From the NCBI GenBank assembly GCA_965655095.1, contig OZ296650.1, forward strand, positions 116,932,001 through 116,996,000: a stretch of 64,000 bases of DNA, given 5' to 3'. The stretch comes from Haplodiscus bocki. Taxonomy: Eukaryota. Positions 1 to 64,000 of this stretch are shown here, in pieces. The notes under the pieces are model-generated. The model did no database searches and had not been told where the DNA came from. It worked only from the letters and a program-made list of their open reading frames with translations. Within the stretch, counting starts at the first letter, position 1. Every line of letters begins with the position of its first letter. The position numbers and the translations under genes are program-made.

Positions 1-1215
1 GTATGGGTTGACCGCAGGCATCACAGTTGTGATGCAAAAGTCCCATTTTTTGAAAAAGACATGCCCGATTTCAATTTTTGCTTTTTTCTGACATCTTGGA
101 GGTGTTGGCGACGGCGGGGAGGATGGGATCGATGCTAGAGATATTCGTCGGGATTCTTCTGAATAAAACGTTTCCACGCCTGGAGATATCTCACAAGCAT
201 TCACTAAACTGGCCATCATTAGTGGTGTTGATATGTCGGAAACATCAGGCGTTTTCTTTTGCTTTGGGATGTCCTCAATTGCTGAAGGATGTGATTTGGT
301 CTCCGTAATGGTTGCCGGAGGTATTGGCGTCATCGTGTTGAAAATGTTCACGGGCAGATTCGAATCATTGAGACTAGAGCAATAATTGGTTGCTGTCTGC
401 CGTGGCCATAAGACTTGGTAGGTTTGTTTGAATTTGACTCAATTATCACAATCTGTGGTTCCAGAGATGCTACAGAGGAGATCGTGATATTTTCGCGTGC
501 CAATGCTGTTGATAAATAGGTGGAATTGAGTGCCTGTGGAGTATTGTTTCTGTTTGGGCTGTGTTCTCCCAACGACCGTCCTACATGGAAGACATCTGAG
601 TCTTGGAAAGGGATTCCGAAGAATTGACTCGAAACATTGCGATGAAGACTAAACTTTTGTTTTAGCTACTGGAATTGATGAAGCGACTTTAAAAAGTGAT
701 GAAGTAAACAAAACTCGGTAATTTTTTGCAGATGGGGAATGCTCTGAAGTTCCCGCGGTTACAGTTAGAATTGAGAAGGTCGAATATTTGACTCTGTAAC
801 TGAAGTTGATGGGTGGTAAACAAATCAAGGAATGAAAATGGGGAAGGAGGAGTTTTTGAGTTTCGTTCCTCAATGTGTAGTTGAAATGTCATGCTGACGT
901 CATTGCTGTCAGACAAATCAACCAAAATTAAAACCATGAAACTGAATGAAAAAAAATGTAAATCCACCATGTATTATCCTGATAGCCACGTTCTTCAATT
1001 TGAATAAAAAAAATGTCAGTCAATACGAGGGAGAGTGTTGTGGTTTTGGAGGATGTCAATCATGTTGCTGGAGCTGGCGAGCGAGAAGTGTCCCTTAACC
1101 CCTTGATGTCCCCGTTGAGAAGTTGGAGGGAAGTGAGGAAGAGGGGAGAGTGGCAAATTTTGTCAAACTTCGGTCATATCTGCAATTTTACTGGTAGACG
1201 AGATTTTACCGTTTC
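1..1215 (-). mobile_element. Degenerate Ty3/Gypsy fragment (integrase core/C-terminus and downstream region)
   Basis: Minus-strand remnants LNGDIKG (SxDxKGP-like integrase motif, ~1095-1120) and NRGNFRAFPICKKL (~720-760) match the integrase C-terminus of the two large elements here. The plus strand has the same G/T skew as the 51-64 kb element. Many stops. Confidence 0.5.
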
Positions 1216-1377
1216 ATGATCAGTCTGATCACGGTTTCTTCACTTTAAATGCACAGTTTACTTGTGAATGCAGACTGTGGGTCTGGTTTTCGGGGGCAAA
1301 ATTTTCATTTTTGCCCGCTAACATTTTATTTCTTGATTTGAACAAAAACAGATTTAAATTCAATTCAATCATATAAC

Positions 1378-1706
1378 TATTAGAGGGTTCTTGATCATCA
1401 GATCCGATTGAGATTGAGAAGCCGTCCTGCAATGCTCCGAATCTGTTGCTTCCAGATGATCCCTGGCTAGATGTTGGTCCACTTGAGTTATTCTTCTGAC
1501 TTGTGCCCACGCTGCCTTTGCTCCACGTGCTACGGTTGCCCCAATGTTTCCCGTTCCAAACCCACCGCCTAGTTTCACCTCCAAGCCTCTAGTTTTGACA
1601 GTTTTGTCTAAAAGCATTCGAATATCTGTTTGCCTCCCTGAATTTGACCCGCCAGTTTGTGGTTGCCATTCTTGCTGTAAAGCTGGTCCATTGTTGCCAC
1701 CAAGCC
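1378..1706 (-). pseudogene. EIF4G: eIF4G exon: MIF4G-MA3 linker, with a frameshift in the C-run at 1539-1542
   Basis: Acceptor tttcag|GG at 1706. Reads QQEWQPQT..., then after the shift TWSKGSVG...SNRFGALQ, matching eIF4G SWGKGSSG...NRFSALQ. Phase is compatible with the exon ending at 2476. The donor position is approximate. Confidence 0.75.
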
Positions 1707-2475
1707 CTGAAACGATGAGTTCATTCATCAAAATAAAAATCTCCAAGCGACCAAAGTTTTTTTTCATTACGCAGCCATTTTACTAATTGAAACCGAATCA
1801 CGAATCGAATGTTTCACTACCGATCGCGCCATTACTTGCAATCTGTATATTTATTTTTAAAAACATTTCACAAAAAAGTTTCGAAGATACTGTCATGAAA
1901 ATTTTGATGTACAACGCAGCTAATAATACTTTTTCATTATTTGAACTGTAATAGAAACTGATGAAAGTTGATTTACTTTCAATTATCAACAAAGAGCCAC
2001 CGGTAAATTATTTCACATGTTCTAGAGGTCTCATCATAAATGTCTGTGGATGAGAACATATCTTTAGAAAGCAATTATTCAAGAGTTGATTTATCAAGTC
2101 CATTTCTATCTTTAAATTTTTCAGTTGATTATAAATTGATTTTTTGTAATTTCCGATGGCGAAAACAATTTAAATAGTCGAGACAGCAACCGTCGTAAAG
2201 GGGAGAATTGCGCGAATTACTTCTTGAAAAAGACATTTTCCTTTTGCAACTTTTCATGACATATTGAAAAAAATTTAACTTGTATTTTAACTTACAGTAT
2301 TTGAGGCCTTTCTGGCCCCGGCGAACATTTGATCAAAAAGAAAGCTCAAAACAAAGGATTTCAGGATTCGAAAAAAAATTGAAATTTTTTAGTTCAATTA
2401 TAAGGTAAATTTAAAATTAATAGAAATGGACATCATTGATGGCAATACAAAATACAAATGCCGTTAAAGACTAAC

Positions 2476-2635
2476 GATTATTGTGCTGGAACTTGCGATC
2501 ATTGTAAGAATTTTGTCTGTCGTTTCTGTTTCTGCTTTTCATCATCTCAGCTTGCACTTTTACCTGAATTTCTTCTCTGGCCTCTTTGTGGAATTGATCA
2601 ATTGTCTTGAGCGCCGATCCTTTCTTCTTTAATAG
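2476..2635 (-). pseudogene. EIF4G: eIF4G exon piece immediately C-terminal to MIF4G (5' end lost)
   Basis: LKTIDQFHKEAREE resembles eIF4G PKTIDQIHKEAEMEE. Phase-1 donor C|gttagt at 2475. Confidence 0.8.
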
Positions 2636-3129
2636 GGGTGTGCGATGCATCAAATTTCAGTGCAGTACGTTGCACTTTGTATTGAGGTACAAAAGTTTCA
2701 ATGCAATGATTTTCTATAAAGTTTCTTCTACAATATATCTTGGATTTTTGGTTATCCTGCTACGTCAAGTATAAAATCGTGCAACATTTGCCTAGAACCC
2801 AATTACTGATATGTGACTTGTTTTTATGCGATCGACGATTATATTCTGAAAATTAGAATGTTGCTGGTTTTGTTTCATCGACAGATTTCATTGATTCCAC
2901 AATGTGATGTTTTTATATGAAAACTTTTTTTTCGACTGGAGTGAGAACATTAGGATCAGCTTCACAATCGCCCTCCCCTCCCCCGAAAGCACCTAGTTCA
3001 TAATCACCACCCCACGAGCACCAAAATCGAGATTGAATTTAGTTAGAAGACATGGTTACAGGCAACATAAATTCGTTTACAAATAGAAATAGGCCATCAA
3101 CAAGGAAGACCAATGAGATTAGAATCGAA

Positions 3130-5110
3130 TCTTGAAAATTAACTGGAGAGTTTGAAAAGATTGCCGGATCCAAAAATATATGTGTCTGTAAAAATTTTGA
3201 AAAACGATTTGCCTTCTTTTTCAGATAATTTTTCGAAGGTGTGTGAGGGTATACCACGATCTTGTAGCAAACTGTAAGCTCGCCTTACTTTCTTCGTAAT
3301 TGAGAATTTGTTGATTGTGTTTTTTGAGTGAAATGGTGTTGTTTTGCCTTTAGTCGGACTTTTAGTCTGGGGATAGCTAGAATCTGTACTGCTGTATTTC
3401 AGATCAAAAGTTTTCTTTCTAATGCTGCTGAAGACTTCACGAAAAACTCCCGAGATAAGCAACTCAAAAAAGTGTATATATTGCGTTCATGGAAAAAGTC
3501 GGTTACCGAATCCATGTGATGCCGGAAAATTATGGCGCGAGTTATCATGCTTTGAATGTCAATAATACTTCCTCAGAACTTTTAAACGTGCACCCGTACA
3601 CCATTACGCCGTAGGTAATAATAGGTTCAACGAGCGGGTTGTATAACATTATTGGTGGTTTTCGGTAGAAGTAGAGTCTTATTTTGTACATAACAGCACA
3701 GAACAATGTCAACTTCGATCGATTTTTTTCTTTGATGTTCATCGAACTTCAAATTTTTTTCGAAATCAACACCAAGGTATTTGCAGTACCGTTAACTTTC
3801 GAAATCGGGATTGTCAGCAAATCACAGTTATGGTCTCGGCCAAGCAATATAATTTCGCACTTTTTACTATTTAAATTGAGTTTGTTATCTCTAAACCATT
3901 CAACAGCCTCATCAAGGGTATTTTCATTTAAAAAACACTGTCCTCCTACGAACAAAAAATACTAGTGCATCAGCATGTACGTCCATCTGGCAGTCGTGAG
4001 AGACATACGGTAGGTCATTAAAAAAAACAATAATGGGCCGAGGACTGATCTTTGAGGCACACTACAGACTACATTGCTGATACCTGTTTAATTCACTTTT
4101 TTTACAACGTGATGTTGACGATTCCCTGGGTAGTTGGAAATCTGATTGTAAAGTATACCATAATGATTACCATAAATTACCAAAGTATTTAAGGGTCAAC
4201 AATAACAAACGTTTTTTCAACTCGACAAGACATAACTTTCCACCTAGCTTATTATCGAAGCTACTTCTGATTGATTCGTTTGAGTCAGATATTGCATTCA
4301 CGCAGCTAAAACTTGCCTAATGGCCAAACTGTTTAGACTATAAGATATTTGATTTTGCTGGCAAAATTGACCTTTTTCAAGAACGAGATATTTTCAGATA
4401 TTTTGCAGAGTGCACTACGAAGACTAATCGTGCGATAATTTTCAGCTTCGTCAAATTTGCCTGACGTGTGTACGGGAGTAAAATTCAATATTTTCCAGAA
4501 TTTGAAAAAAGTATGTGTTTCGATGATTTGATTGAAAATCTCTGAAAAATTTAATCGCCGGTGCAAATAAAATTTTCACTGAATATGTGATCGTGTGCGC
4601 ATGAAGATTTGTATTGCATGTTGTTGATTGTTTTCATTGTTTCCTGGGCACAGGTAGGCCGGAGTGCAAGCGAATGTAATCTTCCTTCCTCATGGAACAT
4701 TGGTTTTTTGCAATTATCAAACTTTTTGACAAGATCAGGTTCAACATTAGTGAGTTAATCAACTTTTACAAACTGAGCACTTTGCATTTGCGAGCATTCA
4801 CTGGCATGTTCGTGTTAGGATATTTGATTGCAGACTTCAAAAAATCGATTACGCGTTGGAGTGGCCCTTTATTGATTGCGAAAAAAGTTGTTTTTAGCAT
4901 TTCTAATGTCAATTCTGGTCGCATCTTGAAATTTGCTGTACTTCCTATTGTTTCAATCGTTGAAAAAATAATCCAGGGCCGACACGCATACTCGCGCTTG
5001 TTTAGAGCGTTTTGAACCCATTGGTCATCCACGAATTTTTGAGTTTTTTCTTCGAACATTATTGGGCGGGTGCGTAGCTATCTAGTTTTTCTCGAACAGT
5101 TTTTGTAAAA
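3130..5110 (-). mobile_element. Degenerate non-LTR retrotransposon (CR1/L2-type) reverse transcriptase
   Basis: Collinear motifs RPWI; FNQIIETHTF..WKI..TPVHTSG..ENYRTISL; VPQRSVLGP; HADA (YADD-like); EWFRDNKLNLNSKKC; YNPLVEPIITYG. Multiple frameshifts and stops. Confidence 0.85.
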
Positions 5111-5535
5111 ATTGTGTTTTTTCAACGATTCTAGAATCACACTTGATTTAAGTGGATTGAAATTCAGTTGCAATTTTCCCAATTTTGGTTTCTTTCAGGT
5201 TTCTAATTTTTGATGGTACAATATCACAGCCTTTGCTATCACCAGTGCATGAAAATTATATCATATCAAAAAAATGGTCACGTACAAAAATCTTGAGGGT
5301 TTTCGTATATAGGTTCTCTTTATGATTTGCGTGGATATGATCTATGCAATTTTTGACTGTTTTTAGTGAGCTTTTTCACATTCGTGTTCCACTGAGAAAA
5401 ACCAAAAGCATCGAAGTAACTCTTTTTACTCACATTTGTTCTTAAATGTTATCATCGATTCTAAATTGAACTCACCACATAATTTTGCATGATTCTATTT
5501 GCCAACAAGATTTTTCAAAAGCTTCTCAAACTCAC

Positions 5536-5930
5536 AAGAGAATTAAGGAAGTATCTGCTGAGAATGCTGGCAGAGTAAGGCAGTTTTCATGGGGTCGGGC
5601 TTGGTTTTTACTTTGACGCCAAGACTTTCAGTATTGGTTTTTGCCATGACAATGGAATAGTGGAGAGATTGGTTGGCATAGGTAGCAAGTCTGCCTCCAC
5701 TATTGACTAATCTGCTAATCTGTGTTTGACATATGGAATACCATACATACATTCCTATTCCGTACAGGCCATCGTCTTTCAATCATTTTTCGCAAAGACT
5801 ATTAAGACTAGGTTTTTGACCAAGACCATCTCCACGGCAGAGTTGTTGATCGAAATTTTTCCAAAAAGATCGGATATCATCCAGTTGCAGCAGATCGTTT
5901 TTGAGAAGTGGATCAAATCTGTCAGTTAAG
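5536..5930 (-). pseudogene. EIF4G: eIF4G W2 (HEAT-3) domain N-terminal part, degenerate
   Basis: Across frameshifts: LTDRFDPLLKND ~ LNRQLEKLLKEG; DG/LVKNLVLIVFA ~ NTLVRALMTAVC; SILSRYFLNSL ~ NLLRMFFDAL. Ends at a gtgag donor at 5535. Confidence 0.55.
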
Positions 5931-6849
5931 TTTTTAAGCGTAAAGAAACAATAGTTCTTCAAATAGATATGTTATGTAGGTTATGGATTTATGCAGTCAA
6001 GCTTGGTAGCAATATTTTTTATATCTTTGCATGTTAAACCCCCTGTCCTTTAAGTACGGAGCCGAAGTTTGACTGCATTCTAAACTCGACCAAGACAAAC
6101 AAAAGCTTCCTAGGAAAGGCAATTCAACTTAGCGGTTTAAACTACCGATGTCAGATCTCTGATATCATTACTTCAAAACGTGAAAAACAGATACTGAAAT
6201 CACTGAATGTTTGCGTTTTGAACAATCGGATGAACTATAGTGAGGAGCTGCTTGTATACCTAGCGTCTTTATGTTCATAAATTATGCTTTTAGAGTGTTG
6301 TACGGTTAATTTCGACATAGATGCACTTTGAAGAAAATTCCACCCATGTGGTGCGGACTAAAACAGATTATTTTGTTTATTTTTCAAAAATCAGGAAGTG
6401 TAAAATTTCATATTTGAAGGCATTTTTTTATCGAATCATCTTCATAAAACTACTTTCCATTTTTAAAGTAAGTAAAACCGAGATCAAAAGCTATTTTTTT
6501 AAGAACTTTGGACAAAAACTGATTAAAGAATGCTAATCTGTTGAGATCATTGCTGCCATTTTTGGCAAATATTATGCTCCTTGGCAAAATGATATAAATT
6601 CAAAAAAGGTTCCTTTAAATTTCCCCATCTTCCGTAATTTGAGAAAGGATGCCAGGTAGGCATTAAGCGCTAAGAGTTGGACGCTTAAGACAATTGGAAT
6701 TGTGCAATTTTGGCCAAATTTGACTCATAATTGGGAAAAAGCGGAATATGAAATTCATCGCTTCACTTTACCGCTCAGCCAGTCCGACTTGCCAAGAAAA
6801 AAAGTAAATTCTATAGGCCTTAAATCAAGCTTCATGCCTAAAAACATAC

Positions 6850-7497
6850 ATCATTGACCATAGGGCGTTGTCTGCGCAACCAGTCTGGAGCAAAGTCATT
6901 TCCAAAACCGCCCAAGGAAGAGTTTCCATATTTGTGCGAAGACTGTGAGAAATCACGGAAGTCATTGACTGGCACGTTATCAGCTAATGGCTGCAAGAAC
7001 TGAGGACTGTGTGTCACGATATCTTTGAATTGCGGTTCTTGTGTGAAAGGCGCTTTCTTGAGAGAACCTGCTGCCTTCTGTTTACTCAACAAAAAATCTC
7101 TATCGTAAACTTTTCGGCCGTTGCTTGATGATTTCCCAATACTTGCCGCCGTTGGTGTACTGTCGTTATCAACCACAAATTTGGTTGCCGTGTTTCCATT
7201 CTCAGGAGTATCGTCAGGAGGTAAATTGTCAAAAATAATATTGCCCTTTGATGAAAATTTCTCACATTCATTGACACGCAGCTCTAGGTCCACCACACGA
7301 TTTGTAAGTAAGCGAATTTGATTGTCTTTTTCAGATAATTTATCAAGCAAATCAATCAAAATTCCCTTTAGATGAGGATTATCTAACGAATTCAATGCTT
7401 TTTGAGCGATAGTTGAGTAATGTTCATTCAAACTTGGTTGCACAGTGGGACAAACGACATTATGCGTGAATGTAGGTGCTTGTCCGGATATGAAGGA
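6850..7497 (-). CDS. EIF4G: Chimeric eIF4G exon copy 1: N-terminal piece + LINE-ORF1-like segment + eIF4E-binding region
   Basis: Open 648-nt phase-0 exon (tttttag| ... |gtatgt). Contains RKVYDRDFLL (YxxxxLphi; compare KKRYDREFLL) and DFAPDW. Function is uncertain because the upstream exon is interrupted by a MITE. Confidence 0.75.
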
Positions 7498-7665
7498 CTA
7501 AAAAAAACACAATTCATTTCAAACAAAATTTCGTGTTTCTGAAACTAAATGTGTACATTTCATTCAAATGATATTTTCGAAAAGCTTGGTGGCAAATAAT
7601 CTAAAATGAATAGGGAAGCAAATAGATTCCAAAACTTTCATCCAATAAAAAGCCTAAGCACTCAC

Positions 7666-7707
7666 CATGTCGCGTGTTTGCGGATACATAGGCGCAAAAG
7701 TTGGATT
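7666..7707 (-). CDS. EIF4G: eIF4G N-terminal micro-exon (NPTFAPMYPQTRDM), copy 1
   Basis: 42 nt, tttcag| ... |gtgagt, phase 0. Identical in the duplicate while the flanking introns differ. Confidence 0.7.
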
Positions 7708-7771
7708 CTGAAACACGAACAATGTTACCATGAGTTCAAAAAGCATAAATGATAGAATTGGCAAAACTTAC

Positions 7772-8790
7772 GCCGGCAGGAAACAAATGTCCTTTATTTG
7801 CTAGGGCACTTTTGTTAACGAATGGCATCGGGTTCGCGTTTGTATAAGGAGTATTAAATAAGTGTGATCCAATTGGTGATGAATTCCCGGGTTGACGTCT
7901 CAGAGACATTCAGCGCTGATCAGCTCTGTTTCAGAATACTTTCAGGTCTGTTTCAGCGCTGTTCATTACCTGAAAATCTCTGAAACAGCGCTGATTTTTG
8001 AATAATTCAGAATGACAATTTTTGGTTAATTTTTGGTTTTCACTTTTTTCAAAATTTTTCTAAGTACCTGAATTCTGAGGCACACAATTCTGGTTTTCAG
8101 CCCAGTTTACAAAAAGAAGTGAGAGACAAAAGTTTACTTCTCCCTTTCCGTAGAGGACAAAGATATCTCACATACTTGAATTTTTGGGTTTACTGTTACT
8201 GCTCAAGTAACAAAACAGATATGGTTCAACTTTTCAAAAATATTTTTGCGTTTATAGGGGTAAAATTTCGAGATTATTCCAAGAAATTTGAGTCTTTGCT
8301 TTCAATTTGCAGAATTTTTACCTTTTCTTTAATACAGCATACCATTTTAATGACTACTTCGTGCGTTTTCAGCACTTCGGACTACGTTATCATATTTTGA
8401 TAGTCTCATCTACATGTGTAAATATCAGAACTGATTCATTCAGAGTAAATCACCGCTGAATCAGCGCTGTTCAGCGCTGAAAATCCAATGTTTCAGAGCT
8501 AAGAACATCAACGCTGAACAGCGCGGATTCAGAGCTGTTTCTCTCTGAAACAGCGCAGTTCAGCTCTGAAACAGCGCTGAATTTTTCAGTTCTGAACAGC
8601 GCTGATTCAGAGAACATCAAAGCTGATCAGCTCTGAAGCAGAGCTGATCAGCGCTGATGTTTATCATGTTCTCTGAATCAGCGCTGAAAAACGTCAAAAC
8701 TATGAAACAGCGCTGTTCAGCGCTGATTATCTCTGGGACTTCAACCCGGGTTAATAGAGTGAACTTGGACCGCTGATTGAACTTGGAATA
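7772..8790 (-). pseudogene. EIF4G: eIF4G N-terminal exon (...GHLFPAG) copy 1, interrupted by a MITE
   Basis: Donor |gtaagt at 7771. Homologous to the uninterrupted 47227-47376. Split by the insertion at 7886-8750. Confidence 0.65.
7886..8750. mobile_element. 865-bp non-autonomous TIR DNA transposon (MITE), CACTA/CMC-like
   Basis: Imperfect ~48-bp TIRs (CCCGGGTTGAcGTCtCAGAGA ... TCTCTGGGACTTCAACCCGGG), many subterminal CAGCGCTG palindromes, and a 2-bp TT target duplication consistent with the empty site at ~47336-47345. Confidence 0.9.
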
Positions 8791-8796
8791 CACGTT

Positions 8797-9585
8797 TAGC
8801 GCGGTCTTATGTCATTTGGTACGTAATAAAGCAAACAACGCGACTATTTTTCAGCCAGGCATGTTGTGTATGTTGTGAGATGAGATTTAGAAGTATGCGC
8901 TAGCTAAAATGGTGAAATTTAATTTTTCTGAGAAATGCATTCTGCTTGTTTTCTCAATGGTGTAGAATTTCTCGAACCAACTGAAAAACTATTTCAAGAA
9001 GACGACGCGTTAAGCAACAACCCATTATATAGACATGCTGAAATGATTTAACTATGCAAAGAGAAAGAAAATTCAACTGTCCGAAAGATTTGAGAGGTAA
9101 TCAAATTCGATTATTCATTTGTTCCCATTTTCTTCAGCATATTGCCCCAATATATACGTTTAGCTGCTCAACGGATACTGTCTCAAACGAAGTACAGTGC
9201 TTTTATAAAAGGTTCGTACTTCTATCTGTGCAAAAAGTTTTAGACAACACGAGTTTCCGCCGAAAAAGAATAAAAATCTCAAACATTGCAAAAGTTTCTT
9301 ATAATTTCACCTAGTTTACGGTGATGATGAAACTTCTAGATATATTATACAGCAGCTTGAAGACTTTGTGTCCGCATGTATTAAAATAGGATATTGCATC
9401 ACAACCACAACGCTTTATGTTTTCAATTCTAAACTTCGGTACATTTTATTTACTCACAAGATGCCCTTCATCTACCGATTGCAGTAAGAAGTTGGCAGTT
9501 CCTTGAGTGCAATTCTTCAAGAAATAAGAACCCTCATATATATTCAGATTAAGCAAAAAAATTTCAGGAAATGCTGGTTCTTGGG
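8797..9585. repeat. ~0.8-kb dispersed repeat, copy 1 (probable non-autonomous transposon)
   Basis: Homologous to 48016-48826 and 50025-50750. It starts gcggtcttatgtcatttg, whose reverse complement also occurs at ~47693-47709. Confidence 0.85.
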
Positions 9586-12204
9586 TTTTTTGAGCTGAAA
9601 AAATTTCATATTTCAGAAAACTCTAAATTTTTGGTCGAAAAAAGGCAGTATTTAGAACTATTACTCTTTTAGACGCATTCTACAAAACTTTTTCCTGATC
9701 AAAAAATTTTGCGGCAACATTGAAGAATCAGGTTTTTTTTTGCAAATAAAAATATATTTTGGTCGAAAAAAGGACTTCTGAAAACACATTACGATTTGTG
9801 ACGCACTCTAAAGCACATCACTGCAACTTGCCAGAATCATGTACTTGGCAAGTAAACTTGAAAAACAACACAGGCGGCGAATGAATTTTTTTCCATCATA
9901 TAAATATGGGCGGAAAATAATAGGAAAATAGGCTCATAGCTATCTGAAACAGGAAAATAATCCTAAAACATGGCGCTTTGAGCAGCGCAAACTATAACTC
10001 CAATCAAGGATTATCGCGAAGCAGTAGATTCTATGATTGATGGAATAAGTATTTACTGGGGCGAACCACAAGACTCAAGAGAATCGATGGTCAGGTTGGG
10101 ATAATGCATGAGGGCCAAAATTTCTAATCCTCGGGCAGAATCGACTTCGACAAACAGAGGGGACAGAGTAGCCAACTCAATGGGAAGCTAGATGAAGAAG
10201 CAGCTAGCACGAAAGTAGTCAGAATACTTTTCTTTTGATCAGGGCAAGCGGCGCAAAAGACAATATCCGACACAGATGCGAAGCTTTGCTTTTGCTTACA
10301 TTTGCGACAGAAGTGAGCAAGGATATCGACTAACTGCTCACAGACGAAAAAGGTTTGATTGTTGTTGTTTTCAAAATAAAAGATTCCATTGAAAAAAAAT
10401 ACAGTTCAATGAAACAGAACTTTCCGGCTCCTCTTTTCAATTGCCATACTAAAGCAATACTGGAGTTTGAACTGAGCACTTGATGGCCTCAATCCAACCA
10501 GTACTCTTCGAGAAAACTATCTTTAGAAAACACGCATTCAAAAATTTTTCTGATCTCAAAACACATGTGCAACTATTTCACGTGAGATGAAATGATTGAG
10601 AAGAGGTCGGGTCCACTTCTTCCCAGATTCCTTCGCATTGCCGGTTTTTGAAAGCGCACTGGGTGGCCGCAATCCAACCAGAAGTCTCCGAGAAAATCAT
10701 CTTTAAAGAGGGACGCAACTTGAAGAAATTCAAAACAAAAATGACATGAAAGGACTGGAACGGGTCATCCCGGCTACAGTGTAGGCTCCTCATATTGCAG
10801 AATTTTGAATGAGCGTTGGAGAGGCGCAATCACACCATCAGAAATCCAAGAAAAACAAGTTTGGAAAAGGAATTGAGTGAAAGCGTGGAATGTATGAGAA
10901 GAGACATCCCCGTTTCTCCAGACGTTCCCCATATTGCAGGCGCTTGAAAGAGCAACGGAAAACCACAGTTCAACCAGTAGTATTTGAGTGAAACAACTCT
11001 GAAGGACGCAAAGGGAATAGTTTTCTAATTGCAAAGTAAAAAGCAAGAAATTTCGCTTGAGAAAAATGAAATGGAACATCATGGCTTGTCTGAAGATTCT
11101 CAACTATGCGTGTTTTTGACAGAACAGAAACTGAAAAGAGAAAAATCAGAAACTGAATACAAGTATTCAAGCAATTAACCAATGTAGATGACATAAGCTT
11201 AGCTGGCGTAGCTTTACCATTTGGCACGTTTAACAATTGACATATACATGCCTAAAAAAGAAAGTCAAGACATGTCCCTACAATATCGAGCACCTTCGAA
11301 TTCGATGTTATGAAGAAACTCAGATTTTCTTTCAGAGGACATACTTTTCAATTTGAGCAAAACACGACGTCGACTCAACAATTTAAGTTAGGTAAAGAGA
11401 TAACTCCAAATTGCTAACAACTTTCAATAGGCAGCGCGGTCGGATTTCAGCTGAATCATCAAACACCCCAACTTTGCTGAAAAAGAAGTGTAAAGCCAAC
11501 GGAAATTAGTGAACACGATGCTGATGACAAACAAAACCCAGCATCGTTAAAGAAAAAAAGGAGTCCAAAAGTAGTCTCGGACAATGAATAAAAAAATCAC
11601 CTAAGCTTCGAAACTCTCCTGCCAAAAGAATCAGGAATTGCCGCAATCTGGAATCATTTGAATTACATCACAGAGGATCTCGAAATTGAAGAATTCATTG
11701 CTTACAAAGCAGCTAATGGTAGTAAGAAGCAACTTTCAACACCAAACACCACCGTAACCCACGAATCTGTCGTAAGAGAAACCACCGAAAAGAAGAAAGA
11801 AAATATCCTACTATTTGTAACTGAAATGAACCAAGAAAAGCGAACGCAGCCTTCATCAGACCGACGAAAAGCCCGAATAATCTTATGGAAATAATGAAAA
11901 ATGGCAATCTGAAACAGAGATATTATGCTCGAAAACACCCCCAAAGTGGAATAAAATTCTTCGAATCATTTATTAATGAGAATCATTCCAAAGCAGAAGT
12001 CTATGGTATGTAATGAGAGGAGAGTTCAAAGTTTCCTTGCCAATAGGGCGGGGGTGGGTAATGAACACGAAGACCAGATTTTTATTAGTCAATTCGCGGC
12101 TTGGCCGTTCTCAAAAGCGGCCCTTTTATTGTGCCTCGGTTGATTCTACAGTTGATATGGAGTAAGAAATACAAAAGACTGCTAAATTGAATTAATTGAA
12201 AACC

Positions 12205-12421
12205 AAGAAAGCTTGTCAAAACTATCAAACGCCTCAGTATGTAGGCTGGTAAGAATTGAGTCCAATTTAGCTGATCCTCGAATTTTCTTCACATTCAGAG
12301 CTCCAAGTTTTTCCAAAACATTCAAACCACGTCGTTTCTAGGCCAATATTGACGTTCCTTGATTTAATTCTGCTAAAAATTTTCCGATATGAGGTCCCGC
12401 TTTCATACCGTTCATTATTTT
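12205..12421 (-). pseudogene. EIF4G: eIF4G MA3 domain C-terminal exon remnant
   Basis: Acceptor ttttcag at 12422. KAGPHIGKFLAEL ... QLNWTQFLP resembles the MA3 end GKAASLLLEIL ... GLSWKEFLP. Contains stops. Confidence 0.5.
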
Positions 12422-12466
12422 CTGAAAAGGTATTGGAGAAGTTCCTGGAAAGGGAAATAGACTAAC

Positions 12467-13101
12467 GTTCGCAGGTCTTCTGTTCCATTCACCAACTTCG
12501 ACCACTTTATTGTTCGTGTGGTCTTTGATAACAATTTTGGGGCGAATAGGCTTAGCGGTGTTTACAGTGGATGATCCGGAGTTACTTGAATTGGCTGGCG
12601 ATTCAGATACTACCGGGACTCCCCCATTGCTCGGCACTGCAACAAGTGCCTGTGGTTGCTCATTCTGGTTTCGGTTGTATTGATGATTCTGTTGATTTTT
12701 GTTGTCTACATTCACCTGGGCTCCGCCTTGACTGCTCCCTGGCCCCGTGGTCATCATATGCATGCTAGTTGGAGGTCCTCCCCCTCCTCCCCCGACGTAG
12801 TTGGCCTGAGTGGGCTGTGCAGTTGAAGCTGACACGTTAACGTTGGGAGCGTTTGTGATGTACGCCGCCGGGTGTTGATTGTAATTCATCTGGTGAATGG
12901 AGCTGGGTGTTTCTTGTATTTGCTGGCTGTGGTGATTCATGGGATGACCATAGGGCGGCTGCGTTGGACCTCCAACAGCTCCAGAATTGACATTCGCATT
13001 AGGGTGCGGTGCTCTCATTAGGTGATGATGTTGCGGTGGCATATACATTTGTTGATTCAAGCCGGGCATATGTCCCTGATGAGGCATGAAAAATGCTGCT
13101 C
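12467..13101 (-). CDS. EIF4G: eIF4G Q/P/H-rich N-terminal exon ending in the PABP-binding motif
   Basis: Open exon (tctttag| ... |gttagt). KPIRPKIVIKDHTNNKVV resembles KRERKTIRIRDPNQGGKDI. Joined in frame to the upstream exon by a 62-nt phase-1 intron (13102-13163). Confidence 0.75.
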
Positions 13102-13163
13102 CTAAAGACAAGTCTTATAAACTTCTATTCAACAATTTACTATTCTTCTCATTGAATTTTAAC

Positions 13164-13660
13164 CTGGAGGAAAATGCTGCGGGTAGAACGGGGCCCTCAT
13201 GTACGGCATTGTGTTGTTCTGTAGTGGTGGGACTGGAGCAATAGTCGAGTATGGTCCATTCAAACTTGGTTGCACAGTGGGACATACTACATTATGCGTG
13301 AAGGTAGGTTCTTGTTCGGGCTTTTCTGCTTCTGCATTACCTGGTTTCATCTCAGCACCATGTTGGCCTTCTTCAGCAGAGTGAAGCGTAGCTGAGGTAG
13401 AAGAGCTTTCGACTGCAGTTATTGTGCCCAAACCTAGTTTGCTGGGTTTGGCGATGGGAGCGTTGACTGTAGCATTGACATTTGCACTGTCCCCAGTGGG
13501 AGTACCCGTCGAATTTTTGGCGGTAGCCCCGCCCTTTTTCAATTCAGATGGATGGTCATTTTGCACATCGTAAGCACTCAGCAAATTAGCATCTCCTCGT
13601 TTTTCAAATTCTTTCTCCTTCTTCTTTCTTTTGTCTTTCCTCACACTTTTGACGCTGCCC
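13164..13660 (-). CDS. EIF4G: Chimeric eIF4G exon: pre-4E-motif region fused to an N-terminal exon
   Basis: KRKKKEKEFEKRGDANLLSAY resembles [22 protein letters not shown]. It then runs in frame into PTFTHNVVCPTVQPSLNG..., which is also the start of the 6850-7497 and 46302-46949 exons. Confidence 0.75.
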
Positions 13661-14138
13661 CTAAACATGAAAAAATGTCATGGAGTTCAGTTTTTCAAAA
13701 AAAGAATTGTGAAGATGATAACCGACGTTATTTGATACATAAATGATATGTGATGCAATGACCTTGAAAAGAAGGACTGTGGTCATATCATGAACGTCAT
13801 AAGGCTTGTCATTCGCAGTTTGAGAGATAACAAATGCAAGCATTACATGTAGATTAAACATACGCTGAGTACTTACTCTGAGGCTGTTTTTTCAGTCTAA
13901 CCATAAGTGACAACTAAACTGAAGTTCATCGCACGAACTAATAAGCTATGGCAATACAAATAACTGCACGGTGGAACCGCTAGTAAATTTGTTGTAAAAG
14001 GCCAAGTCAGCTTTCAAACTGTTGGCTAATGGAAGTTCTAAATTGAAAGAAACACTACCAATGCGTTTAATTAATAGCAAATTTCTTGAGTCAAACTGGA
14101 ATGCAAATTTCTCAATTCCACAGAAGTATCAATGGTTT

Positions 14139-14433
14139 TGTAATACATACACAGTTAGAGAAGATGTTCCTGAAATATCATTGGACCAAAAGTACCTTTG
14201 TATATATTCTTTATTTATGACTTTTGTAGATGTTTATGATAAAGGTATCAACTTAGAATTGAAGTAATATTCAAGTAAAGACGAATTGCTTTTCTCTCAG
14301 GAAGTTATGAGAAACCTTAGAAAATATTAGTGTACGCAAGTAACATCAAGTCAAAGCAAGTCTAGATCAAGGCCTCCTCGTTGTATTACCTTTAGTAACA
14401 AAACGCAACACATTCTCGCAAAAAGTTATTACA
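14139..14433 (+). repeat. 5' LTR (295 bp)
   Basis: TGTAATA...TATTACA inverted termini; direct repeat of 42654-42937. Confidence 0.92.
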
Positions 14434-14436
14434 AGT

Positions 14437-14454
14437 TGGTGCAATGACAGTGAA
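14437..14454 (+). promoter_or_regulatory. Putative primer-binding site
   Basis: TGGTGCAATGAC starts 3 nt after the 5' LTR and resembles the tRNA-His-type TGGTGCCGTGAC. The tRNA identity is an inference. Confidence 0.55.
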
Positions 14455-15809
14455 AATCCGTCATCATCAAATTCCTCTACTTTCATTCTCACAGGCTTCT
14501 TATTTTCCTTCTTCCACTATAGTTATTTTTTTACTGCCTCTCTTAATATTTTCAGGCGTCTTTCGATAAAAAACTCAAAAGAGATCTGAAAGTCTCTTCT
14601 TCAAGTTTTGTTCCGTCGTTTCGACTTTGAACTTGATAGTTCTTTCGACTCTAAGCTTCCAGTGCCTTGGACTATAAACCTCGACAGTCGTTTCTACTAT
14701 AAACTCGGCCGTCTTTCTACATTTTTGATCGCTGTCAGTCTCAGTAACTGAATCCCGCTTAGAACATGAGTCTATTCCAATCTAGTCCGAATACTGGACC
14801 CTGAGTTTAGAACACTCTAGCGATAGGGCAGCATTCACTTTTTACCAATTTGTTCCGCCTTATCGTTGTACAACTTCGCTCACATTTTTTAGTTTTCTGT
14901 CATCGTCGAGATCAACAACTATTCAACCGTTTCACTGCAACTTTCCACATTTCTGTTCTGAAACCAATCATTACCTCTCTGAAATTTCTATAACCATTCC
15001 CTCTGCATATTTTCATCACAGTTCATTCTGTATTCACTACAAAAACTTTCTTTAGCAATTTTAGTTGCTATTCTTTGATCATATATCTTCCTTTCCTCTG
15101 AAAAAATTGTTTCTATATAAATCTACTATTGCAGTGATCTTATCTTTTCTGTTGTAAAAACCCCCAATTGTTAGTAGTTTTCTGCTCTTTTGCTCCCTAT
15201 TTTTCCTTTCCCAAACTGTAGAACTTGGAGTCAGAACACGAAAGTTACGTTGCTTCGGGTTTTCCAATTTTTTATGTTGCTGATTATTAAGGTGACTGTT
15301 TAAAACGTAGTTGGGAATTAAATGTCAACTAGGAATGTTCACGGATAGTACTGAACTCCGTACTTCCTACCAAAGTTCCTTTGTCCTGTGAGACGTACAA
15401 GGAGAACTTTGCCATCAGTAACGATCAGACATTGTTCGCGAGCATTGATTGTTCATAATTTCGATATTTTTGTCTTCAAACTAAGTTCACTTTTTGATGC
15501 CATTCTCATTTTATAAAAAACTTCAAACTGATAGAATTATTTCAATTCTGCTAGCAATGTTTTGGTTGAAGGCAGTTTCAAAAACTCCTTTTTGTTTTGC
15601 CAGCAGCCTTTTGGTTGCACGCAAACTTTCAAATTTATCATGTTTTATTTCCTCATCGTTTTCTGCTTTTCCAGTCTTCGCTGTTGGATTTGTGTTTTTA
15701 TAAACAACACTGAAAGAGTCTGCATTTAATTTACTGCGAATATTCTTAATCACAATTATCATATTCACAGAAGAACTTATCCGTTTTCGATCAAACCCAA
15801 CTCCTGTGA

Positions 15810-18800
15810 AACATTTATAAGACCATCATGTCAGCTAGACACACAGCAAAAAATTCAAACTTATATAATACTCTTGAAGATGAAAAGTATCACAATAGCA
15901 ACCACTCAGAAAAAAAACTGAGTCTATTCAAGAAAAAAACTCTGTTGAACCAAATACAAGTCGAACTGAAGATATACATCAAAATCCACTGCAATTCCAT
16001 GATTCTTCCTACTCTGGTAATTTTATTGAACAAGCACAAAATCTGACTTTGGATATGCAACAAGAAGTATCTGAAGATTTTTCATTAGAAAAAACTCAAG
16101 CTGAAAAGGAAAGTTTAAAACTGCAACATCGATAAAGAACCATAGCTGCAAACCTATCGTTACGAAAACACAATTTGCAACCCACTCAATTTTTTCATCA
16201 GTATTTTAAGATGATATTATTACTCTGAAAACAACTCAATTGATTCCTTCAACATCAAAAAAGTACCATCACAGCGAGTTGCTGGATCTGAATTTTCACC
16301 ACCTACTCCATTCATATTTCATGTTATCTCAAAAAGACAGAAGATCATATATTACGTATGCTAGCAGTTTTACTGAAACTTTTATATGAGATAAAAAAAA
16401 TTCCTTTGCATTCTGAAAACAGTGTAATGGTTAATGGTTAATAAAAAGTTCCTCTGATTTTTTTTTAATTCATTATAAAACTTGTGATTGGATTTTTGCT
16501 TATGTACAATTCACTGTAAATTTTGGCCCTCTAGAAACCTTAACACTGATATCTTCTCCAAGATCAATAATCCAATAGATTTTTTTACCATTTCAGTTTG
16601 TATTCGTACCTTTTCTGAAAAACTGCATGAAGCTTATGAGTTCTTAGAACAACCTAGAGTTATTTTCTCTGCACTTGATGAACTTCGTAAAAAAACAACA
16701 CCTCTTGAGGCTTCTAAAGTGGATTAAATCAGAAGCGTTCATGATCCATATCACTGGCATTTGAGAGACCTTGTTCAAATAAATGCTTTTCAAGCTACCT
16801 TTCTCTCACAACTAACTGTTCTAGACACTGTAAGAATACTCCAAAATAATAATCAATCTCTGTTTCTGAGAAACGTCCGTAGATATAAAGATCAACTCAT
16901 CTGGAACACTTTGGATAAGACATGTTTTGAAAAAATTTCAGATCGTCTCAGTGAAGAAGAACTATTTGTCTTTTTGGTTAAATCTCAAAACGGTCGTCCA
17001 AGAAATCCTAATCTACTTCAAATCATTATTCAATTTATTTCTGTCTTGAGAAATCTGGCTGATTTGATTACTGGCGCAAATCCTGCAAATGGACCAAATG
17101 ATCATAATATGGATGAATTACGTTCAATTAAATCATTGGTCACTGAAGAAAAAATTGAAAAAAAAATCAAGTTACTGGTTTCCAGCCTATACACAAAAAC
17201 AACTCTGTTGTTTCAAACCCAAAGATAAACAAAACTGAAACAACTGAAAGCATACTTCATACTAAAGTTAGTTTATCTCGAACCAGTTCTACTCTCATAA
17301 CAAACAAAATGGTACCACTACCAGTTACTACAAAAACTATACGAAGCAATCCTGATTCACACATTGATTTAGCTATATTTGAAATGTCTGCTTTTAAAGA
17401 TAATCCGTTTGACGCAAAGAATCGTCAATTCCAGTTCCAGATCACTGCAGCATTACTATTTTTGCATTTTATTAGATCTCAAAGGAGAACACTTCTCTTA
17501 AATCCATTCACTGATTATAAAAAGCATTTAGAGAGTAACTCAAATGTATAGAACCAATCAAATTGATTTCATGATTATACAAAAATGCTAAATGCAAAAA
17601 CTACCGCTGTTCCTGAATTGTCAAGACCTATCTTGGTTCCACTGACTAATGTTGTTACTTTCTCACTGAGTAGTACCAACAATAAATTTTTTGAACAAAT
17701 CGATATTTAAAAAATATTGCAAATGCATCAGAAACGCTATATCAAACACCATCTGCTCCCAAAAGAGGTCCTCGTGCAGGTTTGCCTTCTTTATTCTCAA
17801 TTGCTACTGTAAATCCAATTAGTTACTCTCCTGTGATCACACAAATCTATACTGTACCTTTTGTTGCAGTGAACAAATCTGTAACAAACATTGATGGAAA
17901 TGACCAACAAAAAACACCTGAAGATTAAAAAATTCGAAATGACCCACACCTGATTTTTTTATGGGAGAAGAACACCACTATCTTGTGTTTTATAAATATT
18001 GCCAAAAATCAAAACTGGCATTCATACACTGATCTTTATCTGGAATTGATTTAAGCTGCTTTCCGCGACTCTTTGAAAGTCACAAAAATGATTGGTCGGC
18101 TTTTGTACCGGCCTTCAATAGTACGTCTTCGCAGAAACCTGCATACTACGTGCAAAAAAACAGTTATTACACCATCATGTCAGCTGGACACACAGCAAAT
18201 AATTCAAACTCAAATAATCTTTTTGAGGATGAAAAGTATGACATTAGCAACCATTCAGAAAAAAATACTGAGTCTAATCAAGAAAAAAACTCTGTTGAAC
18301 CAAATACGAGTCCAACTGAAAATATACATTAAAATCCACTGCAATTCCATGAGTCTTCCTACTCTGGTAATTTTACTGAACAAGCACAAAATCAGTCTTT
18401 GGATATGCAACAACAAATATCTGAAGATTTCTCATTGGAAAAAACTCAAGCGGAAAAGGAAAGTTTAAAACTGCAACATCGATAAAGAACCATAGCTGCA
18501 AACCTATCGTTACGAAAACACAATTTGCAACCCACTCAATTTTTCAACAGTATTTTAAGATGATATTATTACTCTGAAAACAACTCAATTGATTCCTTCA
18601 ACATCAAAAAAGTACCATCACAGCAAGTTGCTGGATCTGAATTTCCAACAACTGCTCCATTCATCTTTCATGTTATCGCAAAAAGACACAGGAGCATTTA
18701 TTACGGATGCTAGCAGCTTTTTTGAGACTTTTATATGACATACAATTTTTCTTTGCTTTCTGAAAAACAGTGTAAAGATTATTAATTAGTTCCTCTGCTT

Positions 18801-21800
18801 TTTATTTGATTCATCATAAAACTCGTGATTGAATTTTTGCTTATGTACAATTCACTGTAATTTTCGACCCTCTAGAAACATTAACACTGATATCTGCTCC
18901 AAGATCATTATTCCAATGGATTTATTTTTACCATTTCAGTTTGTATTCATTCATTTTCTGAATAACTGCAAGAAGCTTATGAGTTTTAAGAACAACCTAG
19001 AGTTATTTTCTCTGCACCTGATGAACTTCGTTGAAAAACAACACCTCTTGAGGCTTCTAAAGTGGATTAAATCAGAAGCGTTCATGATCCATATCACTGG
19101 CTTTTGAGAGACGTTGTTCGAATAAATGCTTTTCAAGCTACCTTTCTGTCACAACTAACTGTTCTAGACACTGTAAGAAAACTCCAGAATAAAAATCAAT
19201 CTCTGTTTCTGAGAAACGTCCGCAGATATAAAAATCAACTCATCTGGAACACTTTGGATAAGACATGCTTTGAAAAAATTTCAGCTCAACTCAGTGAAGA
19301 AGAACTATTTCTCTTCTTGGTTAAATCTCAAAACTTTCATCCAAGAGTTCCTATTCTACTTCAAATCAACAATGAATTTTTTTCTGTCTTGAAAAATCGG
19401 GCTGATTTGATTACTGGGGAAAATCCTGCAAACGGACCAAAAGATCATACTATCGATGAGTTACGTTCAATTAAATCAATGGTCACTGAAGAAAAAATTG
19501 AAAAAAAAATAAATCAAGTTACTGGTTTCCAGCCTAAACAAAAAAACATCTCTGTTATTTCAAACCCAAAGATAAACAAAACTGAGACCGCTGAAAGCAT
19601 ACTTCATACTAAAGTTATTTTATCTCGAACCAGTTCTACTCTCATAACAAACAAAATGGTACCACTACCAGTTACTACAAAAACTATACGAAGCAATCCT
19701 GATTCACACATTGATTTAGCTATATTTAAAATGTCTGCTTTTAAAGATAATCCGTTTGATGCAAAGATTCGTCAATTCCAATTCCAGATCACTGCAGCAT
19801 TACTATTTTTGCATTTTATTAGATCTCAAAGGAGAACACTTCTCTTAAATCCATTCACTGATTATAAAGAGCATTTAGAGAGTAACTCAAATGTAACGAA
19901 CCAATCAAATTGATTTCATGATTATACAAAAATGCTAAATGCAAAAACTACCGCTGTTCCTGAATTGTCAAGACCTATCTTGGTTCCACTGACTAATGTT
20001 GTTACTTTCTCACTGAGTAGTACCAACAATAATACTTTTTGAACAAATCGATATTTAAAAAATATTGCAAATGCATCAGAAACGCTATATCAAACACCAT
20101 CTGCTCCCAAAAGAGGTCCTTGTGCAGGTTTGCCTTCTTTATTCTCCATTGCTACTGTAAATCCAATTAGTTACTCTCCTATGATCACACAAATCTATAC
20201 TGTACCTTTTGTTGCAGTGAACAAATCTGTAACAAACATTGATGGAAATGACCAACAAAAAACACCTGAAGAGTAAAAAATTCGAATTGACCCACACCTG
20301 ATTTTTTTTATGGGAGAAGAACACCACTATCTTGTACTTTATAAATATTGCCATAAATCAAAACTGGCATTCATACACTGATCTTTATCTGGAATTGATT
20401 TAAGCTGCTTTCCACGACTCTTTGAAAGTTACAAAAATGATTGGTCTGCTTTTGTACCTGCCTTCAATAGTACAATTGTCTTCGCAAAAACCTGCAAACT
20501 ACGTACCAAGAACATTTTTTACACCATCATGTCAGCTCGACACACAGCAAAAAATTCAAACTCAAATAATCCTTTTGACGATGAAAAATTTGACAATAGC
20601 AACCACTCAGGAAAAATAACTGAATCTATTCAGGAAAAAAACTCTGTAGAACCAGATACAAGTCCAACTGAAAGTATACATCAAAACCCACTGCAATTCG
20701 ATGATTCTTCCTACTCTGCTATTTTTACTGAACAAGCACAAAATACATCTTGGTATATGCAACAACAATTATTTGAAGATTTCTCATTAGAAAAGTTTCA
20801 AGCTGAAAATGAAAATTTAAAACTGCAACATCGAAATAGAATCATAGCTGCAAACAAATTGTTAAGAAAAGAAGAATTGGAACCCACTCAATTTCTGCAA
20901 CAATAGTTCAGGATGATATTATTACTCTGAAAGAAACTCAATTGCTTCCTTCAACATCAAAAAGTACCATCACAGCAAGTTGCTAGATCTGAATTTTCAC
21001 CACCTACTCCATTCATCTTTCATGTTGTCGGAAAAAGACAAACGAGCATTTTTCTAAGGATGCTAGCAGCTTCACTGAAACTTTTATATGAGATTCAAAA
21101 ACTTCTTTGCTAATTGAAAAACAGTGTAAATATTATTAATTAGTTCCTCTGATTTTTATTTCATTCATTATAAAACTTGTGATTGGATTTTTGCTTTTGT
21201 TCAAATCACTGTAACTTTTGACCCTCTAGAAACTTTAACACTGATATCTTTTCGAACATCAGTAATCCAATAGATTTTTATTTAACATTTCAGTTTGTAT
21301 TCGTACATTTTCTGGATATCTGCCGGAAGCTTATGAGTTTCTGGAACAATCTAGAGTTGTTTTCAGTGCATCTGATGAACTTCCTAAAAAACAACACCTC
21401 TTGAGTCTTCTAATATGGCTTGAATCAGAAGCGTTCGTATTTCCTTATCACTGGCTTTTGAAAGACCTTGCTCAAGTAATTGCTTTTCAAGCTACCTTTC
21501 TCTCACAACTAACTGTTCTAGACACTGTAAGAATACTCCAAAAAAAATCAATCTCTGTTTCTGAGAAAGGTTCGTACATATAAATATCAACTCACCTGGA
21601 ACACTTTGGATAAGACATGTTTTGAAAAATTTTCAGATCACCTCACTGAAGAAGAACTCTTTCTCTTCTTGGTTAAATCTCAAAACGATCATCCAAGAGT
21701 TCCTATTCTACTTCAAATCAACAATGAATTTTTTTCTGTCTTGAAAAATCGGGCTGATTTGATTACTGGGGAAAATCCTGCAAACGGACCAAAAGATCAT

Positions 21801-24800
21801 ACTATCGATGAGTTACGTTCAATTAAATCAATGGTCACTGAAGAAAAAATTGAAAAAAAATAAATCAAGTTACTGGTTTCCAGCCTAAACAAAAAAACAT
21901 CTCTGTTATTTCAAACCCAAAGATAAACAAAACTGAGACCGCTGAAAGCATACTTCATACTAAAGTTATTTTATCTCGAACCAGTTCTACTCTCATAACA
22001 AACAAAATGGTACCACTACCAGTTACTACAAAAACTATACGAAGCAATCCTGATTCACACATTGATTTAGCTATATTTAAAATGTCTGCTTTTAAAGATA
22101 ATCCGTTTGATGCAAAGATTCGTCAATTCCAATTCCAGATCACTGCAGCATTACTATTTTTGCATTTTATTAGATCTCAAAGGAGAACACTTCTCTTAAA
22201 TCCATTCACTGATTATAAAGAGCATTTAGAGAGTAACTCAAATGTAACGAACCAATCAAATTGATTTCATGAATATACAAAAATGCTAAATGCAAAAACT
22301 ACCGCTGTTCCTGAATTGTCAAGACCTATCTTGGTTCCACTGACTAATGTTGTTACTTTCTCACTGAGTAGTACCAACAATAATACTTTTTGAACAAATC
22401 GATATTTAAAAAATATTGCAAATGCATCAGAAACGCTATATCAAACACCATCTGCTCCCAAAAGAGGTCCTTGTGCAGGTTTGCCTTCTTTATTCTCCAT
22501 TGCTACTGTAAATCCAATTAGTTACTCTCCTATGATCACACAAATCTATACTGTACCTTTTGTTGCAGTGAACAAATCTGTAACAAACATTGATGGAAAT
22601 GACCAACAAAAAACACCTGAAGAGTAAAAAATTCGAATTGACCCACACCTGATTTTTTTATGGGAGAAGAACACCACTATCTTGTACTTTATAAATATTG
22701 CCATAAATCAAAACTGGCATTCATACACTGATCTTTATCTGGAATTGATTTAAGCTGCTTTCCACGACTCTTTGAAAGTTACAAAAGTGATTGGTCTGCT
22801 TTTGTACCTGCCTTCAATAGTACAATTGTCTTCGCAAAAACCTGCAAACTACGTACCAAGAACATTTTTTACACCATCATGTCAGCTCGACACACAGCAA
22901 AAAATTCAAACTCAAATAATCCTTTTGACGATGAAAAATTTGACAATAGCAACCACTCAGGAAAAATAACTGAATCTATTCAGGAAAAAAACTCTGTAGA
23001 ACCAGATACAAGTCCAACTGAAAGTATACATCAAAACCCACTGCAATTCGATGATTCTTCCTACTCTGCTATTTTTACTGAACAAGCACAAAATACATCT
23101 TGGTATATGCAACAACAATTATTTGAAGATTTCTCATTAGAAAAGTTTCAAGCTGAAAATGAAAATTTAAAACTGCAACATCGAAATAGAATCATAGCTG
23201 CAAACAAATTGTTAAGAAAAGAAGAATTGGAACCCACTCAATTTCTGCAACAATAGTTCAGGATGATATTATTACTCTGAAAGAAACTCAATTGCTTCCT
23301 TCAACATCAAAAAGTACCATCACAGCAAGTTGCTAGATCTGAATTTTCACCACCTACTCCATTCATCTTTCATGTTGTCGGAAAAAGACAAACGAGCATT
23401 TTTCTAAGGATGCTAGCAGCTTCACTGAAACTTTTATATGAGATTCAAAAACTTCTTTGCTAATTGAAAAACAGTGTAAATATTATTAATTAGTTCCTCT
23501 GATTTTTATTTCATTCATTATAAAACTTGTGATTGGATTTTTGCTTTTGTTCAAATCACTGTAACTTTTGACCCTCTAGAAACTTTAACACTGATATCTT
23601 TTCGAACATCAGTAATCCAATAGATTTTTATTTAACATTTCAGTTTGTATTCGTACATTTTCTGGATATCTGCCGGAAGCTTATGAGTTTCTGGAACAAT
23701 CTAGAGTTGTTTTCAGTGCATCTGATGAACTTCCTAAAAAACAACACCTCTTGAGTCTTCTAATATGGCTTGAATCAGAAGCGTTCGTATTTCCTTATCA
23801 CTGGCTTTTGAAAGACCTTGCTCAAGTAATTGCTTTTCAAGCTACCTTTCTCTCACAACTAACTGTTCTAGACACTGTAAGAATACTCCAAAAAAAATCA
23901 ATCTCTGTTTCTGAGAAAGGTTCGTACATATAAATATCAACTCACCTGGAACACTTTGGATAAGACATGTTTTGAAAAATTTTCAGATCACCTCACTGAA
24001 GAAGAACTCTTTCTCTTCTTGGTTAAATCTCAAAACGATCATCCAAGAGTTCCTATTCTACTTCAAATCAACAATGAATTTTTTTCTGTCTTGAAAAATC
24101 GGGCTGATTTGATTACTGGGGAAAATCCTGCAAACGGACCAAAAGATCATACTATCGATGAGTTACGTTCAATTAAATCAATGGTCACTGAAGAAAAAAT
24201 TGAAAAAAAATAAATCAAGTTACTGGTTTCCAGCCTAAACAAAAAAACATCTCTGTTATTTCAAACCCAAAGATAAACAAAACTGAGACCGCTGAAAGCA
24301 TACTTCATACTAAAGTTATTTTATCTCGAACCAGTTCTACTCTCATAACAAACAAAATGGTACCACTACCAGTTACTACAAAAACTATACGAAGCAATCC
24401 TGATTCACACATTGATTTAGCTATATTTAAAATGTCTGCTTTTAAAGATAATCCGTTTGATGCAAAGATTCGTCAATTCCAATTCCAGATCACTGCAGCA
24501 TTACTATTTTTGCATTTTATTAGATCTCAAAGGAGAACACTTCTCTTAAATCCATTCACTGATTATAAAGAGCATTTAGAGAGTAACTCAAATGTAACGA
24601 ACCAATCAAATTGATTTCATGATTATACAAAAATGCTAAATGCAAAAACTACCGCTGTTCCTGAATTGTCAAGACCTATCTTGGTTCCACTGACTAATGT
24701 TGTTACTTTCTCACTGAGTAGTACCAACAATAATACTTTTTGAACAAATCGATATTTAAAAAATATTGCAAATGCATCAGAAACGCTATATCAAACACCA

Positions 24801-26880
24801 TCTGCTCCCAAAAGAGGTCCTTGTGCAGGTTTGCCTTCTTTATTCTCCATTGCTACTGTAAATCCAATTAGTTACTCTCCTATGATCACACAAATCTATA
24901 CTGTACCTTTTGTTGCAGTGAACAAATCTGTAACAAACATTGATGGAAATGACCAACAAAAAACACCTGAAGAGTAAAAAATTCGAATTGACCCACACCT
25001 GATTTTTTTTATGGGAGAAGAACACCACTATCTTGTACTTTATAAATATTGCCATAAATCAAAACTGGCATTCATACACTGATCTTTATCTGGAATTGAT
25101 TTAAGCTGCTTTCCACGACTCTTTGAAAGTTACAAAAATGATTGGTCTGCTTTTGTACCTGCCTTCAATAGTACAATTGTCTTCGCAAAAACCTGCAAAC
25201 TACGTACCAAGAACATTTTTTACACCATCATGTCAGCTCGACACACAGCAAAAAATTCAAACTCAAATAATCCTTTTGACGATGAAAAATTTGACAATAG
25301 CAACCACTCAGGAAAAATAACTGAATCTATTCAGGAAAAAAACTCTGTAGAACCAGATACAAGTCCAACTGAAAGTATACATCAAAACCCACTGCAATTC
25401 GATGATTCTTCCTACTCTGCTATTTTTACTGAACAAGCACAAAATACATCTTGGTATATGCAACAACAATTATTTGAAGATTTCTCATTAGAAAAGTTTC
25501 AAGCTGAAAATGAAAATTTAAAACTGCAACATCGAAATAGAATCATAGCTGCAAACAAATTGTTAAGAAAAGAAGAATTGGAACCCACTCAATTTCTGCA
25601 ACAATAGTTCAGGATGATATTATTACTCTGAAAGAAACTCAATTGCTTCCTTCAACATCAAAAAGTACCATCACAGCAAGTTGCTAGATCTGAATTTTCA
25701 CCACCTACTCCATTCATCTTTCATGTTGTCGGAAAAAGACAAACGAGCATTTTTCTAAGGATGCTAGCAGCTTCACTGAAACTTTTATATGAGATTCAAA
25801 AACTTCTTTGCTAATTGAAAAACAGTGTAAATATTATTAATTAGTTCCTCTGATTTTTATTTCATTCATTATAAAACTTGTGATTGGATTTTTGCTTTTG
25901 TTCAAATCACTGTAACTTTTGACCCTCTAGAAACATTAACACTGATATCTTTTCGAACATCAGTAATCCAATAGTTTTTTATTTAACATTTCAGTTTGTA
26001 TTCGTACATTTTCTGGATATCTGCCGGAAGCTTATGAGTTTCTGGAACAATCTAGAGTTGTTTTCAGTGCATCTGATGAACTTCTTAAAAAACAACACCT
26101 CTTGAGTCTTCTAATATGGCTTGAATCAGAAGCGTTCGTATTTCCTTATCACTGGCTTTTGAAAGACCTTGCTCAAGTAATTGCTTTTCAAGCTACCTTT
26201 CTCTCACAACTAACTGTTCTAGACACTGTAAGAATACTCCAAAAAAAATCAATCTCTGTTTCTGAGAAAGGTTCGTACATATAAATATCAACTCACCTGG
26301 AACACTTTGGATAAGACATGTTTTGAAAAATTTTCAGATCACCTCACTGAAGAAGAACTCTTTCTCTTCTTGGTTAAATCTCAAAATGTTCATCCAAGAG
26401 TTCCTAATCTACTTCAAATCAACATTGAATTTATTTCTGCCTTGAAAAATCTGGCTGATTTGATTACTGTGGCAAATCTTGCAAACGGACCAAATGATCA
26501 CAATAACGATGAATTACGTTCAATTAAATCAATGGTCACTGAAGAAAAAATTGAAAAAAAATAAATCAAGTTACTGGTTTCCAGCCTAAACACAAAAACA
26601 TCATTGTTATTTCAAAGCCAAAGATAAACAAAACTGAGACCGCTGAAAGCATACTTCATACTAAAGTTATTTTATCTCGAACCAGTTCTACTCTCGTAAC
26701 AAACAAAATGGTACCACTATCAGTTACTACAAAAACTATAGGAAGCAATCATGATTCAAACATTGTTTTAGCTACATTTGAAATGTCTGCATTTAAAAAT
26801 AATCCGTTTGATGCAACTATTCGTCAAATCCAACTCCAGATCACTAAAACAATTGTCTTCGCAAATTACTGCATACTACG
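15810..26880 (+). repeat. Tandem array of five ~2.35-kb units covering the gag N-terminal extension and the start of capsid
   Basis: The marker ATGTCAGCT(a/g/c)GACACACAGC occurs at 15828, 18177, 20529, 22879 and 25230. Unit ends encode FESYKNDWSAFVPAF (gag CA-like). The last unit has a ~0.7-kb deletion near 26845. Confidence 0.97.
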
Positions 26881-27900
26881 CACAAGTGAAGCTCAAGTTT
26901 TAACGGAAAAGAAACTGAAAATGTACGCAGAGACGCCCTGAAAGTTCAACAATTACTTGGAAAAGGCTAGTTTAACGAATCTGCTGCGGCTAATAACAAC
27001 GAATGTAAGGAAATTTTAACTAGAAGGTTACCACCAAAATTGGCAAACTGTGCTCAAAAACGGCAATTCAAACATACATCCACTGTTATGGAACTTCCAT
27101 TCCATATCGTACACTGGTTAAATTTGTAGATGCTGAAGATGAAACGAATGAAAAAAATTCGTTCTCTAGATCTGCCACTGGAAAATAATAACGTAACATT
27201 TAAACTGGAATCTCAGAATATAACTTCTGGAACTTATGATTCGAATATTGGAATTATGTTTATGAAAATAAAATGACCTACAAAACAAAAGTAGACCTGT
27301 TCGCAAAACTTCAAAAATTCTGATAAATTTTAGCGCTCTGTTTCAAACTCTTTTCAAAAACAACGAGAAGACGAAAAGAGAAAACGGAAGTTTCCTTCTA
27401 GATCAAAATCGCCTGTGAAATCGTTCACTCAATGCTATAATACGTTCCAAAATGAAATTCTTTATAAAGAATAACCTTCGTTTTACCCTGTAAACTATTA
27501 GTCACGTAAAGTTATGATTCAAGAAATAGCTCAAATTCGAGAAGTCGACCTTCACCATATCGATCTTCTCATTTTGGATCACATTCGATTTCACGAGCAC
27601 GTGATAATTCTCGTTCTCGTTATCATTCTCGTAGAAAACAATTCAACTCAAACCGAACTCCATTACGTTCACGGTACACCGAAACTTTTTAAACGGAAGA
27701 AATTTAAGATCTCTTTAATTTTATTTTTCCAAAAATACTCGTTACCGTTCTTTTTTGGGATCCAAACTCGAGGAAACTGCATTATTTCAGAAGTTTTGAT
27801 TCTTCGTATTGACCTCCATCAAGTCCACGTTCAAGATCTGCATCTGCATTTACAAGATTAGTCAATACTTCAAAATCAATTCCTTGTGAAAACCATGATC
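26845..27900 (+). pseudogene. gag capsid C-terminal part and RS-rich nucleic-acid-binding region
   Basis: EAQVLTEK..., ESAAANNNECKEILTRRLPPKL..KRQFKHTST, and RS-rich RSRPSPYRS..SRSRYHSR. Homologous to element 2 gag at ~62500-62850. Confidence 0.7.
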
Positions 27901-27949
27901 ATTACACTGACAAAATTTCGATGTTGAAAGACAAATGTGAAGTCAATAT

Positions 27950-30900
27950 GCATACCACTGAAATGACAAGTGCTGTAACTCCAACGAGCTGGTTTTATAA
28001 TCTCTATAATCATTCTCAAAGCGAAACTGAACCAAGTTTACCTTCAAGGCTGGAAATGGCTTTTCCACTGGAAAGCGATTTATCTATTTCTGTATTTAAT
28101 ATACCAACTCATTCGATAATTACTCAAATGTTCAACAATTGTAGTCAAGATTAACATGACAAATCGAAAACGATGACTATCAGTAATCAGTCTGAATTTG
28201 CGAGTAAACAAGCTTTCTCAATCACTTGTTGTTCATCCATTGAACGGAACTCAAAACTATTCAGAAACATTTTGCTGTAGCTGAAACCAAATATAACATT
28301 CTCGGTACATAATTCTTTGAAGAATACATGCAAAACGAAAAGATGCCAGATTTTTTGATGAACTTCAAACATTCTTTCAATGATCTACTCCCAACTGCTC
28401 CTTGTACAACACTGATTGAAAAAGGTTTTTCAGATCGTTTAATTATCAGAATAGTTCACAAAAACCAACCAGAAGTGAACCCGGTAGTATGAAAACGTTG
28501 CATTTCCCACTGCAAAAGTACAGAAACTTTCTTGCTTCCAACTGAAAAAGATGAACCTCCTCAAACTCATTTACTGTTGAAACTGAAACGACAATTTTTC
28601 TTCATGGAAACATTATCGAAAAAATCCGAAGAGTCGTGTTTAGCTTCGAATAAGTTTTTTACTACGCACATGGCTACATTCCCAACTGCAACTCTCGGTT
28701 TTTTAGAAAGTTCTATTACCACTGTAAAATTACCTCGTTATCGAATTAATGATTTGTGTACACTGATTCATTCGGTAGTTAGTACCTACCATCCTGGTAT
28801 AACTGAGCCATTCATTGTTCATTATCAAGATGAACAAGCAAAGAAGCTTTTTGATAAGATCCATATACAACTTTAGAAAGATCCTATGATCAACAATATT
28901 ATTTGTAATGTACAACTGTCTCAAAATGTAGGTCCTCGAAGATTTGCGTTTTTACTATACTGTAAAGAGAATTTACAATTTCTGACAAATTTCACTCTCA
29001 AAACATTGATTTGAAAATTTTTGAAAATATTGAACTGTGTAAAACTCTCATTGAGATTGAAAACTGTCATGATGCACATGGTTATGAAGTTGGAAGAAAT
29101 TCTACTCTATTTCGGATCAGACTCAAACCTGATGCTAAACCACAATCACGAAAACCTGCCAAAGTTCCTCTTCAAAATAGGGATAACTGAATGCGCGACT
29201 GAACAATCTGCAGAAAAAAGGAAAATCTAAAGAAATTGGCTCAACGCCTCATGAAAGATTAACTTATTGAACCACCTTTCTGAACTTATGGATCATCATA
29301 AAAAGTTATACCAGAAAATTATTTTGGATTCTACACATCCGAAGTCCAACACTGAACAATCATCTGAATCTTCGCCACTGGAACCTCTAGCAAAAGAGTT
29401 TGCTGGGGTTAAGAAAAAGACACAAATCTGCAATTGATCTTACGTACGCTATATTAGGTGATGAAACCAATAAATTACCAAGATTTTCATCTGATGATAC
29501 GACTTTTTGCTTTCGCCAGAGGATTTTATGGCCTTGAAGGTCTGCCAAATATTTTACACAATAAATGTCTATCTTCTTCAACAATTTGATCCAACAAAGG
29601 TCTGCGCTGGGCTCTTCTGATATCAAATTTCACTCATGCAAGTTTCCAAACCTTAAATGCTGCAAAATATCAACTAACTTCACGCTAAGCCAATAAATAG
29701 AACTAAGAATTGGCTCCTGAAAAATGTTTTTCTTTCTTTTCACTGTTTATTATCTTGGTCATGAAAATGACTCTAAAGTTATTGGACCAATCCATTCCAA
29801 GAAGGCTGCAATTCACAAATTTCCTTCTTCAACTACAAAAACTGAACTGACGACGTTCATTGGCACAATGATCTTCTCCTCCAAATATTTTGGTGAATTT
29901 AATAATTTGATGAAGCCTCTGTTTCATTGACTTCAGCATATTGTTAAATTTCAAGTGAGTATTTAAATAGAAACACCGTTTCATCAAATCAAAAAAACAC
30001 CTATCAAAAACGATGTTTTGCTGGCTTTACCCAATACAAACCATCCACTCTTTTTTTACCGTACATTCTTCCATAAATGATATAGGCTGCGTCTTATTCC
30101 AACCGAAACACAAAAGAAAACTGGATGTTACTTGATACAATTCTCGCATGGTTACAACTGATGGACAAAAGCTCTGTACTACTTATCCTTAAATAATCGG
30201 AACCGTGTTTTCATTAACAATATAAGAACATTTTACTCCAGGCTCTGAACACGTCTTCAATGTTTTGAAGGATCACGAACCAATTCTTGGCTGTTTCAAC
30301 AGGAAAAAAATCCTTATCCAATTGGTCACTCTGCACAATTGCAATTGATTAAATTCCAAAAATTTCGTATTTTTCATGCGAAGGGAAAAACTCTTTCTCT
30401 AGTTTATCTGCTAAGCTGTTGTTTTGTTCAAAACAACTGCAACTGAATGGAATCAAAGGAAAACAAAAATCTCCGCAACTCTTTATTGCTCTACTGACTC
30501 ATGATAGTCAAATCAAACCTGTGTAATATTCAATTGAACATGAAACTGTACTTCCTTACGAAAAGGTTGATTGCCGTCCAATTTTTGCTGATTTCGCAAA
30601 CGATCAAGTCTCTATGCAAATTAATCATGAAAAATAAAAAAAAATCAAACCACTGGACTCGTTTCTGATGCTTTAGAATCCTTTCAGAATCAAAATAAAG
30701 AAACAATCAGGAAAAAGAGCAAAAAAATTTAACAAAAAACTTTTCTCAATAATATCGATATCACTGGTAATGATGATCCAATTGGGAAAAAGATACCACG
30801 AAATGAAGAAAATTTTTCCCCTGATTTATTTTTAGTTTCCATAGATACTCATGAACAGGCAACCACCACTGCAAGGAATATTTTTCGATCCTCCCCTGAA

Positions 30901-33620
30901 AAACAGAAAAATTGTGAACATGAAAATCTACAATTGCAAATTTTTCATGGTACATAACCATTATTAATAAAACAATCTTGGAAACATTTAATCGATGATC
31001 CTGAACTTTTTAAACACACGTCCAAGTTTCATGAATTAATTTTACCTCCCGATAATCCTTTGGATATCGAAACAAGACAAAAACGATATCCCTTTTCCGA
31101 AAAAATATACGAAAGGATCACTGAAAGTTCGCGTTCTGTGATAAAAAATGTTGACACCTAACATTGCTACAAGTCCAATTTTGTAAGAAAACTGCAACTA
31201 CTTCCAGATTCTGTATATTGATGAACCTACTGGACTGATGACTATTATAAACGAACTTCTGAAGAAAAAAAATAATTTTCCACAGCATACTGATGATAAT
31301 GTTTCCTCTCAAAAGTCTCGTCTATGCTTACCACTGACTATGTTTCACACTTCATTTCATAAAGATCATGAACTTTCACATGCTAGGCCGTAACTTTCCC
31401 AAACTAATTTTAACTAATAAATTCAGTCTCAATTTTTGCAAAAAGGGCCATCAATTTTCATTCAAGACTGTATTGATTGCCGAATGAAGAAACAAAACAA
31501 AACTGCAGTCTAACAAATCTGGAAACTTTACCCCAAAAATTTACCCAAAGATTTTTTTCAAAACAAACTGCACCTGATTCCTTTGAATCAAAAACAACTA
31601 ACTCCGCAAAGTTCATTTGCAACAATGACTCATAATGGTCTACTCAAACCTGTGCATTAGATCATTATTTCTTTGAACATCAAACTGTGCTTCATCCACG
31701 AAAGAATGTTTGCCACCCGTTTTTTTGGTGTCTTCAGAAATGATCAGGTGTCCATTTGATCTAATGATAAAGGATAGAAAGATTTCTTCAAGTACTGGAT
31801 GTTCCTTCAAATGATAATGTAAAACAGTTCCAATATCAAAATGAAAAAACCAGTGAAAAAAAAAACCACGACGTTATCACAACAATATGCTATTTTGAAT
31901 GTTACTGATACCTCCGATATTGATGATCTGACTGAGAAAAGAACGCCAAACCATTAATTGTGTTTCTCCTTGATTTATTTTCCAAAAATTAGAGTTAATC
32001 ATGAACAAACAAGCACAACTTCACTGAAAAAAGTCTAACTTTCCCTAAAAACTATGATGACTTACGAAGAACTAATACAACTGCAAACTAAACATCAAGC
32101 AGATTCATTCGCAATGAAGCAATCTGTGAATTTTTCAGTCAATGATCCATCACTTTTGAAACGCACATTTAAATATTATGAAGTTTTCTACCTCCTGATA
32201 CTTCGTCAAATAAAAACTCAGCACCAAGTTATCGAAAAACATACGGTGTTCTGAAAATTGTATTTTAGTGAAACACAAAAAAAACCACATCCGTTGACAA
32301 AAACACTTTTTTTCACTGCTAGTACACTCTCGTTAGAATACTAAAAAGAATTTCCTAATCTGTATACTGATGAACATGCTGGCTTGATCGCAACCTCTAA
32401 AAAGTAATGGCAAACGTCCAGAAAACACTGATGAAAGTCTTCTCACTCAAGGTTCTCGTCTGCGCTTACCCTTGACTTTCCTCCACAATGCAATTGATGA
32501 AAATCATTAACCTTGTCTTGCTGGTTTAAGCACTGCTGAATACAATTTCAACCATTACTGTTACGTTCCTGTCGGGCAAACAAACTATCATTTTTCGTGC
32601 GAGATTGTACAGACTGCTAAATGAAGATTTTTGGAAAGGTGAAACAACAAAAGTTTGCAATTTTGCTTTTTTCGAAACTGTGAATGTTTTCAACCATAGG
32701 ATCTCTCGGGATACTAAAAAATCATTAAACTCTGCCCATGAAGGAAATGTTTACCTTTATGTAGATGTTGATCACTTTAGCAATTACATTCTCATTGTGC
32801 CAACTGCAAAAATGTTGCTCATTATGCTGTAAACTCGCGAATCCACCATTCGAATTCAGAATTTTGTCCTCCTTAACATCGTATTACAAGTAGAGGAGCC
32901 GAATATCTCAATATCGAAAAATCAGCTTGTTGTCTTTTGTTTAATTTTAGATTTTCGCCCGAGAACTTCACTTTTTTCTGGGACAAATGGACTTGGACTG
33001 CACTTGTTGAAGTACGAAGTGAAAATCTTGAAACCCACCCGAGAAAATTTTTATACGATACTCCTGAATTTTGGTCTATTCTAGTATATTTCTTCGCCTA
33101 TGCTCACAAAATTAAACCACTGTCACATTCATATGTTTCACCATAAGAATTTGTTTATCTTACTCAACCACGGGTTCCACCAACTAATCAGTTAATTCTT
33201 TCCTGAAACAAAGTTTGTGAATGTAATGTGCAATGCTGTTCTGATTTCCGCCTCTTTCACGTTAGCAATCGACTGCTTCGATTCCGTCGTTTTATAGCAT
33301 ACTGTTGGAAGCAATTTCTACTTGGTTTTTTGCCATTGATTTTGCATCGCTGCAAGCTTCTACGAAAGTTTACCGATACACATTGAAATAAAAGTCTTTT
33401 GCTTGTGCAATGAAAGGTCCACCCATTCTTGATAAAGCAATACTATTGAACTCATATAATTCAAATCGAACATTTAGAGCAGCTGAATTTTCTCATAAAC
33501 TGAAATCGTTTCGTCAGGGTTCCTTTTAAAGATTTTAACAGGCCAATGGATGTCGCCTATGAACTTTCAAGACAAAACGGAAAACTTTTCATCCACATCG
33601 AAATCATTTGAATCCATATT
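27950..33620 (+). pseudogene. pol: protease, RT, RNase H, integrase (degenerate)
   Basis: PR LEMAFPLESDLSISV (LLDSG-like, ~28050). RT KSAIDLTYA, GFYGLEG (~29420-29545). RNase H LALPNTNHP, DHEPILGCF (~30020-30300). IN FNHRISRDTK..YVDVDHFS, SRGAEY (~32690-32910). Confidence 0.85.
30420..32640 (+). repeat. Old ~1.13-kb tandem duplication within pol (RNase H-integrase spacer plus IN zinc-finger)
   Basis: 30420-31530 aligns by eye with 31550-32640, for example gactcatgatagtcaaatcaaacctgtg vs gactcataatggtctactcaaacctgtg, and ctgtatattgatgaac vs ctgtatactgatgaac. Confidence 0.8.
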
Positions 33621-35289
33621 TTCCAGGAGATTTTCTGTTTTTCCCCACCTTCAATCAAACAAAGTACAAGTCATGTAACAACTCATTTTTCTGATACGAA
33701 TGATTTTTCAAAAAAACTGAGATTATGTTTGATGATCACCCGCTCTGAAAAACAGCAATGAAGAAACATCAAAATTGTTTGACAATGAAATAAAAAATCT
33801 GTAAATTGAGATGATTACTATCAACCCGCTCAATCAAAGTCTAACTTTGAACATTCATATCAAAATCCGAGATCATCAAAAAGCTATTCCTTCAACAAAT
33901 CCCCCGGACTCTTTGATTTTCTTGATACTGAGAAAAATTCATGACTCTCCGTTGTCATCCACTAACAGAATCATTTCTGTTCTGTAACCGATCATAGGCC
34001 TCCAATACAAGACTCCAACAAAATGACCACGACCAAGAAAAAATATTGTCACTTCCTTCCAATACGTTCTGCTCCAGATGAAAATTAATTTTCACGTAAT
34101 CCGAATTGGATAAAATTGCTCATCGAAAGTCCATGGAAATGTACATTTCTTGATCATCATAGATCGTATCTGTTGTATTTCAACCTTAAACTTTGATTTT
34201 TATTTTGAAAAGACTTCCAACAAACTGAAAGTAAACGAGTTTTCTCCTAGTTTTCCGAAAACTGAAACTGGAAGTTTTCGTTATGGAACAACTACCAATA
34301 TAGTACAATAAACTGAAGTCAACCTGTAGTGTTTCAAAATTATTATCTCTGATTCAAACAACTCTGAAGAAACTGTGTAAATATTTGTACCCATTAACTC
34401 TGCATCTAATAATTTTTTTACTGGCACTGACGTAAGCCTGGATCCACCTCTGGCTTTATTTAGAAATGATTACTTGCACTCCGGTCCGCCTGTCTCTGAA
34501 AAGAACTCTAAGTACATAAATAGAGGATCTACTATTTAAACATCAAATAATTCTGAAAACCCTACCTTTTCTTCTGAAAACTTTACAAAACATTTTGTAA
34601 CTGCTTAAAAACCTCTGTCATTGACACCGGTACCTCCGGCTATCCCTTCAGCTACCACCCTATACATATCCCAGATCCATCCAATATAGATCCTCCTGCA
34701 TTTCCATTATGACGCCGCTTTTGACAAACTGTATCTCAGAAGTCAAATTCTTTCAAACATCGAAAGTCGTTTGATGGTAGTGAATTTCCTTTACTATCTA
34801 TTCATGTTCAAAATCTACTCATGTTATTGGAAACCAAAAATCAATTTCTTCGCTGACTGCTATCAATACTGCTGACCTTCCATATCAATCACTAGACGAT
34901 AACCCTAGACCTGCTACACCTGATACACATCAGTATCTATTGATATTTGATAATCAAATAATCAACAATCCCCGACACTATTTGAGTTATCACGTTCTTC
35001 GTATAAAAAGAAAGAACAGTAGTTTCGATGATTGTGTTATAACTCGTAATCGAGAACAGAATAGATTAACCCAAACTAAAATTAAATCGAACTTTGAAAA
35101 AACTGTGAAGTTCTTCGGAAAGATTCTCATCCAATCTCAAAATCATCTCAAATCAAACAGCGGACTTTTCCCAGTCCTTTTTTGTGACCAGCTTACACTT
35201 TACTTCCACTGACAAACCTCCAGTTGATCATCAATGGGAAAGTATAACTTTTTGCAACCCTGTCTCTGGTTTGAAATACCTTTTCTGAA

Positions 35290-37750
35290 ACCCATGATTA
35301 TATTCTCTGTATTTTTTTTTCTCTTCGCTGCAAACTGATAATACAATCACTTCTGAAACTTCATTTGAACCTGTTGATCCTAGAATCAACCCACTCCTAG
35401 CCACTCATTACGATTGTTCGAGAGATTACAATCTGAGACAATTTGCCTTAACCGTGGTACAAAAATGTTCTCAAGCTCCCACTGAAAATGAGTGCATAAG
35501 AAAATTTGTTTCTGTATCTGTTCCTGCTAGAGCAGAACAAAATAAAAATTTTGGCTCTTCTGCAGCTGTTCAAAAAAATCGTTTCTTTTATGCCCAAGTA
35601 CACATACCAAAAGCTATAGACAAGATCGTAAGAATTGGCATAATAATTCAATGGCGTTATCGAAAGAACTGGATCGTATTGAGTGTTAAAACATTATCGG
35701 AAACTATGATGGAATGGGGAGTGCTGAACTTATTCAATCATCTTTTATTGGCTTTTTCGTCAATTTGATAGACTGAATTTCAAGTTCAACATGAAAAAAA
35801 AACAAATCCTTTTCACCGTAACCAAGTTGAAAATTGTACATACTGATGACTCATCTAACAACCTAATAATCATGATTGGACTAAAAAATTAAAATTTTTC
35901 GAAGGTCAGACACCCTTCCATGTGTGCGCTTTGATGGTAATTGTAAACAAACGCTGAAATATCCATAAATTTTTGTTTAATTTTCTGAAAAAAATTGGTT
36001 AGTATTTCACATGTCTGACTTTACTGGACGTATGTGTAAACTAAAAAACCGTTACTTGTTTTTACTATTTAGAAACTGAAGACTTCTTCAGCAGTACTGG
36101 GAGGAACACTGCGGAAAAGATGAAGGGTATATCGCTAACTAGAATCCCCTCCACTAGCTCACCACTGGAACGATTGCTCCAACCAACCTTTTTGCGGTTA
36201 AAAAACTTTTCACGAAACAAACTTCTGTAAGATAGCAATACAAATGCATACAACTCAACGTCCTGGTTTTTTCGTAGTTTATTGTGAAGGTTCCAATATG
36301 AACACTGCAGACGAAAGCCCAATTGATGTCGATGAAGAACCATGATTCGCTAAAAGCTCAATGTCTTCAATATTAGCCTTTGACTGTGTAAAAAGATATT
36401 TTTTTCCTCTGAATGATTGAATTAGTTTCGCTACGGTAGACCGTCATGCTCCCATCAAACAAAGATGGATTATTCTATCAATCAAAAATTTATATGTATG
36501 ACCGTCCAGGAACTGATTCCGTTTTATCATATCTGTGAAATAGAGTGAACAAACTCGCTAACTATATTGGAAATGTCTGTTCGGAAGCCTCAACTCGCTC
36601 GTTACGTTTCAACTCGAACCCGCGGTAACTTTCTTCATGTAGGAGGTTCTAGTGCTTTCTTATTTGATTGTCCTCACTTTCTTCACATATGTTTGAAACT
36701 GAGAGAAGTTTTGACCGTATACCAATACACTATCAAGATACTGTAACGTCTATCTAGCCTATAACAAAACAAACTTTCAAATATGCCACTACTTTATCCA
36801 GTGATGAAATTTTTTGGCGTTAGAGCTGGAAAATGACGAAAATTTTCTGCTGTTTCCAAAGCCTGTTTTACGAGCTATTCCAACGGTCTTCAACCAAAAC
36901 AAGTTCAATGTGCAATAAGCCCAAATACTTTCACTTCTCAAAAAGTTGGATTTTGTTCCAATGTTCAATCAACAAATCTTTGGAACAGCGTTTTATTCAC
37001 GGAACACTCTGATACTACACTCTGATACTACACTCTGATACTACTTTTTGAAAAGCTAGTTCAATGGACTCTTTAGGTACTTCTGAAAAACACCAAACTG
37101 ACTTTTATTCAAATTCGATTAGAAAAAGATTTATTCGCTACAATCGCTACAATATTTTGAGTATCGAACAGCGAGATTACCTGCTAAACATTGCTTCTTT
37201 GTTTGCTCTTGACGGGTGACTTGTGATGCATTCATGGCATTATTTAGCTTTCCATGTTAGAACCTAACTCAATGCTGAGTTATGTCAGTACATTCTTGCT
37301 GAAATTTTATACGCTTAACTCATTTAAGTATAGATTTCATGAAAACATAATTTTCCTGAGGTCTATCCCACATGATTTTCTCAATATTACCACACCAAAA
37401 GTCTTTCTTGGTTTACATGACGCTGAACGTGAAAAACGTCCACAAAAATGTTTTCAACGTCTTGATGACCTTCCTGAACATTCTTCAAAAAAAGTTGGAA
37501 AAACAAAACTAGTACTCTCAGTAATCTTACTATTAATAGTAATCTTAGCAATCATAGTGATATTCAAAGAAGATAAAACAAAATCAAAAAAAAATCTTGA
37601 ACGAAAACCTAGAACTCTTGCTTAAAAATAAATGAAAATAATGAAGTGTCAAGCTCGCTGTTAATTGACAAATGTCAATTTGAAAAATTTGAATCTGAGT
37701 ATATCACAACTCTTCCTTCTACCTATTTGTATAACACAGAAGTGTCCATT
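35290..37750 (+). pseudogene. env-like glycoprotein (probably class III, gB/chuvirus-G-like), degenerate
   Basis: Hydrophobic start MIIFSVFFF; HYDCSRDYNLRQFALTVVQKCSQAP; DCPHFL; DRIPIHYQDTV..PITKQTF; PKQVQCAISPNTFT; C-terminal hydrophobic stretch. Lies downstream of IN and is homologous to 52850-55080. Confidence 0.7.
37005..37043 (+). repeat. 13-bp tandem triplication (cactctgatacta)x3 in env
   Basis: Seen directly; adds 26 nt and shifts the frame. Confidence 0.9.
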
Positions 37751-40700
37751 GCATACTTTTCTCTAGATGATCACCAAACAACGTCACTTTTTGACGCAAA
37801 TCGCTGATATTACCCCACAAAAATTTTATTGAAGATACCCATTACCCATAAGCACCCTACCTCTGTGTTTCAATATTAATCTCAAACAAAGTAATCGAAT
37901 AAACAAAACTGCACAAGTGAAAAAATTACTCTGCAAATGATAATGATTATTCATAAATCTTGTGAACTCTGCATTTCTGATTCCTTCCCTTGAAATTTTG
38001 AAATTTTTCTTTCTCCGTCGGTTTCTCTTCCACGCAAGTTCTTCTTTCAAGTTGTGAAATACAACTTTAACTTTGAGTTGTCTCACAATTTTTGATCAGT
38101 GAAAAACTCTGAATGTAAGTTGTGCTGCACAAAAGAGAAATTCTGCGAACTGTTTTCCAAACCATCTTCTCTGAAAAAGAACAATTTTCGTTCTCTGCAG
38201 AATTGATCCTGTGCTTTTAAAATTTCCTTCCTTAAATCAACCTTCAGGTACAATTGACCAAACGGAACCTCAACCATTTGATACAACTAGTGCCTCAATT
38301 TTCATTCGTAAGTAGAAAACTAAAAAATTCTCAATTGCTGAAAAAAAGTGGAAATTTTTATTCCTTCCATGAAATTTGAAGCAGAAGCTCTACTGATCAC
38401 TGTACCAAATGACTAAAGCGAAACTATCACAGCAAAGTTAGGCTTCTGATCTTCCGCGAAAAACAAATCCCGTTACTGAAAGTTTCAAAACTCTTTGCAT
38501 GGTTCTTATACTTTTTTCATTCATGAATTGGAAACTCAAGAAGAACTTTATATTGCTCCTTCAGCTGTTGAAAATGATTCCGAAAAAACTTTCTCGGAAA
38601 AAAACAAACCTGTGAGCCTGCTCCTTCAAAAACCCTAAAAAGGAATTGGCAAACTCTGAAAGATCCTGCGTTTTCAACTTCAAAAGTTTTGCTTTTTCTT
38701 CTTTAGCCATCACAGAAACCTGATTTACCCCGAGATGATTATTTAACATCTCAATTGTCCACAGAAAAACATCATTTCGAATCTCAATTAACTTCGCTGT
38801 ATATGTCTTCAACAGAATATAAATTTCAACTTGATCCAAATCGGTACAATGTTCTTTATATTTCGTATGCGTCCGAGCAGTTTTCCCCATATGACTACTG
38901 GACTTCCAACAATAAAGAAACTTCACTCTGCACTTTAGTTTTCTACGTCCTTCTGTATTTGATTTAATCACTGATGATTCAAATCCAAATATTCAATTTG
39001 TGAACAAAAAGCGTGTCCATCATGAGAGAGATAAACGATAACATGCCTCTCAACTTCACCAAAAAATTCATCTCTCAGAATAGGAAGTTGATATCTCCAT
39101 TCTCAGTTCCCTTGGTTTAAAATCTGATCCCTTGATATAGATTTGGTTCGCTGAGAATTTACGATCCTATGAAACGTTTTCATTTTTATACCCCGAAAAA
39201 TTTCCTGCCAGACCTTTGATCATTCGTCATACTAATTTTGAGCATATTGATCCAGTATGAATTCTAATTAGAGTTTCACATCCCTATCTACACTTTTCAA
39301 AAGTCACTGATCATCCGTTGATTGACAAAGCTTTGACAACAGATATTGTTGTAGCTTCATAGTTTTATACTCATAAAGAATTACTCTTTTTGGCTGAGCA
39401 TTCAACAATTTTGTTTTTGAAGAAACACAGCCGCCACACTTCTCAGAATTCTCCACAAACCTCATCTTATTCTCAAGTTACCTCTTCTTCCATAATTTAT
39501 AATAAGATCAATACTGAAATTCAAACTATCAATGATGATAAATGACTTGAATTTCGAAAAATGTCTGATTTCATCAAACAAATCGAAGAATTACCCGAAC
39601 CGTGTCGAGCTCTTTTTTCTGAAATATTCTGAATAACGTGATACTGAAATTCGAAAGGAAGTTTTTCAAGGGTATCACGCTGGATATTTCTCGTAAGCAA
39701 ATCTGCGATTGAGTTTTAAAAAATGCAAAATTTTTGAAGTGAACTGCAGTCTGTTGTCACAAAACTGAAACAAGCTCTTACTATGAACTTGCCACCAAAA
39801 ATATCCTTCTGAAAACTTTTCATTATGAAAAGTTTGTAATAATGTAACATACTTTTTTCAATGTAGTTTCTGGGATTTTATATTTCTGTAAAACATTTTT
39901 TGAAAAAATTTAGTTTTCTTGTTTGTTTAGGATCCCAACAACTGAAGACTTCTCAAAAACTCTGTACTTTATCAAAAATTAATTTCTGTAACTAACGCTT
40001 TTTTGTTTAGAAACCTTCTCGTCGTAACTGCCTGATAATGATGTTTACATTTTCGCCTGGTTGCCAAAATCAATAAACAGGTCCTCAAAATTCCGAAGAT
40101 AAATTCAAATAGGGGCATTATGGGTTTTTTCACCAAGCCTCTTCAAGCTGTCAAGGAAAACCCTGAAGATTGTGATAAAAAGTTCTCCAATGCAATGACT
40201 GTCCATCGTTTCAATGTGCAAGTCTTCGGGCGTTTCTCACCTCAAATGAATGATCAAGCCGACTCTCATTGTCTTATTAACTCACTGTTGTTACACACAA
40301 TAAATCAAAATCATGCACTTCACTGAAAGTCTCCAATGATCAAAATGACACGGATGCTGAAAAAAAGGAAGCTTTGTCACTCAAACTCCACTCAAAATAA
40401 CGCCTCTACTCAAACTGAAATTGATACCTCTCGAAGACCTGATGCTTCTCCGGAACATGTTCTATCAAAATCTCACGAAATTTTTATTTTCCCAGAAAAC
40501 TTCTCGAACCAATCTGTTACTCATTGTTCTTCACTGAAAATTGATGATGACGTTGAATTCCCCTGAGTGAACAATGATTTATTGCATGTTAACCATGCGC
40601 ATACTGACTATCTTTCTTCCTATACTGCAACGCATCCACGTCAAGATCTTTCTAGGATAATGAAAAGTTTATTTCAGGATCCAACTCAGTTCTTATTTAT

Positions 40701-42653
40701 GATTCCACATCCTCATTGACATTTTTCACAGAAGAACAAACCTGCGAGAAAATATTTGGCTCAGTGTTTTATCAACCTGCCTCTGACAAACATGTTGATT
40801 CCAACAACTAACCCTTCTACATGTATTCCTAAGGGATATCTCTGATGAATAATGAACAAATACTTTGAAAATTTTACAAAATTTAAACAATATTCATCAA
40901 TAAACGTTCATCTGTCTTTTGGAAAAAATTTTATTTCTTTCTGAAACAAAATCACCCCCTCACTGGCTTTTTTTGGCTCCGTGGCTTTTTAATCCCACTG
41001 GATTTCTGTCACTGGATTTCTGGCTAATTTGATTTCTGGCTCACTGGAATTTATCGTTCGATCAATGGATTTTTGGATTTTCGCTTTCTGACTTTCAATC
41101 TCTGTTTCTGCAATTCTGTATTGTTCAGCATTATTCTGGATTCGATCTCACACTCTCCTGTTTTGTTTTTCTGGCTCTGTCAACCCCCGAACAAAACAAT
41201 ATCATTTTTCTTTGGAATTAATTTCACTCTACTTGTTGATGTTTTTCTGAAAGCTGCAATGAATGATTTTGTACCCAACTTTTCTTGTCATTGCTAAGTT
41301 AAAGAAACCCAATTGCAATCTCACCTCAATTTGGGTAAACTCTCACCGCTCACACTCCTTCGCACCCTCTGGGTCATTCAAATTACTGCTGCGTTGCAAG
41401 CACAAACTCCATGCGCAAATTAGTGTGAAATTGTTCCAAACAATATGATTTTGGACTCTGTTTACCAAACTTATAAACTCGTAAAAAGTCTTTTTGTTAA
41501 AAAAACAAAACTCATAAATTCTTCGTGTAAATTTGATACAAGTTTTTTGTATTCGTTTCATAAACCCAACCCTTACAAATTTATAAAGTGCTACCCTTGT
41601 AATCTCAAGTACTTCGCAAATCCCCCCATATTTATTTTCCTCAAATTATCATAAATTTTAGTCTTATTCATGATATGACATAAAAAATAATGCAATAATG
41701 TTTTGTCTGTCCAAATCAAACAAAAATCACACTGGAAACTTCTCTAAAGTACCATCTGAAATTCGACAGAATGAAAAATTTTGATCTAACATTCTGAAGG
41801 TGATTCGATTTCGAAGAAAAATTTCTGTAACCCAGTTTCAGAGATAAAACTGAGAAACTGAAATTCCAGCAAGTTTCAACACTTTCTAGTCACAACTAGT
41901 CACATTTTTTTCACTCTTCTTTCATACCTGCATGACTTTTCTTCCAACTTTTTCCGGCAACGAAAGCACAGTGAACATAGAAATAAGTTTCGTGACTATG
42001 GACTTCGAAGAAATCAAAGAAATTTTACTTTGAATGAACTAAAAGTCTAAAGAACAGCTCATTCTGTGGAGAACTCGAGAACTTGGACTAATTTGCTGAT
42101 TTTGCCCCCTTCTCAACTCATAAGTGTGAACTGACTATCAAGATAACTTGTTGATAAACCCAACTGATCTTTGGTGACCACCTCAGTATGTTACACTCCG
42201 TTATTAATGTTAACTGACTTGTAACTAATTCATAGTACGTCATCAAAGTGAACTGTCATGTTTTTCATTCAAGTCAACTTATTCAAGTGAACAACAGAAC
42301 AAAGTGAGAGTCTCCTGTGTCGAAGCTCATCAAATTAAAGTTAAACTCTGAAACTTTCGAAAGAATTTGAAATGCCCAATAAACTGAATTCAATCAACTG
42401 AGATAGCTAATTTATGATTATTCGCGCCTAATTAAGAGTCGAACCCTCAACATTTACTTCGAAAAAGTTGTCTAACATACTGAGAACTCCTGTAAAATGG
42501 AAAAATTATAAAAAATGAACCTTTCTAGAACTGCCTGACTTTATTGACTTTAATAAAAGGCTGATGATACGCAAAAGTGAAAACCCCCTGAAACGTGCTA
42601 AACTTTTATGAGCAAGCTCTGAACTTAAAATTTTCAACTAAAACCCTGTCGGT

Positions 42654-42937
42654 TGTAATGCTTATACATTTAGAGAAGATATTCCTGAAGTATCATCGGA
42701 CAAAAAGTAACTTGTTATATATTCCTTACTTTTGACTTTTGTAGATGTTTATGATATAGATATCAACTTAGAGTTGAAGTAACATTGAAGTAAAGACTAG
42801 TCGTTTTTCTCTCGGGAAGTATTGAGAAATTTTAGGATATATTAGCTTACCCAAGTAACATCAAGTCAAAGCAAGGCCTACTTGTAGTCTTAACTTCAGT
42901 AACAAAACGCAACAGATGCTCTTAAAAAGTTGATGCA
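42654..42937 (+). repeat. 3' LTR (284 bp)
   Basis: TGTAATG...GATGCA; collinear with the 5' LTR, with roughly one site in five different by eye. Confidence 0.9.
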
Positions 42938-44323
42938 GCTTGAACAATCAAGTTATTAATCTAATAAAGCATGCGGCTTACACAGGTTTAATCTGAAAGT
43001 TAGTCACAAATTGAGTCGACTTAGCGCGTTTGTGTTTCCGTCTTAGCACGTTAAACAAGATATTTGAAACACGATCTTTGCAACATAAAATGCGGCGAGT
43101 ACTTTCACACACTTTGAGGTCCAATACTTGCCAGCCGACGCCATAATCAAGTATATATTACATTTTTCATCAGATAGGAAAATTGAAATCATCACAATTT
43201 TGAATGACATTAATTGAAACTAATTATCAAAAGGTAACTTTGATACCTTTCAATTTGAGCCATAACAGACGCGTTTTCTGAGAATTAGGGGCTCAGAAAG
43301 ACGCATGAGGTTCAAAAATTCCACTATTCAATCAAAGATAAAACAAGCCCAATACCCAACATATGAGGTGATTCTCGGACATCCATTCCAGAGGATGGAG
43401 GATACCAACCAAACTATAAATCTTGTCACATGCACAGATGAGGACGCTAAGGAATTTTTTGCTTGCCGCCACATTTTGCAAAAAATTCATTTTGAATGAA
43501 TTTCAAATAAATAACGAAGTGATTTCAGAATGCTTGATTCAAATATTTGGCGAAACGTTGAATGATTTTCAAATATAATCCATTAAATTGAAATTTGTCT
43601 TGAAAAAATGTGCGGAAAAGAAAATAGAGTTGCCTTTTAATAACCTGAAATATTGAGAGCATGGCACTCAAATGAATGATGACAGCAAGACTTTAATTAA
43701 TTTTAGCAAAAAAAAATATGTATCGGAAATATATATGCATGTGAACTTGGACCAATTTTTGCTTCTGTAACTACAGTGACAGGCAGACACCGCGAAAATC
43801 TGCTGCGAGCAGAAAACAGCAGACTTTACCATTCACAGCAGATTGAGCAGAATGGAAAAATCTCTCTTGCTTATGTTCTGATTTTCACAATAACCAAAAA
43901 AGTCTCGTCTGCCCATACACTGAAAGAAAATGTGACTGAAAATTTTGACGTACACAAAAATACTACAAGAAAAATGAGCTCAAAAATATTCAAAACGGTT
44001 CATGAATTGATAATTTTTGGTTGGTGAGCATTTCTTGCGTTGCAATCAATAAACTCAACAATTTTGGAGGAAATTTCCAATAAGCAGATTTAATTTTGGG
44101 CAGCAGCAGAATTTCGGTTTGAGAGCAGCATATTTTCGAGATGTATGGTGACAGGCTATTTTCAAAAAATAGCGTCAAGTTCAACGTCCATTGAGCTACT
44201 CTTGAGTGACCCGGTCGCAATCTACTGACTAATTAGAGCCTTTTGTTGTATGATGAGAATTCTTTGTATAAAATGGTACGTGCAAGGCAAAAAAGCAAAA
44301 TTGTAGCGCGTAAGTTTCCTCAC

Positions 44324-44891
44324 CTTGATTATCTTGCGCAGATTTATCATCAGGGGGTCGGTTGGCAAATTCCATTTTTCTGTCACAGGCTGGCTCTTTG
44401 CTTTTTCCATGCTGTTTGCGATCACTTGCAGCACTGACGTCCGTGTCTAGGTCGATGCTGGGCTTTGCTGCCAGAATTGGCTCCACCCCTTTGGCCGATT
44501 TCTCCGGCACAAAATCCTTCACCTTGTCATAATCTACTTTAGATAAATCGCCGGTGTTATGTGAACCAAAAGAGGAAGAATTTACATCGGTCAAGTTTTG
44601 GGAGTTCTGGACGGGGGCATCTATATGACCGTTAACAACAGGTGTCGTCGTCGATTCAGCGGTTTTATTCTCGTCTAGTTTGGTGTTTATGAAGTCCTGT
44701 TTTCTCTTCGATTTCCAGGAATTTCCTGATTCTGTCAGTCGCATGTCCTGGTTTTGCATATTCGTCGTGAACTGCATTCTAGTTTGCGTGTTGTGGGATC
44801 CGCGATCACTTCTGAAGCTGTTGCTTCCTCCGCCTTGCAAATTGTTGCCGGAGCCCATTCCACTTTTTCCTCTCGAATTTGTTGCGCCGCC
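44324..44891 (-). CDS. EIF4G: Chimeric eIF4G exon: pre-MIF4G region fused in frame to an acidic/low-complexity segment
   Basis: ctttttag|GGC ... G|gtgagg, open. DMRLTESGNSWKSKRK resembles DIKLNKAEKAWKPSSKR, but the ILNKLT start of MIF4G that should follow is absent. Confidence 0.7.
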
Positions 44892-46301
44892 CTAAAAAGT
44901 TGAGAATCCAAAATTGTGCAAAAGAAGATAGGTTAAAAAGGCGTAATTCGAAAATAATGCCAAAACATAGCAGAATTGCATTGAAACTTTTTCTTGAGCC
45001 ACCTTTTTTCCAGAAAGACTACTAGACACATTCTATGGCAAGTTTGGCGCATAAATTTCGCTGTGCAAATTTGCTAATGGTTCAATCGGCAAATTTCATA
45101 TTAAAAAATCTTGAATGTTGAATGATTTTGCTGCCATACAAAATATGGGCAGAAAATACCAGCTTTGCAAACCATCTCAAATATTTGTCAGTTACACTTT
45201 TCCAGAGGTCTTGTGCTTTTAGAATGTTAAAACCGCCCAGCTAACGAAAACAGTACGTTTGTACATGATGCATCAGAAACCTTCATAAGGTTTTGAATTT
45301 TAATGTAGCCAATTTGTATCTCTGTATTCAACATTATCGAACTGACCTAATTTATAACTTTTCATTGCTTCTTATAGATGTGAATCAGTGCTAAATAATG
45401 TGAATCAGTACTAAATCTAAAAGCGATTCCAAAAAGTAACTTATGAACGTTTTTACCGTACCTAGGCATCATTAAAAATGAAATACGTTTTCTCAGTAGT
45501 ACAAGATGCACAAAATCAAGACAAATCTGGCTATGAATTTCCACCGATTCAGGCAATTATTCATGAAAGGAATGCCAACTTAGTGGTTCAAACTAGCGAT
45601 GTCAGATCTCTGATATCAATACCTCAAAACGTGAAAAACAGATACTGAAATCACTGAATGTTTGCGTTTTGAACAATCGGATGAACTATAGTGAGGAGCT
45701 GCTTGTATACCTAGCGTCTTTATGTTCATAAATTATGCTTTTAGAGTGTTGTACGGTTAATTTCGACATAGATGCACTTTGAAGAAAATTCCACCCATGT
45801 GGTGCGGACTAAAACAGATTATTTTGTTTATTTTTCAAAAATCAGGAAGTGTAAAATTTCATGTTTGAAGGCATTTTTTTATCGAATCATCTTCATAAAA
45901 CTACTTTCCATTTTTAAAGTAAGTAAAACCGAGATCAAAAGCTATTTTTTTTAAGAACTTTGGACAAAAACTGATTAAAGAATGCTAATCTGTTGAGATC
46001 ATTGCTGCCATTTTTGGCAAATATTATGCTCCTTGGCAAAATGATATAAATTCAAAAAAGGTTCCTTTAAATTTCCCCATCTTCCGTAATTTGAGAAAGG
46101 ATGCCAGGTAGGCATTAAGCGCTAAGAGTTGGACGCTTAAGACAATTGGAATTGTGCAATTTTGGCCAAATTTGACTCATAATTGGGAAAAAGCGGAATA
46201 TGAAATTCATCGCTTCACTTTACCGCTCAGCCAGTCCGACTTGCCAAGAAAAAAAGTAAATTCTATAGGCCTTAAATCAAGCTTCATGCCTAAAAACATA
46301 C

Positions 46302-46949
46302 ATCATTGACCATAGGGCGTTGTCTGCGCAACCAGTCTGGAGCAAAGTCATTTCCAAAACCGCCCAAGGAAGAGTTTCCATATTTGTGCGAAGACTGTGA
46401 GAAATCACGGAAGTCATTGACTGGCACGTTATCAGCTAATGGCTGCAAGAACTGAGGACTGTGTGTCACGATATCTTTGAATTGCGATTCTTGTGTGAAA
46501 GGCGCTTTCTTGAGAGAACCTGCTGCCTTCTGTTTACTCAACAAAAAATCTCTATCGTAAACTTTTCGGCCGTTGCTTGATGATTTCCCAATACTTGCCG
46601 CCGTTGGTGTACTGTCGTTATCAACCACAAATTTGGTTGCCGTGTTTCCATTCTCAGGAGTATCGTCAGGAGGTAAATTGTCAAAAATAATATTGCCCTT
46701 TGATGAAAATTTCTCACATTCATTGACACGCAGCTCTAGGTCCACCACACGATTTGTAAGTAAGCGAATTTGATTGTCTTTTTCAGATAATTTATCAAGC
46801 AAATCAATCAAAATTCCCTTTAGATGAGGATTATCTAACGAATTCAATGCTTTTTGAGCGATAGTTGAGCAATGTCCATTCAAACTTGGTTGTACAGTGG
46901 GACAAACGACATTATGCGTGAATGTAGGTGCTTGTCCGGGCATGAAGGA
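46302..46949 (-). CDS. EIF4G: Chimeric eIF4G exon copy 2 with eIF4E-binding motif YDRDFLL and LINE-ORF1-like insert
   Basis: Open 648-nt phase-0 exon; splices in frame to the 47121-47162 and 44324-44891 exons. Confidence 0.8.
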
Positions 46950-47120
46950 CTAAAAAAATCACAATTCATTTCAAACAAAATTCCGTGTTTCTGAAACTAA
47001 GTGTGTACATTTCATTCAAATGTTATTTTCAAAAAAACTTGGTAGCAAACAATCTAAAACGAATAGGGAAGCAAATAGATTCCAAAACTTTCACCCAATA
47101 AAAAAAGCCTAAGCACTCAC

Positions 47121-47162
47121 CATGTCGCGTGTTTGCGGATACATAGGCGCAAAAGTTGGATT
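47121..47162 (-). CDS. EIF4G: eIF4G N-terminal micro-exon, copy 2
   Basis: 42 nt, canonical AG/GT, phase 0. Confidence 0.7.
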
Positions 47163-47226
47163 CTGAAACACGAACAATGTTACCAATAGTTCAAACAGCG
47201 TACACGATAGAATTGGGAAAACTTAC

Positions 47227-47376
47227 ACCGGCAGGAAACAAATGTCCATTATTTGCTTGGGCACTATTGTTTACGTATGACATCGGGTTCGTGTTTGTAT
47301 AGGGAGTATTAAAGAAGTGTGATCCAATTGGTGATGAGTTTATAGAGTGAACGTGATTGAACGTGGAATTTATTTT
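47227..47376 (-). CDS. EIF4G: eIF4G N-terminal exon (NSSPIGSHFFNTPY...GHLFPAG), copy 2
   Basis: Open frame with a |gtaagt donor; the 5' boundary is uncertain. Confidence 0.6.
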
Positions 47377-47482
47377 CTAGATCCAAGGCTCATATTCTAA
47401 ACAAAAACGTCTTTAGCACTGAATTGAGCTGCTTCTTTAATAATTTATTGCGGAACTTATCTTCAGTTGATATTGGGCCGCC

Positions 47483-47612
47483 TTAGGTCCACCACACGAT
47501 TTGTAAGTGAACAAATTTGATTGTCGTTTTCAGATAATTTATCAAGCAAATGCGAAGCAAGTAAAATTCCCTTTAGATTAGGATTATCTTACGATCTTCT
47601 GATGCTTTTTGA
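47483..47612 (-). mobile_element. Free, decayed copy of the LINE-ORF1-like segment found inside the chimeric exon
   Basis: taggtccaccacacgatttgtaagt...cagataatttatcaagcaaat...aaaattccctttagat matches 46737-46857, with indels. Confidence 0.85.
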
Positions 47613-48015
47613 AAATCAAATTTGGCCAATTTGGTAAACGGTTACTCTAAACGATCAGCAGTTACGTAATTGTGAAGCAAATGGTGGATTCGCAAATGAC
47701 ATAAGACCGGCAAACAGAATGTTCTGATTGGCTATTTACATATATACTATCCAATAACTTTTTCACAGTATAGTCAGCGGATGTTTTTACGAACAACAAA
47801 TTGTTACTAACGGGGGCAGGTAAAAATCTCTGAGTGTAGCAAGTTCACAAATAACTGCCACCAAGTGGTCGGAACCGTAGATGTCGGGGTGCCGAAGGCG
47901 TTGGTTTCAATGCTGTTGGTATTGCAAATCCCTTTTCGGCTATTTTTATCATAATCGCACTCAATATGTATAATTGTTATTGAAAAATTTATGTTTAGTG
48001 AGACTACTTTCAAAC

Positions 48016-48826
48016 TTATATTTGGCGCAGTCTTATCTCATTTGGTACGTAATCAAGCAAACAATGCATTTGATTTTCAGCCACGCATATTGTGTATGTC
48101 GTGAGATAAGATTTAGAAGCATGTGCTAGCTAATATGGTGAAATTTAATATTTCTGAGACATATGTTGCTTATTTTCTCAATGACGTACTGAGCCAACGT
48201 ATTTTATCGAACCAACTGAAAAACTATCTAAAGGAGACGACGCGTTAAGCAACAACCGATTAAACAGACACGCTGAAAAGATTTAACTTTGGACAGAAAT
48301 AAATCCAACTGTCCGAATGAGTTGAGAGCTAATCAAATTCGAATATTCATTCGTTCACATTTTTTTCAGTATAATGCCCCAATTTATACGTTTACCTGCG
48401 CAACGAATGCTGTCCTAAGCAAAGTACAGTACTTTTTTAAAGAGGTTCGTACTTGCATCTGTGCAAAAAGTTTCGGACAAAAAGAGTTTCAGCCGAAAAA
48501 GAATGCAAATTTCATACACATTGCAGAAGTTTCTGAGAACTTCATCCAGTTTACAATGATGATGAAAATTCTAGATTTATTATGCAGTAGTTTGAAGACT
48601 TTGTTTACGCATGTATTAAAATAGCAGATTGGTTTTGCATCACAAACACAACTTTTCATGTTTTCAATTCCAAACTTCGATACATTTTGTTTACTCACAA
48701 GATGCCCTTCATCTACTGATTGAAGTCAAAAGTTGGCAGATCTTCCAGTGCAATTTCTTGAGAAACAATAACCCCCACATGTATTCAGATTAAGCAAAAA
48801 TTCTTCAAGGAATGCTGGTTCTTGGG
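48016..48826. repeat. ~0.8-kb dispersed repeat, copy 2
   Basis: Homologous to 8797-9585 and 50025-50750. Confidence 0.85.
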
Positions 48827-48960
48827 CAGTGTAAACATTAAGGAGCTGGCACTAATGATTGAATAGGAATAGTATAGCGCGTGTTTTTATTGCAACTTGT
48901 TCAAGAAAAGAAGTGTAACATCATCTCTGAGAAATAAATAATAAACAATTAATGACTAAC

Positions 48961-49292
48961 AGCTCTGAGATCAATGATATCTTGAAGCATGAATCGGATT
49001 CTGCATGAAGTCTGTTTGCTTAAGACCATATTCTGGATGCGTTTGAAGTATTGACCCATCAAGTTTCGACAAGTCTCATGGTCCATTTTTTGCCCAACTG
49101 TAGTCAACAGATTGCACATGCATTCCAAAGAATCTTCGTCTTTCGAGTTTTTCAAAAGCAACTCGATGGACGAATGCATGATTTGTTCAGTCAAAAAGTC
49201 CACTTTGAACAACTCGCCAATGAATCTTTTATTTTCAAGAGGTTGTTTCCATCTCAAGACTATCTAATTCTTCTTCTTTTTCCCCTCCTTTC
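48961..49292 (-). pseudogene. EIF4G: eIF4G MIF4G domain C-terminal exon (frameshifted near 49240)
   Basis: RFIGELFK..EDSLECMCNLLTTVGQKMD..RIRFMLQDIIDLR closely matches MIF4G. Donor |gttagt at 48960. The upstream EKEEELDSLEME is in another frame. Confidence 0.92.
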
Positions 49293-49481
49293 CTTGAAAT
49301 ATATTAACCTTTAACTATCTTGGAAAAACTCCTACTGTGCAGTTTAGACAACTTAATTTCGTTCATGAAACGAAACAAAAACATTGCTTTCAAGCGAAAT
49401 CGGGCACGTTTGTGAACCATCGGAGCATTTAAGTGAGTATTTAAATGAACTAAACTTAAGAGTCAGGAATAGTTCACTTAC

Positions 49482-49667
49482 GGTGCTTTTATTGATGACA
49501 GCTTTTTTCTCTTCGTTTTCTTTTTCATCGTCCTTCTCTCGCTGAAACTCCTGCTGACATCTGTTGAGCAACTGGCGTCGAAAAAGAGCAATTACTGGAT
49601 CTGTAGGAGGGTTTTTGTACGAGCGCTTGTCCACTTTGGAACGCTTAGCTTGTTGTTCTTGAAGCCG
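49482..49667 (-). CDS. EIF4G: eIF4G MIF4G middle exon
   Basis: FRRQLLNRCQQEFQREKDD resembles FRKLLLNRCQKEFEKDKDD. 186 nt, ttatag| ... |gtaagt. Confidence 0.9.
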
Positions 49668-50024
49668 CTATAACAAATATCAAAATATTAGCTCGTAATT
49701 TCGAAATTCAGCGCATTGCCGTTTCCCAATTCCTCAAAAATAGACCCTTAGCATCAACAATTTTGGTTTAATATAGTACTTTGAATACGAAAGCTTACAA
49801 TAAATCGAAACACTTCTGTGAATTTAGATACTTTCAAAACAGTAAACTTGGTTTTTAGTTAATTTGCCCGAGCAAGAAGGTTGATGGCGCTTGTAAAACC
49901 ATTTCTTGCTGCAGTCAAGCTATTCGAAGCAGTTAGCACGAGTTTGGCTCCTTTTCAAATCTGACATAAGGGAAGTTCAACCTGTGAAAGCTGTAGTTTC
50001 GAACTACATGCGACATAAGCCGAG

Positions 50025-50750
50025 TTATATTTGGCGCAGTCTTATCTCATTTGGTACGTAATCAAGCAAACAATGCAATTGATTTTCAGCTACGCATATT
50101 GTCTAGGTCGTGAGATAAGATTTAGAAGCACGTGCTAGCTAAAATAGTGAAATTTAATATTTCTGAGACATACGTTGCTTGTTTTCTCAATGACGTACTA
50201 TTTTTCGAACCAACTGAAAAACTACCTAAAGGAGACGACGCGTTAAACAACAACCGATTAAACAGACACGCTGAAAAGATTTAACTTTGGACAGAAAAAA
50301 AATCCAACTGTCCGAATGAGTTGAGAGCTAATCAAATTCGAACATTCATTCGTTCCCATTTTTTTTTCAGCATAATGCCCCAATTTATACGTTTCCCTGC
50401 GCAACGAATACTGTCCTAAGCGAAGTACAGTACTTTTTAGGAGGTTCGTAATTGTATCTGTGCAAAAAGTTTCGGACAAAAAGAGTTTCAGCCGAAAAAG
50501 AATAAAAATCTCAAACATTGCAAAAGTTTCTTAGAATTTCAACTAGTTTACAGTGATGATGAAACTTCTAGGTATTTTATACAGTAGCTTGAAGACTTTG
50601 TGTCTGCATGTATTAAAACAGGATATTGCATCACAACCAAAACGCCTTATGTTTTCAATTCCAAACTTCTATACATTTTAATTATTCACAAGATGCCCCT
50701 CAGCTACCGATTGCAGTCAAAAGTTGGCAGCTCCTTGAGTGCAACTCTTT
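50025..50750. repeat. ~0.8-kb dispersed repeat, copy 3
   Basis: Homologous to copies 1 and 2. Confidence 0.85.
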
Positions 50751-50754
50751 GAAG

Positions 50755-50922
50755 GTCAACTATGTAGTGTCTCTTCCTTTCTTGCTCCTTTTTCTTAAAA
50801 TAAAAAAAAACCTTCGTCTATTTTGGGAGAACCCCTACTGTGCAGTCAAGCAAAATGGGTCACGTTTGTGAACTATCGGTTCATTCAAGTGAGTAATTAA
50901 ATGAACTAAACGTAAAAGTCAA
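50755..50922 (-). pseudogene. EIF4G: Second remnant of the MIF4G intron and following exon start
   Basis: cctactgtgcagt...cacgtttgtgaac.atcgg...aagtgagta.ttaaatgaactaaac is shared with 49265-49465. Confidence 0.7.
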
Positions 50923-52849
50923 TAGAAAAATCCAGCTGGTGATTTTTCATAAATCATTTAGTTGACAATAGGATTCAAAATTGGGATGAAGTGAAACAAA
51001 AGGGTTGATATCGGGAAGGTGTTTAACATGAGGTTCCAGTAGAGCTAAAAATTTTGTAAAAATTTCATCAGTAGGGCATGTGAAAGCATTAAAGGTTACA
51101 TTCGGAAGAGTGGGTGAAATTGTGTTTGAGGTTTGAGATTCAGAAAAGTGTCGAAGAGGAGCGGTACTTGGAGGAACTGGGTCGTAATTGTATTGTTTCC
51201 CTGAAATAAAGGCAGAGAGTTTGGCAATTATACGCATGAGTGAACCATAAGAGTATTTTTTGCGTCCGAGTGCAGTATAGGTTGAACGAGAGGTATCATC
51301 TATAGGTGTTTCTACAAGAAAAAAGAGTTGAGAAAAAATTGAGAAACGTTATGTGATATGTTTGATGGGAGCAAAATATCATTTGCTAAAACAGGGACTT
51401 CTTGAGGTATTATTATTAGAAGAGGGGGGCTTTCATGAGGAGAATAAATATTGTTTTTTACCAGGTCATAAATATGAAAGGTGCCAGCGGCGGCTTGGTG
51501 ATCAATTTAGAGTGACTATGATAAGTGAAAGGTGAGGTGTATTTGTGATTTTGAAATACGAAACTTCGAGGGTGCTTGTGTTCGAGAAATGTTTTCTATA
51601 ATTGATGATTAAGTTTTTTGAAGATAAGAGGTAAGGTATCAGTAAAGCTAATACAAATAACGCATCGAGTTATTTTCAGAAATTTAAATTGGAGGTAGAG
51701 CAAATTTAATTTTTTGAGTTGCCAAAAATTGAGTTGAGATAGTTGTCGGGAAGCACATGAAACATAGTGGTGAAGAGTGCGGTCAGTGGGAAAATGAAAA
51801 ATTTTTGAAGTTGGAGTCAGGTATAAAGGTGGGAGGTTAGCTTTCGAATCAGGATGAGACTTTTAAGACCTTATTAAATCTGCAGAGACAGTGTTAAGTT
51901 TTGAAGGATGTCGGACTGGATGTAGTACTTGAAGCATGATACCAGAGTCTAGAAAAAGCGGCTTGCTGAGCTTATCATGTTTCCTTTTTAAGAAGAATTG
52001 TTGTCAATTTCAACTCGGAGATATAGAGGTGTGTTATTACGAAGATGTTTCAATTATTGGGAGGAGTCTAATATCTGAGTTGATGTTAAGTTCATAGTTA
52101 CGTTTGGTTTTTGAACTTCTGATGGAGGAAAAATTGAGTTTGAAGAAACTGGAGGACTTTGAAACTGGCATTGAGTTAATGTAGGATGAGGCATGTTTAC
52201 AACTGTGCATATGGTTAATTTTAGAACATCTGCGGTAAAAAATTGATAGGAGAAAAATTAGTGTTGAAAGAAGTTCTTTGCCGTCAACCATTTCGGGAGA
52301 GGCAGACATTGTAATTTTGAAATTGAGAGTTGAAAGTGGACGAAATGCAGAATAGAAAATGTTCAATTGAACCAGGTGAGGACAAATTGGATAAGTTTTT
52401 AAGTGAATAGGAATGAGGAAAAGTTTTTGGGTGCTTTATCAGGTGGTTGTGGATAAATAAAGTAGTTATCTTTCAAAGGTTTATCGGGATGTTCGGAGTG
52501 GTAACAGGAGTAGGAGATGCGATGTCCCAATTGCTGTCAACGGAGCTGGCTTGGTTTTCGGTATTTGACTTTGGGGTTATGGATGTGGTACGTGTCAGTG
52601 ATTTGGGTTGCTTCAATGAACGGAGTTTTAGAATATTTATTTTGGTTGTAAAGGAATTGAACCTAGATTGATGAAGTCTTGAGTGAGATTTGGAAAATCA
52701 CCAGGTGGCGTTGAGGTCAAAAGAAAAGATGGAAGATGAGTATCAATGTGAAGAAAAGAAATGGATGACTGAGATAAATGTCTAACCACGAGAGAGTTTG
52801 AGCGGTTTGATTATCATGTGAGGGTAGTGTTTTTTCTGAGGACGTTTAA

Positions 52850-55080
52850 AGATTTTTGTGTTTATTATTAACGGATTGATTATCATCAACCGAAATATCG
52901 AGTTTGCTTGGTTTATCACTGTCTAAAGATTTAATCATAGCATTGTTAATAGTACCCCAGAATCCGTGGCTAAAAGCACCGCAAAAAGTTATTTTTCGTC
53001 TGAGAAGGAGTTCAGCGTTAAATGATTTGCATAAGCTGGGGAGCATGTTAAACAGAAGTTGGTTGAAAAGAGCAATTAAAAAAAAATTTCGCATTGATTA
53101 TGGATAAAACATAGATACTCGAAAAAAAGAGGCAAGCATCTTCGAACAACTCAAGAAAAAAGAAAGCAGGTACGTTTTTTATGTTTTCAAGTACACCTAT
53201 GAATTTTATTTTTATAAGGGTCAAGAGCATACATACGATCATAAGATCATTTTTAGGTAAATTTTTTGAACAGATTTTGAGCTAAAATTTTTACCGAGGA
53301 GTTGTAATGTTTGTCTGTGTGTCTGGCAATTAAAACGCGATTCAAAATTTGTTTGACTTCACAGTTGGAGATTAGATTCCAGATTCCTGAGGCTTGAAGG
53401 TGTTTCGTCTAAAATCAGTTTTAATTTGCTTGGGTTCAAATAATTGTGGTAATTTTTTTCAAGTGGTTTAAAAGTCAGTACATATTTTTGATCAGTGTCA
53501 AAGTCAAGTGCAATTACGATTTCAATTGTTTTTTTTTACATGGCATTGGTGTGGCATAATCAAATGACTGACGAGTGATAGGGTTAAAATTCAAGGAAGT
53601 GTAGAAAGTGTCTTGGTAATTGGAAGGGTTTTCATAAAAGCATTGTTCTGCTTTGTATGAAAGAGAAAAACAATGTGGACAATCAGAGAGCCGAGCAGTG
53701 GAGCTTTCAACATAGAGTAAATTTTTTCGATTTTGAATTAAAAAAATCCTGCGAGTTGAGGGTTTTTTACGGAAACTGGTAGAATTGTTGATAGATGAGT
53801 TCGTTATGTTTCTCATACAGAGTGGATTTGTGTTTAGTTCGGACACTGTCATGATTCTAAACACATGTCAAAAGCATAGCCTATTTTTGTAAAGTAGGCA
53901 TCATAGTCAAGGGTGGCCAAGTTGTCAATGTTATGTACACGTGGAAAGACGAATATACCTTCACATTTTATGAGTTTTCCTCTAATTAAATTGATTCACA
54001 CTTCAGTGAGCGGATCCTTTCTGGGGAGTTGAAGAAGAATTTTTTGACTGGTGAGCATATTGACTCCTTCTTTGCTTGTAGGAAAGAGATCAGGGTATTA
54101 AGTTGTGTGTAATGCCAAAAATTTTACTATCTGAGAACATTTCATTTCTAGAGAGGTGATTTTCAGTCTGAAGGTTTGTTTTAAAACTGGGGTGTGTGTC
54201 GAGAAGAGAAGACTAATTAAAAAATGTTCGTTTCTAGCCAGTAAAATCAATAAATTTGGACATTCTGCATTGAATATATGGATTGAGAATATGAGTCAAA
54301 AATCTTGAAGGAACGAAACTTTAGTGCATGGTGCTAATACAGTGGGTTTGCTCAAAAACCATCAATATGATAACAGGGAAGTGCATGACTATCAAAAATG
54401 AAGACATTTTCTTCATAATCTTATGTAATTTCAACTTTTCGAATATTGAGAGACCAACTGTTTTTTCCATCATAGATTCAGTCTGTCCCAAAACACATTT
54501 TGTTCGTGGAGTGCGGCATCGAAGAAGGTCGTGAATTAGTAGTGTCAGCAAGAACGTCACAACAAAAATCTTTCAAATGTCGAACTTTAGAACGAGGTTG
54601 ATTCTCTGGCAGGGTTCTTTGTTGGACAATATCATAAAAAGATGTTAATGAAATATTGTAACTACATGAGTTCAAAGGCAGATTGTCAGTGCAATTAGGA
54701 AAGCAAATGTCAATTAAACTTTCAGTGGGGTCAAGTGTAAATGGTTGTTCAATGGTGTTGGGCTGTTTATCAGATCGATTGTGGCGGCGATATATACAAT
54801 CAGATTGTGCACATATAGAGCCTTCTTTTTCAACTTACGTTTCACAAGTCCAAGCTTGAGGCGTTTGGTTTTTGCACGTACAACGACGTTAGCCAAATAT
54901 TGAGTATATTCTAATAATAAGGGAGTTTCGTCGCAAATTTGATCATGAGTTAACGCAATTTGTTGGATATTATTTTGATGTGAGCAGTTTTAATTTGAAT
55001 CGGGAATGTCAAAAGTATGAGGATCGTTTAGTGGAATGTTTCAAGTTTATCTTGATTGAGTATATGGCGGAACACAAAAA
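52850..55080 (-). pseudogene. env-like glycoprotein of element 2, degenerate
   Basis: ANVVVRAKTKRLK ~ element 1 VSVSVPARAEQ; DCPHCFSLSYKAEQCF..YQDT..NPITRQSFDYATPMPC ~ element 1 DCPHFL..YQDTV..PITKQTFKYAT; GAFSHGFWGTI near the C-terminus. Confidence 0.7.
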
Positions 55081-58000
55081 TTGAGAAGTATTAAAGAAAT
55101 TAGAGGCTTCGTTGAAAATCGTGGTAGATTCAAGATATGTCATTGTGTTAAGAAAAAACATAGAACCATTTATTGAAGGAAAGGGATGTTGGTCACTAAC
55201 AAGGAGGTTGAGATTGGTGTCATTAAAGGATGAGGGTTTGTTTTGAAATGGACCTAGGTATGAGAATGTTTTGGGTGTGGGTTTAAAAAATCGAAACCTA
55301 CAGTGACTACAATTTTAGTTTGGAGATTTGGGTCTCTTGTATGTAACTCGGTAACGCGACGTTGGTTTGAAATTGATGGACTATAGTTAGTAGTATGAAC
55401 AGCAACAAAAAGGAATCTTGGACTTTCCGACCGAAGCTGATCTTGTAAGATGAGAATGTTTTCAATAAAGAAGGTAACTTTTTCGGTTTGGTTTGGGAGG
55501 AGTTTAGAAACTTTCAGTACCAAGATTGAGAAGATCTACAAACTGAGTGTCAGTTGAAATTGTAGATGAGTGCCAGGGAGTTCGAGAGAAAAGATGACTA
55601 CACGGATTTTGTGATATAGTCATGAGGATTTTTGTGAAACTTCAGCATCGACACAAGAAGTGGCAGTAGGTTGAACAAGAGAAAGTGTGTGTGAGGATTT
55701 CGATTGAACTCGATGTCTAACAAGGCTGGAATATGAGCCTCCACTTGGAGGGAGTGGGTCTTGGTTTGAATAGATTTGGATGCCGGTGTGGTTTTATAAG
55801 AAGAGGTGTCTGTTTCAAATATGTGCTGGAGGAGATCTTCTAAGGACTCTGAAGTAAATTTAGTGCGAGTTTTCGATGGTGGGAGTTGAGGGTAAAATTC
55901 TGAGATTTTTTTTGAATTACAATCAAAGGAACAGGATTTGTTAGTGATCACTTTTAATGATTGTAATACAGGGAGTGGGGATGATTCAAAAAAAGGATTG
56001 GAAGGAAAAGAGTCAGTTTGAGAACGTGAACGACGAGTTTCAATGCTGACGCTGTGGCGTCTAATTTGAGTAGAAGGTTGGCTCAATCTTGAAACGAGAA
56101 CGGGATCATTACCACCGGGATCAGGATTATGAAAAATGGGTGGAGTTGGAGTAATGTTGAGTGAGCTTTGAGCAAGGCTAAAGGAGGCAGAAGAGGAAAG
56201 ACTTGACCTGGACTTAACAGTTGAAAGTATTGTGTGTAAAGGAGGATGGTTTAATTGGGAGGAGAGTTTTAGATAACCTGAGAGATAATCGTCACTAGAT
56301 GAAATAGTTGAGTTTGTCATTAAGTTTAATTCTTGATGCCTATCAATATCATTATTTTCCTTACTCTGTGAGGTTGGATTTGGAGAAATCATCTTGTTGG
56401 GAGTATCCAGGTTGATAGTGTTCGAGAATTACTTCTCCTGAGTTTTTTTTCAATAAATCAGAGTTTTCTTAATAAAAAGACTTCATGAGGGACACGGTAA
56501 ACTATCTCAAGTTAAAATGGTAGCTGTGGAAAAATAACAAATTTCTTCTTGTTTGTAACGTGATTAGAGTACCTGACTCTTGCAAGGTTCCAGATAGTGT
56601 GACATTATTGATGGTGGATGTATTGTATAATTTAAGAAACCGGGAATGATTCCGGAAATCGAAGACGAAGTCGAGAACTCGTAGTTACTAGAACCGAAAA
56701 GGCTAAGTTGGGACCGAGATGACTTTAAGAAATCCCAAGATCATGAGAGTGTTGTGTTGTTAGGTAGGAAAGCTAATAGCTAATACGAGTTTGAGAATCA
56801 AGAATATTTTGCCTGGGAGTCGGACGAAGTTCACTTGGTATTTGCTTAATACGTGTGTTACTACAAGAATCTGTGGAGATAGGAACAATTCATGTGATGT
56901 GTCTGGAATAGGAAGATAAAACTGAGAGTGTGGGTGTGGCTATGTAAAGGGAAAACTTGTTTTGGTACATTGCAAGTACAAGTCTAAGTCATGCGTTGGT
57001 TTCATCATTAAATCCAAAGGTTAAGAAAAATGATTTTGAGGTATCAGAAAATAACCGGTGTGAGTTTGAAGTTGGTTGAGTTGATGTCAATCCAAAACTA
57101 TCTTGAGATGATGAAAATTTTGGGTTTTCGTGTATCTCAATTTGACAGGAGCCAAGATCAGTGTTATCGAAATCAGTATCGAAATTTTCACAATTTTGAT
57201 TTCGAGGGAAAATCGATTGTTCTTTGGAGTAAAATTCTATATTGTGCTTTCGATGAGGATGGAAAATCGAGCCATCGAATGCGAGTATTTCAAAAGGAAC
57301 ACCGTATGTGTGGCGGTTTTTTTAGGGGCTAATGCGTAGAGGTTTTAGGTTTAATTGAAAAGTGTAAAAAGGTTTTAACGTTTCTGTGTACGGCAAAAGA
57401 GTCTTGGGTAAATGTTTTTGATTAGTGGTTTCTATTTTTGACGTGTGTGATGTTACTGAATTAGAATGGTTCCAGTGTACAGGTGAGTAGGTTTCTAAGG
57501 TAGCGTTTACGGTACCTAGAAGCCACAGAGAATTTCATTTTGATAGAATCGTTGAAAAGAAAGTGTTGAGTTCATTAGTAAGAGATAAATAGTGAGTGGG
57601 TAATTCAGAGCAAAATGTGGAAGTCAATGTTTGAGGAGAATCATGTTTCATGTTTGATTTAATTAGTCAGGGAATTCGAGGATGAGTATGAAAAACTTTA
57701 TGGCATGGGTTTAGTATTGGAAAAAAGTAGTAGTGTTATGAGCGTATGCATACACATTGTTTGAGTTGACCATTTATCTGGGGTATCATCTAAAATTAAT
57801 AGCAATTGAGTTGCAAGACCATGGTTCTGAATTTCAACGAGGCGACTAGTCCATGGCGAGTATGCTGTGCGAGGGTAGTGTTTATTTTTGAGAAGGGTAC
57901 AACAACTAGCCATGTCTTTAGTGATAAAAGTGGATGCTCGAAATGTATCAATACGCCGAGGAGGTCCAAGTTTTGTAATTCAGTGGCATAGGAAAGTTTG

Positions 58001-61000
58001 AACTGAGAGTTTGGAATTTCTTTGGAGTTCTAATTGTTTTAGTAAAACGACTAAACTCGTCAATGATGGAAAAGATATGAAAATATATTTCTATCTGAAC
58101 AAGGAGAATTATGGCCTTTGGTATCCATTGCATTGGGATTCGATAATTGAAATGAGTGACCTTTCAAGGAAAGGGCAGAAGTGAATCAACTATTTTGAAT
58201 CGGAAAGTTATCTGACAAAAAAAGAAAACTTTAATTAGAGATGAGGAAGGTAATAAAATTGACTGAAAGACCCAATGGAAAGCTTTTCACCAGCGTGAGC
58301 ATGTGAATACATTTTATAAGTTGAACCTGGGAAAAGTTTAAATTGTAAGCAAACTAAATTTATGTTTTTGCAGTATTGCGTTTTTTTTTCAAAGTTTGCT
58401 TCAACGGTACGTGGGTTTTCCAAGTAGGATTGGATGAGCTGATATTGTGAATCTGAAAACAAAGGATCAAAAGTTTTGTAAAAAGTGAATTTACTTTTCA
58501 AAAAGTACCCTTATTTAAAGGAGTTAATGTAAAATGTTTAGTATCAGGTTTAGTTGAGCCATTTAGTACGGTGCAAAGTACTCTTTGGAGTGTTTGAGTT
58601 TCAGGATAGGAGGTTAAATGAGTTTAGAATCAACTGGAAAAAAACTGCTTGAAAGTTTAGGTTTTTTTTGAATGAGGGATCGATATTTGACGTGGAGTTT
58701 TGAGTTGAGTTTTGTGCAATGCGTGCTTGTGTAATTGAGTTAGTATCAAAAGAAGGAGAAATTCCAATGTTTTGAACAACTTTTTTGGTTGAAATGGGTC
58801 AAATTAACATATGGGAAGAGTTCCGCAATCGTAGAATCATAATTGGATTTTTCATTAAGAACTGGGATACGTTCATTACTAGGGTTGGCATTACTGTCCA
58901 AATCAGTTTCGTTTAACATTGGATTTTGTTGTATTACTGATTTGGCTTGTCTTTTAAACAGATTTTCAGTTTTTTTCTGGAAAAAAATGATAGCTCTCAA
59001 TAAGAATAAAAGATCATTGCCACTATTTCTACTTCTCAGAGTGAACTAAGCATCACTATAATCATCTAAAATGGGACGTGGGTCACTTTTTTGTAGAAAT
59101 ATCTTTTCACATTTTGCGAAATATTTAAGGACTTCTACAGAGATACCAGGTTGGATTTGTACAAAATCAGAAAGTGTATGGAAAGTTTTTTGTTTCAATT
59201 GACATACGCTTGTGTTAATATTGGTAACATCTCAACCGAGCATGTCAGCAACAGCTAGAATCGTGCCTGCGGTGTGAATGAGTTTCAGTTTGAAAAAACT
59301 GAATAAAGAAGTTTGAGCTGTGTTCCGACTTGGCGTGAGAATTCTTTTTGGGGTGAAAAATACGCGAAATGGGATCTTATCTTTGAGAAATGTAATTGAA
59401 AATTTCGAAACAAAGATTGAAAATTCATAAAAAGCCAACGAAAATGTAATTGCACATTTTTGTATCGTTTGTGGATAGTTTTGGTTTTTGATTGCTTGAA
59501 AAAACAGAACTGTATGAGAGTACTTGCATTTCGTTTTTTTTGGTTAGGGTAAAATGTTACAGCACCAATGCCTCCTCAAGATGCGTCAACTGATTCACAA
59601 AACTGATGAGTTGTTTTAGGAATTGCCAGTTCAGCATCTTTTATGAGTGAAGTTTTAATTTTTTGAAAGTGTAAAAGTGTCAAAAGAAGAGGTCCTTTTA
59701 AAGAAAGCATAATCATGTAGAAAAGTGTAAAAAGTTGCACTTAAAGAAAGATTTTTATCAAAACTAGAGTACAAAGTCATAGAACCTATGTATCTCAATA
59801 AATCACATTTAGATGTGGTGGTGTTAGGTAGTTAAAAGACATCTTTTTTCCAGTAAACAGTTTTGATAGTTCCATTTCCGTGTCTATTAACTTTTACTGT
59901 CAGAAAATTGTGAGAAGTCTTCTCCGGGGCAAGTAAAGGATTTTTGATTCGACTATTTTCGTGCAGTTGTTCAAAAGATCAAGGGTTGGAGACTTAGTTT
60001 GAGATAAGAGGAGAATAGGGTCAAAACAAAGACGGGTGAACTTTTGATCAGTGGGTTTTTGAAATGAAAAGAGTTTATTTGTTTTTGAAGAAATGCGGGA
60101 CTCCTTGGATCCGTAAAGAATTTCGACGAAAGCGTATAATATATCCCCCATAGAGAGACTAGTGAGACCTATGGTCTTTTGTATTTTATTTAGAGGAGCA
60201 TGGGCATATGCTTACATCAACCATAAAGCAGTTTTGTTCTTTTCATTTGCGCGATCGAAGTGAGATGTTAGAGTTTCAATGGGCCTTGATTCAAAAGCCT
60301 GGTTTGTGATGGATTTTTGATGGCGTGCGTCAAGGATGGCTTTAATTGGTTTTTTCTCGAGGTTGAAAATGAGCGGATTTTGAAAAATTGTCCAATAATG
60401 TGGTTGATCTTGTGATTTTGAACTGATTTGGCGGATAGGTTTTTGTTTATGTAAATCAAGAAAAAGATTTTTCAGTTGTTCCCGATAGTGGAAAGTTACT
60501 TCAGTAGAACGTTGAGTTCGGAAAATTGCGTTAGGTTTTACATGTATTTCCTTTTTCCGACTTCATAACTATGAGTGGCCTAGCAATGTTGGTAATTTAC
60601 GAGGATCTTGCAACTTCGGAGATAATCTTCGGAGGTTTTAACGGAAAAAAGGAATTTGAATTTCTTCAAGAACTTGAGAGTGTCGTGTGGTTTTGGAAGT
60701 GTAGGGAAGTTAATATGGACAGTTTGAGTTTCTTGTAAGTTATTGATTTGAATCGTGGGCATTGGTATTTCTGTTAGGGAGTATTTGCAATTGGTTGAGT
60801 TTCGTAAAGCTGGTTTGGGTTCCGAGAGGGGAAGATAAGGTGAATTTTTTACTGACTGTACAAGTGTGTCAATGTCCTTAACATAAAACAATGAAGCTTT
60901 TCTTAGCTGTAGCAGGAACTTCAATGTAACCCATATAAACATCAGGATTTGTAGTTAAGTGGTTCGCAATGTTTTATATCATAACTGAGCACAGGTGAAA

Positions 61001-63230
61001 GTTTCAGTTATGTGTGGATGAATTGTCGGGTCCATGTTAAAATTGGAGGAAAGTGATTACTGAGTTCGAACGACGGTTAAATTGTGACCGGATGATAGTT
61101 TCTTTTTCATGAGTTTTAAAAGTTAACTTTACAGTAGGTTTGATTGCAAAATGAGCATTGTTGCGTAAATTATAATGTTTCGTTACGCGAATTTTTTTAT
61201 GAAAAGATGAAAAAATAATTCTTTCTTTTTGTAGTGTAAATGGGGCAGTGTTAAGTTTTGATATTTGAGAAACTTCAAAAATAGGAGACCTATTCTCAAT
61301 GTTTAGTGAATTTAATTGTTTTTCAAGGATTGGAGTACCACCAAGATTGTTACCTTTAGTGTTTGCAATGGAGAATAGGACGATAATGTATGAGCTTGAA
61401 GGTTGAGTGAGAGACGGCTTGTGAGAGAGACATTGAAGAAGGTTAGGAACTTCAGTTAGGTTTGCAACTGCGGTTGTTTAACTTTTAGAGTTATTACTGG
61501 GTGTCCATTAATATTGGAGAAATTGGTGTGCGAGTATGGTGGAAGAGGGAATGATCCAAAAGTGAAATAGAAACACCACCATCTAAAAGATTGTGATTTT
61601 TATTTTAGTTGGAATTTTTATTGAAATCTTTTGGTTTCGCGGTACATAATTTGATTTATCAGTCAAATGGAGTAATAGCAGTAGAATGAGCAGTTGGATG
61701 AGACTCATTACTTTCGAAATAAATTTTGTATTTGTAATCTTCGTCAGCAGTTTGTGTTGTTTCAACAGAGGGAGTACACTAAGAATTTGAGTTCAAATAT
61801 GATCGGTTCTTTATTTAACGAGGTTGTGAAGGTGCTCCATAAAGAGTTTTTTTTCCTTTAGGAAGCGAAATTGGGTTACAAGTTGAAAAAAAGTGATTGC
61901 AATATGAGCGTTCTAGGGATCTGAGACTATGACGATTCTGGCACTATGAGTAAGTTGAGCAACTTGAGTGTGAGTTGGAGTTTTTGAAATGAGATTTATG
62001 AAATGTCTGAAAGTAATCCTTACGGAAGGGCGAAGTAATTTTTCAATGATGTATAAGACGTATAAGACTTATGTGGATAAATTTTGTAGTGATCTCTTCA
62101 TTGAGAATGAGATCGAGGATGATTTTGAGGTATAAAATTTCAAAATTGTGCTGCAGAAATGATTATTATATCTTCCACTGCGTTGTCGATTAGTATTATA
62201 TCTTTTGTTTAAGTTAGAGCGTGAAACTCTGGAAAGCTGGTGGAATGATGGAGTTGGCGATTTTGATTGCTGTGGGCGATGTTTCAATAAATTAATTCTG
62301 AGAAAGCATGTAGAAACTAAATCATCGATTTTAAGACAGAAATTGAACTATATTTTATTGGAGGTTTTAATTTTATTGTTGAGGGTGATTTCAGTAAGTT
62401 GTGAAGCATGAAGTTTTGGGGAACCGTTTGATGTAGAGGTTCATGAATATAAATAGCTGGAAATTGTATCAATTTCATGAGAAGGTTCTTGATTTTCAAC
62501 GGTGATTTTCTCAGAGTCAATCATGTCTATGCGTGAGTGAAAAAAATTCGAAGGTTCTAAGGAACTGGAAATATCTTTAAATTGAGGTTTGCTGGCAAAA
62601 TCTTCGAGTTTTTCTCGAGAAACCACCAAGAAAGTTTCTTCACAAACCAGGTTTAAGGTTTTAAGATATCCTTGTTTTATAAGCATTTCAACTGCGAGAG
62701 CAAAAAGTCTAACTTTTTCAGTATCCCTTTTATTAAGACCAAAGGCTTCAAGTTGAGCATGTTATGCATGTTTCTGTGAAAAGAAAAGTCTTTGAAAGGT
62801 TGGCTGAGAAGGGACCAACCAATTTCATTTACTTTTGGCAGTCGCCAATTAGAGGTTGTCCCAGTGAGTTGTCAATATAGGAGTGACTTTCGTCTAGAAT
62901 GCCAGCCTAAATAGGAGTAAGGATCAATAGGTTGTGGATGAAGTTCAACTGGTAGGCGGGCACTGAGATCAGCAAGAATTTTTTCTGGTGGGTAAGAGTG
63001 TTTTAGCCAATAAAATTCTTGAAAGATATGAGGGAGCAGCAACCGGAACTGGGAGAGAGGTTTTTGTATTTTGAGGAGGATTAGTATATGGAGGATATGG
63101 AGGAAAAAATCGTGATATGGATGAGTTTGGTTGTGAATGAGGAGGAATTAAAGAAGTTGGCTAAAAAGAGAAAGAATGTGAAGTTTGCACAGAATGGTAT
63201 AATAACTGTGTAGTGTGTGGTTCAGTTTGT

Positions 63231-63287
63231 GAGTGAGAGTATAGGTGAGGAGTTGAGTGAGAGTACAGGTGAGAAGTTGAGTGAGAG
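63231..63287 (-). repeat. 24-bp tandem repeat (~2.4 units) in the element 2 gag N-terminal extension
   Basis: gagtgagagtataggtgaggagtt / gagtgagagtacaggtgagaagtt; encodes SHSTSHLYSHSTPHLYSHS. Confidence 0.7.
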
Positions 63288-64000
63288 GTTTTAGGGTTTG
63301 TATGTGGTGTTTGTGGAGGAAACTGAGGGGTTTTTCGTTCCGATATAGATGTGGAATGGAAGCTAAAATTATGATGTGCGTGACTCACATTCACGTTTTG
63401 TGTTGTAACAGCAGGACGATATCGATTCACAAATAAGGAGGGCTGAGTAGTAAAAACAGAATAATTTTGGTCCTTATTAAAATCTGAGGTTGCGTTATGG
63501 TAACTGGAGTTGATGTGAAGTTTGGCAAAAATGGTATTTCAAACTGAGTTTTTGTTATGATCTTAGAAAGATATTCTGATGCAACTGAAAAGTAAAATGG
63601 GATATGAGAACTATTTGAAAGAGGTGAAGGAGGAGTTTTAGCGGAGCATCAGGTGATTGAGAAATTTTTTGAAGGGAAATTTTTGAGGAGGGATTACCAG
63701 AAAATCTAAGCGAAGCAGGAAGAGTAAATTTCTGTTGTCAGGTTAGATGAAAGATTGAATAGGAGTTTGAACGTTTTAGGAGGAAAGAAATCCTGTTGCA
63801 CTTGGTGAAAAAGCAGAGGGTTCTATCGAAGTGCTAGAAATTCTGCTAACACTTTGAATTTGAGGGTTGTTTCCATCTGATTTATGATTAAGATATACAC
63901 CTTGAAACTGAATCATCGAACACGGACTTAGAGGATCAGCTAGGTAAAAACTATTGAGAACACATAATGGATTAAAGGTGGGCTTAACAATTTTTTTGCC

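Follow-up and report, generated by a model that had tools for sequence, protein, structure and literature searches.

Content and order of the eIF4G pieces

The window, a 64,000-nucleotide stretch of a Haplodiscus bocki contig, contains pieces derived from an eIF4G gene, which run along the minus strand from 50.9 to 1.4 kb with introns retained and in a non-canonical order (Table 1). The region examined was the window itself; the contig extends 1.7 kb past it in the 3' direction of the gene and 27.7 kb in the 5' direction. The piece map was drawn against the intact genes L004/L005, L006/L007 and L009, all canonical in order, with L009 as the ruler: 1, n1; 2, n2; 3, m; 4, m2; 5, pre-4E; 6, 4E exon; 7, pre-MIF4G; 8, MIF4G-N; 9/10, MIF4G middle and C-half; 11/12, post-MIF4G. 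With joins written as in 7/3, the window reads [9 10][1'-TE-6 7/3 4 ... 5/1 2][1'-TE-6][11 12], and in a tblastn map against the intact relatives the first four blocks are strictly descending. Every confirmed piece lies on the minus strand, with none inverted, as the sequence-only reading had stated. Its claim that introns and splice sites are kept was also correct, as illustrated by the a-b intron (exon a has the acceptor ttatag/ and the donor ACC/gtaagt), the acceptor TTTTTAG/G before 44891 and the donor CAAG/GTGAGG at 44324.

Table 1. Coordinates of eIF4G-derived pieces, repeats and inserted elements in the window
Feature	Coordinates	Strand	Basis or remark
a', partial extra copy of MIF4G-middle exon 3' end and intron	50759-50946	-	71-79% identical to 49259-49490; abuts T3
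T3, copy of dispersed repeat T (about 0.75-0.8 kb)	50025-50752	-	88.8% vs T2, 86.6% vs T1
Exon a, MIF4G middle (piece 9)	49482-49667	-	Pfam PF02854 positions 68-111, weak
Exon b, MIF4G C-half (piece 10)	48952-49263	-	PF02854 positions 100-201 of 203, E=2.7e-22
T2, directly downstream of exon b	48016-48826	-	multiple alignment
Degenerate fragment, 5' end of multi-copy ORF (presumed TE protein)	47477-47612	-	84.6% identical to 46730-46857; tblastn P0168/P0169; DNA pattern search
Duplicate B, with mosaic ORF 46949-46293	45565-47340	-	97.4% identical to 6114-7885
Single ORF fusing pre-MIF4G to m and m2 3' part	44232-44891	-	tblastn vs L004, L006, L009
Pre-MIF4G (piece 7)	44891-44676	-	
m (piece 3)	44675-44433	-	PAM2-like motif DYDKVKDFVPE at 44534-44502
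m2 3' part (piece 4)	44432-44289	-	donor at 44324
Degraded Ty3/Gypsy-type LTR retrotransposon, 28.8 kb	14138-42942	+	
LTRs of this element	14138-14438 and 42653-42942		80-85% identical, TG...CA ends
Integrase remnants	32883-33212		tblastn; weak rve match
RT remnants	29454-30306		tblastn
2.35-kb tandem array inside the element	15809-26845		
ORF f1, pre-4E fused in frame to N-terminal exon from residue 6	13162-13677	-	
Pre-4E region (piece 5)	13674-13300	-	
N-terminal exon (piece 1)	13314-13162	-	
ORF f2, Q/P/N-rich N-terminal region (piece 2)	12341-13114	-	54% over 224 aa vs L009 3847-4479
Non-coding repeated block X with T1	8794-11543	-	also in L010 (twice) and L011, 85-92%
T1, within the preceding block	8795-9585	-	
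MITE-like element, 865 bp, between T1 and duplicate A	7886-8750	no strand	48-nt terminal inverted repeats, 88% complementary
Duplicate A, with same mosaic ORF 7497-6841 (1'-TE-6)	6114-7885	-	
Exon h1, post-MIF4G (piece 11)	2474-2656 (match 2623-2474)	-	78% over 51 aa vs L009 14276-14428
Exon h2, post-MIF4G linker (piece 12, ...SNRFGALQD)	1379-1707	-	two reading frames

The identity of the pieces was supported by several searches. The 4E and MIF4G-C exons share 79-81% amino acid identity with L009 (79% over 122 aa for both 4E copies, 80.6% for exon b). Exon b matched the eIF4GII and eIF4G1 MIF4G chains in PDB at E of about 1e-28, exon a matched positions 844-884 of an eIF4G HMM built from 25 sequences (E=1.6e-9), and h1 reached E=0.01 in the domain HMM search. 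The true eIF4G N-terminus (MPGQAPTFTHNVV...) is present, and f2 carries a PABP-type motif, KPIRPKIVIKD, at 12553-12521.

Ten of the 12 items listed in the sequence-only reading were recovered, among them its "Gypsy" element. The other two, an "MA3 end", placed at the block of X and T1, and a "W2" piece, gave no domain HMM or tblastn signal in the window or in the intervals claimed. For MA3 and W2 the best domain HMM score in the window was E of about 2, the MA3/W2 exons of L004, L006, L007 and L009 had no tblastn match window-wide at E<0.01, and tblastn limited to the claimed intervals gave at best a 12-aa match with E=0.036. Intact genes have the N-half of MIF4G (profile positions 1-67) after piece 7; at the ORF at 44232-44891 it is missing, and neither domain HMMs nor tblastn found it in the window. 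Since all three domains are absent, the description of nearly every domain being present was wrong; the pieces cover no more than the N-terminal two-thirds of eIF4G, and the 4E exon is the sole piece present twice.

Frame-breaking lesions were found in three pieces. The 5' part of exon b has 1-nt and 17-nt deletions relative to the paralogue L003, with an in-frame TAG between them; the frame is regained downstream because the deletions total 18 nt. ORF f1 departs from the canonical reading phase because of a 1-nt deletion just past the acceptor. The L009 counterpart of h2 is a single ORF, whereas in the window its residues 1-45 match frame -2 (1707-1570) and residues 56-107 match frame -1 (1540-1379). 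Against L003, exon b has a dN/dS of 1.04, and conservation in the exons does not exceed that in the intron; relative to this paralogue the MIF4G piece evolves neutrally.

Mosaic ORF, border repeats and related loci

The mosaic ORF found in both duplicates comprises the eIF4G start codon with 31 aa (1'), 68 aa corresponding to residues 7-75 of a multi-copy ORF, and the 4E-binding exon, joined in frame. The eIF4E-binding motif KVYDRDFLLS lies at 7113-7084 in A and 46565-46536 in B, and B extends 727 bp into the next intron. A start codon is present in B (ATG at 46943); A reads ATA. The two copies differ at 3 positions across 6200-7400 and by about 9% across 7400-7885, that is, identity is 99.75% over 1.2 kb including intron vs about 91% just upstream. 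As the near-identity is equal in the intron, it points to conversion and not to coding constraint. Both joins flanking the TE-derived segment have at most 2-3 nt in common with the comparison sequences available. The 90% cluster of the multi-copy ORF, P0169, has 46 members. Four more fusion variants with different partners were found (P0163-P0166; P0165 is from this assembly), and the TE part ends in ...NLPP in P0163, P0164 and the window's form.

The repeats T1, T2 and T3 and both duplicates, A and B, coincide with block borders. T3 and T2 enclose the a-b segment, whose homology to L003 gives out no more than about 30 bp from the limits of these repeats. The Ty3/Gypsy-type element lies in the m2/pre-4E intron, where it splits piece 4 from piece 5; it is flanked by GTTT and GCTT, and an empty site was found in L011. 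The MITE-like element is missing at the corresponding L010 site.

Locus L010 of the same assembly is 76-93% identical to the window from 32.4 to 6.2 kb and colinear with it over more than 20 kb. It shares the q/n1 and 1'-TE-6 joins, the 1-nt deletion and the junction between the exon b flank and T, and departs from the window beyond the 4E exon, where it has half of exon b together with T. Its f1 is 99.6% identical to that of the window, compared with 93% for the whole aligned segment. Elsewhere in this assembly, the pre-4E/4E exon is unrearranged at L011, MIF4G fragments akin to the window copy occur at L001 and L003, and L008 has a divergent MIF4G-N with exon a, the former at the end of its contig. 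Altogether, eIF4G fragments occur on at least four contigs besides those of the window and L010. Among called ORFs of similar length in this assembly no intact eIF4G1-type gene was found. In the 4 related assemblies examined (5 loci) the eIF4G genes are compact and canonical, and the closest named homologues come from across Metazoa.

Origin of the mosaic

The region is probably a decayed mosaic formed from the 5' two-thirds of an eIF4G1/3-type gene by nested same-orientation segmental duplications and deletions. With the same confidence, we infer that the locus, one of several fragment loci in the genome, has lost its function and encodes no working eIF4G. The shuffling took place in DNA and not by retrocopying, as the sequence-only reading had proposed: introns are retained, joins lie inside exons, and microhomology was seen at the one join comparable with both parents. 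The order of the blocks and the repeats at their borders suggest something close to its idea of repeated tandem duplication with loss. Its picture of one complete gene in permuted order is not supported, given the missing MA3, W2 and MIF4G-N, the three lesions, the neutral MIF4G piece and the joins repeated at L010.

The duplications would have been largely tandem. The backward joins (10->T->1', 7/3, 5/1, 2->X/T->1') may be remains of tandem duplications differing in span, and the forward joins (1'/TE/6, 3/4, 6->11) would be deletions. Two backward joins run through T copies and could reflect unequal crossing-over between these 0.8-kb repeats. The in-exon q/n1 join, at about 13326-13294, shows imperfect microhomology (CCCGAACAAGAACCT), consistent with template switching during replication or with microhomology-mediated end joining. 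Insertion of the 28.8-kb LTR retrotransposon and of the small inverted-repeat element, and gene conversion between copies (A/B; f1/L010), would have come later. It should be noted that many events are required, and that this count and the failure to find an intact eIF4G1-type gene among the called ORFs weigh against such an origin.

Mosaic segmental duplications and complex duplication-deletion rearrangements have been described as products of non-allelic homologous recombination and template switching, FoSTeS/MMBIR (PMC2583991, PMC2621351). The window resembles these in its discontinuous duplications mixed with deletions, at least one microhomology join, direct repeats at some borders, gene conversion and later fragment decay. 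Template-switch events often include inversions, whereas the segments here all have one orientation; the events here are also old, layered and spread over several loci, unlike the FoSTeS/MMBIR cases, so that individual events are beyond reconstruction. Permutation by duplication is an accepted route to circularly permuted proteins (PMC3320104), in which tandem duplication and loss of the outer parts place downstream before upstream sequence without inversion, a pattern matching the joins 10->1', 7/3 and 5/1. That route gives one working protein, but the window shows nested permutations, lesions, missing domains and no evident product. The pieces are true homologues of canonical metazoan eIF4G1/eIF4G3 genes (L004/L005, L006/L007, L009), with which they share intron positions and splice signals. 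In Acanthaster XP_022104164 the 4E-binding motif, MIF4G, MA3 and W2 follow in order; unlike such genes, the window is permuted, lacks MIF4G-N, MA3 and W2, has broken frames, and has a duplicated 4E exon fused to foreign sequence. Processed or circRNA-derived pseudogenes also have non-colinear coding segments, but the retained introns, and joins within exons instead of at exon-exon borders, do not indicate an RNA intermediate.

The window could instead be a cluster of cargo insertions, with eIF4G fragments spread by a mobile element, either T or the one encoding the multi-copy ORF. The a-b fragment, with its intron, between direct T copies, the several fusion partners of the 46-member ORF family and the dispersal over at least six contigs make this conceivable, although we consider it unlikely. 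Around T and the fragments no terminal inverted repeat, target-site duplication or poly-A was recognized, neither T nor the multi-copy ORF matches Pfam or PDB, so no class is assignable, and the long colinearity with L010 is that of a segmental duplication, not of an element-sized insertion.

Rather improbable is an assembly artefact, in which wrong assembler paths through T, A/B and X would have scrambled a canonical gene or a simpler duplication. The window belongs to contig ctg80362_38.88x_l of ENA metagenome assembly ERZ26859043; this and the L010 contig both end no more than about 6-9 kb beyond the 4E exon, several block borders hold repeats, and wrong traversal of direct repeats yields just such a same-orientation permutation. 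Yet several joins fall in single ORFs within a few hundred bases and have no repeat at the join, the A and B flanks differ, and the LTR insertion has flanking GTTT and GCTT and an empty site in L011. Moreover, the same joins recur in L010 at 7-24% divergence and thus exist independently. The non-canonical neighbourhoods are short (b-T2-B-P', 5.5 kb; f-T1-A, 7 kb; A-h, 6 kb); a typical HiFi read is longer, and the contig naming suggests a HiFi origin.

Also rather doubtful is a residual or new function, whereby mosaic ORFs would be expressed, for example as a 217-aa candidate eIF4E-binding protein (eIF4G start, coiled-coil-like segment, eIF4E-binding motif) or as a truncated eIF4G from the f-E-h exons. 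Copy B and L010 retain the ATG and KVYDRDFLLS, A and L010 share 96% identity in the ORF compared with about 92% in the flanks, and among paralogues the 4E part has a dN/dS of 0.31-0.33 (p=0.004 and 0.03). The dN/dS of the entire ORF (0.5-0.6) is not significantly below 1, stop codons occur in the L010 copy ahead of the exon end, copy A has lost its ATG, P0163 has lost the motif tyrosine, and the A/B identity is attributable to conversion.

It is very improbable that the locus is a gene kept in pieces and put together later, through programmed DNA rearrangement or trans-splicing across loci: the pieces are almost non-redundant and on one strand with splice signals, no intact gene was found among the called ORFs, and the missing MIF4G-N lies at another contig's end (L008), but frames are broken, the MIF4G piece is neutral, in-exon joins remove coding sequence, diverged duplicates carry the same joins, and related assemblies have compact genes. 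Nothing in this analysis pointed to the somatic unscrambling or trans-splicing that had been raised earlier, and eIF4G is not known to have any such system. Scrambled micronuclear ciliate genes likewise hold one gene's pieces in non-canonical DNA order; unlike them, the window's pieces are incomplete and damaged, have introns and ordinary splice sites, and have metazoan-wide nearest homologues and normal genes in related assemblies.

All five in-ORF joins (P/m, m/m2, q/n1, 1'/TE, TE/6) keep the frame, and the mosaic ORFs, at 172-258 aa, are long for sequence of 36% GC, which may point to some selection or to a recent origin. This frame retention, the dN/dS of about 0.3 in the 4E part and the restored frame of exon b run counter to simple decay.

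Permuted eIF4G pieces and their intact counterparts

Intact, compact and canonical eIF4G genes were reached through exon-sized ORFs of related eukaryotes in other ENA assemblies: L004/L005 (ERZ25071366, ERZ25878734), L006/L007 (ERZ25071359) and L009 (ERZ25074608). The closest intact relative is L009, in which all pieces lie on a single strand in canonical order; the piece numbers 1 to 12 used here are taken from this gene, and MA3 comes after piece 12. When distant eIF4G proteins served as queries, only the C-terminal half of MIF4G was recognised in the window. A full-length eIF4G HMM built from 25 sequences added the MIF4G middle, both 4E exons and, marginally, two post-MIF4G pieces. The closest named eIF4G homologues are scattered over the animals (sea star, crinoid, scallop, sturgeon, Nematostella, Sycon); the DNA is not of human origin, and its host is taken to be a metazoan. 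Multi-MIF4G proteins that topped the representative search were unrelated gene models from fish, plant and fungus and were dropped.

GC content of the window is 36%, and N runs are absent. Its sequence is found unchanged within contig ctg80362_38.88x_l (93,446 bp) of the ENA metagenome assembly ERZ26859043, where record positions are window positions plus 1733; to the right of the window the contig extends for 27.7 kb more. By tblastn with the L009 exons, every piece is on the minus strand, as the sequence-only reading had described, and the 5' to 3' order is not colinear: 9 10; 1'-TE-6 7/3 4 ... 5/1 2; 1'-TE-6; 11 12. Here semicolons separate blocks, slashes mark joins inside ORFs, 1' is the first residues of eIF4G, and TE is part of a multi-copy ORF.

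Features of the window, in 5' to 3' order on the minus strand, and the corresponding pieces of the intact gene L009
Feature	Sequence	Position	Strand	Method
Partial copy of piece 9, then repeat T3	window	50946-50759	-	tblastn
Piece 9 (MIF4G middle)	window	49667-49482	-	tblastn
Piece 10 (MIF4G C), then repeat T2	window	49263-48952	-	tblastn
Fragments of the multi-copy ORF	window	7404-7204, 46856-46656, 47588-47400		
Duplicate B mosaic ORF: first 31 eIF4G residues including ATG (1'), a 68-residue part of a multi-copy ORF not related to eIF4G, 4E exon (6)	window	46949-46293	-	
ORF after a normal intron: piece 7, m (3), last part of m2 (4), good donor at its end; m in place of MIF4G-N	window	44891-44232	-	
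28.8-kb insertion between m2 and pre-4E	window	14138-42942		
ORF: pre-4E (5) fused to n1 from residue 6 (1), then n2 (2)	window	13677-13162 (fused ORF)	-	
Non-coding repeated block X, repeat T1 and 865-bp inverted-repeat element, between n2 and duplicate A	window			
Duplicate A, same 1'-TE-6 ORF as B	window	7497-6841	-	
Pieces 11 and 12 (post-MIF4G)	window	2623-1379	-	
n1, start MAGQTPQF...	L009	2832-3014		
n2, Q/P-rich, PABP-type motif	L009	3847-4479		
m	L009	7245-7520		
m2	L009	8527-8676		
Pre-4E and 4E exon	L009	9899-10738		
Pre-MIF4G and MIF4G-N	L009	11332-11829		
MIF4G middle	L009	12367-12636		
MIF4G C	L009	12987-13388		
Post-MIF4G	L009	14243-14428 and 15405-15818		
MA3	L009	from 18296		

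The 4E exon of the window is 79% identical to that of L009, and the eIF4E-binding motif Y-x4-L-phi is present in both copies (KVYDRDFLLS at 7113-7084 and 46565-46536). The second half of the ORF at 44891-44232 had been considered as the extreme N-terminus of the protein and was dropped from this role; L009 places the region in the middle of the N-terminal part. Nearby, positions 12941-13720 of locus L002 correspond to 44003-43224 (-) of the window, with a listed product of 259 aa, yet about 8 stops are met there in the standard code; this gene call must either use another code or be spurious. Short imperfect tandem repeats (62-65% identical) occupy 10454-11011 within the non-coding block X.

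Ten of the twelve items in the sequence-only reading were borne out. The exceptions were an "MA3 end" and a "W2" domain: the domain HMMs gave a best E of about 2, and exons of L004, L006, L007 and L009 had no tblastn match in the whole window or in the claimed intervals. The contig end lies 1.7 kb beyond the left edge of the window, on the downstream side for a minus-strand gene. The interval taken for the MA3 end is a non-coding block also present in sister loci. These two items undercut the description of the gene as having nearly all its domains, and so does MIF4G itself, which covers only Pfam positions 68-201 of 203; its N-terminal half was found neither by HMMs nor by close reference exons, and a marginal MIF4G-N HMM match at 47844-47665 was inspected and rejected as spurious. 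A Pfam search of about 35 window ORFs gave MIF4G and a weak rve match only, and Rfam gave no match in the entire window.

Junctions and the proposed history of duplication

All 5 joins that lie inside ORFs are in frame, and they fall within canonical exons rather than at exon borders. Introns are retained between pieces 9 and 10 and between piece 6 of duplicate B and piece 7. Because introns and splice signals are kept and the joins are inside exons, an RNA intermediate is not indicated, and what was found does not match a processed retrocopy or a circular-RNA origin; the sequence-only reading had likewise argued against retrocopying. The sequence at the 5/1 join, CCCGAACAAGAACCT, could come from the one parent (...GCCCGAAGAAGAA...) as well as from the other (...GCCCGGACAAGCACCT...); this microhomology is imperfect, extends over about 12 nt and keeps the reading frame too. 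At the 1'/TE and TE/6 joins, no more than 2-3 nt are common to the window and the comparison sequences, the TE parent of TE/6 having been compared as protein only. Two backward joins run through copies of T, a dispersed repeat of about 0.8 kb. The junction between the flank of piece 10 and T is common to the window and to L010, a sister locus in which the 1'-TE-6 block begins right next to T. These T-passing joins would fit unequal crossing-over between T copies located after piece 10 and upstream of the gene.

The multi-copy ORF represented by proteins P0169 and P0168 is about 266 aa long, and one 90% cluster of it has 46 members. P0169 matched nothing in Pfam or PDB; it is probably a transposable-element protein and may resemble LINE ORF1 proteins. 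Its first 75 or so residues are fused to eIF4G exons at several loci, and the TE part ends at ...NLPP in P0163, P0164 and the form in the window. A protein search with the 4E ORF recovered five variant ORFs (P0162-P0166) beyond the window's own. The 4E ORFs include 1'+TE+4E, TE+4E, TE+pre-4E+4E and pre-4E+4E fusions and one deleted form, so that the arrangement is not a one-off. Two variants, P0162 (L010) and P0165 (L011), belong to the assembly of the window (ERZ26859043), and the genome holds a family of duplicated, rearranged eIF4G fragments.

From these observations we regard the region as probably a mosaic in decay, formed when the 5' two-thirds of eIF4G underwent nested duplications that kept one orientation, and later hit by transposons and patchily homogenised by conversion. 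The backward joins (10 to T to 1', 7/3, 5/1, and 2 through X and T to 1') would be leftovers of tandem duplications of differing spans, and the forward joins (1'/TE/6, 3/4, and 6 to 11) would be deletions. In keeping with duplication or unequal exchange, the blocks share one orientation, direct repeats (T1-T3, A/B) lie at their borders and paralogous copies exist elsewhere (L010). Non-allelic homologous recombination between direct repeats, together with replication template switching at microhomology, yields discontinuous duplications mixed with deletions (PMC2583991, PMC2621351), and permutation by duplication has been described as a framework at the protein level (PMC3320104). The heaviest rival, which we consider unlikely, is that transposon capture and dispersal were the main driver. 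Capture of the Pack-MULE or Helitron style would place a fragment between recognisable element ends with a target-site duplication. Pieces 9 and 10 lie between direct copies of T, which has no Pfam or PDB match; no terminal inverted repeat, target-site duplication or other hallmark was seen there.

Sister loci, lesions and gene conversion

The sister locus L010 (ctg75856_36.98x) matches window 32.4-6.2 kb at 76-93% identity and is colinear over more than 20 kb. It shares with the window the 5/1 and 1'-TE-6 joins and a 1-nt deletion where the pre-4E exon begins; past its 4E exon lie the second half of exon 10 and T, then block X again. Misassembly would account for the permuted order as an artefact, but joins inside ORFs and an independent, diverged copy in L010 speak against it, and we think it improbable. 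The canonical form, with pre-4E-ETCWENKTLA-4E as a single exon, is retained in locus L011 (ctg43915_21x). In L003 (ctg87883_65.8x) exons 9 and 10 are intact, and nothing else accompanies them for 10 kb to the left or right. The homology of L003 to the window spans 50031-48795, and its ends are no more than about 30 bp away from T3 and T2. Exon 10 is the only one present in L001, which was dropped as a related species, being from the same assembly as the window. Positions 9932-11011 of L008 (from the final 5.7 kb of ctg88795_63.23x, which is 689 kb long) contain a divergent MIF4G-N together with exon 9, and no 4E-like exon lies upstream. Either L008 represents another eIF4G-type paralogue, or the real gene was truncated where the contig stops and this is its missing part. 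The eIF4G-bearing contigs (the window, L001, L003, L008, L010 and L011) fall in three coverage classes, 21x, 37-39x and 63-66x, for which copy number, paralogy, haplotypes, co-assembly of relatives or several related genomes in the sample could be responsible.

Three frame-breaking lesions were found in the window. Compared with L003, exon 10 has a 1-nt and a 17-nt deletion separated by an in-frame TAG, a stop that splicing at a new but poor acceptor would avoid. In the pre-4E exon a single base is missing directly after the acceptor, and the canonical phase then meets TGA; L010 has this lesion too, and L011 and L009 are intact there. A post-MIF4G exon is split over two reading frames. Against L003, exon 10 has a dN/dS of 1.04, and exons 9 and 10 (91.9% and 93.3% identical) show no conservation advantage over the intron (96.8%) or the flanks (90-92%).

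Duplicates A and B are 97.4% identical overall, with 3 differences in 6200-7400 (1.2 kb of ORF and intron) as against about 9% in 7400-7885. We attribute the near-identical tract, on this pattern of sequence differences, to gene conversion; purifying selection was dropped as the explanation, since the identity reaches into the intron. Similarly, as expected of conversion, the ORF fusing pieces 5 and 1 is 99.6% identical to L010 within a 1.4-kb alignment of 93% overall.

Residual function of some mosaic ORFs could be argued from the in-frame joins, from a dN/dS of 0.31-0.33 for the 4E part among paralogues (p=0.004 and 0.03), and from a comparison of A with L010, in which the 1'-TE-6 ORF is more conserved than its flanking sequence. 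However, the ratio for the whole ORF, 0.5-0.6, lacks significance, stop codons occur late in the L010 copy, and the ATG is gone from copy A; we consider such function unlikely. No intact eIF4G1-type gene was found in this assembly; this is weak evidence of absence, because the protein searches were confined to ORFs that had been called and were of similar length. The lightest rival takes it at face value, with no colinear eIF4G1-type gene and eIF4G kept in dispersed, permuted pieces (this locus and, for example, L003 and L008) joined at the RNA or DNA level, but lesions, neutral evolution and diverged duplicate loci make this very improbable. A scrambled gene of the ciliate type would likewise need a complete, undamaged set of segments, whereas the window is without MIF4G-N, MA3 and W2 and has lesions.

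On the best-supported reading, the region is an ordinary yet unusually clear case of duplications, deletions, conversion and transposons turning a copy of an essential gene into a permuted mosaic, and intact relatives and sister loci make most joins readable base by base. If the mosaic ORFs that keep the motif were expressed, they would be new eIF4E-binding regulators. The finding would matter more if the host truly had no colinear eIF4G gene, or if eIF4G fragments were cargo of an uncharacterised mobile element. It also calls for caution when annotating eukaryotic contigs of metagenome assemblies.

Retrotransposon and other insertions

The 28.8-kb insertion is bounded by direct repeats (LTRs) of about 300 bp that are 80-85% identical, with TG...CA ends and with flanks GTTT/GCTT, which are taken as the target-site duplication. 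L011 provides the empty site, in which left-flank sequence runs directly into right-flank sequence. By tblastn with the L003 element, an RT-like region (29454-30306) lies upstream of an integrase-like one (32883-33212) on the plus strand; the element ORFs are degraded, and the weak rve match is all that Pfam yields for them. Judged by these features, the insertion is a degraded retrotransposon of the Ty3/Gypsy type, and the intron that it occupies separates m2 from the pre-4E exon. When it is removed, pieces 3, 4 and 5 are contiguous, like those of intact genes.

Within this element, at 15809-26845 (+), there are about 4.7 copies of a 2.35-kb tandem unit, 88-96% identical, with ORFs of 110-280 aa that have no Pfam match. 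L010 has a single unit, and the array thus expanded after the window and L010 loci split. Tandem Repeats Finder gave no output for the window because the 2.35-kb array is above the period limit of the tool. The 865-bp element at 7886-8750 is bounded by terminal inverted repeats of 48 nt (CCCGGGTTGA...) and contains short palindromic repeats; its flanks suggest a 2-bp (TT) duplication, and it is missing at the corresponding L010 site. An integrase-like remnant of a second LTR-type element lies at 57037-57979 (-). Beside the eIF4G fragment of L011, a called gene of 386 aa (10914-12074) has a weak match to the double-jelly-roll-like domain PF21738 and may be a virus-like or Polinton-like remnant. 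The 51-64 kb part of the window has many long minus-strand ORFs without a Pfam match.

What the first reader, a model, noticed from the sequence alone, without database searches (positions are those of the whole stretch)
14139..42937. Giant endogenous-retrovirus-like Gypsy: about 19 kb native length with short LTRs, env and many accessory ORFs
Seen: 28.8 kb from LTR to LTR. Subtracting the gag array excess (~8.7 kb) and the pol duplication (~1.1 kb) leaves about 19 kb. The layout is LTR, PBS, 1.4-kb leader, long gag, pol, small ORF, env, about 5 kb of accessory region, LTR. Established: typical Gypsy elements and errantiviruses are about 5-9 kb. A second, divergent element with the same layout and a third relic lie in the same window. 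Inference: an abundant, possibly undescribed lineage of complex infectious retroelements.
Basis: partly seen in the sequence, partly recalled or inferred. Interest (0 to 1): 0.75.

Follow-up and report, generated by a model that had tools for sequence, protein, structure and literature searches.

The report
Oversized fossil envelope-carrying Gypsy retrotransposon
This is a broken retrovirus-like jumping gene with a viral-type envelope gene; it was likely about 20 kb when it inserted, larger than the catalogued relatives checked (9-13 kb), and copying of one gene likely stretched it to 29 kb afterwards.

Summary
The layout is real: a 295/284-bp LTR pair (84% identical, TG..CA, His-type PBS 10/12) encloses gag, RT-RNase H-integrase in Ty3/Gypsy order, a short ORF, an env related to Pfam Monjiviricetes_fusion (chuvirus/gB-type) proteins, and 5 kb after env. 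All genes are broken.

A 2.35-kb gag array (8.7 kb excess) is younger than the LTR split. The 1.1-kb pol duplication is older (K2P 0.42 vs 0.18), so inserted length was likely ~20 kb, not 19.

The post-env region belongs to the family: same strand skew, many diverged genomic copies, a paralogous contig spanning its LTR junction, and two related fragments fusing it to env. Intact accessory ORFs are not shown. A second divergent element is confirmed; a third relic is not.

An intact 13-kb relative (L002) has the same gene order plus two post-env ORFs. Verdict: a new, oversized variant of a known kind, seen as an old fossil. Infectivity is only inferred.

The parts
14139..14433 (+). 5' LTR (TGTAAT...ATTACA)
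14437..14448 (+). Primer-binding site, tRNA-His type, 10 of 12 match
   Evidence: against the His_GUG 12-mer in the supplement of PMC13524379
14449..15827 (+). Leader, ~1.4 kb, C- and T-rich
   Evidence: GC skew -0.22; leader role inferred from position
15810..26845 (+). Tandem array of the 5' part of gag: units at 15824, 18173, 20525, 22875, 25226; the last unit lacks the final ~0.7 kb; post-insertion
   Evidence: Old units 88-92% identical, three recent segments 99.7-99.8%; K2P 0.085-0.139 < LTR 0.183; junction contigs
26846..27870 (+). Rest of gag (capsid C-half, basic R/S-rich tail), broken
   Evidence: Matches element 2's gag, score 165 vs null max 113, which matches the Retrotrans_gag ORF of L002; direct match marginal, 4 of 200 shuffles reach it; end coordinate approximate
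28041..28109 (+). Relic of the protease active-site region (marginal)
   Evidence: Aligns to L002 protease, 8 of 200 shuffles reach the score
28987..30416 (+). RT and RNase H, broken (6 stops, 7 frameshifts in the alignment)
   Evidence: Pfam RT_RNaseH E 6.9e-5, below its curated cut-off
30422..31490 (+). RNase H-integrase bridge, copy 1
31552..32627 (+). RNase H-integrase bridge, copy 2 (62% to copy 1; older than the LTR split)
   Evidence: both copies match element 2's single bridge
32674..33625 (+). Integrase, broken (4 stops, 4 frameshifts)
34784..35212 (+). Short ORF (142 codons) between pol and env; no family
   Evidence: P0007 matches 34967-35305 at 42%
35300..37600 (+). env, chuvirus/gB-type class III fusion protein, broken
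   Evidence: 231 protein clusters at E<=1e-3; intact relatives hit PF24664 at E 1e-35 to 1e-47; env profile hits 35322-37034; ends approximate
37650..42653 (+). Post-env region, 5 kb, family-wide, relic coding frames near 38950-39700 and 40042-40563, function unknown
42654..42937 (+). 3' LTR
51000..64000 (-). Second, divergent element of the same kind (gag 63018-62363, RT-RH-bridge 60684-58770, IN 58178-57475, ORF 56428-55598, env ~55200-53080), cut by the window end; no LTR seen
   Evidence: GC skew +0.36

Best explanation
The stretch is one old, broken Ty3/Gypsy LTR retrotransposon with a chuvirus/herpes-gB-type envelope gene, likely about 20 kb when it inserted and likely stretched to 28.8 kb afterwards by tandem copying of part of gag. 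SHOWN: LTRs, PBS, RT-RH-IN order, env family, array, many diverged genomic copies. INFERRED: active ancestors were transcribed from the 5' LTR, primed reverse transcription with tRNA-His, packaged RNA in Gag particles and likely used Env to move between cells (soma to germline, by analogy with errantiviruses and Tor). They carried a long Gag N-terminal extension, a short ORF before env and a 5-kb region after env that likely encoded accessory proteins. After insertion the copy decayed. Host-level unequal recombination produced the array in at least two rounds, one old (K2P 0.09-0.14) and one very recent (~0.2%).
For: LTR pair and termini. Domain order and scores far above shuffles. Env family via intact relatives. 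L002's RT is closest to Ty3 RT in the PDB (E 1.8e-34). Array units are less diverged than the LTRs and show no codon periodicity in 3 of 4 unit comparisons (the fourth p=0.048). C-rich skew of -0.11 to -0.25 in every internal region including post-env, against about 0 in the flanks; L002 shows the same skew. In four runs all bins from 24495 to the 3' LTR hold diverged paralogous contigs. Post-env bins sum to 231-897 in X2, against 22-30 for the locus's own contigs; the tool warns this is no copy number. Paralogous contigs of 1014 and 1018 nt with 131 differences span 41739-42760 across the post-env/LTR boundary, and joints 37478>37711 and 37492>37713 span the env end. P0100 joins env N-terminus (52%) to 40141-40320 (47%, E 9e-13); P0252/P0115 join env C-terminus to 39076-39204 (44%). 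Intact relative L002 has gag-pol-env plus two post-env ORFs in at least 13.2 kb.
Against: No intact or young full-length copy of this subfamily was seen: only 4 of the 150 listed hits are 500 aa or longer, and those match at ~28-36%. No laid contig spans the element. TSD 3 of 4 and no PPT. Post-env frames found no homologue (0 of 145 candidates; Atlas blank), do not match L002's accessory ORFs, and do not match element 2's post-env DNA under strict scoring (z 0.3, controls z~15). Direct gag and protease matches are marginal. The bin holding most of bridge copy 2 has much lower paralogue depth (133 vs 629-821 in X2), so the duplication may be confined to a subfamily. The env fold prediction did not finish.
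Confidence: 0.8

Rival explanations
1. The stretch is a chimera of two related insertions joined by ectopic recombination in the RNase H-integrase bridge. The LTRs would then not be a cognate pair, the 'duplication' would be the overlap of two subfamilies, and LTR divergence would not date the insertion.
For: Bridge copies are 62-68% identical, more diverged than the LTRs; no codon periodicity between them (p=0.55); TSD 3 of 4; low paralogue depth on copy 2.
Against: LTRs normally diverge faster than pol, so subfamilies 68% alike in pol would hardly keep 84%-identical LTRs (inference). The periodicity test is weak (the IN control was not significant either). Even a chimera would leave ~19 kb of single-copy element parts.
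Confidence: 0.12
2. The 5-kb post-env region is non-coding filler or long-ago captured host or mobile DNA, not accessory genes. The element is then a large but simple gag-pol-env Gypsy.
For: No Pfam family, no homologue, longest open frame 94 codons, 9 stops in the 250-codon frame 38952-39701, no match to L002 accessory ORFs or element 2.
Against: pol and env of this copy are just as broken. The region is conserved at 44-47% protein identity in env-linked relatives, the same level as env. L002 and L001 have real ORFs after env.
Confidence: 0.25
3. Part of the gag array is an assembly artefact.
For: Three middle segments differ at only 4-6 of ~2200 positions, 1-2 of them homopolymer indels per pair.
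Against: Outer units are 88-92% identical. A contig with no differences spans the unit junction in a second sample (X4, 25133-25689), and 26666-27587 spans the array end in X1-X3. Only the number of recent copies is uncertain, and it does not change the native length.
Confidence: 0.08

Closest known systems
HSV/gB-type 'ancient errantiviruses' (env-carrying Ty3/gypsy; Chary & Hayashi, eLife, PMC13524379; seen: abstract, section 5 part 1, section 6 part 1, sections 7, 14, 15, selected supplement rows)
   Same: GAG-POL-ENV order, Ty3/gypsy pol, chuvirus/gB-like env, tRNA PBS (His occurs in their table).
   Different: LTR-to-LTR 9.3-13.0 kb in 16 rows seen vs ~20 kb here. Their search excluded gag-pol-env spans over 10 kb, pol-env gaps over 1 kb and LTR distances over 14 kb; here IN-env is ~1.7 kb, with 5 kb after env. 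No acoel genus name occurs in their supplements. Placement in their tree was not tested.
L002 (contig JAAUYE010140917.1), intact unnamed relative found here
   Same: gag, PR-RT-RH, IN, PF24664 env, ORFs after env, same C-rich skew; 34% identity over RT-RH.
   Different: 13.2 kb, gag only 424 aa, single bridge, clear PPT; its post-env ORFs do not match the window's.
Burro/GYPSM1 (planarians) and Ogre (plants) giant Gypsy elements (passages of PMC6431247)
   Same: Gypsy elements far beyond 10 kb with extra coding capacity; Burro has an env-like region.
   Different: Burro exceeds 30 kb, with env inside one gag-pol polyprotein and long LTRs; Ogre's size comes largely from 1.9-6.5-kb LTRs. Here LTRs are 0.3 kb and env is a separate gene after pol.
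Tor3b/Tor4b of Oikopleura (passages of PMC4402516)
   Same: env-bearing Gypsy-like elements of a marine animal; Tor4b has a spacer between pol and env.
   Different: Oikopleura rows in the eLife table are F-type env and 8.9-10 kb where LTRs are given; no sequence comparison made.
Troyka (abstract of PMC12440569)
   Same: Divergent LTR retroelements of marine animals.
   Different: Troyka has CG..CG termini and 3-bp TSDs; this element has TG..CA. Not a member.

Membership tests
Ty3/Gypsy (Metaviridae) | Two direct LTRs with TG..CA termini | tested here: met
Ty3/Gypsy (Metaviridae) | pol order PR-RT-RH-IN (integrase last) | tested here: met
   RT-RH 28987-30416 before IN 32674-33625; protease marginal
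Ty3/Gypsy (Metaviridae) | tRNA primer-binding site next to the 5' LTR | tested here: met
   10 of 12 to the His 12-mer, 3 nt after the LTR
Ty3/Gypsy (Metaviridae) | Polypurine tract and 4-6 bp target-site duplication | tested here: inconclusive
   No PPT; TSD 3 of 4, compatible with decay
Ty3/Gypsy (Metaviridae) | RT closest to Ty3/Gypsy rather than Bel/Pao, Copia or Retroviridae | tested here: inconclusive
   Relative L002 RT ranks Ty3 first in the PDB; the window's own frame gave only E 0.12; no tree built, for lack of reference sequences
Ty3/Gypsy (Metaviridae) | Gag capsid domain | tested here: inconclusive
   Indirect chain L002 > element 2 > element 1; no direct Pfam hit
HSV/gB-type ancient errantiviruses | Separate env after pol, of chuvirus/gB class III type | tested here: met
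   Window env matches proteins that carry PF24664 Monjiviricetes_fusion; fold not obtained; equating PF24664 with their gB type rests on their methods passage
HSV/gB-type ancient errantiviruses | Position in their RT/connection tree; RNase H plus 'mini' domain bridge; cysteine-bridge class | not testable with these tools
   Reference sequences could not be brought in; the window's genes are broken
HSV/gB-type ancient errantiviruses | Intact ORFs in multiple >98% identical copies (their inclusion rule) | tested here: not met
   met in part by relatives (intact env clusters of 243 and 310 members)
Burro-type giants | env in frame between gag and pol in one polyprotein; multi-kb LTRs | tested here: not met
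   env after IN, LTR 0.3 kb
Troyka | CG..CG termini, 3-bp TSD | tested here: not met
   TG..CA

The most novel reading that the evidence does not exclude
This copy is a fossil of an undescribed lineage of 'complex' envelope-carrying Gypsy retroviruses of marine animals, 13-20 kb long with short LTRs, an extended Gag and their own accessory genes before and after a class III env. The lineage still has intact, high-copy members (L002; env clusters of 243 and 310 sequences) and was missed by the main survey because of its 10-kb and 14-kb size caps. It would be an independent origin of complex-retrovirus architecture outside Retroviridae.
Probability: 0.5. Interest if true: 0.62.

Novelty: new variant of a known kind. 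Interest (0 to 1): 0.42.

Why it matters
If the ~20-kb layout with accessory genes is family-wide, env-carrying Gypsy elements reached the size and complexity of complex retroviruses on their own, and standard LTR searches with 10-14 kb caps undercount them in animal genomes rich in such repeats. The intact relative (L002) offers unknown accessory ORFs and a class III env for study. This particular copy is a decayed fossil, and its 29-kb length is mostly a host-made tandem array, which is ordinary.

Tried and rejected
No host genome held, so no copy census. First env search among longer proteins: 0 of 475 candidates. Post-env frame search: 0 of 145. Atlas blank for a post-env frame and the 280-codon gag frame; this shows neither absence nor novelty. 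No relatives in viral contigs or prokaryote genomes. The env profile found no solved structure by sequence. The env fold job was still unfinished, so no fold search was run. No Rfam match. No RNA holder listed. Earlier findings of this scan: nothing.

Homology of the post-env regions of elements 1 and 2 looked positive under lax scoring (228 vs 162+-16; one tblastx piece E 0.003). It vanished under stricter scoring with host DNA excluded, so it is treated as not shown. The codon-periodicity test on the pol duplication was uninformative. A third relic was rejected. Troyka and Burro membership were rejected.

Host: not identified. I recall similar proteins from acoel flatworm genomes; this comes from no call and is untested. 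Passages of PMC9911081 and PMC6451197 only show that acoel genomes are AT-rich and LTR-rich. Literature searches listed no description of this family; the library lacks most subscription papers and Repbase/Dfam, and I saw only part of the eLife supplement.
Full report
1. Observation. Self-comparison gives one long-range repeat bounding the stretch: 14138-14427 vs 42653-42931, 81.4% over 290 columns; 83.8% over 284 gap-free columns, K2P 0.183. Both copies start TGTAAT; the 5' copy ends ATTACA at 14433 and is followed after 3 nt by TGGTGCAATGAC. That is 10 of 12 matches to the tRNA-His primer 12-mer in the supplement of PMC13524379 (compared by eye). The flanks give GTTT/GCTT, 3 of 4, and no polypurine tract precedes the 3' LTR. 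GC skew is -0.11 to -0.25 in each of seven internal regions and +0.04 / 0.00 in the flanks; the change falls at the LTRs.

2. Genes. No ORF inside exceeds 280 codons. A stop-masked frame gave RT_RNaseH at E 6.9e-5, below its cut-off. A profile-free search with the env frame returned 231 clusters at E<=1e-3, of which 150 are listed; the median length is 148 aa and 4 of 150 reach 500 aa. Those four carry PF24664 Monjiviricetes_fusion at E 1e-35 to 1e-47. A search with one of them gave 22 proteins, with clusters of 243 and 310 members on long contigs. An alignment of 12 of these found 6 loci among 63 pattern matches in metagenome contigs. L002 (13,166 bp) is intact: gag 424 aa (Retrotrans_gag), PR-RT-RH 1165 aa, IN 542 aa, env 763 aa, then ORFs of 368+102 and 312 aa, a purine tract, and the same 61-bp repeat at both contig ends. 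Its RT ranks Ty3 first in the PDB. Frameshift-tolerant alignment of L002 proteins places RT-RH at 28987-30416 (score 459, shuffles <=51; 34%; 6 stops, 7 frameshifts), IN at 32674-33625 (148 vs 57) and env core at 36462-37022 (211 vs 45) (3 shuffles each). Fragments extend env from ~35230 to ~37490. Gag is supported indirectly through element 2 and only marginally directly (4 of 200 shuffles; protease 8 of 200). The order is Ty3/Gypsy and every gene is broken.

3. Why 28.8 kb. The array 15810-26845 holds four 2.35-kb units and a fifth lacking its last ~0.7 kb; the end of a full unit overlaps the sequence after the array by 32 nt, so one full unit is native and 8,686 bp are excess. Old units differ by K2P 0.085-0.139, less than the LTRs. 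Three of four unit comparisons show no codon periodicity and one has p=0.048. Three middle segments are 99.7-99.8% identical. So the array is post-insertion, in an old and a recent round. Contigs confirm both junction types. The pol duplication (30422-31490 vs 31552-32627) is 62% identical overall and K2P 0.42 over its first 680 columns. Both copies match the single RNase H-integrase bridge of element 2. It is older than the LTR split, so it was likely there at insertion: native length 20.1 kb, or 19.0 kb without it.

4. Is the post-env region native? For: continuous skew; no internal repeat or match to the window's other repeats. In four runs (two samples, one study, probably including the source) 5,917-6,543 contigs lie on 24495-43600, mostly under 90% alike (4486 of 6092 in X1). 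Post-env bins carry summed depth 231-897 in X2, against 22-30 for the locus's own contigs, within the range of pol and env bins (133-1009); the tool warns this is no copy number. Diverged contigs bridge the post-env/3' LTR boundary (41739-42760, 131 differences) and the env end. Two related fragments on other contigs fuse env to 40141-40320 (47%, E 9e-13) and to 39076-39204 (44%). Against coding: longest open stretch 94 codons, no Pfam, no homologue, no match to L002's accessory ORFs or to element 2. Verdict: native to the family (well supported); accessory genes likely but unproven.

5. Neighbours. Element 2 (minus strand, ~51000 to the window end) has gag, RT-RH, IN, a 276-codon ORF and env, at about 50% DNA identity to element 1 in RT. 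No third env- or pol-bearing relic was found; the sequence shared at 49259-49490 overlaps host MIF4G coding pieces. The host is a eukaryote, by inference an animal; it was not identified.

6. Mechanism. Shown: structure, decay, array history, many diverged copies. From established knowledge of Ty3/Gypsy: LTR-driven transcript, tRNA-primed reverse transcription in Gag particles, integration by IN. Inferred: Env-mediated cell-to-cell or soma-to-germline spread, by analogy with errantiviruses and Tor (PMC13524379; passages of PMC4402516); accessory proteins after env. The family expanded long ago in this host; no young full-length copy was seen, though contigs cannot exclude one.

7. Known systems. 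Env-carrying Ty3/gypsy with gB/chuvirus-like env are described across metazoans (PMC13524379). In the first 30 of 221 gB-type rows, 16 have LTRs and span 9.3-13.0 kb. That survey capped gag-pol-env at 10 kb and LTR distance at 14 kb, so a 20-kb lineage would be missed by design. Giant Gypsy elements (Burro >30 kb, Ogre 16-25 kb) and extra ORFs near env are known (passages of PMC6431247; passages of PMC5408684). Troyka differs in termini (abstract). Eight searches listed no description of this family; unseen supplement rows and Repbase/Dfam could hold it.

8. Verdict. A real, oversized, fossil member of a known kind, with an architecture (short LTRs, long gag, pol-env ORF, 5-kb tail) beyond the catalogued range checked. 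New variant; interest 0.42, up to ~0.6 if a family-wide 18-21 kb coding layout is shown.

Noticed in passing
L002 1-13166 (JAAUYE010140917.1): Intact env-carrying Gypsy of at least 13.2 kb with two similar-looking post-env ORFs (368+102 aa and 312 aa, coiled-coil ends, no family), pol split in two ORFs at the integrase, and a 61-bp tandem repeat at both contig ends, likely within the LTR. A better object for study than the window copy.
   Followed up: partly
window 48952-49263 (-), 49356-49667 (-), 50759-50946, 6114-7885 = 45565-47340: Pieces of a duplicated eIF4G-like host gene: MIF4G domain (E 2.7e-22); a 1.8-kb segment duplicated at 97% whose ORF holds a YxxxxLL-like stretch (motif recalled). 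The element sits between the two copies.
   Followed up: partly
window 8795-9585, 48016-48826, 50025-50752: Three copies of a ~0.8-kb repeat at 82-88% identity, nature unknown.
   Followed up: no
window 3100-5900 (-): Looks by eye like a decayed LINE reverse transcriptase; no Pfam hit in three frames.
   Followed up: partly
window 7880-8760: Palindromic, MITE-like stretch built of ~21-bp units.
   Followed up: no
window 41694-42330: Paralogue depth just before the 3' LTR is several times that of the rest of the post-env region; perhaps short non-autonomous derivatives or a longer LTR in other copies.
   Followed up: no
proteins P0157, P0160: Intact env clusters of 243 and 310 members on long contigs point to recently expanded families of this lineage in other hosts.
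   Followed up: no
window 55598-56428 (-): 276-codon open frame between integrase and env in element 2, the longest ORF left in that element; no Pfam hit.
   Followed up: partly

What the first reader, a model, noticed from the sequence alone, without database searches (positions are those of the whole stretch)
46670..46857. LINE-ORF1-like coiled coil exonised in frame inside eIF4G, with a decayed donor-like copy 0.6 kb away
Seen: QKALNSLDNPHLKGILIDLLDKLSEKDNQIRLLTNRVVDLELRVNECEKFSSKGNIIFDNLP sits between N-terminal eIF4G sequence (...STIA, which continues PVPPLQ at ~13240) and the 4E-motif region. The same segment is at ~7219-7405, and an indel-riddled copy is at 47483-47612. Established: LExRVxxxExxSxxxNxxxxxLP is the coiled-coil/RRM junction of L1/CR1 ORF1-type (Transposase_22-like) proteins, which trimerise. 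Inference: a templated insertion patched a large deletion and may give the chimera an oligomerisation module.
Basis: partly seen in the sequence, partly recalled or inferred. Interest (0 to 1): 0.7.

Follow-up and report, generated by a model that had tools for sequence, protein, structure and literature searches.

The report
LINE ORF1 coiled coil fused to eIF4G copies
A 62-codon helix-forming piece of a jumping gene's first protein sits in frame inside rearranged spare copies of the translation factor eIF4G, just ahead of the motif that binds eIF4E. It is a real gene-transposon fusion, but nothing yet shows that it is expressed or useful.

Summary
On the minus strand, 46671-46856 and its twin 7219-7404 encode 62 residues in frame between an eIF4G N-terminal fragment and the eIF4E-binding motif YDRDFLL.

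The segment comes from a transposon. It is 74% identical to codons 7-68 of ORF1 of a young 4-kb LINE with an endonuclease/RT ORF2 and an (AATTC)n tail. At least 22 copies of that LINE, about 99% identical, were recovered. The modelled ORF1 fold matches human L1 ORF1p (coiled coil, RRM, CTD), but Pfam Transposase_22 is not hit. The coil carries two RhxxhE trimerisation motifs.

- The host is not the canonical eIF4G, which lies next to the window and lacks the coil. The host is a set of scrambled partial duplicates without MIF4G downstream.
- Three fusion architectures share one identical transposon breakpoint, which points to a single capture that included the 5'UTR and ATG.
- The window's form arose later, when 0.63 kb of eIF4G 5' genomic DNA was inserted into the coil with about 125 bp duplicated.
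- The "decayed donor" at 47488-47681 is therefore the displaced 5' half of the old first exon, not a donor.

Function is open. Splice sites and frame are intact, selection signals are weak, and no RNA data were available.

The parts
46302..46949 (-). Composite exon (type 3, '47k copy'), 216 codons in phase 0 at both ends. AG acceptor after a T-run at 46950-46951 and GTATGT donor at 46296-46301.
46857..46949 (-). A' segment: the first 31 codons of an eIF4G N-terminal exon (SFMPGQAPTFTHNVV...STIA). In the parental form it continues PVPPLQ.
46671..46856 (-). LINE ORF1 codons 7-68: coiled coil with RhxxhE motifs RVVDLE and RVNECE, plus the first RRM strand. This is the finding itself.
46302..46670 (-). 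C segment: eIF4G sequence from DDTPENG to the exon end, carrying the eIF4E-binding motif YDRDFLL at 46539-46559.
47488..47681 (-). Decayed LINE 5' fragment: about 54 nt of 5'UTR plus ORF1 codons 1-46. ATG is now TTG (47627-47629), with a 2-nt and a 6-nt insertion. It is the displaced 5' half of the formerly transposon-initiated first exon.
46857..47487 (-). The ~0.63-kb eIF4G 5' genomic piece inserted into the coil. It holds the exon ...NTPYTN...FPAG (47227-47310, GTAAGT donor), the exon NPTFAPMYPQTRDM (47121-47162, AG acceptor and GTGAGT donor), two introns and A'.
6850..7497 (-). Twin composite exon ('7k copy'). The coil is at 7219-7404 and YDRDFLL at 7087-7107. Upstream exons are at 7772-7855 and 7666-7707. 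There is no decayed LINE fragment upstream, because the duplicate ends at 7882.
13236..13321 (-). Parental-type copy of A' inside ORF 13159-13668, where ...STIA is followed by PVPPLQ with no coil.

Best explanation
The 62 codons are codons 7-68 of the first ORF of a CR1/L2-lineage LINE, whose ORF1 protein has the L1-type layout of coiled coil, RRM and CTD. SHOWN: the transposon origin, the junctions and the colinearity between loci. INFERRED HISTORY: a 5' fragment of such a LINE (5'UTR, ATG and 68 codons) became fused once, at the DNA level, to a duplicate of the eIF4G exon that carries the eIF4E-binding motif. This gave transposon-initiated paralogs: type 1 is coil plus the preceding eIF4G segment plus the 4E motif; type 2 is coil plus the 4E motif. 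In the lineage leading to the window copies (type 3), a 0.63-kb genomic piece of the eIF4G 5' region was then inserted into the coil with about 125 bp of it duplicated. That piece held two small exons, their introns and the start of the next exon. The downstream coil copy stayed in frame as an internal part of a composite exon. The upstream copy lost its ATG and frame and is the 'decayed copy'. Segmental duplication then spread the block: two copies in the window, one at 117.08 Mb on the same chromosome, and one on contig 9. INFERRED FUNCTION: if the exon is translated, the only ordered element besides the short 4E-motif helix is a six-heptad helix with two trimer-type RhxxhE motifs, about 38 residues upstream of YDRDFLL. 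The product would then be a self-associating, probably trimeric, eIF4E-binding protein. Because the window copies have no MIF4G downstream, it could not act as an eIF4G scaffold. I rate origin and history at about 0.9, and expression with a selected function at about 0.3. The more likely state is a young, weakly constrained by-product of an unstable eIF4G duplicate cluster.
For: Origin: the segment matches ORF1 of the LINE at L061:2195-6241 at 74% aa and 75% nt identity. That element has ORF1 of 266 aa, ORF2 with Exo_endo_phos and RVT_1 domains, and an (AATTC)n tail; three copies compared over their length are 99.2-99.3% identical and the coil is near-identical in 22 copies. The ORF1 family has 534 clusters in the global library, and the coil is continuous with the RRM in all aligned members. 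Fold: the AF2 model has pLDDT 87, and the top 10 Foldseek hits are all human L1 ORF1p trimer chains (E about 1e-7, TM 0.64-0.67 on the target). Type II ORF1 is documented in CR1 and L2 clades (PMC4120745). The coil is not native to eIF4G: the canonical gene (C3:116.842-116.894 Mb) has the two eIF4G segments contiguous in one exon (L064), and so do P0005 and P0007, which are not encoded in this genome (88% and 76% best identity). Single capture: the transposon 3' breakpoint (...ACCTCCT) is identical in all three architectures, although the eIF4G partner differs between type 1 and types 2/3. Types 1 and 2 keep the transposon ATG and at least 21 nt of 5'UTR. Type 3 history: locus L032 is colinear with type 2 locus L036 in the order upstream flank, decayed LINE 5' part, insert, coil from codon 7, 4E-motif segment, intron. 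The A'/coil junction has 2-nt microhomology. Coil competence: 10 of 12 a/d positions are hydrophobic, and the two RhxxhE motifs sit in g-a-d-e register and are conserved in all types and in the LINE (motif meaning from PMC5940361). In the AF2 model of the exon, only helix 41-81 is confident (pLDDT 82-88). Exon signals are intact in both window copies. Weak hints of constraint: no frameshifts in the exons against 5-10 gap openings in the flanking introns; the coil is the least diverged part (0-2.7% against 6-10.7%); and the decayed copy carries 2-4 times more private changes.
Against: No RNA run holds the stretch, and the runs found behave as DNA, so transcription and splicing are unproven. Among the fusion copies, dN/dS for the coil is 0.4-1.6 on very few changes, and for the 4E-motif segment 0.25-0.73. 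Exon substitution divergence is about the same as intron divergence in the L032-L034 pair. The copy at 117.08 Mb has two stop codons, and type 2 has H in place of the essential Y of the 4E motif. The low coil divergence includes synonymous sites, which fits gene conversion as well as selection. The tree of the 186-nt coil cannot separate the fusion copies from an old LINE copy (L007), so single capture rests on the shared breakpoint. How a 5' LINE fragment without its 3' part arose is unknown. Trimerisation was not modelled because no multimer tool was available.
Confidence: 0.8

Rival explanations
1. Dead relic: the composite exon belongs to scrambled, non-transcribed eIF4G pseudogene fragments. 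The frame is open only because the duplicates are young and because gene conversion homogenises them.
For: The window is a mosaic of eIF4G pieces in permuted order. No MIF4G, MA3 or W2 lies downstream of either window copy. The next ORF (44232-44858) is itself a mosaic of two non-adjacent canonical exons. One sister copy has two stop codons. Coil dN/dS is about 1 within type 3, and exon substitution rate is about equal to the intron rate. The mosaic divergence between the two window copies (7% upstream against 0-1.4% downstream) points to conversion or recombination.
Against: Five of six fusion exons are open across 3-10% divergence, without a single frameshift. All splice signals are retained in both window copies. 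dN/dS for the 4E-motif segment is 0.25-0.5 in most pairs. The unexonised duplicate of the same coil decayed faster.
Confidence: 0.55
2. Native exon, reverse direction: the coil is an original, alternatively used eIF4G exon, and the LINE picked it up from eIF4G.
For: None beyond the shared sequence itself.
Against: The coil is the conserved N-terminus of an ORF1 family with 534 clusters, and it runs straight into the RRM. The fusion copies carry LINE 5'UTR and the LINE start codon. The canonical eIF4G exon and the exons of two proteins not encoded in this genome lack it. More diverged LINE families with the same coil, at 40-50% identity, are scattered over all chromosomes.
Confidence: 0.02
3. 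Single-step templated patch: a break that deleted the region between ...STIA and the 4E motif was repaired by copying 186 nt from a nearby LINE fragment, the decayed copy.
For: There is short microhomology at the A'/coil junction (2 nt), and a LINE fragment lies 0.6 kb away.
Against: The coil/4E-segment junction is identical in type 2, which has no A' and starts at the LINE ATG, and the same LINE breakpoint is used in type 1. The decayed copy stops at codon 46, so it cannot have templated codons 47-68. Colinearity with type 2, including the flank upstream of the decayed copy, fits an insertion into a pre-existing coil.
Confidence: 0.05
4. Assembly artefact: the junctions come from collapsing or mis-joining repeats.
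For: The region is rich in 83-97% duplicates.
Against: The same junctions occur at four type 3 loci with 0-3% coil divergence (up to ~9% across the locus). Short-read unitigs from two samples bridge both junctions.
Confidence: 0.02

Closest known systems
L1-type (type II) ORF1p of non-LTR retrotransposons (human L1ORF1p, PDB 2yko/2ykp/2ykq; Pfam Transposase_22)
   Same: The donor ORF1 has the same order of coiled coil, RRM and CTD, and Foldseek ranks L1ORF1p chains 1-10. Two RhxxhE motifs lie just before the RRM, as in mammalian L1. It is the first ORF of an endonuclease/RT LINE.
   Different: There is no detectable sequence match to PF02994 or to the PDB sequences. The coil is short, about 6 heptads. 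The element is CR1/L2-like, with a microsatellite tail. The window holds only the coil and one beta strand, not an ORF1p.
DUF3669 of KRAB zinc-finger proteins (ZNF746/PARIS), an L1 ORF1p coiled-coil fragment co-opted as a trimerisation domain (bioRxiv 10.1101/2025.03.01.640934)
   Same: A fragment of a LINE ORF1p coiled coil with RhxxhE motifs is fused in frame to a host protein, with trimerisation as the expected gain.
   Different: DUF3669 is old, conserved and shown to trimerise. Here the fusion is young, multi-copy and weakly constrained, it sits in a translation-factor paralog of an invertebrate-type genome, and it is untested.
Canonical eIF4G
   Same: It shares the N-terminal exons, the YxxxxL-hydrophobic eIF4E-binding motif and the flanking sequence, at 86-90% identity to the canonical exon of this genome.
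   Different: The window copies lack about 400 residues between ...STIA and the 4E-motif segment, carry the LINE coil instead, and have no MIF4G, MA3 or W2 downstream.
Transposon-initiated chimeric genes (a LINE 5'UTR promoter and start codon driving a host exon)
   Same: Types 1 and 2 begin with LINE 5'UTR and the ORF1 ATG and read straight into eIF4G sequence.
   Different: In the window (type 3) the LINE start was displaced and has decayed, so the coil is now internal.

Membership tests
L1-type (type II) ORF1p / Transposase_22 - asked of the donor LINE ORF1 | It is the first ORF of a non-LTR retrotransposon, upstream of an endonuclease/RT ORF2. | tested here: met
   In L061, ORF1 is at 2271-3071 and ORF2 carries Exo_endo_phos_2 (E=1.7e-10) and RVT_1 (E=9e-39). 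Element ends are defined by 99% identical copies.
L1-type (type II) ORF1p / Transposase_22 - asked of the donor LINE ORF1 | The fold is an N-terminal coiled coil followed by one RRM and a CTD. | tested here: met
   The AF2 model has pLDDT 87. Foldseek ranks 1-10 are human L1ORF1p trimer chains over about 200 columns, with probability 1.00.
L1-type (type II) ORF1p / Transposase_22 - asked of the donor LINE ORF1 | Sequence match to Pfam PF02994. | tested here: not met
   No hit at E<=10 for ORF1 or the segment, and none of 41 family members hit it at E<=1 among the listed families. The profile search against PDB gave only coiled-coil noise.
L1-type (type II) ORF1p / Transposase_22 - asked of the donor LINE ORF1 | RhxxhE trimerisation motifs in the heptads before the RRM. 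| tested here: met
   RVVDLE and RVNECE are in g-a-d-e register and are conserved in the LINE and in all three fusion types.
L1-type (type II) ORF1p / Transposase_22 - asked of the donor LINE ORF1 | Homotrimer formation. | not testable with these tools
   No multimer prediction or experiment was available.
L1-type ORF1p - asked of the window segment itself | Complete RRM and CTD. | tested here: not met
   The segment stops after the first RRM strand (codon 68). The rest of the exon is eIF4G sequence and is predicted to be disordered.
eIF4G | eIF4E-binding motif YxxxxL-hydrophobic. | tested here: met
   YDRDFLL is at 46539-46559 and 7087-7107. Type 2 has HDRDFLL.
eIF4G | A MIF4G (HEAT-1) domain downstream in the same gene. 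| tested here: not met
   The only MIF4G exons in the window (48949-49634) lie upstream of the 47k copy, and none follow either copy. The next ORF is a mosaic without MIF4G. Types 1 and 2 elsewhere do have MIF4G exons 2-4 kb downstream.
eIF4G | Homology of the flanking exons to the canonical gene of the same genome. | tested here: met
   Identity to C3:116855911-116856285 is 86% at the protein level and about 91% at the DNA level; the N-terminal fragment A' was matched to the window's own parental-type copy at 13236-13321 (87-88% DNA).
Domesticated (co-opted) transposon domain | Transposon origin, in frame with host exons, with working splice signals. | tested here: met
Domesticated (co-opted) transposon domain | Transcription and translation of the fusion. 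| not testable with these tools
   No RNA run holds the stretch, and the runs laid down behave as DNA.
Domesticated (co-opted) transposon domain | Purifying selection or conservation across species. | tested here: inconclusive
   dN/dS is 0.4-1.6 for the coil and 0.25-0.73 for the 4E-motif segment. There are no frameshifts, but exon substitution rate is about equal to the intron rate. No relatives' genomes were reachable.

The most novel reading that the evidence does not exclude
The fusion protein is made, and its coil co-assembles with ORF1p of the currently active LINE family. The two coils are 74% identical and share both RhxxhE motifs, and distinct L1 coils are known to form heterotrimers (PMC10588031). 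The host would then have a transposon-derived decoy with one of two effects. It could poison LINE ribonucleoprotein assembly, acting as a dominant-negative restriction factor. Or it could tether eIF4E to, or strip it from, LINE RNPs through the adjacent 4E-binding motif. The repeated duplication and reshuffling of these eIF4G copies would then reflect an arms race rather than junk.
Probability: 0.07. Interest if true: 0.8.

Novelty: new member of a known kind. Interest (0 to 1): 0.45.

Why it matters
Capture of a LINE ORF1p coiled coil by a host protein has very few documented cases; DUF3669 in KRAB zinc-finger proteins is the clearest. This locus shows one in the making, with three successive architectures and the discarded half of the original exon still readable. 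That gives an unusually complete record of how a transposon's promoter, start codon and coil can be grafted onto a translation-factor paralog and then moved inside it. If any copy is expressed, a self-associating protein that binds eIF4E but lacks the eIF4A/eIF3-binding core would be a new type of cap-binding regulator. It could also interact with an active transposon. If none is expressed, the locus is still a clear example of DNA-level exon shuffling in an unstable duplicate cluster.

Tried and rejected
- Pfam on the segment, the 217-aa ORF, the LINE ORF1 and 41 relatives gave no Transposase_22, only weak coiled-coil noise.
- A profile search of PDB sequences gave only trimeric coiled coils at E>0.005 (HA2, gp41, one L1 coil at E=0.21), which is not evidence.
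- The word-based protein search found only proteins encoded in this genome or in close relatives, none with a name.
- The ESM Atlas gave unnamed arthropod clusters, 'Endonuclease-reverse transcriptase', and some with Baculo_FP_2nd. This is a lead only.
- The RNA-run search found no RNA holder. The four runs found are contigs that cover introns evenly and show no splice joints, so they say nothing about expression.
- A tree of the 186-nt coil could not resolve whether the fusion copies exclude the old LINE copy L007.
- A relative-rate test of the decayed against the exonised copy was only borderline (chi-square 1.1-4.5).
I worked with the 3-kb loci that the genome search returns.
All searches were exon by exon, by reference.
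- I considered and rejected retroposition or template switching of an eIF4G mRNA, because the inserted eIF4G piece keeps its introns.

Full report
**1. What is in the sequence**

The relevant gene is on the minus strand.
- ORF 46290-46943 (217 aa) contains an eIF4G N-terminal fragment ending ...STIA, then 62 residues at 46671-46856, then PDDTPENG... with the eIF4E-binding motif YDRDFLL at 46539-46559.
- A twin ORF at 6838-7443 has the identical 62 residues at 7219-7404. It lies inside a 1.77-kb duplicate, 6114-7882 against 45565-47337, at 97.4% identity.
- A partial, indel-bearing copy lies at 47484-47612 (86.8%).
- The parental form, in which ...STIA runs on as PVPPLQ, is at 13236-13321 inside ORF 13159-13668.
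- The stretch 46302-46949 is bounded by a T-run plus AG acceptor and a GTATGT donor. It is 216 codons long and in phase 0 at both ends. Two small upstream exons with canonical sites precede it, at 47227-47310 and 47121-47162. The 7k copy has the same set.
- Short-read unitigs from public runs bridge both junctions.

**2. The segment comes from a LINE ORF1**

The window is C3:116932001-116996000 of a 1.5-Gb genome.
- In that genome the 62 aa match more than 20 places at 73-74% identity (E about 5e-21), each inside a 266-268-aa open frame. They also match many more diverged families at 40-50% identity on all chromosomes.
- Three longer copies define a 4.05-kb element, L061:2195-6241, with 99.2-99.3% identity between copies.
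- The element has a 76-nt 5'UTR and ORF1 at 2271-3071. Its ORF2 carries Exo_endo_phos and RVT_1 domains, and it ends in an (AATTC)n tail. This is a young CR1/L2-type LINE.
- The homology covers ORF1 codons 7-68 and stops exactly after ...NLP.

**3. Is the ORF1 'L1/Transposase_22-like'?**

- By sequence it is not. Pfam gives nothing for the segment, the ORF1 or 40 diverse relatives, and a profile search of PDB sequences gives only coiled-coil noise.
- By fold it is. An AF2 model built on 41 family members has mean pLDDT 87. It shows helix 16-58, a beta-alpha-beta-beta-alpha RRM-like unit and a C-terminal domain.
- Foldseek ranks 1-10 are all chains of the human L1 ORF1p trimer (E 1e-7 to 3e-6, TM up to 0.67 on the target, about 200 aligned columns).
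- Type II ORF1 (coiled coil, RRM, CTD) is documented in CR1 and L2 clades (PMC4120745).
- The family has 534 clusters at 50% identity in the global library.

**4. The coil itself**

- Over residues 11-52 of the segment, 10 of 12 a/d positions are hydrophobic.
- RVVDLE and RVNECE are two consecutive RhxxhE motifs with R at g, hydrophobic residues at a and d, and E at e. They are conserved in the LINE and in every fusion copy.
- In L1ORF1p such motifs stabilise the parallel trimer (PMC5940361).
- In an AF2 model of the composite exon, the only confident element is helix 41-81 (pLDDT 82-88). A short helix covers the 4E motif, and the rest is predicted to be disordered.
- No multimer tool was available, so trimerisation is an inference.

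**5. The host is not the working eIF4G**

- A complete-looking gene lies just beside the window on the same strand. Its N-terminal exons are at C3:116893061-116893937. Its exon at 116855911-116856663 holds the segment ending ...EETCWEDKTLA directly followed by DDTPENG and the 4E motif. MIF4G is at 116851360-116853307 and W2 at 116842260-116842460.
- No coil hit falls in that interval.
- Two proteins from the public collection, P0005 and P0007, have the same uninterrupted exon. Their best matches in this genome are only 88% and 76% identical, so they come from other assemblies or relatives.
- The window itself is a scramble of eIF4G pieces: a permuted junction inside ORF 13159-13668, MIF4G exons at 48949-49634 upstream of the 47k copy, and ORF 44232-44858, which is a mosaic of two non-adjacent canonical exons.
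- Neither window copy has MIF4G, MA3 or W2 downstream.

**6. Three architectures, one capture**

| Type | Locus | Architecture |
|---|---|---|
| 1 | C3:126.355 Mb (L035, P0004) | LINE 5'UTR, LINE ATG and coil, then the eIF4G segment from ...NLLSAYD, then the 4E motif. MIF4G exons lie 2-4 kb downstream. |
| 2 | C3:116.391 Mb (L036, P0003) | LINE ATG and coil, then directly DDTPEN... MIF4G lies downstream, but the 4E motif reads HDRDFLL. |
| 3 | Two window copies, C3:117.078 Mb (two stop codons), C9:70.918 Mb | N-terminal eIF4G fragment, then coil from codon 7, then DDTPEN... |

In the DNA alignment the LINE part ends at the same base (...ACCTCCT) in all three types, although the eIF4G partner differs between type 1 and types 2/3. 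That is best explained by a single capture followed by internal changes. A tree of the 186-nt coil groups the fusion copies, the decayed copies and one old LINE copy (L007) against the young LINE (support 100/100), but it cannot resolve more.

**7. Origin of the window's form and of the 'decayed donor'**

Locus L032 (the 47k copy) is colinear with type 2 locus L036 in this order:
1. a flank upstream of the LINE part (79.6% identity);
2. the decayed LINE part, 47488-47681, holding about 54 nt of 5'UTR and codons 1-46;
3. a 0.63-kb block absent from type 2;
4. the coil from codon 7, the 4E-motif segment and the intron (87.3% over 931 nt).

The extra block is eIF4G 5' genomic DNA with its introns, so the event was at the DNA level and was not retroposition. 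About 125 bp of the coil (codons 7-46) is present on both sides of the block. The junction between the eIF4G fragment and the coil has 2-nt microhomology.

The decayed copy is therefore the displaced 5' half of a formerly LINE-initiated first exon. It is not a donor, and it ends at codon 46, so it could not have templated codons 47-68. It has ATG changed to TTG, a 2-nt and a 6-nt insertion, and 2-4 times more private substitutions than the exonised copy (chi-square 1.1-4.5, borderline). The contig-9 copy shares these lesions, so they predate that duplication.

**8. Is it used?**

No RNA run holds the stretch. The four runs found are contig sets that cover introns and show no splice joints.

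| Measure | Result |
|---|---|
| Coil dN/dS among fusion copies | 0.4-1.6, on few changes |
| Coil dN/dS against the LINE | 0.11-0.21, which reflects the LINE lineage |
| 4E-motif segment dN/dS | 0.25-0.73 |
| Frameshifts in the exon (type 3 pairs) | none |
| Gap openings in flanking introns | 5-10 per 420-725 nt |
| Coil divergence | 0-2.7% |
| Intron divergence | 6-10.7% |

Against selection, overall exon substitution divergence is about the same as intron divergence in the L032-L034 pair. The low coil divergence includes synonymous sites. The two window copies are mosaic (7% upstream against 0-1.4% downstream), which points to gene conversion.

My reading is weak constraint at best. I put the probability that at least one type 3 copy makes a selected protein at about 0.3.

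**9. Comparison with known cases and verdict**

- The closest precedent is DUF3669 of KRAB zinc-finger proteins, a co-opted L1 ORF1p coil that makes the host protein a trimer (bioRxiv 10.1101/2025.03.01.640934).
- Distinct L1 coils can form heterotrimers (PMC10588031). This leaves open a decoy reading, in which the fusion would interact with ORF1p of the active LINE.
- This is a new example of a known kind of event, with unusually well-preserved intermediates, and its function is unproven.

**10. Limits**

- No relatives' genomes, RNA data or multimer prediction were available.
All work was exon by exon.

Noticed in passing
window 15809-26845: A tandem array of a ~2.35-kb unit, about 4.7 copies at 87-96% identity. 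Each later unit carries an identical 125-aa ORF on the plus strand (20529-20906, 22879-23256, 25230-25607), and longer ORFs sit at 16761-17228 and 19104-19913. The nature of the array is unknown.
   Followed up: no
window 8795-9585, 48021-48826, 50030-50749: Three copies of a ~0.75-kb repeat at 83-89% identity, flanking the eIF4G pieces. It may be a repeat that mediates the rearrangements.
   Followed up: no
window 13159-13668 (-): This ORF joins the eIF4G segment that normally precedes the 4E motif (...AEKPEQE) head-to-tail to the N-terminal exon (PTFTHNVV...). The order is permuted relative to the canonical gene. A similar permuted junction (...KTLAD joined to NTPYTN...) is at C9:70942658-70943128 (L070).
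   Followed up: partly
window 44232-44858 (-): This 209-aa ORF is a mosaic. Residues 1-76 match the canonical exon just before MIF4G (C3:116853290-116853523). Residues 48-193 match an exon that lies upstream of the 4E-motif exon in the canonical gene (C3:116858485-116859354).
   Followed up: partly
window 48949-49634 (-): Two MIF4G-domain exon fragments (Pfam E=2e-22 and 5e-4) lie upstream of the 47k composite exon, which is the wrong order for eIF4G. The same arrangement recurs at C3:117079144-117079446.
   Followed up: partly
L061:2195-6241 (G000:C4:103158194-103162240) and at least 21 other loci: This is a very young, probably active 4.05-kb CR1/L2-type LINE. Copies are 99.2-99.3% identical, ORF1 is intact in most, and the tail is (AATTC)n. 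L062 lacks 577 bp (L061:4634-5209) relative to L061 and L063.
   Followed up: partly
L036 (G000:C3:116390688-116391245, -): The type 2 fusion paralog starts at the LINE ATG and has MIF4G exons downstream. Its 4E motif reads HDRDFLL, so the essential tyrosine is lost.
   Followed up: no
protein P0009 (LINE ORF1): ESM Atlas neighbours of the ORF1 include arthropod clusters in which some members carry Baculo_FP_2nd or Baculo_FP. This hints at a link between baculovirus FP proteins and this ORF1 family. It is a lead only.
   Followed up: no
window 14138-14360 and 42653-42875: A 223-bp repeat pair at 85% identity in direct orientation, of unknown nature.
   Followed up: no
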